Of a stretch of 34,021 nt of DNA, positions 1 through 34,021 are shown in pieces. Made by a program: the position numbers and the translations under genes. The stretch lies in the IMG/VR virus record IMGVR_UViG_3300035034_002581. The stretch is one strand, 5' to 3'. The notes under the pieces are model-generated. The model worked only from the letters and a program-made list of their open reading frames with translations. It was not told the origin of the DNA and searched no databases. The stretch's first letter is position 1. Each line of letters begins with the position of its first letter. Source of the stretch: a virus.

Positions 1-79
1 ACTCGAACTCGCCTTCGGGATCTAACGCTTGCTTTCTTAGCTCGTGTGCTGCAGCCTTCATTAGCTTTTCATTACTCAT
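1..79 (-). CDS. partial CDS: N-terminus only, gene runs off the left edge of the window
   Basis: ATG at about 77-79 on the minus strand, preceded by AAGAGGT. The frame (MSNEKLMKAAAHELRKQ...) is open to position 1. Only 26 codons are visible. Confidence 0.3.
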   Translation of the reverse strand, partial: MSNEKLMKAAAHELRKQALDPEGEFE

Positions 80-320
80 TGTTTACCTCTTGTTCGCTCG
101 AAATTACTTGTAGTTTTTTAATAGCATTCATAGACACACTACCCTTTTTATTACCCAAAATATATTTTACTTGAACAAAAGAGAAGACACCAGGACCTGG
201 AAAATCGTTAATGAACCTCTTTTCTTCTTTTGACACGGAGATCACTAGATAAGGCCGTAGATGATCACCTCTTACGACTAAGTCACCACGTGATAGATCT
301 CTGGCATTTTTAATGATCAC
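72..320 (-). CDS. hypothetical protein (82 aa)
   Basis: Track ORF. The start appears to be GTG, with GAGGAA about 9 nt upstream. No recognisable domain. Confidence 0.35.
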   Translation of the reverse strand: MIIKNARDLSRGDLVVRGDHLRPYLVISVSKEEKRFINDFPGPGVFSFVQVKYILGNKKGSVSMNAIKKLQVISSEQEVNNE

Positions 321-504
321 TTTTAGATATTCCTCGAATCACTTTTCGGTTTTTGTTATTCATAGGTGTGTTTTTAAGCCAACTTATAGATCTAATGTCA
401 TAGTTGCAAGACGGTTTTTAAGTGGATAGAGTTCAATTACATGGACTTTCATGACAAAAAAATCCTGTTTGACTCACGAAGATCAGCAGCTGTTATTTTC
501 ATTG

Positions 505-795
505 TCAAGAGTTCCCTGTCAAAAACAAAATTGTGTTAGCTGCGTATTCAAAAGAGATTTCCGAATCTAATGTTTGCATATATCGTGTTGAATATAGTAC
601 AACTAGGTTTTCATCAAGTGTCATCAGCGCTGGATACTTGCGCTGGTACTTTACGTCTTCTTTTAAAGCTGCCCAGTCGTGATCGAGAAGCACTTTGACA
701 AGATAATCTAGCGTCAAACTATCTGTGTATTCTTTGCCATCTTGTTTTGATGCAGCATTTAGTCGGTAAATGCCGTGGTCGATCCCTTTTTTCAT
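505..795 (-). CDS. hypothetical protein (96 aa)
   Basis: ATG start with a GGTAGAGGG SD. No recognisable domain. Confidence 0.5.
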   Translation of the reverse strand: MKKGIDHGIYRLNAASKQDGKEYTDSLTLDYLVKVLLDHDWAALKEDVKYQRKYPALMTLDENLVVLYSTRYMQTLDSEISFEYAANTILFLTGNS

Positions 796-851
796 AACCC
801 TCTACCAATGCTCAATTGTATTTCAAATGTGAGTGTTGTATAAAACAGAGA

Positions 852-1418
852 TCATACACTGGCCTTGTCTTTCCAGAACTCAAAGCTTTTTTGCAGAGCT
901 GCCTCAAATTCTTCTGATGTCATGCCTGTTTTTGTTCCGCCCGGTGAGCCGAAGTGATTATGCATCAGTGTTTCGGGCCTGATCGGCTCATCGTCATACG
1001 GCGATGCATTTACAGAGATAATCTCCCAAGAGTTTTTATTGTCAGGCTTACCTTGTGCTGTTTCTGTTTCAGTTAAAACATCGCTTCTGTACAGGACGAT
1101 CTTTACAGACTTAGCAGGAGACTGCCTTCTGTTGACAATCTTTACAGGTTTTCTAGAATGCTCTCCTTTTGACCGAGCGCTAAACTTCCACAAGAGAACA
1201 TCACTCTCAGCAAGCTCCACGACCGGACTAAAAAATCCTTGTGGATCAACTGGTACTAGCACGATGCCTTCTCTGCCGCCGCTTTCTCTTTTGTCCCAAT
1301 TTGTCTTGATCCGCCAGATCAGCTCGCTCCAAGTATGCGCCATGTGTGATAAGCTACTTTTTTCTGTTTGACGCAAGACAAAGTCGTTGACAATAATAGT
1401 GAGTTCATCAGTAGACAT
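852..1418 (-). CDS. MT-A70-family-like protein with a degenerate motif IV
   Basis: It contains GEHSRKP near the C-terminus and an LLW segment, in the same order as MT-A70 N6-adenine methyltransferases. The N-terminal TIIVNDFV sits where DPPW is expected, so the catalytic motif is not conserved. The ATG start abuts the stop of the upstream gene. Confidence 0.45.
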   Translation of the reverse strand: MSTDELTIIVNDFVLRQTEKSSLSHMAHTWSELIWRIKTNWDKRESGGREGIVLVPVDPQGFFSPVVELAESDVLLWKFSARSKGEHSRKPVKIVNRRQSPAKSVKIVLYRSDVLTETETAQGKPDNKNSWEIISVNASPYDDEPIRPETLMHNHFGSPGGTKTGMTSEEFEAALQKSFEFWKDKASV

Positions 1419-1991
1419 TCAATATCCAAATCTAGCAGTGTCTAGTCGGTTCTTGGCAAGCATAATCTGCTTAACTTCGTTGTATGAAAGAGGTTCATAG
1501 TTATGACTATCAACGCCGACGTCTAGTGAAAGCATATCGTCGCGTTCAGGAAGGTTCCCGTGACTGTGACCATACAGATGCCAAGATTCCCATCCACACT
1601 TGTCCCAAGTTCGACATGCGTAGTGAAACATAAAGATCCTCTGTAGATCATCGTGTGCATCTGTATCAGGAATCTTTGCAATGTACAAATCTTTAATCCA
1701 GCCAAACTGTTTCTTGAACTCTTTGTTTTTAATGTTTCGTCTATCATGATTACCAGCGACGAGGAGTTTATTTCCATTAAGACAACTGAGGTGCTTAGCT
1801 GCTTCACGGGCATCGCAAACTGCAACGTCGCCTATAATATACACATCATCGCCCTTTGAAACTTTGCGATTCCAGCGTTTAATCAATTGCTCGTTCATGT
1901 CGTCAACGTCTTCAAAGGGACGATTACAATACTTGATGATGTTCTTGTGACCAATATGCAGGTCAGCTGTGTAAAATGTTTCTTTTGTCAT
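1419..1991 (-). CDS. calcineurin-like metallophosphoesterase
   Basis: It carries the DLHIGH, GDxxD (IIGDVAV), GNHD and GHSHG motifs of the MPP superfamily. ATG start. Confidence 0.75.
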   Translation of the reverse strand: MTKETFYTADLHIGHKNIIKYCNRPFEDVDDMNEQLIKRWNRKVSKGDDVYIIGDVAVCDAREAAKHLSCLNGNKLLVAGNHDRRNIKNKEFKKQFGWIKDLYIAKIPDTDAHDDLQRIFMFHYACRTWDKCGWESWHLYGHSHGNLPERDDMLSLDVGVDSHNYEPLSYNEVKQIMLAKNRLDTARFGY

Positions 1992-2001
1992 GTCAATCTT
2001 C

Positions 2002-2307
2002 TCACGTAGAAAGTACTAGATACTTTTGTTCTATCCACACAGTCAATACACCCCAGGGCGAAATGACTCGCATGTGATGCTTATACTCATTCATACCTTT
2101 CATGTAAGTCCGACCGAGATACTTCAAGATCATTGCATGAAACATTTTAGGCGGAATAAACCTCCAGGCTTCATAATTTAGGTTTTTGATTCTTTTGATG
2201 TACCCTTCGACATGACTTGGTTCTGGAGCGAGATGGCCGTACCTTGGTAAGAAAGTGACTAGGTCAGCCGTCTTAAACTTCACAGGTGTAATCTTCTTTG
2301 TCGTCAT
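2002..2307 (-). CDS. hypothetical protein (101 aa)
   Basis: ATG start with an AAGAAG/AAGAGA SD. It is tightly packed between its neighbours. Confidence 0.5.
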   Translation of the reverse strand: MTTKKITPVKFKTADLVTFLPRYGHLAPEPSHVEGYIKRIKNLNYEAWRFIPPKMFHAMILKYLGRTYMKGMNEYKHHMRVISPWGVLTVWIEQKYLVLST

Positions 2308-2311
2308 TCTC

Positions 2312-2848
2312 TTACTTCTTTCTGCGCATAGACTTGTTGGGCTTTACACTGCGGACCTTTCCTGGGCGCTTACGCCTGCGCTTGCGCTTGCCCTTAGGCG
2401 GCATAGTGAGCAAGTGAGATGCACGACGAGCGCGCCAAGAGCCATAATCGCCCGTCAACCACAGAGTGTAGATCGGTCCATTCTTGACGTCAGGATCAAG
2501 GTCTCTTTCGAACTCGCTAGGCTCAACAGGTCCGTCGCTGATCTCTAGAATCACTGCTTCATGATAAGTCGTATCCTCATCATCGAATGGATTGATCTTC
2601 GTCCAGCACGTATCTCCCGTCGACCACTCTCCCGGCTTGCGTTGCCCTGCATTAGGAAGCTCTTCAGCGCCTGCAAGTCCCTCGTCTACGCAGATATACT
2701 CAATCTTTGACTTGTACTTCTTGTGTTCGCGAAAAGATTCCCAGGCCGCACCCTCAGTGTGCGCAGTAATTCCTGCAGTAGGGTTCTTTGAGCGCTGTCC
2801 GGACTTCTGGCCGCAGCGGAAGATCTTGTAGAAATTGAATAGATTCAT
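2312..2848 (-). CDS. hypothetical protein with a strongly basic C-terminal tail (KGKRKRRRKRPGK)
   Basis: ATG with a strong SD (CAGGAGGTAGC). The basic tail suggests nucleic-acid binding. Confidence 0.55.
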   Translation of the reverse strand: MNLFNFYKIFRCGQKSGQRSKNPTAGITAHTEGAAWESFREHKKYKSKIEYICVDEGLAGAEELPNAGQRKPGEWSTGDTCWTKINPFDDEDTTYHEAVILEISDGPVEPSEFERDLDPDVKNGPIYTLWLTGDYGSWRARRASHLLTMPPKGKRKRRRKRPGKVRSVKPNKSMRRKK

Positions 2849-2867
2849 GCTACCTCCTGATACTTCT

Positions 2868-2898
2868 ATTGTATCATACAGGTCAAACTTTTACACAT
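2868..2898 (-). promoter_or_regulatory. promoter-like motif, variant ATGTGTAAAAG-N15-TACAAT (minus-strand orientation)
   Basis: It lies in the 70-nt gap upstream of gene 2312..2848. It is a member of the recurrent motif family. Coordinates are approximate. Confidence 0.35.
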
Positions 2899-2918
2899 TA
2901 TCGAAAACAGAATTGGAA

Positions 2919-3356
2919 TCAGTCTGTATTACTGTACTCGTGTCTAACTACCTGTTTTCTGTGCCAAGCACTAATGTAAGCTTCATTACCTCCAGGAGTA
3001 GAATGTGGAATCTGTTCGAAACATTCTCCGATTCCATCTGACCATTGACCCTGTGTATAATCAATGAGTGCTGCTAGCTCAATGTCTGACAATTTTTCTG
3101 TAACTGTATATGTTGTTTCTGAGTATAGGTAACCTGTGTCTGCTCTATACACAAACGTTAAATCGCCACTTGAGGTAACTTTTGTCAACACCGACGCTTC
3201 GACTTCTTTGTTCGCTGTCCAGAAATACTCCAAAAATGTAGATGACTCGTCTGATGTCATGTTAAGAGATTTAAGTTCTTGTGTCGTCGCGGCTCGACAC
3301 GTGGGTTCTCCGCAATCGATGTTTACTTCGCTATCGCCAATGATCGTTAATAACAT
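2919..3356 (-). CDS. hypothetical protein (145 aa)
   Basis: ATG with a CAAGAGG SD. Confidence 0.5.
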   Translation of the reverse strand: MLLTIIGDSEVNIDCGEPTCRAATTQELKSLNMTSDESSTFLEYFWTANKEVEASVLTKVTSSGDLTFVYRADTGYLYSETTYTVTEKLSDIELAALIDYTQGQWSDGIGECFEQIPHSTPGGNEAYISAWHRKQVVRHEYSNTD

Positions 3357-3416
3357 TTTTGCCTCTTGTTGGAATTGATTCTAGTGTGTGAGAAGGGTTA
3401 TAAATATGACTTGTTT

Positions 3417-3431
3417 GATATCCAGAATGAT
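3417..3431. promoter_or_regulatory. perfect 15-bp palindrome CCAGAATGATTCTGG (possible operator)
   Basis: It has 7-bp arms around a single central base. It sits in the 131-nt intergenic region upstream of gene 2919..3356. Coordinates are approximate. Confidence 0.3.
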
Positions 3432-3487
3432 TCTGGAGCGTTTTTACCAGCTAAAATGCTAGTTACCAAATCAAAAACGCGAAAATC

Positions 3488-3706
3488 CTACAGATACTCG
3501 AAGATGGAATTAAAGCACTCAGGTGCAGGGGCCCAGTCGCGGCGTCTACTAAGAGATGCTTCGCAAACATCTGTATGATTTTGCAATAGGGTTCCGTCTG
3601 GGAGAATTACTTTGACTACAAAAGGCTCCCACCAGCAAGTGCCTTTACTAGATGCTCTAACAATGCAAACAGTTCCCGCTTTTAATTTTGTTGAAAGTCG
3701 TGACAT
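3488..3706 (-). CDS. possible +1-frame continuation of 3657..3959 (72-aa ORF, no SD of its own)
   Basis: It overlaps the upstream ORF by 50 nt. This frame is open back to the A8 tract. A fused product would be about 156 aa. Confidence 0.3.
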   Translation of the reverse strand: MSRLSTKLKAGTVCIVRASSKGTCWWEPFVVKVILPDGTLLQNHTDVCEASLSRRRDWAPAPECFNSIFEYL

Positions 3707-3959
3707 AGAAGTCTTGTATTCTTTTTTTTAAGAAAGCAGTGTCAGGAACCTCTTTAACGATAATCATTTCACCGACACGGTGTTCTATAAGAAACCGTGA
3801 CAAAGTGCAGGCGGTGCTTGACAGAACATTACCTGTTATAGAGTATTGACCAGTTGGATTGTAGACACCAAAATGCAGCATTCTTGAATAATAGAATAGC
3901 TTTATTACAATTGTCCTTACAGCTAATGTGAGAACACTTACTTTTTCAAGGTCTGCCAT
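3657..3959 (-). CDS. hypothetical protein (100 aa); may continue by a +1 shift into 3488..3706
   Basis: ATG with a CCAGGAGTC SD. An A8 tract (plus-strand T8 at about 3722-3729) lies 21 codons before the stop. Confidence 0.5.
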   Translation of the reverse strand: MADLEKVSVLTLAVRTIVIKLFYYSRMLHFGVYNPTGQYSITGNVLSSTACTLSRFLIEHRVGEMIIVKEVPDTAFLKKRIQDFYVTTFNKIKSGNCLHC

Positions 3960-4278
3960 ACAATTTGACTCCTGGAGTCAAAAACCTGAATTTTGATATC
4001 GGAGCACGCGGTCGAATGCTGTCGTATGTATATCTACTATCAGGTCCGAGAAGGTATTGCCGTTTTTTATCATCACAAGGATAAATATTCCCACTTCCTG
4101 ACATGACACGCACTCTATGTCGATACCACGGATAATTATGATCGTCTTTTAATTGCTCCCAATACTCGCTTATGATGATAAATATTCTGTCTTGTGCGTA
4201 CAAATCAAATGTTTCGTCTTCGAATGCCAAAAGAGATGACACATTGTCTGTGTCAGGCAATCGTCTATGCCATCTCAT
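3946..4278 (-). CDS. hypothetical protein (about 110 aa; the track's longer GTG start at 4404 is less likely)
   Basis: The ATG at 4276-4278 has a GAGGGAGAG SD 5 nt upstream and overlaps the ligase stop by only 14 nt. The 4404 start would be GTG with a 140-nt overlap. Confidence 0.5.
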   Translation of the reverse strand: MRWHRRLPDTDNVSSLLAFEDETFDLYAQDRIFIIISEYWEQLKDDHNYPWYRHRVRVMSGSGNIYPCDDKKRQYLLGPDSRYTYDSIRPRAPISKFRFLTPGVKLYGRP

Positions 4279-6202
4279 CAAACTCTCCCTCAGAGATAAG
4301 GGTAATTCCGAGTGCTTTAGCACTCTTAGCTTTGGAGCTCGTTGATCCAACATCAGCGATAATAAGGAAGTCAAGTCCACGTCTGACGCTTGTTTTGTAC
4401 TCACCGCCAGCTTCCGTAATTACAGCTTCGAATTCTTTCTTAGTCCTGCTTAGTTTCCCTGTGATGCAGAAACTCTTTCCTGATAATGGTCCGTTGTTGG
4501 CTTGAGTGTTAATAGGTCCTTCAACGATCTCAAGTACACGATGCAGGTTCTTGATAACAGATTCATTCTTCTTGAGGCCTTCAACAATCAGGCGACCTCT
4601 CTCTTCACCGAATTGCTCAATTGAAGCAATCTGAGATTCAGTAGCAGCGAGCATCTTGTCGCTGGTGTCGTAGCCTGCCTCAACCATCATTCGGGCGAGC
4701 GATCGGCCAAAAGACTTGATGCCAAGTGAACCAATTGCAATACTAAGTGGGATGACCTTCTTAGCGTGAAGATTATTATAAGCACGCTTTGCAATACCAG
4801 GAGAAGTTGCACGTTCAATGTCTGCTTGAGTAAGCTTGTAAATGTCAGCGATGTTGAACACCATCTTACGCTCAACAAGAGCATTGATGACTGATTCGCC
4901 GAAGAACTTCACCTCAATCTTCTCAACCCAGCGTCTAATCGTGCCTGCAAGCAATGCTTCGCAAAGAGGATTGACACACTCAAGGTACTTATTGTCCCAC
5001 ACAAGATCGTTGCTGCACGACGGGCAACTCGCCGGTGCTGCAAAGAACCCGCGAATCTCAAGACTATCCGTTCTCTTGACGACTTGAGGGATCACATCGT
5101 TAGCACGCTTTACAAGCACATCGCAGTTCGGTGCTAAGTTAAGTGCCTTTACATTGTCCCAGTTGTGGAGCGATGCTCTCTTGACTGTTACACCACCTAG
5201 CTCAATAGGCTCAAGAAGTGCAATAGGTGTTACACGTCCGCCTTTGCCAAGGTTCCACTCAATGTCCACCAGCTTTGTTTCACGAGCTTCAGCTTCGAAC
5301 TTCCATGCAACTGCAGACTTTGGATTCTTGCCGCTTCGTGTGCTTGACTGCAGCTTCTTCTCCAGCCTAGCAGCTTCATCCTTACTGTCAACCTTGATTA
5401 CAAGACCATCGATTTCATACGGAAGATTTGCACGCTTTGAACCAACATACTCATTGTAGATCTCAACAATTCGATCGATGCTAGTCACACGTTCATAAAA
5501 TGGAACTTTGTAGCCCGATTCCTCGAGCATCTCGAGAGTACGTGACTCTAAAATATCTGGCAGATCCATGCCATCAAAGTAGTCATAGGCAACAAATGTC
5601 AGAAACTCGCTACCTACGCCGTCGAGGCGTCTTGCAGTTCCAGATGCGCCGTTCCTGGCATTCTTGTAAGGCTCATCTCGCCACTTTCGCTCGACGCAAA
5701 CATCATTGAAGGCATCAAAGTCATCTGCGAACATCATAATCTCACCGCGAATAAAGTGAGGTGTAATATTGTCAACAGAGAATCTATCAGCGCCATTCAT
5801 CTTCAAGACGTTTCGAGTAATATCTTCACCCTTGTCGCCACCGCCGCGAGTTACAGCTCGAAGGAGCTTTCCGTCATTGTACTCGAGGCTGTTAGAGATG
5901 CCATCCATCTTCTCTTGGACACAGTATGCAGATGCTGGTCGCTGACGGAGCCATTCACGAAGCTCTGCTTCAGTGTTAACCTTATCTAGTGACGTCATCG
6001 GGATCTTGTGCTCGATAACTTCCCAGTGTGAGTTGTCATCAACAGGCGCGCCGACTTCAAAAAGTGCAGCGTTGTCAGGTTCAGCAGTGCGAAGCTCATC
6101 TACCCATGCATCGAAAACATCATCATCAACTTCTGGGTTCCCGTTGTAGTAAAGCTCACGATTCTTACGAATCTGACGCTCAAGTTGATTAATTCGACTC
6201 AT
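4265..6202 (-). CDS. ligA: NAD-dependent DNA ligase (LigA-type) with a C-terminal BRCT domain
   Basis: It is 645 aa with a KMDG adenylation motif (EKMDGIS), the LigA-typical layout of OB, zinc-finger, HhH and BRCT regions, and an FCITGKL BRCT signature. ATG with an AAGAGAGGTA SD. Confidence 0.9.
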   Translation of the reverse strand: MSRINQLERQIRKNRELYYNGNPEVDDDVFDAWVDELRTAEPDNAALFEVGAPVDDNSHWEVIEHKIPMTSLDKVNTEAELREWLRQRPASAYCVQEKMDGISNSLEYNDGKLLRAVTRGGGDKGEDITRNVLKMNGADRFSVDNITPHFIRGEIMMFADDFDAFNDVCVERKWRDEPYKNARNGASGTARRLDGVGSEFLTFVAYDYFDGMDLPDILESRTLEMLEESGYKVPFYERVTSIDRIVEIYNEYVGSKRANLPYEIDGLVIKVDSKDEAARLEKKLQSSTRSGKNPKSAVAWKFEAEARETKLVDIEWNLGKGGRVTPIALLEPIELGGVTVKRASLHNWDNVKALNLAPNCDVLVKRANDVIPQVVKRTDSLEIRGFFAAPASCPSCSNDLVWDNKYLECVNPLCEALLAGTIRRWVEKIEVKFFGESVINALVERKMVFNIADIYKLTQADIERATSPGIAKRAYNNLHAKKVIPLSIAIGSLGIKSFGRSLARMMVEAGYDTSDKMLAATESQIASIEQFGEERGRLIVEGLKKNESVIKNLHRVLEIVEGPINTQANNGPLSGKSFCITGKLSRTKKEFEAVITEAGGEYKTSVRRGLDFLIIADVGSTSSKAKSAKALGITLISEGEFDEMA

Positions 6203-6227
6203 CTAATACCTCTCTTATTGCCTGACT

Positions 6228-6259
6228 ATTGTACTACAAAGCAGCATCATTTTGCACTC
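6228..6259 (-). promoter_or_regulatory. promoter-like GAGTGCAAAAT-N16-TACAAT about 45 nt upstream of the ligase start
   Basis: Member of the recurrent motif family. Approximate coordinates. Confidence 0.45.
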
Positions 6260-6425
6260 ATTGCTTCAACAAAAAGATCCATATCACATGAATACAAGCC
6301 GCAACATGAAGATGCGCCTACTTCGAGAATCTTCCAACCGTTATTTGTTTTCGCAATGTCAGTTATATGTTCCGGTACTTGCGGGCAGATTACAAGAAGT
6401 AGACTTAGCACTCCATTCATGCACT

Positions 6426-6797
6426 TTACTCATCTGTGTCACCTTCAATTCGCTTTAGCAAAGACAGAAGATTAAAGAAATTATCTGTACTATTCTCTTT
6501 GAACACAGTTGTGGAAGTATCAAAGTTTGGATCATCTTCGAGGATGTTTAAGATTGCTCTAATCTCTTTGATTACATTTACGCCGTTGAGCATCTTGCCT
6601 GCACACTTAAGATGAGTAAGCTTTCTGTCAGAGCCTGGGAAGAAGTTGATCCTTTGGCTCCAGCGACCCTTCTTTTGTGTTTGATAGCTTTCAGCTGCTG
6701 TTGTTTTAACTTCGCCCTCGAAAATCGCTGTCTTGTTTCCGGGTCCGATTAGTTTACCGCAAACTTCACACTTACTAGGTACCCAAATATTAGCCAT
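6426..6797 (-). CDS. zinc-ribbon protein (CxxC...C, CEVCGK...HLKCAG), 123 aa
   Basis: Its ATG overlaps the upstream stop in a TAATG arrangement, with an AGAAGGA SD. The track's GTG extension to 6830 is unlikely. Confidence 0.5.
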   Translation of the reverse strand: MANIWVPSKCEVCGKLIGPGNKTAIFEGEVKTTAAESYQTQKKGRWSQRINFFPGSDRKLTHLKCAGKMLNGVNVIKEIRAILNILEDDPNFDTSTTVFKENSTDNFFNLLSLLKRIEGDTDE

Positions 6798-7252
6798 TAT
6801 CCTTCTCTCGTCAGCGCGCCGTCGGGCCACACGATTACAATTGGTTTTTCTGCAAGTCTAGCATGGCGAATTGTATGCCAAGTTCCCGAACGCCTAATCT
6901 CTTCCATCGTCGGAGGGCATGCGATTAACACATCACAGTCTGAGATGATGTCAAGGTTTCTATCAAGTGGACCCTTGACGGGCGAAGTAATGTCAGCGCC
7001 CTTATTGAAGGCTCGGGAACTGTGATTGCAAGGTCGGATCTTGATCGTGTGCCTACCTTCTGCAACCGACGCCTTTAAAACAATGTTGATGTCGTGAAAA
7101 TCAGTGTCAGCACCCTCACAATCTCCATGAACAGCACAGACTAAATCTTTGTGTGCTAAAATATGTGCAACAGACATGAAGACGTTGCGACGCTGGTGCT
7201 CTGTCATCCCGTTTCTTGTTCCAGTGAACCCGATTGTAAATCTGCTAGACAT
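6797..7252 (-). CDS. Rossmann-fold protein of the SLOG/DprA-like (DUF2493-like) type; start uncertain (track gives a GTG at 7378)
   Basis: It has an IGFTGTRNG ... AVHGDCEGADTDFHDI glycine-rich loop resembling SLOG/DprA nucleotide-binding folds. The ATG at about 7252 avoids overlap with 7329..7619. Confidence 0.35.
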   Translation of the reverse strand: MSSRFTIGFTGTRNGMTEHQRRNVFMSVAHILAHKDLVCAVHGDCEGADTDFHDINIVLKASVAEGRHTIKIRPCNHSSRAFNKGADITSPVKGPLDRNLDIISDCDVLIACPPTMEEIRRSGTWHTIRHARLAEKPIVIVWPDGALTREG

Positions 7253-7328
7253 TTTTAAACCCCGAAGAAGAGTGGGCTTCGGATAGTTGAAACTTAGCGC
7301 TGTATGTAACTGTTGACATAAGTCTATC

Positions 7329-7619
7329 CTATGATGTTGCGCGCTGCCACTTATTAAGACGAGAAATTCGTGTGGCACCGTGACTGATGATGTGTGATTT
7401 GATCACAGGGAAGAAATACAGGCTCTTTCCCAGTGAACGGGTAATAGTGTCGAGCAAAAATGCATCAGTCACGTGAAGTAGAGCAGGCTCATTATCAGTG
7501 AGTTCGTTCCACTTAGGAATAATCTGTGTCCTAACATACAATTCTGCAATCTGCTTATCAGTGTGACCTTTGAGCTTCAAAATCAAAAAGTACAGGCTCA
7601 TTGTGATTAGGATACTCAT
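7329..7619 (-). CDS. hypothetical protein (96 aa)
   Basis: ATG with an AGAGGAAG SD. Confidence 0.45.
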   Translation of the reverse strand: MSILITMSLYFLILKLKGHTDKQIAELYVRTQIIPKWNELTDNEPALLHVTDAFLLDTITRSLGKSLYFFPVIKSHIISHGATRISRLNKWQRATS

Positions 7620-8032
7620 GGCACTTCCTCTGCTTTGGTATGTAGCGTGATCTCAGAACTTCCGACGTGCTTTGATTCCCCGCTAAAAGTCAACACTAAG
7701 TATGCTGACCGTCTTTTAATCTGCTTGACAGAAACAACAAGCGCTTTATCCCACTTATTCGGATCTTTCCGAATGTAATAAGATCGTGGTCTTGCTTCCA
7801 AATACCCTTTTTTTAGTTTTGAAGATACAATCTTGTCAAATTCGACGCTTGCTAAAACTGGATCGTCGAATTTTTTAACACTTGTTGTTCCACGTGAGTC
7901 AATTGACCCATATTTTGTAGTGTACGACGTGTCGGTAGTTCGTCGAATCATCCAGAATTTATTGCTTCTGCCGCTAATAAACTCTAAGTAGATCGATTTT
8001 TGTTCAACGATATCGCCGGCTTTGATATTCAT
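7616..8032 (-). CDS. WGR-domain-like protein (138 aa from the ATG at 8032)
   Basis: The segment NKFWMIRRTTDTSYTTKYGSIDSRGTT...FDKIVSSKLKKGYLE matches the WGR pattern (KFY/W ... GRIG ... KGY). The ATG sits 2 nt after the upstream stop (TAAGCATG). Confidence 0.4.
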   Translation of the reverse strand: MNIKAGDIVEQKSIYLEFISGRSNKFWMIRRTTDTSYTTKYGSIDSRGTTSVKKFDDPVLASVEFDKIVSSKLKKGYLEARPRSYYIRKDPNKWDKALVVSVKQIKRRSAYLVLTFSGESKHVGSSEITLHTKAEEVP

Positions 8033-8034
8033 GC

Positions 8035-8307
8035 TTAGTCCCAGTCCCATGGGTTTACTGATTCATCGAGCAAGGGTGATGCGTAATTGTCCCAGTCATC
8101 GTTGAGCTGAGCGATCTTCATCTTGTACTTGACTTTCGATCGGTGAATCTTGTTATAGAAATAATTAGATGGGAAAAAGTAGTTCCGTCTGCGGTTGAAA
8201 AAGCCTTCTCGTAAGCTAACGAACTGTCTTGTCTCACCACGTCTGTAGTTGATATGCATGTTGCATTCCTTAGTTAGAGTAACTAATGTATATCGAACCT
8301 CCTTCAT
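8035..8307 (-). CDS. hypothetical protein (90 aa)
   Basis: ATG start. A TATAAT-containing promoter-like region lies in the 76-nt gap upstream. Confidence 0.45.
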   Translation of the reverse strand: MKEVRYTLVTLTKECNMHINYRRGETRQFVSLREGFFNRRRNYFFPSNYFYNKIHRSKVKYKMKIAQLNDDWDNYASPLLDESVNPWDWD

Positions 8308-8383
8308 GAGAGGATTGATCTCCTCTCTACATTTATATTATACACAATAAGTATGCGATTTTACATACATTGCATCAAGTAAT

Positions 8384-9010
8384 TTAGAACCAGTGCGGTG
8401 CAGGAGTGTGGCGCCAAACAGCGATGGCGCGTTTGTACTTTTTGTAGTATGTTCGGTACGCGTCAATAGCATCAGCACACTTGACATCGTCTGGCATAGC
8501 TAGTGGTGGTTGAACAAACGGAGTTTGTGAAAATGTGCATGGCACGTTAGCAGATAGATGCTCGAGAACATCTTGTGTTTTGTGACGTCGGTGATAACGA
8601 TAAGTGTACTCTTCAGCTAGCGCAATTCCAAGCTTGCATGTATACTCGTAGTTTGCTTTGCTTGAGCGAACCCATACAGCAGTTGGATGATTGATGTGTG
8701 TTGGTGCGTATACTTTAGTGTACATAGAGTCGGGCAGCAACGTAGCACATAGCTTGCGAACTTCTCTTAGATTCATTTCGTATGCTAGATTTTCGTCGTG
8801 CCCTGCAATTCGAAGGTGGGTTGCTGAGATTTCGCGCCAAAGGTCAGCCCACTTGCCGTCCCACGGCATAAGACCATATACTTCAGCCTCATTAATCCAC
8901 TGTGCAGTCGACAGCATCTGCGCCAGCTCTACAATCATTTTTACTGCATGTTTGTCGCAGTGATAACTTGCACAAGTCTTAACATCGTGGTCAAGATAGA
9001 ATAGATTCAT
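8384..9010 (-). CDS. hypothetical protein (208 aa); faint resemblance to pyrimidine-dimer glycosylase / T4 endonuclease V-like proteins, not firm
   Basis: ATG with a GGAGAAG SD. The N-terminal ...ELAQMLSTAQW and the C-terminal YRTYYKKYKRAIAVW...PAPHWF loosely recall the ELADQHLMAEY ... WYKYYGKAI of endonuclease V. Confidence 0.5.
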   Translation of the reverse strand: MNLFYLDHDVKTCASYHCDKHAVKMIVELAQMLSTAQWINEAEVYGLMPWDGKWADLWREISATHLRIAGHDENLAYEMNLREVRKLCATLLPDSMYTKVYAPTHINHPTAVWVRSSKANYEYTCKLGIALAEEYTYRYHRRHKTQDVLEHLSANVPCTFSQTPFVQPPLAMPDDVKCADAIDAYRTYYKKYKRAIAVWRHTPAPHWF

Positions 9011-9036
9011 GAATACTTCTCCGTTGCTGTATGTTT

Positions 9037-9068
9037 ATTCTATCACTTTTGAGTCAACTTTTGCATTC
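9037..9068 (-). promoter_or_regulatory. promoter-like GAATGCAAAAG-N15-TAGAAT upstream of 8384..9010
   Basis: Member of the recurrent motif family. Approximate coordinates. Confidence 0.4.
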
Positions 9069-9078
9069 ATCGTTATGC

Positions 9079-9993
9079 TCAGTCCTTAGTTCTCAACTTT
9101 GCCTTGAGTTTCTTGTTTGCTCGACGTCGTGCTTTCTTTGTGCTAGGCGCTGTGTTCTTGAATGACTTATCATCGAAACCCTTTGAGTCCCGAATAATCT
9201 TATCATTGCCTGTGTTCGTAGCAGTATCTCTATCTACCATTTGATTTGACAAGAACATGTCAATTTCTTGATATGCGGTGAATGGATCCACCACTCTGGC
9301 AAACTCAATGTCGTCAAGGCGTGGATTGATTGTAACTCTCGGATTTCTCGAATACCTCGTCGGAGGCTGAATCTTGTTAAATTCACATTCGACTACATCC
9401 TCAGTCTTAACGGCTCCAAGCCTCTTACCACCTACGTAGTCAGGACACGTTAACACGATGATAGGTGAGGATGCTTTTAGAAACAATTCGATGGGTAATT
9501 TATCTGGAAGACCAGAAACAAACGCGTCCCACGCTTTAGCATTGTATCGAAACTTTCCCATGAACTTTGAGATAGAAACACTAGAGCTATTGTTGTTCAT
9601 GTAGTAGTTAACTGTCTCAATGTGGCTCTTTAAAGCCTTGTCTTTGTAAACATACGAAGGTATGTTCTTGAGGATTGATTTGTCTGCTACAGCGTCAAAA
9701 TACTCCTGCGGATGTGAAAAGAAACTTCCGTCAATTTCAACGAATGGATAGAGTTTACCGCAAAATGCAACGAGGTGGCGAGTGACGCTAAAAGTGTGTT
9801 TTCTAAAGGGCTCAGGCTTAGGCATATTTGTCATGAACTTTTCAAGAAGAGCAAACTCCTTGTATCTATTGTCATCTTCTGGACGATATGCAAATTCGTG
9901 TGTTTCTGTGTGCCTCACGTATGTAAGATCATCATCAGTGCCAAATGATTGTGCTCCGTCGTAGTAGTCTTTAAACTTAGAAATGATTCTCAT
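9079..9993 (-). CDS. hypothetical protein (304 aa)
   Basis: ATG with an AAAGGAG SD. No recognisable domain. Confidence 0.6.
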   Translation of the reverse strand: MRIISKFKDYYDGAQSFGTDDDLTYVRHTETHEFAYRPEDDNRYKEFALLEKFMTNMPKPEPFRKHTFSVTRHLVAFCGKLYPFVEIDGSFFSHPQEYFDAVADKSILKNIPSYVYKDKALKSHIETVNYYMNNNSSSVSISKFMGKFRYNAKAWDAFVSGLPDKLPIELFLKASSPIIVLTCPDYVGGKRLGAVKTEDVVECEFNKIQPPTRYSRNPRVTINPRLDDIEFARVVDPFTAYQEIDMFLSNQMVDRDTATNTGNDKIIRDSKGFDDKSFKNTAPSTKKARRRANKKLKAKLRTKD

Positions 9994-10019
9994 ATTGCTC
10001 CTTTCGTTCTTACATCTCT

Positions 10020-10052
10020 ATTGTATCAAAAACTACATACAATTTGCACACA
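10020..10052 (-). promoter_or_regulatory. promoter-like TGTGTGCAAAT-N16-TACAAT upstream of 9079..9993
   Basis: Member of the recurrent motif family. Approximate coordinates. Confidence 0.45.
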
Positions 10053-10062
10053 TAGCTTTTGA

Positions 10063-10623
10063 CTATTCGTCTCGAGAGCCGATGACATCATGGTATGTCA
10101 CACCTTCTGCAATCATACGACGCTTCAAGATCTTCATCTTCTGCTTGGCACTTCTACGCTTGATGGACGACATGTGCTCAATGAAGGGCTTGCCAAGCAG
10201 GTGATCGAGCTCGTGCTGAAGTGCCTGCGCAAGAAGACCGTCGCCACTTAATGTCTCTGTCGTTCCGTTAAGTGTAGTGTATTCAATCCCGAAAGTTTTG
10301 TGGCGCTTAATCTTAGCCCGCACGCCAGGAAAACTTAGGCAACCTTCCTCTTGCTTTGTCTGTTCTCCTCCTGTTTTGACAGCTTTTGGGTTAATGAAAG
10401 TTTCATACCCATCAAGTGACGGATCAATTGCTTTCGTATTGAGAACAAACATTGAAAGACCTACGCCAACCTGCGGTGCTGCGAGACCAAGTCCTCCAAC
10501 TTGTTCACATGTGTCGACAAGATCAGATGCAAGCTGATGGTGCATGTGTGTAATCTCTGTAATTGCTTTTGCAGGTTCATCAAGCACCTTTGCAGGCCAG
10601 ATTACAATGTTCAGTACTGCCAT
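10063..10623 (-). CDS. def: peptide deformylase
   Basis: All three PDF motifs are present: GLGLAAPQ (motif I), EGCLSFPG (motif II) and HELDHL (motif III). ATG with an AAGGTGG SD. Confidence 0.85.
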   Translation of the reverse strand: MAVLNIVIWPAKVLDEPAKAITEITHMHHQLASDLVDTCEQVGGLGLAAPQVGVGLSMFVLNTKAIDPSLDGYETFINPKAVKTGGEQTKQEEGCLSFPGVRAKIKRHKTFGIEYTTLNGTTETLSGDGLLAQALQHELDHLLGKPFIEHMSSIKRRSAKQKMKILKRRMIAEGVTYHDVIGSRDE

Positions 10624-11157
10624 TTAGACTCCCACCTTAAGCGAGCCCGTCAACCTAATGAACGGCTCTGATGGCTGTTCTTGACAAAATGTTTCAAGAT
10701 TGATCATGCCTAGCAACCCACAGTTTTGTGTACCGACGGAAACCACAAGGTAATTGCCGCTGTTGTTTCGAACGATATCGCCAGGCTTTAGATCCTTTCC
10801 GAAGACAAAGATCGGACAAGTATTCTTAACAACTACAGACAGTTTTCCGCTGGTTGTTTCCAAGTGTTCAACCAAGTGCTCATCCTCCTCTTCACCTGAA
10901 CGGTGGCTAGTCTTATTTTGGCGATGCCAATTCTCAAGCACAATGTTTCTCCATGAACCATTGATCTCTTGTGATGCCCAAAGCATGAATGACTTTATTA
11001 GACAGAAGCTCGGCGAAGGCTGAACCTTATGTGCATTCACACCCGTCAGAGGAACATATGTAACATGCTTTCCATCGTTTTCGACAACATAACGATATGT
11101 GTGTGATCCCCAGCTCTTTGATTTACCTTTGTATACAGTTCCTGCTTTGATTCTCAT
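10624..11157 (-). CDS. hypothetical protein (177 aa), translationally coupled between the VWA protein and PDF
   Basis: ATG with a GAAGGGAGA SD. Its start and stop abut the neighbouring genes. Confidence 0.55.
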   Translation of the reverse strand: MRIKAGTVYKGKSKSWGSHTYRYVVENDGKHVTYVPLTGVNAHKVQPSPSFCLIKSFMLWASQEINGSWRNIVLENWHRQNKTSHRSGEEEDEHLVEHLETTSGKLSVVVKNTCPIFVFGKDLKPGDIVRNNSGNYLVVSVGTQNCGLLGMINLETFCQEQPSEPFIRLTGSLKVGV

Positions 11158-11158
11158 T

Positions 11159-12562
11159 TTATTCTCCCTTCATTTGAATTACAATGTCTGATGGATCGGG
11201 CGTGAAATACAGCTTCCTACCCGGTGCGATGATGTAGCCTCGACGAATTCGTGATGGAGTAGGCTTGCTGCATTCTCCATCAGACAGAATCAAGTAACCA
11301 TCAAAGAGGCCCTTGTTATCGTGGGCGTGGTTCACACATGCCTGGAAGTCTGTACCGCCAGCTCGGAATCGCTCAAGATTAGGCATCGTCTGACCCTTCT
11401 TCCACACAAAACCGTTCTCAACATCCACTTCGGTGTCGAATGGAAAGAAGTGGAACGTAGTCTTCTTGCCAAAGTTACGCAATTCTGCATAAAACAGTGC
11501 TAAAGCTTCATTCGACACTGACCCAGACTGGTCGACGTAGATCGCAATGTTTGCAGTGTAGTTACGTGTACGACCTGGGAAGACATGAGGAAGCTTTCTG
11601 TTAACACGCTTTCTCGTACTCTTTCCGCTAGAGCGACGGGAGCGGCCGAAGAATTGGCGAAGAATTACACGCCAATCCACTTCAGTTGAGACCATAGAAC
11701 GGAGCTGACTTCTCATATGCTGTGGAACTGATCCCCAGGCGTTTGATCCGTCTGCCTTGTTGACTGCGTCTCGCAAGATGTTGGACAATTCTCCTTCAAG
11801 CATCTGTCGAACTCCGTCGGAGATCTCACCCTTAGAATTACCGTTCTCGTCGCAGTCTTGACCCCAATTTCCGTGATCATCTCCGCCAGAAAGAGCACGC
11901 TGTAGTGCTTCACCCAGCATCTCTTCAAGCTTCTGCTGCCTTTCCTCGGCTTCCTTGATCATGTCCTTAACTTCATCGTTTTCCATGAACGCAAAGAAGT
12001 ATTCTTCAGCAGTCAAGAACGGGTCAAACGACTCGACAAGTGTGCTGATCTTCGTAAAGCGTGCCTTCTCCTCGTCAGACATTTCAGCCCAATCTTCAGG
12101 TTCAGGCACCTTCAGCTTCTCACCGGGAATAAAACCACCATCAGGAAGCTCATCGCGAGGGATACTGCAGTTGATTGAGAGATCAGCTGCCCAGTTCCAA
12201 ATCATGTGTGGCTCAAGTGCACGGAACGTTACGTGATCGTAGTTCAAGTGATAGACTTCGTGCTTGAGCAATCCCATTACCTTCTTATGAGAAAGTGACG
12301 CAATGAAGTCTGGGTTCCAGAAGAGTGCTGGGCGCGTGGCCTGGATTCCGACGCCGGCGGTTCCGATCTCACGTGTCTTGTGCCTGTTCATTGCACGATA
12401 GAACGTCGAGAAAAACGGTTCGTTCCAGTAGAGCTGAATGAGGTGTGGTCCGAGGTCAATCTCGTCATTGATAGCACGCTGCTCATCGGTGAGCTTCTTG
12501 CTGATCCCCTTGAACCGCCCAGTACCATCTTCGCCAGTGTTAATCTTTTTGGGTTGAGCCAT
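11159..12562 (-). CDS. VWA-domain protein with an N-terminal putative zincin-like (HExxH) domain; partner of the MoxR-type ATPase
   Basis: It has an HEVYH motif in the N-terminal half and a C-terminal VWA domain with a DxSGS MIDAS motif (YVDQSGSV). ATG with a GAGAGGAGA SD. Confidence 0.75.
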   Translation of the reverse strand: MAQPKKINTGEDGTGRFKGISKKLTDEQRAINDEIDLGPHLIQLYWNEPFFSTFYRAMNRHKTREIGTAGVGIQATRPALFWNPDFIASLSHKKVMGLLKHEVYHLNYDHVTFRALEPHMIWNWAADLSINCSIPRDELPDGGFIPGEKLKVPEPEDWAEMSDEEKARFTKISTLVESFDPFLTAEEYFFAFMENDEVKDMIKEAEERQQKLEEMLGEALQRALSGGDDHGNWGQDCDENGNSKGEISDGVRQMLEGELSNILRDAVNKADGSNAWGSVPQHMRSQLRSMVSTEVDWRVILRQFFGRSRRSSGKSTRKRVNRKLPHVFPGRTRNYTANIAIYVDQSGSVSNEALALFYAELRNFGKKTTFHFFPFDTEVDVENGFVWKKGQTMPNLERFRAGGTDFQACVNHAHDNKGLFDGYLILSDGECSKPTPSRIRRGYIIAPGRKLYFTPDPSDIVIQMKGE

Positions 12563-12587
12563 TTGTATCTCCTCTCTTTACTTAACT

Positions 12588-12631
12588 ATTATAACATATG
12601 TGCCGATGGAATTGCACACCCCATCGGCACA
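12588..12631 (-). promoter_or_regulatory. 11-bp-stem hairpin (TGTGCCGATGG/CCATCGGCACA) whose loop carries GTGTGCAATT, followed by N16-TATAAT
   Basis: It lies in the 85-nt gap between the MoxR-like and VWA genes. It may act as a combined attenuator/terminator and promoter. Approximate coordinates. Confidence 0.4.
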
Positions 12632-12647
12632 TTGTTTTCTTAAGAGG

Positions 12648-13739
12648 TTACGACTGGTTCTTAAGTGCGTCTGCCTTGTCAACAACGTCCATGATCTTCT
12701 TGGTGAAAGAAGTCTTGTGGAAGTTCTGGATGTTATCCATGTTGCTCGATGCCGCAACGTGCTTGAAGACAGTCAAGTAATCCTCACCTGACATCATCTT
12801 AGAGAAGCGCTCAAGGTTGGCGAACTGATCTTCGGTCCAAGTGTTGGCAAGGAGGTGCTCACCAAGCTTGTCGATGACAGAAACCACTGCGTCGTGAGAG
12901 AGTGCCTCAATGTCCTTGATGCGAGCATCGTAGTTGTCGAGAATATCCTCAGCAGACACGTTGCGCTCGAACTTCTGGACGAAGTGAACGAAAGCGGAGG
13001 CAGCTTCAACTCCAACCAAAGAGGTGCAAAGCTGGTAGAAACCAGCAGGAAGTTCGTCTTGGCCTGCACAGTCAATTGGCGCCATCCCGGCGTACTTTAG
13101 ATCATTGTTGACAAAGCCCCACGAACGAGGAGTCGGATGTGCTGACATGGCCTGGATGCTGTCAATATCCTTGTTTCGAAGGTGCTTGCGGTTGGTTCGA
13201 ATGAACTCGATAATGACAGGGTCAATATCTGCACTCGCTGCCCAATCAAGCCAGTCCTCAGCAGTGGGGTCGAAGTGGAAAATAGCGAAGCGGTTGAGCA
13301 ACGCAAGATCCATTTCGTTGACAGAGTAGTTAGAACCTGCGTTGACGCAGGCAATCACACGAGTGCCGGGGTGGAGCTTGTTTCCGTTCATCTCACGGTC
13401 GAGCACGATCTGGAATGCAGCGTTCATGATCTCAGGAGTCGCTCGGTTGAGCTCGTCAAGGAGCATGTTACATGCATTGTCACAACCCTGCTTAAACCAA
13501 TCCACAGGAAGGAACTGAGTAACGTCGTCACTGATGCGGGGGATTCCGATCATGTCACCTTCCGTCATCTGAGCGAGACGGCGGTCAATGAAGGGAATCG
13601 AGCTATCGATTTGGCGGGCAATCTGCGACTTACCGATACCGTGTGGACCGATGAGCAAGATTGCTCGGTTGGTGGGCATAACACGAAGAAGATTGACAAG
13701 GTCCTTCGCATTGATAGTAGGATGGGTCGAACCGGACAT
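12648..13739 (-). CDS. MoxR/CobS-like AAA+ ATPase
   Basis: Walker A is LLIGPHGIGKS, and the length (363 aa) and layout fit MoxR/CobS. It pairs with the VWA gene downstream. ATG with a CTGGAGG SD. Confidence 0.8.
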   Translation of the reverse strand: MSGSTHPTINAKDLVNLLRVMPTNRAILLIGPHGIGKSQIARQIDSSIPFIDRRLAQMTEGDMIGIPRISDDVTQFLPVDWFKQGCDNACNMLLDELNRATPEIMNAAFQIVLDREMNGNKLHPGTRVIACVNAGSNYSVNEMDLALLNRFAIFHFDPTAEDWLDWAASADIDPVIIEFIRTNRKHLRNKDIDSIQAMSAHPTPRSWGFVNNDLKYAGMAPIDCAGQDELPAGFYQLCTSLVGVEAASAFVHFVQKFERNVSAEDILDNYDARIKDIEALSHDAVVSVIDKLGEHLLANTWTEDQFANLERFSKMMSGEDYLTVFKHVAASSNMDNIQNFHKTSFTKKIMDVVDKADALKNQS

Positions 13740-13781
13740 AAGTTGCCTCCAGAGGCGGGTTAGTTTGTTCCTAACTTGTAT

Positions 13782-13812
13782 ATTTTACCATCTGCAGCAA
13801 AAATTTGCACAA
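13782..13812 (-). promoter_or_regulatory. promoter-like TTTGTGCAAAT-N15-TAAAAT upstream of the MoxR-like gene
   Basis: Member of the recurrent motif family. Approximate coordinates. Confidence 0.45.
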
Positions 13813-13823
13813 ATGGAACGCTT

Positions 13824-14054
13824 TTAAAATGACTGAAGAGAATTAGTGCTTACTGTGACTTTTCTGATCAGATGATCAACAGGACCTTCAAAGATCTTAT
13901 CTTCAAACGGGTAATCTCGACCTAGCGGATCTAAAGACACATGCGTGACATAAACATTCCCTTTTGTCGAATGTGGGTTTGAATAAACTTCTACGTCGGC
14001 TCCATTCCTTGCATGTTTAGCAGAGAAGAAGCCATACTGAATCTGATTTGACAT
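13824..14054 (-). CDS. hypothetical protein (76 aa)
   Basis: ATG with an AGGA SD. Confidence 0.45.
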   Translation of the reverse strand: MSNQIQYGFFSAKHARNGADVEVYSNPHSTKGNVYVTHVSLDPLGRDYPFEDKIFEGPVDHLIRKVTVSTNSLQSF

Positions 14055-14065
14055 ATTGATCCTGT

Positions 14066-14806
14066 TTACGGTACGATGTTGAAGCCGTCGGCTTGCAACT
14101 CAAGGTGCTGGTCAAACCCTGCACCACCGAAGCGGTTCTTTGAAGTGAACAGACGACGACAGCCATGATACTCAGACTTTTGGTTATCAATGACCGAGAG
14201 CTCGACGTGAGCATCGCACATGTGTCGAAGCTTGTTACTGCCGTTCATCTTGCCATCTTTATTGACCTGGCCGATGACGAACACGTTGGCATAAGTTTCC
14301 TTGGCATACTCGGTAAGCGCCTTGAGAGCATGCTCAGAGGTCTTTGACGTAATTCTGCCTGAGTTCCAGCGACTGTCTTGCAAGCCCTGAAGGCTGTCAA
14401 TGATGATTACTGGGTGACGGTACTTATTTGCAGAGCACTTGCGGTATCGATCGAACTTTGCAATGAGCGTCCTAACATCCTTCTCTTGGCCCATACCAAA
14501 CTTAGCATCTAGCTTTAGACGCTCGACGGTCATCTTGGTCTGGTATGCTGACTCTTCAACTCCATTGTAGATGACCGCGCAGCCAGATGCCTCAAGATTT
14601 GCTGCAAGTGTCAACATCATGGTTGACTTACCGGCGCCAGGGGTTCCAGTAAAGAGCGTCACGACTGACGGAGTCATTCCCAAGCCACCGAGCGCGACAT
14701 CAATGTATTCTACGCTGGTCGCGATACGACTCTTAAGTGCGGCTGGAACCTCGAGCTCAGAAATATCGGTTCCGAAATCAATTTCGCTTGCAACGTTCAA
14801 ATCCAT
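14066..14806 (-). CDS. RecA-core ATPase (Sak4/RadA-like recombination protein)
   Basis: It is 246 aa with Walker A GTPGAGKST and a RecA/KaiC-like core (VFVIGQVNKDG). ATG with an AGAGGTAA SD. Confidence 0.65.
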   Translation of the reverse strand: MDLNVASEIDFGTDISELEVPAALKSRIATSVEYIDVALGGLGMTPSVVTLFTGTPGAGKSTMMLTLAANLEASGCAVIYNGVEESAYQTKMTVERLKLDAKFGMGQEKDVRTLIAKFDRYRKCSANKYRHPVIIIDSLQGLQDSRWNSGRITSKTSEHALKALTEYAKETYANVFVIGQVNKDGKMNGSNKLRHMCDAHVELSVIDNQKSEYHGCRRLFTSKNRFGGAGFDQHLELQADGFNIVP

Positions 14807-14851
14807 CAGTTACCTCTGATATGATGTTATGTTCTTTCCTTCAACTGTTAT

Positions 14852-14884
14852 ATTCTATCCTAAGGCAGAATCAATTTGCACACT
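14852..14884 (-). promoter_or_regulatory. promoter-like AAGTGTGCAAAT-N16-TAGAAT upstream of 14066..14806, embedded in the 3' end of ORF 14855..15139
   Basis: Member of the recurrent motif family. Approximate coordinates. Confidence 0.45.
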
Positions 14885-15139
14885 TCGAATCAGCTCAACC
14901 TTCTTTTTTCCAATATTGATAAACACAGAGTTATCGTTAATGACCACTTTAATCAGGGTAACTTCATTTTTATTGTCGAAGAAAGACTTGACAACAAGTA
15001 CAGGAATTTTTGTAGACTCTTCTATCCTTGTCGTAAGATGAGATGTATCTGTGTCTATTGTAACTCTAAATGAACCAGGTGGGAGATAGATTAGATCGCC
15101 TGGCACTAGTGAGCGTGCCTCTACGTGGCATCTTTGCAT
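14855..15139 (-). CDS. hypothetical protein (about 94 aa from ATG; the track's TTG extends to 15175)
   Basis: The internal ATG has an AAGGTGG SD and lies 5 nt after the upstream stop. The TTG at 15175 lacks an SD. Confidence 0.35.
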   Translation of the reverse strand: MQRCHVEARSLVPGDLIYLPPGSFRVTIDTDTSHLTTRIEESTKIPVLVVKSFFDNKNEVTLIKVVINDNSVFINIGKKKVELIRSVQIDSALG

Positions 15140-15143
15140 ACTG

Positions 15144-15683
15144 TTATACCACCTTGAATAGCTGCAGGACACCAAGCCCTAAAGACAAATCTGTGCAAAA
15201 GTGAAATGACTCTCTTGACTTAGTGTCTTGAACAAAAGTTTCCCTCTCCTTGCCTTTCTTTTCAAGGTACCAAACATCCTTTTGCGAAGATGAGCGTCTA
15301 ATCTTATAGACACTGTTCATGATTGTTCCGTGCTCATTGTCAACATACTTCACCCAAACCTTGGCATTGTCAGGAATATCTAAAAGCTCTCCGTAAGTAA
15401 GGTGAGGGCCTGCTGACGATGTCGTATCTTCTTTTGCCTCTTTCTTTGTCGATTCTGAGAAGAAACGTTCACGTAGTACTTTCTCGCTGAGTTTCTTAAT
15501 TGGTTTTCCTTGAAACACCTCGTATACGTGCACATTGTATGGAAGATAATCTTTTACATCGGGAAAACCCAATGACTTCAAGAAGGCAACGAAGTCATCT
15601 TCTGTCGGATGCCATCGAATTTCTCGAATGAGTGTGCGACCTTTTGAGCCCTTGTGAATCTCTAAGAAAGTTGAATCTGGCAT
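15144..15683 (-). CDS. hypothetical protein (179 aa from ATG)
   Basis: The ATG at 15681-15683 has an AAGGAG SD 5 nt upstream. The track's TTG at 15725 is unlikely. Confidence 0.55.
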   Translation of the reverse strand: MPDSTFLEIHKGSKGRTLIREIRWHPTEDDFVAFLKSLGFPDVKDYLPYNVHVYEVFQGKPIKKLSEKVLRERFFSESTKKEAKEDTTSSAGPHLTYGELLDIPDNAKVWVKYVDNEHGTIMNSVYKIRRSSSQKDVWYLEKKGKERETFVQDTKSRESFHFCTDLSLGLGVLQLFKVV

Positions 15684-15734
15684 ATTTTCTCCTTGAACTT
15701 TAAATCTTACTACTTGTGAGTTCAATGTACAAAC

Positions 15735-16568
15735 TCAAGAGACTACTTCGATATTAAAGTCCTCAAGCTTAAAGCTTTTGCGATCATGGAGTTTTGGGTA
15801 GAAGTAACAAACTTTGCCATCTAAGAGAATTTTGAGAGCGAACCCTTTACTAAAACGCCCGCAGAGATCGATCATGTTTTCGCAATTGGCATCTACTACA
15901 ACATGCCCGAGTACTAAGGCACACTCTTTTTCGCTAACGAACGGTTTGATTCGGACCAGTGATCCTTTGAGAGCTTTGATCGCATCGAGCATTAAAATCT
16001 GCTTCCAAAAACGCTTGGCAAGTGCGTTGTACTGATTCTCTGTGAGATAATCTTTGTTTTCTAGATTCGTAAATAGAGAATCTAGAAACGCAAAAGATCC
16101 CTTGTGTGTGTAGTAGGAAATGTTGTCGAGCCAGTGAGTTTTTAAAGCGTAGCATAGATCTTTCTGCTCTTTCGACAGGCACCATCTCTCACCAGTCAAA
16201 GCCTTCTTGTATTCACGTAGCAGACGTTGGTATGCTGGAAGGCTTTTTTCTGTAAGCTTTCCGTTGCTGACAATCGTACTCTCTAAATAGTGAATAGTGT
16301 GTTCCAGATCAGAAACAAGGCCAGAAGCCCTGATCGTATTGAGCCCCTTCAGAAGCCTGGTGTCAATAATATCTTGTGCATTAATCAGAGAAATTGCCCA
16401 AGCTTTCTGCTTCTTGGTCAGGCCCTTGTTGATACTGAGGCGCCTGGTCATTGACATCATAAAGGCTGTAGATGCGAAGATTTTATCAGGATCGATCTCA
16501 GATTGCTTGCGCACGTACTCTGAAATCACCTTGAGTTGATCTTTCTTGAGTCGCGGTAGCTTTTCCAA
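15735..16568 (-). CDS. hypothetical protein (277 aa; TTG start with an AGGAGG SD)
   Basis: The track's GTG at 16622 overlaps the promoter motif. The TTG at 16566-16568 has AGGAGG 5 nt upstream and lies about 47 nt downstream of the motif, matching the geometry at other genes. Confidence 0.55.
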   Translation of the reverse strand: MEKLPRLKKDQLKVISEYVRKQSEIDPDKIFASTAFMMSMTRRLSINKGLTKKQKAWAISLINAQDIIDTRLLKGLNTIRASGLVSDLEHTIHYLESTIVSNGKLTEKSLPAYQRLLREYKKALTGERWCLSKEQKDLCYALKTHWLDNISYYTHKGSFAFLDSLFTNLENKDYLTENQYNALAKRFWKQILMLDAIKALKGSLVRIKPFVSEKECALVLGHVVVDANCENMIDLCGRFSKGFALKILLDGKVCYFYPKLHDRKSFKLEDFNIEVVS

Positions 16569-16592
16569 TGTGTCCTCCTGTTTGACATGATT

Positions 16593-16625
16593 ATTATACA
16601 ATACCACATCAGGTATTTGCACACA
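16593..16625 (-). promoter_or_regulatory. promoter-like GATGTGTGCAAAT-N16-TATAAT upstream of 15735..16568
   Basis: Member of the recurrent motif family. Approximate coordinates. Confidence 0.45.
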
Positions 16626-16635
16626 TCATGTCAAA

Positions 16636-16803
16636 CTATTGGAACATGGCGATCGTTGCGATTACGATAAAGAACCATAAGACCACGATAGGTGTAAAAG
16701 CGAAGTAATCTTTAATCGTAATACTTCGCTTGATCGTCATGTCTTTATCTTCTTCGTCGACCTCTTTTCTTTCTGATTTGTCAAAATTAACAACGTCGCC
16801 CAT
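16636..16803 (-). CDS. small membrane protein (55 aa, C-terminal TM segment FAFTPIVVLWFFIVIATIAMF); not in the ORF track
   Basis: Its ATG overlaps the stop of 16803..16994 (TAATG). A hydrophobic helix follows a charged N-terminus. Confidence 0.4.
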   Translation of the reverse strand: MGDVVNFDKSERKEVDEEDKDMTIKRSITIKDYFAFTPIVVLWFFIVIATIAMFQ

Positions 16804-16994
16804 TACTTATCTCCGTTTCTTAAAATAACAATCTCTGTTTCAAAAAACGTGTGCTTTAACCCGTCTGGTCCGAGAACAGTAATAAAAGAATAGCCGTCAG
16901 TGTTCCCATCAGTCTCAAGGACCATTCCAAGGTATTCTCTACTTTGAAATCTACATACAAGATCACGGGGTCTAAAAGAGCTTAATGCTGACAT
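16803..16994 (-). CDS. hypothetical protein (63 aa)
   Basis: ATG with a GTAGAGGTAG SD. Confidence 0.5.
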   Translation of the reverse strand: MSALSSFRPRDLVCRFQSREYLGMVLETDGNTDGYSFITVLGPDGLKHTFFETEIVILRNGDK

Positions 16995-17043
16995 TGTCTA
17001 CCTCTACTTAATTAACTAGGCTTTAGATGAAACAGTTAAACAC

Positions 17044-17310
17044 TTAATCTTTCCATTTACCCTTAGCGATTAGCTTTAACTTCTTGCTGCGCGTGTTCTG
17101 TTTAAACTGGTACTCTGCCTTGCTTACCTCTGATCTATTTCCAATCTTCCATGAGATTAGGAGTTTTACTGGCTTGCGCGATCTTGTATACTTCGCGCCT
17201 TTTCCTTTGTTGTGAGTTTTAATACGCTTTGCAACGTCGTTAGAAATGCCAGTATACAAAGATCCATCAGCGCATTCAACAACATACAGGGACCAAATTT
17301 TATCACTCAT
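17044..17310 (-). CDS. GIY-YIG nuclease-domain protein (YhbQ/UPF0213-like)
   Basis: The sequence LYVVECADGSLYTGISNDVAKRIKTHNKGKGAKYTR ... SKAEYQFKQ matches YhbQ-family GIY-YIG proteins. It has no SD. It is preceded by a roughly 250-nt leader with overlapping mini-ORFs. Confidence 0.75.
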   Translation of the reverse strand: MSDKIWSLYVVECADGSLYTGISNDVAKRIKTHNKGKGAKYTRSRKPVKLLISWKIGNRSEVSKAEYQFKQNTRSKKLKLIAKGKWKD

Positions 17311-17533
17311 CGATCTGCTGCAGACTTTTCAATTTCTTTGAGTACTTTCCAACAAGTCTAGGACTAAGATTCCCACGTCGATAAAATCCAGTGTAGTTGC
17401 CCATGCTACTGTCCTATGCGTCACAATAATGTTTCAGCTGCTTCAGAATCCATCTGTTAGCTTTTAAATACGTAACTGCTGTTACTAACATGTCACATAG
17501 GAAAAGCTGGCCAGAAGCATTTCTTACATGACT

Positions 17534-17564
17534 ATTTTATCATGTTGGACAGTAATTTGCACAA
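17534..17564 (-). promoter_or_regulatory. promoter-like TTTGTGCAAAT-N15-TAAAAT immediately downstream of a terminator, about 240 nt upstream of the GIY-YIG gene
   Basis: Member of the recurrent motif family. Approximate coordinates. Confidence 0.4.
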
Positions 17565-17588
17565 AAAAAGAGGCACGGATTGTGCCTC
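17563..17588 (-). terminator. intrinsic terminator (minus strand): GAGGCAC-loop-GTGCCTC followed by T7
   Basis: A 7-bp GC-rich stem with a 5-nt loop, followed on the minus strand by TTTTTTT. It lies just downstream of the lipoprotein gene 17612..18550. Confidence 0.6.
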
Positions 17589-17611
17589 TCAGGTTACTCT
17601 GCTGTACTGTT

Positions 17612-18550
17612 TTATAACGAGTCTTGAATGTTTACTCGATATGCGATTGCATTGTCTTTTGTTGATAAGACAATCATTCGTGCATTAATGTCAGTAGCGA
17701 CTTCTGCTTCATCGGGAATGAGGCTTGAAAATATAATTTCTCCATCTAGTGTTCGTATTGCAGTGATTCTGTAGAATGTATTCATCTCATGCATTAAGAA
17801 AGCGACTCCCGCAGATTCAGCAAGATCAATACTAACTACTCGACCAATATCCTCTATGGACCAGTTTGCAGAACCGTCTAACTCAACACTCTGAATGTTT
17901 GCTCGGTCGTTGCTTGTTGTAATGAGGGAATTTGTGCGAGGATCGTAGTTAACAGTTAGTGAAGCTTCTGTGTTGTCGATCTCCGTGTATCCTTCTTTTG
18001 TTACGGCGACGACAGATTGACCGTCAGCAACGTATACAACTTCTTGTTCTTGTTCAAGAGAAAGGCTGCAGTTTGACGTACAAGATAGATCAAACAGTGT
18101 AACCTTAGTTACTCCTTCCTCATCATAAAAATCAACTTGGGGCTCACTCTGTTCACTATCTTCAACAAGTGCGACGACTCCTGATTGTGTCATTTGAGCA
18201 TCTGTAACAGTAACAAGGTTTTCATCTGTATCTGTGCCAAATCTTGCAACTTCGTTAAAGTTTAGGTCTGTTACAATTAACTCGTCTTTTACGCCAATCA
18301 GGACACCAAGATTTCGTGCATCTAGCACCTTCTCTGTACCTAACATAACATCTTGTTCGTACATATAGTCAAATCCGCTAAGATCAACCCTACATGCTGC
18401 ATCGAACATCCCCGCATTGAATGATGATGCATCATCTGCAACAGTAACACCGTTGGTCTGCCCATTAGCGATACTAATCATCTGAATATCAGGTGTTGTA
18501 CAGGCTGTTAGGACTAGTATAGAAAGCAAACTAATTAGTGACTTTTTCAA
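17612..18550 (-). CDS. lipoprotein (signal peptide plus lipobox LTAC), 312 aa, Asp/Ser/Thr-rich
   Basis: The N-terminus MKKSLISLLSILVLTAC is a type II signal peptide. The start is TTG, with an AAGGAAA SD, overlapping the upstream stop (TTGA). Confidence 0.6.
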   Translation of the reverse strand: MKKSLISLLSILVLTACTTPDIQMISIANGQTNGVTVADDASSFNAGMFDAACRVDLSGFDYMYEQDVMLGTEKVLDARNLGVLIGVKDELIVTDLNFNEVARFGTDTDENLVTVTDAQMTQSGVVALVEDSEQSEPQVDFYDEEGVTKVTLFDLSCTSNCSLSLEQEQEVVYVADGQSVVAVTKEGYTEIDNTEASLTVNYDPRTNSLITTSNDRANIQSVELDGSANWSIEDIGRVVSIDLAESAGVAFLMHEMNTFYRITAIRTLDGEIIFSSLIPDEAEVATDINARMIVLSTKDNAIAYRVNIQDSL

Positions 18551-18903
18551 GGTTTTTCCTTTTCTTGGGTGTGTGTGACAATATATGCGTCTTCATCGAC
18601 TTTCCGATTAATAACGAAGACACTTTCTCCTTTTGTGATGATTTCATCACATTCTAGTGACGAGTAACAAAATAAATAGTTTCCATTAATAACTATCTGG
18701 CCACCGATCGTATTAATATCCGTTACAGCTAAGGCTATCTTTCCAGTGTAAGGATCTTCTTCGATCTCACTTTTTGATGTGTCTGTTTCTTGCTCTTCTT
18801 GAAAGCTACGCAGTGATTTATACAGCACTACTACTTCTACAGCGATGCTGATAAAGACAATCCATATATAAATCATTGCATTGCATTCAAGAAAACCTAT
18901 CAA
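18547..18903 (-). CDS. membrane protein with an N-terminal TM helix (118 aa)
   Basis: IYIWIVFISIAVEVVVLY is a hydrophobic helix near the N-terminus. The start is TTG, or an internal ATG. Confidence 0.45.
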   Translation of the reverse strand: MIGFLECNAMIYIWIVFISIAVEVVVLYKSLRSFQEEQETDTSKSEIEEDPYTGKIALAVTDINTIGGQIVINGNYLFCYSSLECDEIITKGESVFVINRKVDEDAYIVTHTQEKEKP

Positions 18904-18908
18904 AAGTC

Positions 18909-19130
18909 CTATTCCTCAATGTTATTTAAGATATACTCTTTGATCATCACAGGTGTAACTTCAAGCTGCCGTGCTTTCATTAGTTCAACTGCGTGGGCGT
19001 TACCAGTAATTTCTGACAGAGGGGCAACCTCAGAGACACCTTCATCGTTCCTGATCTTTACCGCTGTGGTTCCAATCTTGTACCTGTAATCTGTGTCGTT
19101 CACGGTCATGTTTCTAAATCGCTTTTTCAT
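18909..19130 (-). CDS. hypothetical protein (73 aa from ATG)
   Basis: The ATG lies 1 nt after the upstream stop (TAAAATG), with an AAGG SD. Confidence 0.45.
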   Translation of the reverse strand: MKKRFRNMTVNDTDYRYKIGTTAVKIRNDEGVSEVAPLSEITGNAHAVELMKARQLEVTPVMIKEYILNNIEE

Positions 19131-19131
19131 T

Positions 19132-19491
19132 TTACGCCTTTTGGATGAAGTTGTTGTCGCCGTCGAAAGTATAGATTGTTCCAATACCAGCGCGGCTAAA
19201 TGCGAGTGCCCAGTAGAAGGCATTAGCAATGTTATTGCAAGGTGTCCTTAGCGTTGTCCCCTTGTAAATATTCTTACACTCACTAAAGCCTCGCCAAGAA
19301 GGTTCACCGTTATATGCTACGACAAGAGCCTTGACAGATCCCTCAGTTTCAGTGCGTGAGAATGATGTATTATCTCCCGAGGTCAGGTACACGTATGGGG
19401 GCGAAGAATTAAACGGCCTGTCGCCCATGATTGTTTCGTAGTGATCATCGTTTAGTTCAATGATGATGGTTTGTGTGTCATTAAGTGACAT
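19132..19491 (-). CDS. hypothetical protein (119 aa from ATG)
   Basis: The ATG has a GGGAGA SD 7 nt upstream. The track's longer start would overlap the CYTH gene by 140 nt. Confidence 0.5.
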   Translation of the reverse strand: MSLNDTQTIIIELNDDHYETIMGDRPFNSSPPYVYLTSGDNTSFSRTETEGSVKALVVAYNGEPSWRGFSECKNIYKGTTLRTPCNNIANAFYWALAFSRAGIGTIYTFDGDNNFIQKA

Positions 19492-20014
19492 TTGGGATCT
19501 CCCAATCTTGGTGTGCGATTTCGTAGTTAGACCACCCAGCTTCTTTCGTGATCTCTCTATCAATAGGAAGCCATGGAGGTGTTGGAAGTTCATTGTGTAG
19601 TGAATCGAGTTCACACTCAAGGATGACTAAGTCAAAAAGCATGAAGTTGTCAAGTTCCCATGTAACTCCACCCCAATTGAATGTAGTTCTACGCTTGATT
19701 ACAGCTCTCGTCCCAGGCTTAATGAGCCCAGAGAGTGCTGATAATTCGTCGGAGGTGATCTCTCTTTCAATTTCAAGGTTGTGTCCTAACTCTGGCCCAG
19801 GCATCTTTACTGTGTGAAAGTGTGCCTGTTTTCCTGCAAAGACCTCTCCGTTTAATGTTACTCTTTCACATGTCGATCTAACTCTTGATACAAGAGGTTT
19901 ATGAACGTCAAGATACACTTGAGACAAGTGATCTACTCTTCGAGGTAGCACAGCGATATCAGGCCATACTACAGGATCATTCTTTAGAAGCCATCTACGT
20001 TCAATTTCGTCCAT
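19481..20014 (-). CDS. CYTH-domain protein (triphosphate-tunnel metalloenzyme; class IV adenylate cyclase / triphosphatase-like)
   Basis: The N-terminal MDEIERRWLL matches the (M)xEIERKFL CYTH signature. The acidic strand WELDNFMLFDLVILECELD is in the expected position. Size is 177 aa. ATG start. Confidence 0.65.
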   Translation of the reverse strand: MDEIERRWLLKNDPVVWPDIAVLPRRVDHLSQVYLDVHKPLVSRVRSTCERVTLNGEVFAGKQAHFHTVKMPGPELGHNLEIEREITSDELSALSGLIKPGTRAVIKRRTTFNWGGVTWELDNFMLFDLVILECELDSLHNELPTPPWLPIDREITKEAGWSNYEIAHQDWEIPNVT

Positions 20015-20022
20015 GACTACTC

Positions 20023-20286
20023 CTACTTCTCAATGGGAGAGAGATCCTTTTCAAAAGTGTGAGTGTACGTGTGATCTCGTACAAGCTGAATGCGGTAGAA
20101 TGGGCCAAGTGGGTCGTCATCAACACATGACAAGATGCGAACCTTCACGTCAACATCTGGTTGGCTCCTATCGTCCCACAATGCAATTTCATCATTCTCA
20201 AACTTACGATTTACTTCTCGGAACTTCATTTTATTCTCACATGACTTGTTTTGGTAGGTACGCCTTTCGGCGCGCAAAAGAATCAT
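20023..20286 (-). CDS. hypothetical protein (87 aa)
   Basis: ATG start. An upstream promoter motif is present. Confidence 0.45.
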   Translation of the reverse strand: MILLRAERRTYQNKSCENKMKFREVNRKFENDEIALWDDRSQPDVDVKVRILSCVDDDPLGPFYRIQLVRDHTYTHTFEKDLSPIEK

Positions 20287-20323
20287 TTCCTTGTAGTTGT
20301 TATTAATCCTTATTGGTAAAGCA

Positions 20324-20355
20324 ATTATATTCTACTTTCAAGCTAATTTACACAC
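20324..20355 (-). promoter_or_regulatory. promoter-like GATGTGTGTAAAT-N16-TATAAT upstream of 20023..20286
   Basis: Member of the recurrent motif family (C to T variant). Approximate coordinates. Confidence 0.4.
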
Positions 20356-20397
20356 ATCAATTTGAAATATTTTCCCTAAGTCTTTTAATCTCTCACT

Positions 20398-20589
20398 TTA
20401 CACGTAGTCTTTTATCTTCACAAAGTTTTCTGCGCGCCAAACTTGAACGATGATCTCGTTTGTATTTTCATCGTTCACTAATATTCGATGATAAAAACTG
20501 TGAAGAAGCGGTGAAACAACAAGACCAACTGTTCCGACCTTGACTGATGTCGGTTCTGTCCGGACAACTATGTCGCCTTTGTCGAACAT
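20398..20589 (-). CDS. hypothetical protein (63 aa)
   Basis: Its ATG overlaps the upstream stop. Confidence 0.45.
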   Translation of the reverse strand: MFDKGDIVVRTEPTSVKVGTVGLVVSPLLHSFYHRILVNDENTNEIIVQVWRAENFVKIKDYV

Positions 20590-20888
20590 TACTTAAGTTC
20601 TGCGTCACTCTTTGTGCCTAGGTTTTTCTTCTTTCTTGGCGCAGCCTTCTTAGAAGGTGTCTTCTTGTCTGCTACGTCTTCTTTCTTCAAAGTTGGCTTG
20701 ACTACTTTCTTGGCAGTCTCTTTTTTTGAAGCAACAAAGTATGATGAAACTTCTTTCGCATCAGGTGGTTCAACACCTAGTGACTTCAAAACTGGGAGAA
20801 GCTCCTTGTAAGACTTTACGCCAGCAGATTCAAGCCACTTAGGAACGTTTAGTTTTCTGACTGATACGAAATATTTCCAGCTAATCAT
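20589..20888 (-). CDS. lysine-rich DNA-binding protein (SAP/HeH-like N-terminus, histone H1-like KKxPSKKAAPRKKK tail)
   Basis: ATG with a GGAGAGGAA SD. Low-complexity K/A/P-rich C-terminal half. Confidence 0.5.
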   Translation of the reverse strand: MISWKYFVSVRKLNVPKWLESAGVKSYKELLPVLKSLGVEPPDAKEVSSYFVASKKETAKKVVKPTLKKEDVADKKTPSKKAAPRKKKNLGTKSDAELK

Positions 20889-21192
20889 GTGTTTCCTCTC
20901 CAGAGTTAATACTGAGCATCTTGCTAAGATACTCCATAGTAGTATCTATCTGGTGGTCCTCCACAATGCTCCCGATCTTATACCTAAGCACATTATACAG
21001 AGCGATTCGCTGCGTGTTACTAATATTTTCGAGATCTGTGGTTGCAAAGCCTTTTGTAACTTCATCAAGGATCGCAGTAATTTTGACAAATAAAGCATCA
21101 AGCTCTTCTTCATCCCACCCGCACATCTCTAGCATTGCTGTTGATGCTCTTGCGTTATCACCGATCTTCTTGATGAAGTTACTTGGTGTCAT
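20881..21192 (-). CDS. hypothetical protein (103 aa)
   Basis: ATG with an AGGAAG SD. Confidence 0.5.
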   Translation of the reverse strand: MTPSNFIKKIGDNARASTAMLEMCGWDEEELDALFVKITAILDEVTKGFATTDLENISNTQRIALYNVLRYKIGSIVEDHQIDTTMEYLSKMLSINSGEETHD

Positions 21193-21193
21193 T

Positions 21194-21484
21194 TTACTTC
21201 CTGTTGCTTAATTCATCGTGCATAATATCTTGAATTGCACTTTGAAAGTGTGGGTGCTTTGACAGCTTGACAATATCTACGTCTTTGTCACTATTGTTGA
21301 TTAGCTTATGTGTTCGCTCTGCAATCTTTTCCATTGCGCGCAAAAAGACATTACGCGCAGTTGCATGATTCATTTTGAAACCAGACTCAGTCATGTCTTC
21401 AGCGATTCGCCTGTAGTCTAAACCTCCAAGATCACCCACAGTTGCATATCCGCTATCAACCTTGTACCCTTTAGGCATACTCAT
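21194..21484 (-). CDS. small HTH protein resembling a stand-alone sigma-70 region 4 (96 aa from ATG)
   Basis: The segment GDLGGLDYRRIAEDMTESGFKMNHATARNVFLRAMEKIAE has a region-4 / LuxR-like HTH pattern. Its ATG lies 2 nt after the sigma gene stop (TAATATG). Confidence 0.4.
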   Translation of the reverse strand: MSMPKGYKVDSGYATVGDLGGLDYRRIAEDMTESGFKMNHATARNVFLRAMEKIAERTHKLINNSDKDVDIVKLSKHPHFQSAIQDIMHDELSNRK

Positions 21485-21485
21485 A

Positions 21486-22268
21486 TTACTTGACCCCTTG
21501 CTGTTCAGTTTTTGTACGAATCTCAAGTACATCTACTTCAGACTGAGTAATTCCATATTGGATGTAATCCTTTTCATCCTCGGTAATACCGAAGCGAAGA
21601 CGAACAATCTTTTCCTCCCTTGGGCTAAGTGACGACAAAGCATCACGAACTGCAGAGATCATCTTCTCCCTGTCAATTGCTTCAATAGGGCTAAAGCTTT
21701 TTGTATCTGGAATTACGTCCTCGAGCTTTCTACCTCCCGATGAGTCGTCACCGATCGGTGTGTCTAGCGAAACAGTAGGTCGGCCTGATGTCATCGTTGT
21801 CTTGACTACATCAACAGATACTCCTAGGATTTCTGCAATCTCTTCTGGAGTCGGAGCTGTTTCAAACTCTTCCATGTACTCCTTTTGTAGCTGCATAATC
21901 TTGAACATGAGACCAGACGCATGAGCTGGCATTCTGATTGTGCGTGAATGAGATGCGATGTGACGACTTACAGCCTGTCGAATCCACCAAGAGGCATAAG
22001 TAGAAAACTTAAAGCCTTTGCGCCACTCAAATCTGTCGACTGCCTTGATAAGTCCAATGTTTGCCTCTTGGATCAAGTCTTCGAGTGAACACCCTCTATT
22101 CTGATACTTCTTTGCAATACTGATCGCCAATCGAAGATTTGATTGCACCATCAGGCTATGTGCATGTTTGTCACCCTTTTCGATCTTCTTAGCGATCTCT
22201 TGCTCTTCCTCCCGAGAAAGTAGTTTGTATCTGCCAACGCTCTTAAAGTAGCTGTTTAGAGCATTCAT
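21486..22268 (-). CDS. sigma-70 family RNA polymerase sigma factor (regions 1.2 to 4) with a divergent region 4.2
   Basis: Region 2 is canonical ([41 protein letters not shown]). Region 3 and region 4.1 (VRLRFGI) are present. The 4.2 recognition helix reads [11 protein letters not shown] instead of TRERIRQIE. The ATG at 22266-22268 has a GAGGTG SD. The track's GTG at 22274 overlaps that SD. Confidence 0.85.
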
Positions 22269-22309
22269 TTTCACCTCACATTCAATTGCGAACTAGTAGT
22301 TTTGTAATC

Positions 22310-22534
22310 TTATCGACGGCTGCGTCGGAGCCACTGCTTGTGGAACTCCTTGCGATGTTCGCGAACTTCTGCCTCACGCATCAAGTAACAAAGCTCAACC
22401 TCAGCGTCTTCAGTAACACCAGTGGGGCGAGCTCGATTAATGTAGTTGCGAGCTCCTCGCATGCGGTTAAATAGCTCATCATCAGACATCACCTGGATGT
22501 CTTCGGTGTTCAGAACATTGTGCTTGTTGCTCAT
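22310..22534 (-). CDS. hypothetical protein (74 aa), co-transcribed directly upstream of the sigma gene
   Basis: ATG with a GAGGT SD. It is charged and Arg-rich. Confidence 0.5.
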   Translation of the reverse strand: MSNKHNVLNTEDIQVMSDDELFNRMRGARNYINRARPTGVTEDAEVELCYLMREAEVREHRKEFHKQWLRRSRR

Positions 22535-22684
22535 ATTTGACCTCGCTTCTTTAGTATTGAAGCTCTATGTTTTTGTTTATTTAGGTTTCTTGACGGTATC
22601 ACGTAACGTTTTTTGCAACTCACATGAATTTCTCTACCATATGAGCTGCAAAAGCTTTCATGTAAGATTATTCCTTACTTCTAT

Positions 22685-22714
22685 ATTGTACCTCTTATTT
22701 TGAAGCATTTACAA
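22685..22714 (-). promoter_or_regulatory. promoter-like ATTGTAAATG-N16-TACAAT in the 188-nt gap upstream of the 22310/sigma operon
   Basis: Weak variant of the recurrent motif. Approximate coordinates. Confidence 0.3.
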
Positions 22715-22722
22715 TCTTTGTT

Positions 22723-23436
22723 TTAAAATACCCAACCTTGTCCATGAAACCCACAACAGCGGAAGTCAATCCCTTCATGCTCTTCAACTTGATATGCCTT
22801 GAAGATGTGATGATGACCGAACAACCACAATTTAGGCTTATGTTCTGAGAGCCTGAGGATCATGTCAAAAGCGCGAGGAGTTGGATCATCAAAACGGCCA
22901 GTACGATAAATATCCACTGTGTACGGTGCGTCATGAGTTACCACCACTTCTGGCTTGTGTAAGTTGAAGTTGTCATTAAACAACTCTAAATCTTCGCGAC
23001 TCGGATCTTCTTGAGGCCACCAGACTCTGTGACCGCTTTTTGTAAAATCCCCTCGACCGTCTTGACGATCTGTCGACTTTGCACCTCCGCAGAAGATATG
23101 AGATTTACCGTCAATCTCTAAAACTGTTCCTCGCTTAACATGAAAACAATTAGGAGCAACTTCTACTACACCGGAGCCGTCTGACTCTGCATGTAGAGCG
23201 TCAAGTGCATCGTGGTTGTCGTGATTTCCGTCGCAGAAGTACCAGGGTGCAGTATAGATCCCGCGCTTGGTCCTCTTTTCAAAGTATGACACCATCTTCT
23301 TGCCGCCGCCAGGCCACAGAATGCCAAAGTCACCTACTTGTACAATTGCTGAGTGGGCTTCTTTTAATGCCTCTGTTTCAATTCGATGAAAGTGCTTTAG
23401 GTAGCCGTGTGTGTCACCAGCGTAAAAAATACTCAT
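22723..23436 (-). CDS. calcineurin-like metallophosphoesterase (second copy)
   Basis: It carries the GDTHG, GDFGI, GNHDNHD and GHHH motifs. ATG start. Confidence 0.75.
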   Translation of the reverse strand: MSIFYAGDTHGYLKHFHRIETEALKEAHSAIVQVGDFGILWPGGGKKMVSYFEKRTKRGIYTAPWYFCDGNHDNHDALDALHAESDGSGVVEVAPNCFHVKRGTVLEIDGKSHIFCGGAKSTDRQDGRGDFTKSGHRVWWPQEDPSREDLELFNDNFNLHKPEVVVTHDAPYTVDIYRTGRFDDPTPRAFDMILRLSEHKPKLWLFGHHHIFKAYQVEEHEGIDFRCCGFHGQGWVF

Positions 23437-23445
23437 GTTCTTAGC

Positions 23446-23607
23446 TCAAAGTTTAAATGTAATCTCTTCAGAGCCACGTGTGCTCTCTTCCTTCTTTTCT
23501 CTACCTGTTCGCTCTTTATGATCGTAGTTTGGGACAGGAACCCTTAAGAAAGGTCGACGCTCGTTTTGCCTCTGCTTCTTTTCTTTCTCTTGAATGATCC
23601 ACCACAT
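23446..23607 (-). CDS. small highly charged protein (53 aa, MWWIIQEKEKKQRQNERR...); not in the ORF track
   Basis: ATG with a GAGGGTAAG SD 4 nt upstream, and a strong promoter motif about 25 nt further upstream. Approximate coordinates. Confidence 0.4.
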   Translation of the reverse strand: MWWIIQEKEKKQRQNERRPFLRVPVPNYDHKERTGREKKEESTRGSEEITFKL

Positions 23608-23629
23608 ACTTACCCTCATTTGTATGTCT

Positions 23630-23660
23630 ATTATACTACATTGAACTTACATTTGCACTT
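23630..23660 (-). promoter_or_regulatory. promoter-like AAAGTGCAAAT-N15-TATAAT driving the small ORF 23446..23607
   Basis: Member of the recurrent motif family. Approximate coordinates. Confidence 0.45.
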
Positions 23661-24077
23661 TTATGATAGAGCTTTGATTGCTAAAAAGATTACAGTTACA
23701 AGTGCCGGAATCATACCTGCGGCGGCGCCCCATACACCTGCCTTGTTTCTTAGATCAGTCTTGAGCGCTGTAATTTCGATACTATGTTCTTGATCAAGTT
23801 TTGAAACTGTAGTAGAGTGCTCGCGATCTAATAGGTTTAGTTTTTTGACGAGGTCTTCTTTGACTTGATTTACTGAGTTTATGTTTTCGATGCGTTGCGA
23901 GGCTAGTTGCTGTCGCAATTCGTCAACTTCTGTCTTCTTAGCTAAATGTGTAGTGATGTCTATCTTAAAGTCAAGAATTTCTTTAGCTAAAACTTCGTTT
24001 GATTTATTAAGTCTATCTAGTTCAGAGATTACAAGTTTTGACCAGTCATTCCAAGTACTATCTTTTCCTGTTGTCAT
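23661..24077 (-). CDS. coiled-coil protein with a C-terminal TM anchor (138 aa)
   Basis: ATG with a GGGAGA SD. The C-terminus VWGAAAGMIPALVTVIFLAIKAL is hydrophobic. Confidence 0.55.
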   Translation of the reverse strand: MTTGKDSTWNDWSKLVISELDRLNKSNEVLAKEILDFKIDITTHLAKKTEVDELRQQLASQRIENINSVNQVKEDLVKKLNLLDREHSTTVSKLDQEHSIEITALKTDLRNKAGVWGAAAGMIPALVTVIFLAIKALS

Positions 24078-24091
24078 TACTTATCTCCCTA

Positions 24092-24457
24092 TTAGTCAGT
24101 ACTAAAAGTAATTATCGCGTACTCAACCTCTTTATCAGTGTTCCATACTGGATTTATCTCAATTTGTAAAACAACTTTTTCTCCGTTCGCAGTCTTAATA
24201 GATACATTATCTGGGTTTGATGTCACTCCTATGAAAGAATGATGAAGTTGATCATCAATCAGAGACAAAAAATCGATAATTGACTTGCCGAGTAATTTTT
24301 TTGCAGACTTATTTTGAAAGCGAATTGTAAGATCTTTGCGAACTATACAAAATGCTATTGGCACTGCATTCAAGAATAGTTCATACTCTTGCTTTGTAAT
24401 TGCTTTTTCAGAAAGTATTGAAGCAAGATTTCTTAGTTCTTTTAGTCTTTCGTTCAC
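24092..24457 (-). CDS. PAS-domain-like small protein (121 aa)
   Basis: The sequence PIAFCIVRKDLTIRFQNKSAKKLLGKSIIDFL ... VVLQIEINPVWNTDKEVEYAIITF follows the PAS pattern. The start is GTG, with an AAGGAAG SD 7 nt upstream. Confidence 0.45.
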   Translation of the reverse strand: MNERLKELRNLASILSEKAITKQEYELFLNAVPIAFCIVRKDLTIRFQNKSAKKLLGKSIIDFLSLIDDQLHHSFIGVTSNPDNVSIKTANGEKVVLQIEINPVWNTDKEVEYAIITFSTD

Positions 24458-24468
24458 GGGAATCTTCC

Positions 24469-24675
24469 TTATTTTACTTGGACGAATCTTCCAAACTTAT
24501 CGCTTACAAATTTTGAAAGTTCCCTCTTTGCCATTTTCGTCTTGACGTAGACAAAGTAGATGTTCCCAGACTTTTCAATATCACTGCTAAGCTTTATCTT
24601 CTTATTAAGCCTAAGCCAATGCAGAGCTAACTCAAGATCAGATTTAAGTGGTGAGTATAGTGCTTGAGTTTTCAT
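24469..24675 (-). CDS. hypothetical protein (68 aa)
   Basis: Its ATG overlaps the upstream stop (TAATG). Confidence 0.45.
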   Translation of the reverse strand: MKTQALYSPLKSDLELALHWLRLNKKIKLSSDIEKSGNIYFVYVKTKMAKRELSKFVSDKFGRFVQVK

Positions 24676-25067
24676 TAGAATATAAACTCTGCTCCGTGAG
24701 CTTGATTAATAGTTCTACCGCCTATCTTGGTAATTTTGACTATTTCGACACCAGGGACAGATCTTACTTCTTTTCCTAGAGCAACAATCGATTGTTTCAT
24801 ATCTGACGTTGTGGGCATGTATTTGATTTCCAGCTCTAGGATATCCCTTCCTGCCTGTATTCTCTTAATTGGTACAGTTTGTCTAACAATAGAAACGCCC
24901 TTGATTATTCTGATGTTCGTCATAATGTCAGGTACAGTGGGAGAGTCTGGGTTTTCTTTTGTTGAAGTTGCAACTCTTAACCTAACTTCTACAGTCATGA
25001 TGTCAGACGTCACACCAAAAGACTCAATCATTCTTCTAACGTATGTTCTTAAGATTTTATCTTGCAT
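24675..25067 (-). CDS. hypothetical protein (130 aa)
   Basis: ATG start. Confidence 0.5.
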   Translation of the reverse strand: MQDKILRTYVRRMIESFGVTSDIMTVEVRLRVATSTKENPDSPTVPDIMTNIRIIKGVSIVRQTVPIKRIQAGRDILELEIKYMPTTSDMKQSIVALGKEVRSVPGVEIVKITKIGGRTINQAHGAEFIF

Positions 25068-25106
25068 CGGTTGTTTGTTCCTATAATAACTATACGTCTA
25101 TACAGC

Positions 25107-26003
25107 TTACTTTGTGACTTTAAACTTAGCTGTGCCTTGAGTGATTATACTGAACAATAAGTTTTTGTCGAGATCCTGGTTTTTGATTATTCTGAATCCA
25201 TCTGGGTGAACTAAGATCACACCTGCTGTGTGGCCAAATACATCAGATGCCTTTGCGGCATTTTTCCAGACTTCATCGATGAAGTCATCAGGATTATTAA
25301 ATGGCTCATGGTTAAATACAGATGCAAAAATCTCTTTGTCATCAACTTTTAGATCTTTCTTTGAAAGGTTGAGTTCATGACCTAGTTTAATGTAAGTCTT
25401 TACTCCAATCTCTTGAGAAACTGTGTGATCTTCATCACCCATTTCAACTTTCTTTTGGTCATCACTTAGAGTATTTTCATCGATCAGCTTTTTAATTAGG
25501 TTCAAAATATTTCTAAGTCTTTCTATGCGGCCTTTTGAGACTTCTCCTTTTTTGATCATGGGCTCGTCTTTTATCAAAAAATCCCGAATCATTTCGATGT
25601 TTTCTTTGCTTAGAATCGCTGTGACATCTGCGCTTCTTTGAACAATGTTAAGCCCTTTTCGAAGCTTTCTTACAGCATCTTCAAGATCGTTTCGTGTCTT
25701 TGAGATAGCAGCTTTACCCTCAGTTCCAGGCCGAATAGTTCCATCAGGGGAAGGCTCTTTGATTTCCCACTTTTGCCCTTCTGGATCTAAAATGTCATAA
25801 GAGACATTGCCACCTTGTACTTCTCCACCAAGTACAAAAGCAATCCTGTCTTCTCCAGGTCCCACGCCGATGCGATGGTGATAGTCAATGACTAAAGAGT
25901 CTTCGGGCCAAGGTTGCCACCCGGTTTTGCCTTTCAGATTGTACCGAGGCTTCTTTCTTCCCTCGCTTAAGATAGAGGCAATGTAAGTTCTTAGTGTGTC
26001 CAT
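25107..26003 (-). CDS. hypothetical protein (about 298 aa from ATG); possible PD-(D/E)xK-like motif (DILDPEGQKWEIK)
   Basis: The ATG lies 6 nt after the GroEL stop. The track's TTG at 26057 would overlap GroEL by 46 nt. Confidence 0.45.
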   Translation of the reverse strand: MDTLRTYIASILSEGRKKPRYNLKGKTGWQPWPEDSLVIDYHHRIGVGPGEDRIAFVLGGEVQGGNVSYDILDPEGQKWEIKEPSPDGTIRPGTEGKAAISKTRNDLEDAVRKLRKGLNIVQRSADVTAILSKENIEMIRDFLIKDEPMIKKGEVSKGRIERLRNILNLIKKLIDENTLSDDQKKVEMGDEDHTVSQEIGVKTYIKLGHELNLSKKDLKVDDKEIFASVFNHEPFNNPDDFIDEVWKNAAKASDVFGHTAGVILVHPDGFRIIKNQDLDKNLLFSIITQGTAKFKVTK

Positions 26004-26011
26004 AGTGTTAA

Positions 26012-27812
<1,801 letters not shown>

Positions 27813-27866
27813 AGTATTAAGCTCCGTTATGTAAAAATACTCATTTGATGTGTTCTGTTAATAGCG

Positions 27867-28121
27867 CTACTTCTTTCTGACAATTCTTCTTCGTCGAGAC
27901 TTTTCAGGAGGTAGTGTTAGCTCTAAGTTTTCTATTTTTTCAATGCAGACAAAATCTTTCCTTTTGATCTTTGTCCTTATGAATACGTAATCATGTAAGA
28001 CAATGTGGAGACTTTTTCCAATTACAGCAGGTATTGCTATAATGATACAGTCGTTTTTATCCTTGTCGTCTTTACAATAGACTCTTTGTCCACGTTTTAA
28101 CTTCTGAACATGATTACTCAT
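27867..28121 (-). CDS. hypothetical protein (84 aa), basic C-terminus
   Basis: ATG without a clear SD. Confidence 0.4.
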   Translation of the reverse strand: MSNHVQKLKRGQRVYCKDDKDKNDCIIIAIPAVIGKSLHIVLHDYVFIRTKIKRKDFVCIEKIENLELTLPPEKSRRRRIVRKK

Positions 28122-28209
28122 TACAAAACACTGCTAAATCGAATGTTCATGCTGTCAGGTATCTTACGTGTAGTGTTAACGTTTGTGTTAAGTGTCATTG
28201 CTTTCCTTG

Positions 28210-29007
28210 TTATCTTACAAGGCTTGAAAATGTGGCGGTCCATTTATTCCAAGTTTTCTCTTTAGTCATACTATCGAATTCAAACTCTTGGAATTTAGAT
28301 CTAAGCGAATCCCAGTCTCCATTTCCCTTAAAGGTAGTCAAACCATCTACTTCGTGGAGCATGTCTTGAAGTTGAATGAGAGAGAAGTTGCGCTCTTGTT
28401 GCATCTTAAAGTTTTCATCCTTCATTCTTTCTGCTAACAAGTCTGGGTTGTTAACAAGTTTTTCTGCCGTCTTGTCACCAATACCTTTGATGCCCGGAAT
28501 GTTATCAGTCTTGTCTCCTCGAAGAGACTTCCACAGCAAGTAGTTGTAGTCAGGAGCAGGAACGACTTTTTTCTTAATTGGATGCCAAATTGAAGTATTC
28601 TCTAGGTCGTCGTAGACCTGAATAAAGTCTGTGTCCGTCGAGACAATAAAGACGTCGTTTTCACTGTCGTATTTCTTAGCAAGAGAATAGATGACATCAT
28701 CAGCTTCATAGTCTTCATGGCGAATAGACGTAATAGGCATCAGTTCTCTCATCAGTTTCTCAATGATGTCACGTTGCGTTCTAAACGTTTCTGGAGAGCG
28801 CTCTCTATTGCCCTTGTAGTCTGGAAGTAGAGTCTGATTGCCTTTGGGAATGCCTTCAAGTACGAAGTATGCCACATCAGGATTGATCTTTTCTACAATC
28901 GGCCTTAAACCTCTAAAGAAGTTGAACACAATATTGTGTTCACCTTTTCCAAACCCGAATCGTGCGCGATGCATCAAGTTGTATGCGTCTAAAATTAAAA
29001 CTCTCAC
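28210..29007 (-). CDS. flap endonuclease / 5'-3' exonuclease (T4 RNase H / Pol I 5'-nuclease family)
   Basis: The N-terminus VLILDAYNLMHRA, the acidic clusters (DVFIVSTDTDFIQ) and a helix-3-turn-helix GIKGIGDKTAEKL are typical of FEN/53EXO. The start is GTG, with an AAGGAG SD 7 nt upstream. Confidence 0.8.
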   Translation of the reverse strand: MRVLILDAYNLMHRARFGFGKGEHNIVFNFFRGLRPIVEKINPDVAYFVLEGIPKGNQTLLPDYKGNRERSPETFRTQRDIIEKLMRELMPITSIRHEDYEADDVIYSLAKKYDSENDVFIVSTDTDFIQVYDDLENTSIWHPIKKKVVPAPDYNYLLWKSLRGDKTDNIPGIKGIGDKTAEKLVNNPDLLAERMKDENFKMQQERNFSLIQLQDMLHEVDGLTTFKGNGDWDSLRSKFQEFEFDSMTKEKTWNKWTATFSSLVR

Positions 29008-29055
29008 AATTGTCTCCTTTTGATCATAATATCACATGATCAGGACAATTTACAT

Positions 29056-29526
29056 TCAGAGCTGTTCTGGAGGCATCTTAATGTTAACTTTAGCAATCTG
29101 GCCATTTGGAAGAGTTATTGTTTGACTCGTTGGTCGTGTCTCTTCCTCTTCGACACTTTCGTCTTCTTCGTTTTTAGTTTTTGAATCGTCAATAAGAGAG
29201 TCGATGTTGTCGCTTTCTTCAGGCTTTGTTTCTTCTTTAACAAAGTATGTATTAGCAATTTTTTCTGCATTGTCTACCATCTTATCGATAGCACGTTCAG
29301 CGTTTTTCTTTAAATGTAGTTTAATTTCTTCTACGCTGTTAAACAGCTGACCTTTGACCTTATCAATAGGAACGCTACGAATATCTTTCTGTGGTAGCGT
29401 TACCATATAAGACACTTTAAGACCTGACACTTTCTTGCGAGTTACTTCTTCAGAGATCTGCAAAGGAAAGATCTTATTTGATTCAGCTGCGAGGACGTAG
29501 ATTATTTGTCCCACGAAATATTTCAT
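29056..29526 (-). CDS. hypothetical protein with a highly acidic C-terminal region (156 aa)
   Basis: ATG with an AAGGT SD. Confidence 0.5.
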   Translation of the reverse strand: MKYFVGQIIYVLAAESNKIFPLQISEEVTRKKVSGLKVSYMVTLPQKDIRSVPIDKVKGQLFNSVEEIKLHLKKNAERAIDKMVDNAEKIANTYFVKEETKPEESDNIDSLIDDSKTKNEEDESVEEEETRPTSQTITLPNGQIAKVNIKMPPEQL

Positions 29527-29578
29527 TGTGTGTACCTTTTCATATGGTCTATCATATGAAATTAAAGATCTTGTGTAT

Positions 29579-29610
29579 AAAAAAAAAGATGCCGCAATAA
29601 TTGCGGCATC
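29579..29610 (-). terminator. intrinsic terminator (minus strand): GATGCCGCAAT/ATTGCGGCATC hairpin followed by T9
   Basis: A perfect 10-11-bp stem followed by nine U residues on the minus strand. It lies between genes 29616..29798 and 29056..29526. Confidence 0.7.
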
Positions 29611-29615
29611 TTCAA

Positions 29616-29798
29616 TTATCTTTGAGATCTCTTATCAAGCTCAGCAGTTTCAACCAAAATGGCTTCACCTGACTGGCGTGTGTACTCTGACAAATCGAGT
29701 GACTTAAGCTCATTGACAAGTCTTGTCTCTTCTCTGTACCCACCGTATGTGGTGTATATTCTGACAAGTCTATCGATTAGCGAATCATGTAACTTCAT
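29616..29798 (-). CDS. hypothetical protein (60 aa)
   Basis: ATG with a GGAG SD. Confidence 0.45.
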   Translation of the reverse strand: MKLHDSLIDRLVRIYTTYGGYREETRLVNELKSLDLSEYTRQSGEAILVETAELDKRSQR

Positions 29799-29816
29799 TT
29801 TAAACTCCGGGTAGGT

Positions 29817-30116
29817 TTATTCCCCAGTGCTTTTAAATCCTAAACCTAGAAGTCCAAGAGTGACGTTTCCTGTTCTGGAGTTGTTAGGCTTTTTCTGCCC
29901 AGAGAACATCCAGCTTGAGTCAGATCCTTCTTTAGCTTCCTGAACAATTGATTCGATCTCTGCTCTAATTGCCTTCCTGATCTGATTTTCAACAAGCTTC
30001 TGCTTGCTTTGTCTCTTTCTAGGTGAAGCACTTTCATTAAGAGTCGTTGAATCAGACTGTGAGTCTGAACCCTTGATCCCTGAAAGTTTGAGCATACGAT
30101 TTGAGTTGAATTCCAT
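29817..30116 (-). CDS. hypothetical Ser/Asp-rich protein (99 aa)
   Basis: ATG with an AGGAGA SD. I preferred it over the overlapping ORF 29846..30139, which has a GTG start and no SD. Confidence 0.45.
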   Translation of the reverse strand: MEFNSNRMLKLSGIKGSDSQSDSTTLNESASPRKRQSKQKLVENQIRKAIRAEIESIVQEAKEGSDSSWMFSGQKKPNNSRTGNVTLGLLGLGFKSTGE

Positions 30117-30148
30117 GATGTGTTTCTCCTAAGATACACAAATATATA

Positions 30149-30976
30149 TCAGCTCACCAACAATTCATCCGGTAATGATTTAAGCACGTAGGTGAAACGA
30201 CTTTTTTTAGTAGTCGCAATTAAAGATCTTACGCGCTTTCTGCGATTGTTAAACTTATTCTCGATAATTGTTGGCCTGTCTTCTGCACGCTTAATCTTTT
30301 GCTTAATTGCGTACTTCTCTTTTGAAGTCATTTGATTCGCTTGTGTTTCTAGCTTTTTCTTAAGGCTTTCGATGCGGGTTTTATTTTTAAAGAGTTCGTC
30401 AGACTCATCTGTGAAGGTGTCATCGAACTCTTGCTTAAGGATCAATTGTCGCTGCACTTCGCTGTCAATCACTTCGCCCCATAGTACATTTGACTTAGGC
30501 ATTCCTAGATGCTTGATCATTTGAGACTTGCCGCGTGAACCTGTACTTGGATTGTGAAAGTCATCTGGTGTTAGTCCTTCAAAGTGTAACACACAAAACT
30601 TTTCAAATGTCTCATCACTAATAATGTAAACGTAATCTAGGCTTTCTTTGTTTTCAAGCGTTGCATAGTCAGTAGATAGAGAGATCGAGTTGCTACTCTG
30701 GGTCGGTGATGTAGCTTTGCACTCAATTTCTGCATCAATGTCACCGATGTAAATGTCAGCATATCCGGGTCGACCATCTGCTTCTACTTCAACAAATGAC
30801 TTAGAGAGTTCTTGTGCCAAAAACACTTCTTGTGGAAGTGACATAATGATGTTTCTTCGCCCCCGATTCTTTAAAAAGTCAAGGTCGAACTCATTGTGAA
30901 GTGTAGCTTGCCTTCGATGATACTTTACCATCTTTGCAAGGGTAGCTTCAATATGTGCCCTCGTAATGTATGTCAT
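30149..30976 (-). CDS. PD-(D/E)xK nuclease-like protein (275 aa)
   Basis: GYADIYIGDIDAEIECK fits the D ... (D/E)xK pattern. It has a strong SD (CAGGAGGTAAGG) and a promoter motif upstream. Confidence 0.5.
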   Translation of the reverse strand: MTYITRAHIEATLAKMVKYHRRQATLHNEFDLDFLKNRGRRNIIMSLPQEVFLAQELSKSFVEVEADGRPGYADIYIGDIDAEIECKATSPTQSSNSISLSTDYATLENKESLDYVYIISDETFEKFCVLHFEGLTPDDFHNPSTGSRGKSQMIKHLGMPKSNVLWGEVIDSEVQRQLILKQEFDDTFTDESDELFKNKTRIESLKKKLETQANQMTSKEKYAIKQKIKRAEDRPTIIENKFNNRRKRVRSLIATTKKSRFTYVLKSLPDELLVS

Positions 30977-30997
30977 GCCTTACCTCCTGTTACTGTT

Positions 30998-31029
30998 ATT
31001 ATAAAACAGTTAAGAGGTAATTTGCACTC
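30998..31029 (-). promoter_or_regulatory. promoter-like TGAGTGCAAAT-N16-TATAAT upstream of 30149..30976
   Basis: Member of the recurrent motif family. Approximate coordinates. Confidence 0.45.
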
Positions 31030-31035
31030 AATATA

Positions 31036-31389
31036 TTAAGATTTTTCTACGTTGTCTCTTACAGACGCAGATATTTTTCTACCTGCAGCAGATGCTTCTT
31101 TTAGAGGTGCTAGACCAAGTGCTAACCTAACATCGTCGTAAGCCTTTTCGCTTAGCTTATCTTTTAGCACATCCATTCTGGCATACTGCCTAAGATCTGC
31201 CTCGACAATAGGAAGGTCTTCGCCGTCAGGTCCAGGCTCAATTTCACCTGTATCTCTATGTTCCCACAAAAGAATAAATCGAGGCATAGCCTCATCAGGT
31301 GGAACTAAAATGAAAGGTAGTGTCTGAGATACTCCGTGAATATCTTCTTCATACATTATCTCAGGAACCCAATTGTTTTCTTCACTCAT
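31036..31389 (-). CDS. small acidic protein (117 aa from ATG)
   Basis: The ATG at 31387-31389 has a GGAG SD. The track's TTG at 31434 lacks an SD. It is very Asp/Glu-rich. Confidence 0.45.
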   Translation of the reverse strand: MSEENNWVPEIMYEEDIHGVSQTLPFILVPPDEAMPRFILLWEHRDTGEIEPGPDGEDLPIVEADLRQYARMDVLKDKLSEKAYDDVRLALGLAPLKEASAAGRKISASVRDNVEKS

Positions 31390-31436
31390 TGCTTTTAAAC
31401 TCCGTAGTGCCAACATAATCTGATTGACTATCAATG

Positions 31437-32450
31437 TTAATCAAGGTCAACACTTTCTACTTTTGACATGATTAGCTTGACATAAGGATGTTCAGGAGAG
31501 TCAGCAAGACCAGTTTCTTTAATGTGATTTAGAACACCTGTAACTAATGACTTTTTTAATTCATTCTTTATGTTTTCAAGTGCTGACGATTCCATTGAAG
31601 CCTGCTCAGCCTGATCTATATCTGAGGGTACTGATAGATTAATTGTCTTACCCGTGAGATTTGTTAGTTGCTCTAATGTTTCAACTGACTCTATATCTGA
31701 CATGGCTTTGTCAAATTTATTTGCTGTCTTTGATGACATGTCATCAGACTTACTAATAATTCTTTTGGCACCCTGACTGTTTTTAAGAATGTTCTGAACT
31801 TCCGGACTGTTTAAGAAGAACTCAACAGATTCTGAGGAGACACTTTCAACTAAGACTCTACTTTCACGAAGTGCATTCAGCTGCTGAACCATTCCTTTCC
31901 AGTCATTTCTCTTCTTCTTTGTATTGAGCTTGCTGTCTTTGTTTGTCTGATAAAGCTTCTTAGCTGCAGCTGCAAGAGCACCCGCACCTGGTGCTCCAAT
32001 CAATGCGCCTGCAGCGACAAGGGCCGTTGATGGGCTTTTTGTTGCTAGATCTGTTGCAACATATAAGACAGGGTTGAAAAGAAATGCCATCTTTCTTACA
32101 CCAGTATCTGCATCACTCGACACTGTTTCCCAAGCTTTCTTTGTTGCTGGGTCGTTTTCAATAGCTCTAATTGTCTCTTCTTCATGCTTGACAATGCGAT
32201 CTAATTCCATATCAGACCAAGGCATAAGAATCGATAGTGTTCCACTAATTAGCTTGAGAGCAGCAGACTGTGTTCTTGCAGATAGTTTTTGAAGCTCTCC
32301 ACTTATTACCTTTCCTGCATCTTGAAATGGCTTCAGAAACATGTCTCCAAGATCGGAACCATAATCACCAAATGCAGCACCTCCACCTGTTGTTCTCTCT
32401 GACAATGTTTCTCTAACATATTCTCTAAGAAGGTTTTTGCTATTTTTCAT
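31437..32450 (-). CDS. hypothetical protein (337 aa) with a central Gly/Ala-rich hydrophobic segment
   Basis: The ATG at 32448-32450 has a GAGGAA SD. The track's GTG at 32465 overlaps that SD. Confidence 0.55.
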   Translation of the reverse strand: MKNSKNLLREYVRETLSERTTGGGAAFGDYGSDLGDMFLKPFQDAGKVISGELQKLSARTQSAALKLISGTLSILMPWSDMELDRIVKHEEETIRAIENDPATKKAWETVSSDADTGVRKMAFLFNPVLYVATDLATKSPSTALVAAGALIGAPGAGALAAAAKKLYQTNKDSKLNTKKKRNDWKGMVQQLNALRESRVLVESVSSESVEFFLNSPEVQNILKNSQGAKRIISKSDDMSSKTANKFDKAMSDIESVETLEQLTNLTGKTINLSVPSDIDQAEQASMESSALENIKNELKKSLVTGVLNHIKETGLADSPEHPYVKLIMSKVESVDLD

Positions 32451-32476
32451 TACGTCGTTCCTCACTATTAACTATT

Positions 32477-32722
32477 CTATCTCTCTTTCTGTTTCAGTAT
32501 TAACTGGATGCCAGTCAGTTTTTTATACTTTGAACACAGTTCTTTTTCAAATTCATTTAGGCTCTGCTCTTTAGTTTTCGGATCCCTTGTAGAAAATAGT
32601 GTTCTAAGTTTTGGTGGTAATTGAAGCAAAAGAAGCTTCTTAACAACCATCCAATCATCAGTATCTTCCAAGATAATAGCAGCTTCTTTGACTTCATCTA
32701 GAATTCGTTTAGGTAATGCCAT
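32477..32722 (-). CDS. hypothetical protein (81 aa from ATG; the track's TTG extends to 32809)
   Basis: Internal ATG with a weak AAGAG SD. Confidence 0.4.
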   Translation of the reverse strand: MALPKRILDEVKEAAIILEDTDDWMVVKKLLLLQLPPKLRTLFSTRDPKTKEQSLNEFEKELCSKYKKLTGIQLILKQKER

Positions 32723-32849
32723 TTTGTCTCTTTCTGTTATAGGGTTCAATTCAAATCTTACAATACTCTTCAATCTTGTTTTATGAAGAGTGACATTTTT
32801 AGCTAACAAAATGATTTTGAAATTAAATTAAACACCACATCAAGACTGC

Positions 32850-34004
32850 TTATCCTTTAATAATATTCCTGATCAAATTTCTAAGTGATTCAGAAAGAGA
32901 ATGATCTTTAATATACGACACAGCACGCTGCGCGTTTTCAGGATCTCTATCAAGATAAGGTGCCACGTAGTCTTTGTACGAAGTAATGTATTTCTTTAAT
33001 TTAGGATCTTTAGCCATGTAATCTACTAGATCCTCGAACGTACCCACACTCTCAGGACTTGCTCCTATGCCCAAGAACTCAAGTACCTTTGATGGATCGT
33101 TGACTCTTGGAACTACAATCTCTTTGCCACGTGCTACTTGGAGTCCTCCAGGAAAAGAGATTGTCATCTTAATGTTATTTCCAAGCGCTTGTTGTTCAAT
33201 AGATCTTTGCTTTGCAATGTGTGCGAGCATAAGGTTACGATATACACCCTTCACGCGATCATCACCAGTTCCAGACATCATCCATTCAGTATTATCAGGT
33301 GTCTGTGTGAACATAATGTCAATTTGAACATACTCTTGCGTAACCTTACCGGACGGCGTAATGATAGGGTACATAACAGCAGCAAGCTGCCCCACAGCTT
33401 TTACTTTCTTAGCATCATATATCTGCCCAGCATTTTTAACAAATTCTTTCTTGAAGGCCGTCTTGTTACTCTCTCCTATTCCAACAGCAATGTCAAGGTC
33501 GCCTGATCTTGACTTCTTGCCCGTACTTCCTAACATTTTGTATTCTTTGACTCCAACAGGATTCAGTACAGCCTTCAAGAAGTGGTCAAGAGTAGACTTA
33601 ACATTCTCTTTGTCGATCTCAGTGGTAAGTCCTCCATTTGCATCCTTGAATGCATTACCTCCTTCACTTAATGACTTTCTAGTACGCAACCTTAGTAGAC
33701 GAGCTCTATTTTCTTTTATCTTTGCAGGGTTTGCACCGTATGCAAAAAATCCTCTAAGTTTGTTGATAGGAGTGAAGAGGCCAGTAAGCTTACGTGTTTT
33801 ACCCTTCCACTGAAATACGATGCCTTCCACAGACTTTTCAAAGAGTTCTTCTTCACCCACACGATTCAGTGCAACCTTAATTCTTTCAAGCTGCTTAGGA
33901 TCTGCAAGTAGATTTCCGCTTTCAAATGCACTTCGAACCTTTCTAACAAACTGTCGCAAATCATCGCCGCTTTCAGTCCTGTTAGACGCTAGTGCAAACT
34001 CCAT
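32850..34004 (-). CDS. family-X DNA polymerase (Pol beta-like nucleotidyltransferase)
   Basis: LGSTGKKSRSGDLDIAV matches Pol beta GSFRRGAESSGDMDVLL (GS ... SGDxDh). A third carboxylate (VQIDIMF, compare RIDIR) follows about 58 residues later. The thumb onset MMSGTGDDRVKGVYRNLMLAHIA matches YFTGSDIFNKNMRAHA. The N-terminal region is about 150 aa. ATG start. Confidence 0.7.
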   Translation of the reverse strand: MEFALASNRTESGDDLRQFVRKVRSAFESGNLLADPKQLERIKVALNRVGEEELFEKSVEGIVFQWKGKTRKLTGLFTPINKLRGFFAYGANPAKIKENRARLLRLRTRKSLSEGGNAFKDANGGLTTEIDKENVKSTLDHFLKAVLNPVGVKEYKMLGSTGKKSRSGDLDIAVGIGESNKTAFKKEFVKNAGQIYDAKKVKAVGQLAAVMYPIITPSGKVTQEYVQIDIMFTQTPDNTEWMMSGTGDDRVKGVYRNLMLAHIAKQRSIEQQALGNNIKMTISFPGGLQVARGKEIVVPRVNDPSKVLEFLGIGASPESVGTFEDLVDYMAKDPKLKKYITSYKDYVAPYLDRDPENAQRAVSYIKDHSLSESLRNLIRNIIKG

Positions 34005-34021
34005 GTTCTTAAATGCATGTG

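Follow-up and report, generated by a model that had tools for sequence, protein, structure and literature searches.

A divergent family-X polymerase-like module fused to an RNA-ligase-like domain in a large uncultivated phage

The central feature of this phage sequence is a 933 amino acid protein that combines three modules: an HxGH domain resembling adenylyltransferases of the NMNAT/PPAT type, an ATP-type RNA-ligase-like domain, and a core that is a divergent form of family X (Pol beta-like). The window, the whole 34,021-nucleotide stretch analyzed here, derives from a large uncultivated phage of at least ∼100 kb whose complement of genes for strand-break repair is unusually rich. A reading of the sequence alone (the sequence-only reading) had taken 32850..34004 to encode a complete 384 amino acid Pol X. 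The frame meets no stop codon before the window edge, and an overlapping contig (99.99% identical) identifies it as the C-terminal part of the 933 amino acid gene. Residues ∼1–110 of the ORF are the end of the ligase-like domain, so the Pol X assignment survives only for a divergent Pol X-like part, residues ∼111–384. The HxGH domain and motif I (KxDG) of the ligase-like domain are encoded beyond the window edge. This type of fusion is widespread in uncultured viruses and uncharacterized. On balance, we think it somewhat probable that the fusion is a strand-break fill-and-seal enzyme working beside a conventional DNA set, with a phosphoesterase, MPE1, cleaning 3′ ends.

The C-terminal module (32850..33674, minus strand) comprises a palm and a thumb. 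It begins ∼45 residues before the GS motif, with the ligase-like domain directly ahead, and carries an extra C-terminal helical bundle of ∼70 residues. The palm retains the GS motif and three catalytic carboxylates of family X, in GSTGKKSRSGDLDI and VQIDIM, and YRN lies on a thumb helix. GSTGKK..SGDLDI and VQID are invariant in alignments of 48 and of 20 sequences, all three carboxylates included, and these motifs align with the GS..GDLDIV and VQVE of genuine mini Pol X proteins, to which the module is homologous by profile. The top structural matches are Pol beta, TdT/Pol mu, ASFV PolX, and Pol lambda, with 10%–19% identity to solved family-X polymerases when the structures are aligned; both the structure and the profile comparisons extend over the thumb. 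A better alignment to a non-polymerase nucleotidyltransferase was not found; the sequence-only reading had named such an alignment, over the full length and with no Pol X fingers or thumb, as grounds for abandoning Pol X.

The Pfam match to PF14792 or PF14791 that had been suggested as a check did not appear: no Pfam family matches 32850..34004 at E ≤ 0.1. Profile searches of the module against PDB sequences gave no Pol X, and PF10127 (RlaP) matches neither the window ORF (E ≤ 0.1) nor the 933 amino acid protein (E ≤ 0.05). The module is without fingers, 8-kDa dRP-lyase domain, or HhH motifs, and thus does not have the full Pol beta architecture. Since the fingers and 8-kDa domains are missing from ASFV PolX too, their absence rules out a full-length architecture only. 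In the hhalign register, the position of Pol beta R283 is occupied by Ala, and the N279-equivalent Asn is replaced by His in a subclade. Unlike ASFV Pol X (O174L) and phage mini Pol X, the module has no Pfam match and bears a helical extension and a ligase fusion. We interpret it as a divergent, minimal family-X polymerase core, with predicted polymerase activity.

The C-terminal end of the RNA-ligase-like (covalent nucleotidyltransferase) domain occupies 33735..34021 (minus strand), where the gene leaves the window edge, and includes putative motifs IV (EGIVF) and V (WKGKTRK). In the whole protein, the middle domain has a covalent nucleotidyltransferase fold with motifs I, IV, and V, nearest to RNA ligases. 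PF09414 scores 19.4 bits against a cutoff of 27 and covers only motif I. DNA ligases possess an OB domain; neither Pfam nor our reading of the model's secondary structure revealed one in the ligase-like domain. Identity to the nick-sealing RNA ligases T4 Rnl2 and Naegleria NgrRnl (Rnl5) is 12%–15%, and the phage domain differs from both in its ∼200-residue helical insertion ahead of motifs IV and V, its fusion to HxGH and Pol X-like modules, and its PF09414 score below cutoff.

The family of the Pol X-like module contains ∼1,200 representative clusters, nearly all viral, and its members are almost always fused to or adjoin a ligase-like domain. The order HxGH, ligase-like, Pol X-like is kept in seven loci, as fusions or as neighboring genes. 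In 63 other loci, DUF6267 is fused to or lies 3′ of the Pol X-like module, the reverse of the order in the window's fusion. A KWDG motif lies within the first 120 residues in all 63, and a weak hhalign match (P 0.003, probability 9.9%) also connects DUF6267 to ligases. DUF6267 is labeled “hypothetical protein” in 187 cultured phage records, mostly T4-like cyanophages. We tentatively raise the possibility that the Pol X-like module and its ligase-like partner, Rnl-like here and DUF6267 elsewhere, form an unrecognized, essentially virus-specific polymerase-ligase system spanning these clusters, for LigD-like ribonucleotide-patch repair or for lagging-strand gap filling and nick sealing. DUF6267 would then be an unrecognized polynucleotide ligase.

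Three family-X-related genes occur in this one phage genome: the fusion module, a third paralogue just upstream of the fusion gene, and a 165 amino acid mini Pol X. The last (L002:6304-6801, ∼3.9 kb beyond the window, on a contig from the same phage population) belongs to family X by thumb and palm scores above the curated Pfam cutoffs (PF14791, 72.1 bits; PF14792, 34.4 bits; cutoffs 25 and 25) and by an NCBIfam PolX match at 1.9e-17. Among phages, Pol X is rare, occurring in 12 of 50,697 records, and the family is generally considered uncommon in viruses other than ASFV and the giant viruses.

Most other gene calls of the sequence-only reading stand. The gene at 4265..6202 (minus strand) encodes a NAD+-dependent DNA ligase of the LigA type, with domain Ia, adenylation (8e-45), OB (6e-25), zinc-finger, HhH, and BRCT (1.5e-10) domains, a PHROG 3869 match at 9e-141, and an intact KMDG motif and Cys4 zinc finger. 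Likewise, 28210..29007 (minus strand) encodes a 5′-3′ exonuclease/flap endonuclease (FEN) of the Pol I N-terminal domain type, in which 5_3_exonuc_N (PF02739; 1e-24, 87.4 bits, cutoff 34.3) and 5_3_exonuc (PF01367; 4e-11, 43.7 bits, cutoff 40) are both present, with NCBIfam Pol I/Xni-type matches and intact motifs. LigA matches 1,257 phage records and is reported in 32% of jumbo phages (PMC9503650). LigA and FEN are both ordinary phage replication genes, explained by lagging-strand replication (PMC9503650).

Two calcineurin-type metallophosphoesterases had been proposed as 3′-end cleaners. MPE1 (1419..1991, minus strand) matches PHROG 547 “phosphoesterase” at 1e-49 with intact DxH, GD, GNHD, and GHxH motifs and a Pfam score below cutoff. 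Gene order in related phages ties this candidate end-cleaning enzyme to the fusion protein: in two of them (L008 and L012), MPE1 homologues lie between a PolX-like paralogue and the HxGH, ligase, and PolX-like genes. MPE2 (22723..23436, minus strand) is a genuine phosphoesterase with intact motifs (PF00149, 5e-11, exceeding the curated cutoff; PHROG 1649, 1e-35), and nothing was found tying it to repair. The protein at 8384..9010 (minus strand), in which faint endonuclease V-like features had been seen, is borderline for membership of the T4 endonuclease V (Pyr_excise) family and is a candidate pyrimidine-dimer glycosylase/AP lyase (DenV-like). Its own PF03013 score is below cutoff (16.8 bits against 23), but 34 of 40 aligned homologues match PF03013 (best 2.4e-7). 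It matches PHROG 624 “DNA binding protein” at 3e-46 and nothing among PDB sequences. N2 and, within KMIxE, E28 do not vary across 40 aligned sequences; the register to T4 endonuclease V, in which Thr2 provides the catalytic N-terminal amine and Glu23 is the active-site residue, was set by eye.

From domain identities, homology, conserved catalytic residues, and fusion or adjacency, we infer the activities, step order, and substrate of a fill-and-seal enzyme. The Pol X-like module would extend a 3′-OH by one or a few nucleotides, the ligase-like module would adenylylate the 5′-phosphate and then seal the nick, and MPE1 probably cleans blocked 3′ ends; this system would operate beside LigA, FEN, the RadA-like ATPase described below, the DenV-like protein, and mini Pol X. 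Fusion of Pol X to an RNA-ligase-like domain points to a separate system, possibly acting on RNA. As the substrate we slightly favor DNA over RNA, either plain DNA or DNA carrying a LigD-like ribonucleotide patch. The coupling of the modules in the 7 and 63 loci and the place of MPE1 homologues in the cluster favor filling and sealing, as does the precedent of a functional Pol X-ligase fusion in PgVPolX (PMC5537341). Action on DNA is suggested by the main-clade fusions, which sit in the replication module between DnaB/primase and exonuclease, and by a DenV-like gene adjoining the PolX-like gene in one locus (L009). Against the fill-and-seal reading, the ligase-like fold is nearest to RNA ligases and no OB domain was detected, and a second DNA pair looks redundant because the genome already has mini Pol X and LigA. 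The module also has no HhH, fingers, or 8-kDa domain with which to grip gapped DNA, its R283 and N279 positions are altered as above, the DUF6267-ligase link consists of motifs and a weak hhalign match, 31 kb separate MPE1 from the fusion gene in this genome, and the reading assigns no role to the HxGH domain. Repair of RNA, specifically tRNA, is a possible but less probable reading. By analogy with T4 Pnkp/Rnl1 and NrdC.11, a true RNA ligase would work with a Pol X-like module restoring cleaved tRNA ends like RlaP, and MPE1 would remove 2′,3′-cyclic or 3′-phosphates, countering host anticodon nucleases. Association of a Pol beta nucleotidyltransferase with RNA ligase and phosphoesterases is an established pattern in jumbo phages (PMC7824862), RlaP is RNA-specific in vitro (PMC12776372), DNA is already served by mini Pol X and LigA, and tRNA arrays lie within ∼3 kb in two loci (L014 and L010). 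However, PF10127 is not matched, the nearest relatives by structure and profile are family-X DNA polymerases with the thumb retained, and the main-clade fusions keep to the replication module. Moreover, the window and flanks yielded no gene for a polynucleotide kinase, 2H, RtcB, or KptA, and there are no tRNA genes in the window or in contigs L001 and L088.

The sequence-only reading had instead proposed an ASFV-type base-excision repair (BER) toolkit, in which the DenV-like protein would incise, phosphoesterase would clean the 3′ end, Pol X would fill, FEN would remove the flap, and LigA would seal. Viral BER with Pol X and ligase is documented (PMC5537341), and the phage has the mini Pol X, intact LigA, FEN, and phosphoesterases, a DenV-like family related to PF03013, and DenV-like, WGR, and LigA genes within 5 kb of one another. 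We nevertheless consider such a toolkit unlikely. At Pfam/PHROG sensitivity, no AP endonuclease and no glycosylase other than the DenV-like candidate was found in the window's larger ORFs or ∼21 kb of flanks, and many small ORFs have no match; an 8-kDa dRP-lyase domain is missing from both Pol X versions; and the DenV-like protein is below the Pfam cutoff with no PDB match. The candidate genes, all on the minus strand, are scattered across 33 kb among chaperonin, sigma factor, deformylase, and MoxR/VWA genes, their co-occurrence on related contigs could not be shown, and lagging-strand replication accounts for LigA and FEN. Less probable still is the absence of any repair module, with the Pol X-like module a non-polymerase nucleotidyltransferase (a signaling, toxin-antitoxin, or modifying enzyme) among unrelated housekeeping genes. 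Noncanonical PolXs without polymerase activity exist (PMC9226535), and HMM searches of PDB sequences gave no Pol X; yet the three catalytic carboxylates are all invariant, the thumb aligns by structure and by profile, and near-obligate pairing with a ligase-like domain at ∼70 loci is not readily squared with a signaling enzyme.

Like the phage fusion, PgVPolX of Phaeocystis globosa virus joins a Pol beta-like core and a ligase, there NAD+-dependent, in one viral polypeptide, whose polymerase, lyase, and ligase activities work together to repair single-nucleotide gaps (PMC5537341). PgVPolX, however, has a LigA-type ligase at its C terminus and, as polymerase, a full Pol beta-like core with dRP-lyase activity, whereas the phage ligase-like domain is Rnl-like and N-terminal to a minimal module, an HxGH domain is added, and LigA is a separate gene. 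RlaP resembles the phage module as a Pol beta-superfamily nucleotidyltransferase genetically coupled to ligase and phosphoesterases (PMC12776372, PMC7824862). RlaP (PF10127) has three conserved Asp residues and a nucleotidyltransferase domain followed by a helical domain and acts only on RNA; the phage module lacks PF10127, is nearest to family-X DNA polymerases, has a β sheet thumb, and could act on DNA or RNA. As in bacterial LigD (NHEJ), a nucleotide-adding domain, a 3′-end-cleaning phosphoesterase, and a ligase are fused or clustered. LigD adds ribonucleotides and seals 3′-ribo nicks. Its polymerase belongs to the archaeo-eukaryotic primase type, its phosphoesterase is folded differently, and, unlike the phage domain, its ligase includes an OB domain. 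The phage sequence showed no Ku gene.

One of the three family-X-related genes of this phage defines a large unannotated viral family, nearly always paired with a ligase-like domain. If filling and sealing were confirmed, phage biology would gain a new polymerase-ligase repair system and Pfam DUF6267 a function, with leads on repair of UV or nuclease damage in abundant aquatic phages, on evasion of host nicking or tRNA-cleaving defenses, and possibly on compact polymerase-ligase enzymes for biotechnology.

Two further genes belong to this setting. The protein at 14066..14806 (minus strand), previously called a RecA-core recombinase, is a RecA-superfamily ATPase with Walker A, Walker B, and KNRFG motifs and KaiC and DnaB_C Pfam matches; it most closely resembles the bacterial RadA/Sms core (TIGR00416, 8e-26, 90.7 bits against a full-length cutoff of 403), and lacks zinc-finger and Lon-like domains. 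At a distance of two genes from the DenV-like one, 7616..8050 (minus strand) encodes a WGR-domain protein (PF05406, 1.7e-12), which, by analogy with the role of WGR in PARPs, may be a DNA-break sensor.

The main interest of this window lies in a 933-amino-acid protein that joins an HxGH adenylyltransferase-like domain, an RNA-ligase-like domain and a Pol X-like domain, as well as in the viral family to which it belongs, which is large and uncharacterised. The ORF at 32850..34004, which the sequence-only reading had taken for a whole 384-aa Pol X, is a fragment of this gene. Its frame is open up to the window edge, and an overlapping contig, 99.99% identical over 12 kb, bears the full 933-aa gene; the in-frame upstream residues HAFKN-MEFALASN correspond to AFRNLEFALASN within homologues. 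The 384-aa ORF itself returned no match in Pfam, PHROG, PDB sequences or phage tblastn. It is composite, since its two parts match different homologues: the first ∼110 residues correspond to an internal part of 410–670-aa proteins, and residues ∼111–384 match standalone proteins ∼270 aa long. At the other end of the fusion, the first module (aa 1 to ∼235) contains the motifs GGGFKPFTTGH and VRGSDVR. Among PDB sequences it comes closest to NadM-type NMN adenylyltransferases (1.5e-3) and PPATs, in the HxGH motif region only, and it also matches NCBIfam cyt_tran_rel (2.8e-3). This similarity to NadM and PPAT spans only the first ∼35–40 residues, and we therefore assign no substrate.

The Pol X-like module (module 3; aa ∼660–933 of the fusion, 32850..33674 in the window) fails the Pfam profile test that had been suggested for this ORF. 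Searches of PDB sequences with its profile gave nothing relevant besides matches to designer PPR proteins (E 1e-18; 32850..33250, C-terminal helices), which are artefacts because one weak ∼10-bit stretch is summed over nine identical repeats. The AF2 model, built from 48 sequences, is confident (pLDDT 93.7), and its top 50 PDB matches in Foldseek are all Pol β or Pol λ (E ∼6e-6 over ∼209 columns), with low TM-scores of 0.41–0.45. Compared profile to profile, the module matches 39 genuine mini Pol X proteins with a probability of 94.2% (E 1.1e-7) over positions 1–157 of 164, pairing MGGNAF with MGGKAH, GSTGKK..SGDLDI with GSYRRGK..CGDLDIV and VQID with VQVE, and, in the thumb helix, YRNLMLAHIAK with HNIKLRRVAK. 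Three carboxylates are invariant in both clades of the Pol X-like family, even at 22% identity. In Pol β numbering, most members have an Asn aligned with N279, replaced by His in one subclade, and the register of the profile alignment places an Ala at the R283 position of module 3. Among canonical PolXs, 92.9% conservation is reported for the N279-equivalent Asn (PMC9226535). Structure, profile match and invariant carboxylates therefore point to family X, and not to the non-polymerase NTase that the sequence-only reading had named as grounds for rejecting it. Judged by sequence and modeled fold, module 3 is a true, highly divergent minimal family-X core, and like ASFV PolX it is without fingers and the 8-kDa domain.

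Further family-X genes lie beyond the window. Immediately past its right edge, directly upstream of the 933-aa gene and overlapping its start by 4 nt, is a 434-aa paralogue of module 3 (L001:4025–5329; GSTAYY..YGDVDYLV..VQVD; hhalign 96%, E 3.9e-9), with homologues in the viral loci L008, L012 and L033. Two contigs overlap the left end, one of 77.5 kb at 99.8% identity and one from L001's sample at 100%. Both carry a 165-aa mini Pol X gene ∼3.9 kb beyond window position 1 (L002/L088:6304–6801), which passes the Pfam cutoffs (thumb 3e-20, palm 3e-8) and has Glu, not Asp, at the third carboxylate position (VQVEFY). The mini Pol X family comprises 39 clusters, all of 162–179 aa, and only 12 of 50,697 phage records have such a gene, a few of them already annotated as family X. 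Judging by the overlapping contigs, the source genome would measure about 100 kb at the least. Among small ORFs left of the window there is also a 74-nt direct repeat, 97% identical (L088:13068–13141 and 13956–14029).

Of 1.84 billion representative clusters, 1,197 contain the Pol X-like module at E ≤ 1e-3 and 507 still do at E ≤ 1e-10; in IMG/VR it has no fewer than 543 confirmed loci. In representative genomes of 185,579 species it was found at just 8 loci, each of them on a MAG contig, and cultured phages gave no match. The Pol X-like NTase is coupled near-obligately to a ligase-like domain, and one phosphoesterase is syntenic. Members of the window's clade retain the order HxGH, ligase-like, Pol X-like, as fusions or as neighboring genes. 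In L008 and L012, a homologue of the phosphoesterase at 1419..1991 (37% identity, E 4e-33) is flanked by the 434-aa paralogue on one side and by the fusion gene on the other. At a further ∼63 loci the module precedes the Pfam family DUF6267, either as a separate gene or as the N-terminal part of a fusion. This main-clade fusion sits within a conserved block (L017, L020, L023, L037, L045, L075 and other IMG/VR loci) ordered as Toprim primase, DnaB helicase, PolX-like/DUF6267 fusion, virion protein, IscU/IscA-like proteins, PHROG-298 exonuclease and tail spike. In the 20 kb of sequence covered, these main-clade loci show no DNA polymerase of family A or B. The gene downstream of the window's fusion (31437..32465) was considered as DUF6267 or a C-terminal partner and rejected, having no similarity, and the C-terminal extensions of L008, L012 and P0005 have no similarity to one another.

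KWDG stands within the first 120 residues of every one of the 63 DUF6267 partners, and a conserved GGEGYV..KVKLVPR stretch closes the DUF6267 alignment, from which we infer that DUF6267 is also ligase-like; L045:9977–11914 and L055:10914–12014 carry these KWDG and EGYV..K.K motifs. Alignment of the window-clade ligase domain to DUF6267 by hhalign is weak (E 0.035, improving to P 0.0032, probability 9.9%), and for that reason the link is worded here as a suggestion. The DUF6267 profile found nothing among PDB sequences, and no mention of the family was found in the literature. The 187 cultured phage records that contain it, mostly of T4-like cyanophages (e.g., Cyanophage S-RIM44, S-CAM9, P-RSM6), call it no more than a “hypothetical protein”; it may be a polynucleotide ligase that has so far escaped recognition.

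The proposed mechanism is one that would heal, fill and seal strand breaks, in either DNA or RNA, with four observations on each side. DNA may be the substrate given the family-X homology of the module, its placement in a replication module in the main clade, a gene resembling T4 endonuclease V (DenV) ∼700 nt upstream of a standalone module in L009, and the precedent of PgVPolX (PMC5537341). RNA may be the substrate given that the ligase domain has an Rnl-like fold with no OB domain detected, that a DNA role would be redundant with the genome's mini Pol X and LigA, that the arrangement follows the RlaP/RNA-ligase pattern (PMC7824862, PMC12776372), and that, in L014 (13751–17319, 14 genes) and L010 (465–1746, 3 genes) only, the ligase-like and Pol X-like genes have tRNA arrays no further than ∼3 kb away. 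A LigD-like ribonucleotide-patch mechanism would, as a speculation, reconcile the DNA and RNA readings. Polymerase-ligase repair fusions are known already, and we rate the present one as a variant, not a categorically new system.

The sequence-only reading had proposed an ASFV-like base-excision-repair toolkit, and most of its gene calls stand. The NAD-dependent ligase LigA (4265..6202) has adenylation, OB, HhH and BRCT domains (Pfam, PHROG), a KMDG motif and a Cys4 zinc finger, and the FEN/5′-3′ exonuclease (28210..29007) is upheld by Pfam. Both calcineurin-type phosphoesterases have the full set of metal-binding motifs, that at 22723..23436 scoring above the Pfam cutoff and that at 1419..1991 below it, with a match to PHROG 547 (1e-49). 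The proposed recombinase, a 246-aa ATPase (14066..14806), has its nearest match in the RecA-like core of bacterial RadA/Sms (8e-26, KNRFG) but is without flanking domains. The supposed endonuclease V-like protein (8384..9010) reaches 16.8 bits against a Pyr_excise cutoff of 23, although 34 of 40 aligned homologues match PF03013; it is best placed on the edge of the T4 endonuclease V family, and sequence search detects no solved structure for it. The toolkit interpretation itself is supported only in part. Pfam and PHROG searches of the window's larger ORFs and of ∼21 kb of its flanks turned up no AP endonuclease or other glycosylase, both Pol X versions lack a dRP-lyase domain, and the genes are dispersed over the window rather than clustered. 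LigA and FEN are standard replication genes (PMC9503650). For the fusion, what the analysis does establish comprises the domain identities, the family-X homology, the conserved catalytic residues, the coupling to a ligase-like domain and the synteny with one phosphoesterase.

The window has a GC content of ∼42%, with all long ORFs on the minus strand and no tRNA genes in it or its flanks. Megablast with 14 kb of it found no DNA-level relative among phage records; its relatives are IMG/VR viral contigs, and many of its remaining ORFs belong to no known Pfam or PHROG family. An unrelated viral contig encodes a homologue of the RadA/Sms-like ATPase (L007:19127–19855; 53% identity), with a mini Pol X gene 9 kb away. 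A small protein with a WGR domain, which serves as a DNA-break sensor in PARPs, is encoded at 7616..8050 (1.7e-12), ∼1.4 kb away from LigA and at a distance of two genes from that of the DenV-like protein. Other recognizable genes encode a peptide deformylase (10063..10623), a MoxR AAA ATPase with a DUF2201 metallopeptidase/VWA partner (11159..13739), a PAS-like protein (24092..24457), a sigma-70 factor (21486..22274) and a GroEL-type chaperonin (26012..27622), the last two being syntenic in the relatives L008, L011 and L012.

Follow-up and report, generated by a model that had tools for sequence, protein, structure and literature searches.

An N4 gp24/gp25-type ATPase and zincin-VWA gene pair beside a peptide deformylase gene in a large marine phage

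Gene content of the locus

The window analyzed here is a 34,021-nucleotide stretch of DNA from a large, uncultured marine phage with a genome of at least 180 kb that encodes its own sigma factor and GroEL. It contains four genes on the minus strand, all at the positions given in the initial annotation. In order of transcription, they are predicted to encode a MoxR-type AAA+ ATPase of the AAA_5 type and N4 gp24 family (12648..13739, 363 aa), a protein of the N4 gp25 family with a zincin domain and a C-terminal VWA domain (11159..12562, 467 aa), a 177-aa protein (10624..11157), and a type 1B-like peptide deformylase with a basic C-terminal extension (10063..10623, 186 aa). Their neighbors in the window are predicted to encode a RadA-like ATPase, an NAD ligase, a 5'-3' exonuclease, and the sigma factor. 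GroEL is encoded about 12 kb from the ATPase and VWA genes, also in the window, which lends the region a proteostasis flavor.

The RadA/Sms-like gene (14066..14806, minus strand, 246 aa) is predicted to encode the RecA-fold domain only. The protein matched TIGR00416 (sms) at 8.3e-26, covering just model positions 73-264 of 454, and KaiC, AAA_25, and DnaB_C in Pfam. A homologue was found in the flank of the pair in 48 of 80 IMG/VR loci; in 33 of these it lies upstream of the ATPase gene, 31 times at a spacing of 356-420 nt. Thus, the RadA-like gene is a conserved neighbor of the pair, although it lay outside the unit originally outlined. A 76-aa ORF on the minus strand (13824..14054) separates it from the ATPase promoter; in the closest relative (L004/L005), and nowhere else, a homologue takes this position (4e-12). 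An AT-rich lineage has a different ORF here, about 111 aa long, unrelated, and strongly hydrophobic. The pair lies amid genes for dCTP deaminase, ThyX, and rIIA in an N4-like phage and amid DNA polymerase I-like and GreA-like genes in Salicola phage SCTP-2. The context of the pair is therefore replication and transcription, not structural.

The ATPase and zincin-VWA proteins

The ATPase matched Pfam AAA_5 (1.7e-11, 44.7 bits with a cut-off of 22) and, over its full length (residues 8-350), phrog_1297 in PHROGs (1.6e-59). Using tblastn, we found that it also matches the gp24-type ATPases of N4-like phages. Its catalytic motifs are intact: Walker A (G31, G34, G36, K37, and S38), Walker B (D95 and E96), N133, and R150 show little or no variation among 11 homologues. 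In 67 of the 80 IMG/VR loci, the VWA gene immediately follows the ATPase gene.

The Pfam comparison proposed in the initial annotation for 11159..12562 returned two families above cut-off, DUF2201_N, a putative metallopeptidase (1.8e-19, 70.8 bits, cut-off 23.2), and DUF2201, described as VWA-like (28.4 bits, cut-off 26.4). The same protein matched phrog_1314 at 2.8e-48. The zincin domain, with the motif HEVYH...H, spans approximately residues 40-135 and is followed by a helical linker and the C-terminal VWA domain with its MIDAS. That the VWA partner carries a zincin motif had been noted previously, together with the possibility that HEVYH was a chance match. We reject the latter; H101, E102, H105, and a further histidine, H110, do not vary across 69 homologues and are also present in an N4-like gp25. 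The MIDAS residues are invariant or nearly so in the same 69 homologues. Structural matches over the full length are phage metallopeptidase/VWA proteins of N4-like, PBS1, S-TIM5, and crAss-like viruses. For the gp24/gp25 family, both proteolytic activity and a substrate are predictions.

Promoters, hairpin, and gene junctions

The motif GTGCAA-N15-20-TAnAAT occurs in nine copies, all on the coding strand, where 0.14 are expected by chance. One of these exact matches (GTGCAA-N17-TAAAAT, 13782..13810, minus strand) is a promoter-like site 43 nt upstream of the ATPase ATG at 13739. A second is located in the spacer between the ATPase and VWA genes (12588..12617, minus strand). Here GTGCAA (12617-12612) lies in and next to the loop of a hairpin, followed by the extended -10 element TGTTATAAT with its hexamer at 12593-12588, so that the hairpin abuts TGnTATAAT. 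Many distant relatives have the same motif ahead of the VWA gene, at a distance of about 50-100 nt.

The stem-loop itself (12593..12636, minus strand) has a core stem of 15 pairs, two of them G-U (12632-12618 with 12612-12598), and the loop GUGCA (12617-12613). No other 44-nt hairpin on the coding strand, across all 34 kb of the window, is as strong. For the 98-nt stretch that contains it, the folding energy is -32.5 kcal/mol (z = -5.7), a value that none of 200 shuffled sequences matched. This agrees with the earlier description of a hairpin here with a -35-like motif in its loop. No U-run follows the stem, so its activity as a terminator is uncertain. In the relative L004 (64% identity in the VWA protein), a hairpin with a different stem sequence is present at the same place and the GTGCA loop and TATAAT are kept. 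Strong hairpins at this junction recur in other lineages, ranking 1-4 within their own locus in 14 of 40 distinct relatives. This recurrence fits separate control of the two genes, in line with the differential expression that had been suggested for them. We read the element as a hairpin, possibly an attenuator, that overlaps a restart promoter.

Downstream, the genes are packed closely. A single nucleotide separates the VWA stop codon TAA from the start codon (ATG) of the 177-aa gene, which is preceded by GGGAG at a distance of 8 nt, and the TAA of the 177-aa gene abuts the deformylase ATG (0 nt), with GGTGGGAG upstream. The initial annotation regarded the genes as a coupled unit. The junctions are indeed close, but 17 of 36 called gene junctions across the contig overlap or are no more than 5 nt apart; therefore, such tightness is the norm for this genome and does not mark a special unit. 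Downstream of the VWA gene, as far as the end of the deformylase gene, we found neither a copy of the promoter motif nor a hairpin followed by a U-run. These three genes are therefore probably co-transcribed, and the deformylase gene, as previously supposed, probably belongs to the transcription block of the VWA gene and is not transcribed independently. Another exact match, GTGCAA-N18-TACAAT (10020..10049, minus strand), is downstream of the deformylase gene and upstream of the next gene (9993-9079), and is the predicted next transcription start after this block.

The 177-aa protein and the peptide deformylase

The 177-aa protein, predicted to be all-beta, had no match in Pfam, PHROGs, PADLOC, or NCBIfam. 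Only an exhaustive search brought up full-length homologues, at about 30% identity, which define a rare family of five members. A VWA gene adjoins in two of the five, the second being locus L089, where the homologue begins 8 nt past a DUF2201 VWA gene. The other three of the four relatives are on short contigs with 450-510 nt of upstream sequence, in which there is no VWA gene. No homologue was found in the close relatives L004-L008, which argues against the proposal that this protein links the pair to the deformylase. The gene fills a variable slot and its product may serve as an accessory to the VWA protein.

The deformylase matched Pfam Pep_deformylase at 3.6e-41 and two NCBIfam models, TIGR00079 (130 bits, cut-off 104) and NF001159 (135 bits, cut-off 125). 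All three catalytic motifs attributed to it are legible in the translation as GLGLAAPQ, EGCLS, and QHELDH. It is 34% identical to E. coli Def, and the alignment runs through the C-terminal helix region.

The deformylase gene is adjacent in the closest relative (L004/L005), which preserves the order VWA, short ORFs, deformylase. It is 4.5 kb upstream of the pair in L008 and absent within 6 kb of the pair in L006/L007. Because it always stays within about 5 kb in the three close lineages that have it, there may be a loose functional link between deformylase and pair in this sub-lineage. No deformylase was detected, even at E <= 1, in the flanks of 80 more distant viral loci with the pair. The flanks surveyed extended up to 8 kb, with at least 3 kb available downstream in 47 of these loci and upstream in 60. 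Since the survey reached 8 kb at most, the deformylase gene may be located elsewhere in the distant genomes.

Possible function of the pair

We hold with moderate confidence that the core of this region is a conserved phage module of the N4 gp24/gp25 family, a MoxR-type AAA+ ATPase and a zincin-VWA protein, and that the deformylase gene is a separate auxiliary gene. In the mechanism we propose, a ring of the ATPase would bind the VWA partner, and the intact MIDAS metal site would engage an acidic residue, belonging either to a protein substrate or to the ATPase. The substrate would be remodeled by ATP hydrolysis, and the tethered zincin domain would cleave it or the partner itself. Phage-specific promoters (GTGCAA-N17/18-TAnAAT) would drive the module along with the genes for replication, repair, and transcription. 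Because these promoters are shared, action would be expected in the replicative phase, with a phage or host protein as the target, and not in the virion. Each of the two genes would have its own promoter, and the strong hairpin after the ATPase gene, overlapping the VWA promoter, probably limits read-through or stabilizes the end of the ATPase mRNA, so that the doses of the two proteins would be uncoupled. The deformylase gene would have landed behind the VWA gene in a narrow lineage, where it would be co-transcribed and its product would deformylate nascent chains on its own.

Alternatively, the pair could be a chaperone and protease that helps to assemble and process structural proteins, an idea modeled on the analogous MoxR/VWA pair of Acidianus two-tailed virus (ATV). 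This role was proposed for the same domain architecture in jumbo phages (Iyer et al. 2021, PMC7824862), the ATV ORF892 VWA protein is among our structural matches at rank 40, and N4-like viruses have the pair among their core genes (PMC7650795), as an essential morphogenetic function would predict. However, the neighbors of the pair in every context examined are replication, nucleotide-metabolism, or transcription genes, with the pair outside the structural module, and the promoter type of the pair is that of the neighboring replication genes. We know of no proteomic report that lists gp24 or gp25 among N4 virion components. We consider this role unlikely.

Quite unlikely, too, is a counter-defense or host-takeover module in which the pair would trap and disable a host protein, for example an immunity factor. 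Phage Bas54 can do without a MoxR ATPase on E. coli K-12 but needs it against a predicted defense system, DS-28 (bioRxiv 10.1101/2025.11.20.689424). Related Vequintavirus ATPases (rV5_ev147 and slur16, compared instead of Bas54) distantly match the window ATPase, at about 26% identity over half its length, and the pair is in an early/middle gene region. On the other hand, the vequintavirus ATPase has no recognizable adjoining DUF2201 partner and so may be part of a different system, PADLOC gave no matches, and, unlike accessory counter-defense genes, which usually vary, the pair belongs to the core of N4-like phages. This explanation overlaps with the one we favor, the sole difference being a named substrate.

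The initial annotation joined all four genes in one nascent-chain or protein-maturation system, in which the deformylase would unblock N-termini, the ATPase and zincin-VWA protein would remodel or trim the same substrates, and the 177-aa protein would be an adaptor. The 1-nt and 0-nt junctions with no internal promoter motif or U-run terminator, the gene order kept in L004/L005, the 4.5-kb distance in L008, the recurrence of a 177-aa homologue behind the VWA gene in L089, and GroEL in the same window all favor it. Against it, all 80 distant loci and L006/L007 keep the pair without a deformylase in the flanks surveyed, N4-like phages keep it with none adjoining, the position of the deformylase gene varies among close relatives, the 177-aa protein is missing from L004-L008, three of its four relatives have no VWA gene beside them on their short contigs, and the junctions are ordinary for this genome. 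Because the deformylase neighbors the pair in this narrow lineage only, the four genes are probably not one machine, and we regard the joint system as highly unlikely. Finally, CobS/CobT-type chelatase subunits common in marine phages, with HExxH by chance, had been named as the outcome that would overturn the initial annotation, and although the ATPase does match phrog_249 'porphyrin biosynthesis' weakly and in part (1.6e-08), this identity is refuted with near certainty by the far better full-length phrog_1297 match, by the partner falling in DUF2201_N/DUF2201 and no CobT family, and by the family-wide invariance of HExxH...H.

Comparison with known systems

The pairing of this ATPase with a zincin-VWA protein is already known and not new (PMC7824862, PMC7650795, PMC2784036). 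In N4-like viruses (Schitoviridae), gp24, an AAA+ ATPase, and gp25, with vWFA and metallopeptidase domains, are a core pair (PMC7650795). The window proteins share with them families (phrog_1297 and phrog_1314), order, adjacency, Walker motifs, HExxH...H, and a DxSGS MIDAS motif. However, identity is only 24-28%, the window proteins exceed theirs in length (for the VWA partner, 467 aa including an acidic helical insert, compared with about 390), and the phage, at 180 kb or more, is not an N4-like podovirus. The MoxR/metallopeptidase-vWA 'chaperone-cochaperone' of jumbo phage group 2.2 (PMC7824862) has identical architecture and pairing, likened by domains alone, and many of our related loci are on contigs of 200-290 kb; its proposed role in virion assembly is at odds with the gene neighborhood here.

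RavA/ViaA, NorQ/NorD, CbbQ/CbbO, and ATV p618/ORF892 likewise place a MoxR-type ATPase beside a MIDAS-bearing VWA partner, and the NorD VWA domain and ATV ORF892 are among the fold matches of our VWA protein. These partners differ in having no N-terminal zincin domain, the pairs act in cofactor insertion, complex maturation, or tail development, and Pfam and NCBIfam gave no sequence-level family match to them. The top Foldseek match in the PDB was the VWA domain of CLCA1 (E = 7.4e-04). CLCA1-type proteins combine an HExxH metalloprotease and a MIDAS VWA domain in one chain, as here, an analogy in which the VWA domain alone was matched. CLCA1 is self-cleaving; it differs in being eukaryotic, secreted, and without an AAA+ partner.

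Deformylase is a known and widespread auxiliary gene of marine phages, and those of cyanophage S-SSM7 and vibriophage VP16 are likewise type 1B-like with three intact motifs (PMC3660681). At least 52 of 70 marine viral deformylases have no C-terminal helix. The window deformylase differs in its basic C-terminal extension, which aligns with the C-terminal helix region of the E. coli enzyme.

Gene organization of the region

The minus strand (-) carries every gene of the window, including those located below. Read in that direction, a gene for a RadA/Sms-like RecA-domain ATPase comprising the RecA domain only (14806-14066) is followed by a 76-aa ORF (14054-13824), a promoter-like site with a GTGCAA composite motif (13810-13782, -), the gene for a 363-aa MoxR-type AAA+ ATPase (13739-12648; AAA_5, phrog_1297), an 85-nt spacer (-) that holds a strong hairpin and a second promoter-like site, and the gene for a 467-aa zincin-VWA protein (12562-11159; DUF2201_N plus DUF2201, phrog_1314). 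Next come genes for a 177-aa protein with no family match (11157-10624) and a 186-aa peptide deformylase (10623-10063; Pfam, NCBIfam). A third promoter-like site (10049-10020, -) precedes the next gene (9993-9079). The four genes from the ATPase to the deformylase have the identities given in the initial annotation, with family matches above cut-off for the MoxR-type ATPase, the HExxH-VWA protein and the deformylase.

The last three of these genes had also been described as translationally coupled. The junctions agree with this description, since the VWA and 177-aa genes are joined by TAA, one base and ATG, the 177-aa and deformylase genes by a TAA abutting ATG (0 nt), and there is a Shine-Dalgarno sequence at both. 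However, junctions that overlap or span no more than 5 nt are ordinary here (17 of the 36 called on the same genome), so their tightness says little about function.

The window aligns with the end of one metagenomic contig, 179.6 kb long, and with an 18-kb contig from another sample. About 2.3 kb of the window (1-2272) reaches past the end of the otherwise matching 179.6-kb contig, and the window therefore comes from a different assembly of the same phage, either longer or permuted differently. Other genes encode a 536-aa GroEL-type chaperonin (26012-27622; Cpn60_TCP1 3e-70, phrog_5725 4e-153), a 262-aa sigma-70-family protein (21486-22274; regions 1.2, 2 and 3 good, region 4 weak and partial), a 5'-3' exonuclease (28210-29007), an NAD-dependent DNA ligase (4265-6202), a calcineurin-like phosphoesterase (22723-23436), a WGR-domain protein (7616-8050) and a phrog_624 'DNA binding protein' with a faint pyrimidine-dimer-glycosylase-like match (8384-9010); the last five add repair and replication functions around the unit. 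Because of the 179.6-kb contig match and the GroEL, sigma-70-family, ligase and exonuclease genes, we take the source to be a large uncultured phage. The GroEL gene is about 12 kb from the ATPase and VWA genes; with the deformylase and the MoxR pair, it gives the phage three proteostasis-type functions. When the region was compared at the DNA level with 50,697 phage records, nothing matched; there is no close cultured relative, and the best protein identities to cultured isolates were about 24-30%. Scans of the window for Rfam families and tRNAs gave no hits.

The ATPase and its VWA partner belong to the gp24/gp25-type family

The ATPase matched Pfam AAA_5 at 44.7 bits (cut-off 22) and aligned over its full length with phrog_1297 (1.6e-59; residues 8-350 on profile positions 8-350 of 356). 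Its Walker A (GPHGIGKS) and Walker B (LDE) motifs and its sensor and arginine residues, N133 and R150, show no or almost no variation across 11 homologues, one of which is gp24 of an N4-like phage. A tblastn search with the ATPase matched 776 phage records. N4-like phages gave the best matches, which are annotated as similar to gp24, the AAA+ ATPase of bacteriophage N4, and in which the next gene encodes a gp25-like 'VWA-like domain-containing protein'.

The VWA partner contains DUF2201_N, a 'putative metallopeptidase' domain (residues 44-322; 70.8 bits, cut-off 23.2), and C-terminal to it DUF2201, a 'VWA-like' domain (residues 339-418; 28.4 bits, cut-off 26.4). Thus, a Pfam search of 11159-12562, proposed with the initial annotation, returned both halves of the DUF2201 family above cut-off; phrog_1314 also matched, at 2.8e-48. 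We aligned 69 homologues of 41-65% identity and found that H101, E102, H105 and H110 are invariant, as are N123, D127 and N131. The HEVYH zincin motif noticed at the outset is no chance match. A third zinc-ligand candidate is present beside HExxH (H110 and D127, both invariant in the 69 sequences), and the gp25 protein of an N4-like coliphage carries the same invariant zincin residues. The MIDAS (DxSxS...T...D) is complete on the VWA fold, with D344, S346, S348 and T404 invariant and D428 nearly invariant in the same homologues. This conservation of catalytic and MIDAS residues suggests that both predicted activities matter.

The AlphaFold model of the VWA partner (pLDDT 81.5) has a small N-terminal domain of sheet and helices, in which HExxH lies in a predicted helix (92-107) after a three-stranded sheet, then a long helical linker with a disordered acidic insert, then a C-terminal VWA fold. 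Foldseek against predicted viral structures gave full-length matches from Bacillus phage PBS1, Pseudomonas phage Zuri, cyanophage S-TIM5, a Klebsiella N4-like phage, a Ruegeria N4-like phage and a crAss-like virus. Among PDB sequences there was no solved-structure relative (best match E = 0.23), and PADLOC defence models returned nothing meaningful for the pair.

The family is labelled 'HNH endonuclease' in PHROG 1314 and in many RefSeq records (NC_049350, NC_021540, NC_031104 and others). The original GenBank entries read 'metallopeptidase domain protein', and Pfam found no HNH domain in the family. The label looks like a propagated mis-annotation.

gp24 and gp25 were recorded in 2009 as 'AAA ATPase' and 'vWFA' of unknown function (PMC2784036) and are among the core proteins of N4-like viruses (PMC7650795). 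Pairs of this type are among the few proteins common to all N4-like phages and also occur widely in jumbo, cyano-, Bacillus and crAss-like phages. The pair in the window is a new, divergent marine member of this known, widespread phage family.

Gene neighbourhood of the pair

We compared 80 more distant IMG/VR viral loci (L009-L088), whose VWA homologues have 36-45% identity, together with flanks of at most 8 kb. In 67 of the 80, the ATPase gene immediately precedes the VWA gene, and a RadA-like ATPase is encoded within the flank in 48. The RadA-like gene is upstream of the ATPase gene in 33 loci, at a regular spacing of 356-420 nt in 31 of these. An AT-rich lineage (L028, L041, L046, L051, L058, L064 and others) has a conserved, strongly hydrophobic ORF of about 111 aa in the gap between the RadA-like and ATPase genes; it resembles a small membrane protein and is unrelated to the 76-aa ORF in the same slot of the window.

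Replication and transcription genes surround the pair in the window phage, in an N4-like phage and in Salicola phage SCTP-2. In group 2.2 jumbo phages, Iyer et al. 2021 (PMC7824862) described a MoxR AAA+ ATPase whose vWA partner carries an N-terminal metallopeptidase, and they proposed that such pairs serve virion assembly and processing. Where its context was examined, the pair travels with replication genes, often with the RadA-like ATPase, rather than with structural genes.

Another, less likely reading is that the pair is a counter-defence module. The MoxR ATPase of phage Bas54 is needed against a predicted defence system (preprint, bioRxiv 10.1101/2025.11.20.689424). However, in a comparison that covered Bas54's relatives, the ATPases of these Vequintavirus phages are distant relatives of the window ATPase, and slur16, the Vequintavirus examined, has no recognisable DUF2201 partner. 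We considered whether the vequintavirus 'HNH endonuclease' near the MoxR gene is a hidden DUF2201 protein; it had no Pfam match, and this link was dropped.

The initial annotation had suggested one nascent-chain or protein-maturation system for all four genes, the deformylase included. The enzyme itself is well supported (Pfam 3.6e-41, 140.8 bits; TIGR00079 130 vs 104, passing the NCBIfam equivalog cut-off). All three catalytic motifs attributed to it are present: GLGLAAPQ, EGCLS and QHELDH fit G[ILV]G[ILV]AAxQ, EGC[LI]S and HExDH of type 1B. A noteworthy feature is that the enzyme keeps a 45-residue basic C-terminal tail, which aligns with the ribosome-docking helix region of E. coli Def; most marine viral deformylases have lost this helix. 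Phage deformylase is a well-known, widespread marine auxiliary gene (PMC3660681).

Searches with the window enzyme and with E. coli Def found no deformylase in the flanks of any of the 80 distant loci, even at E <= 1. Among closer relatives its place varies. In L004 and L005 (64% identity), the order is ATPase, VWA, one or two ORFs of about 50 aa and then deformylase; in L008 (55%), the deformylase is 4.5 kb upstream, directly after the RadA-like gene; in L006 and L007 (56%), an HNH gene follows the VWA gene and no deformylase was found within 6 kb. L004 also keeps the order deformylase, phrog_624 protein, WGR protein, ligase. Because of these layouts and the absence from the distant loci, the deformylase shares the pair's neighbourhood in one sub-lineage only, in varying position. 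The RadA-like link to the pair is far more conserved than the deformylase link. A functional union of deformylase and pair is tempting but is not supported by comparative genomics, and we consider it unlikely.

Finally, the pair is not a CobS/CobT-type chelatase without a peptidase motif, a case that the initial annotation had allowed for, because the ATPase matches phrog_249 ('porphyrin biosynthesis') only partially and at 1.6e-08, far below phrog_1297, and its partner has the conserved zincin domain and no CobT match.

The 177-aa protein is a member of a rare family

The 177-aa protein had no match in Pfam, where a family for 10624-11157 had been sought, nor in PHROGs, PADLOC or NCBIfam. A word-indexed homologue search returned only its own fragment, and an exhaustive HMMER search yielded two true homologues. 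Matches to RTX, PKD and lipoprotein-repeat proteins were spurious and were rejected as beta-hairpin noise. A profile search added two further members, and scans of viral and JGI metagenome contigs found none. The four full-length relatives are 158-165 aa long with about 30% identity, and all are on contigs of 0.9-1.7 kb. The members have conserved N- and C-terminal beta-rich motifs in common, and the family is therefore real, though very rare.

For one relative, on locus L089, 8 nt separate its start from the C-terminal end of an upstream DUF2201 VWA gene, and the ORF behind it encodes 56 aa and is not a deformylase; the other three have unrelated small ORFs on either side. The family was not found in the closest relatives of the window, and the gene is therefore in a variable slot. 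From these positions, a link of the 177-aa protein to the VWA protein (two of five cases) is possible. A single-sequence AlphaFold model had a pLDDT of 34, too low to be of use, and the best match of the family profile among PDB sequences was a proteasome Rpt5 N-terminal fragment, which was non-significant (E = 0.18).

A hairpin overlaps a promoter-like site between the ATPase and VWA genes

The spacer between the ATPase and VWA genes contains a hairpin at 12636-12593 (-) that is stronger than every other local hairpin on the window's coding strand. The 98-nt stretch that includes it has a predicted energy of -32.5 kcal/mol (z = -5.7). As the initial annotation had it, the hairpin is stable and its loop, GUGCA, belongs to a -35-like motif: GTGCAA (12617-12612) is followed by 18 nt and then by a TATAAT preceded by TG. 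Compared with a sigma-70 promoter, this site has the consensus -10 and the TG extension, GTGCAA matches TTGACA at 3/6 positions, and a consensus scan made no call.

There are nine exact copies of GTGCAA(A/T)-N15-20-TAnAAT in the window, against a chance expectation of 0.14, and all are on the coding strand (31027-30998, 23658-23630, 17562-17534, 16622-16593, 14881-14852, 13810-13782, 12617-12588, 10049-10020 and 6257-6228, all -). Each lies 20-45 nt ahead of a start codon that has a ribosome-binding site. Many distant relatives carry the motif on the coding strand (e.g. L012, L018, L025, L050 and L079), typically with a copy in front of each of the ATPase and VWA genes. Because the motif recurs in distant marine relatives, it looks like a promoter class shared across the clade, whose upstream element is unusual. 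The sigma-70-family protein is a candidate reader of GTGCAA because its region 4 is weak and partial. Its gene is preceded by a strong, imperfect hairpin (22653-22610; -22 kcal/mol).

The tail after the stem of hairpin 12636-12593 is AUAUGUUAUAAU, and a terminator scan did not call the site. The hairpin is without a U-run and is therefore no canonical intrinsic terminator. Two canonical intrinsic terminators of the window, with a G+C-rich stem and 7-9 U, illustrate the usual form in this phage, from which the spacer hairpin differs; they are at 29619-29576 (-) and 17597-17554 (-); the latter directly precedes a GTGCAA promoter site. Between the VWA start and the deformylase stop there is no copy of the motif and no hairpin followed by a U-run, so the VWA, 177-aa and deformylase genes are probably on one transcript.

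In L004 (64% VWA identity), a hairpin of other sequence occupies the same place, has a GTGCA loop and abuts TGGTATAAT. We also compared 40 distinct ATPase-VWA spacers, 41-400 nt long. In 14 of them, the spacer hairpin takes one of ranks 1-4 among all local hairpins of its locus, and in eight it comes first; in seven of these spacers, a strong hairpin ends -3 to +4 nt from a TAnAAT. AT-rich lineages have no spacer hairpin and keep the TATAAT in the spacer. This comparison suggests that the hairpin is maintained across relatives. The loop is the sole place where the upstream promoter element fits without disturbing the stem, and the layout is a neat, conserved regulatory detail. We read the hairpin as an element that may limit read-through or stabilise mRNA ends and that overlaps a restart promoter. 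Differential expression of the ATPase and VWA genes through the hairpin, as proposed initially, is plausible. As a rule, each of the two genes has its own putative promoter, and a strong hairpin often lies between the genes; this layout suggests dosage control.

A possible role for the pair during phage replication

The window yields a divergent marine member of the gp24/gp25-type family, together with facts on its conservation, neighbourhood and dosage. By analogy with RavA/ViaA, NorQ/NorD, CbbQ/CbbO and midasin, the ATPase ring would dock the VWA partner. As in known MoxR/VWA systems, the MIDAS site of the VWA domain may then clamp an acidic residue of a client protein, ATP hydrolysis would remodel the client, and the tethered zincin may cut the client or the partner. 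We expect the pair to act during the replicative phase and its target to be a phage or host protein; the deformylase would work on nascent chains independently of it.

The RadA/Sms-like RecA-domain ATPase, the MoxR ATPase and the zincin-VWA protein occur together in 48 of the 80 distant loci and in the window. A speculative reading of this gene neighbourhood, in our judgement very unlikely to be correct, is that the trio, rather than the pair with the deformylase, is the conserved unit and forms an ATP-driven protease that would act on DNA-bound proteins during phage replication or recombination, with the deformylase and the 177-aa protein as later add-ons in this sub-lineage. Such a protease would be a functional analogue of the eukaryotic Wss1/SPRTN zincin proteases, which work with the Cdc48/p97 AAA+ ATPase.
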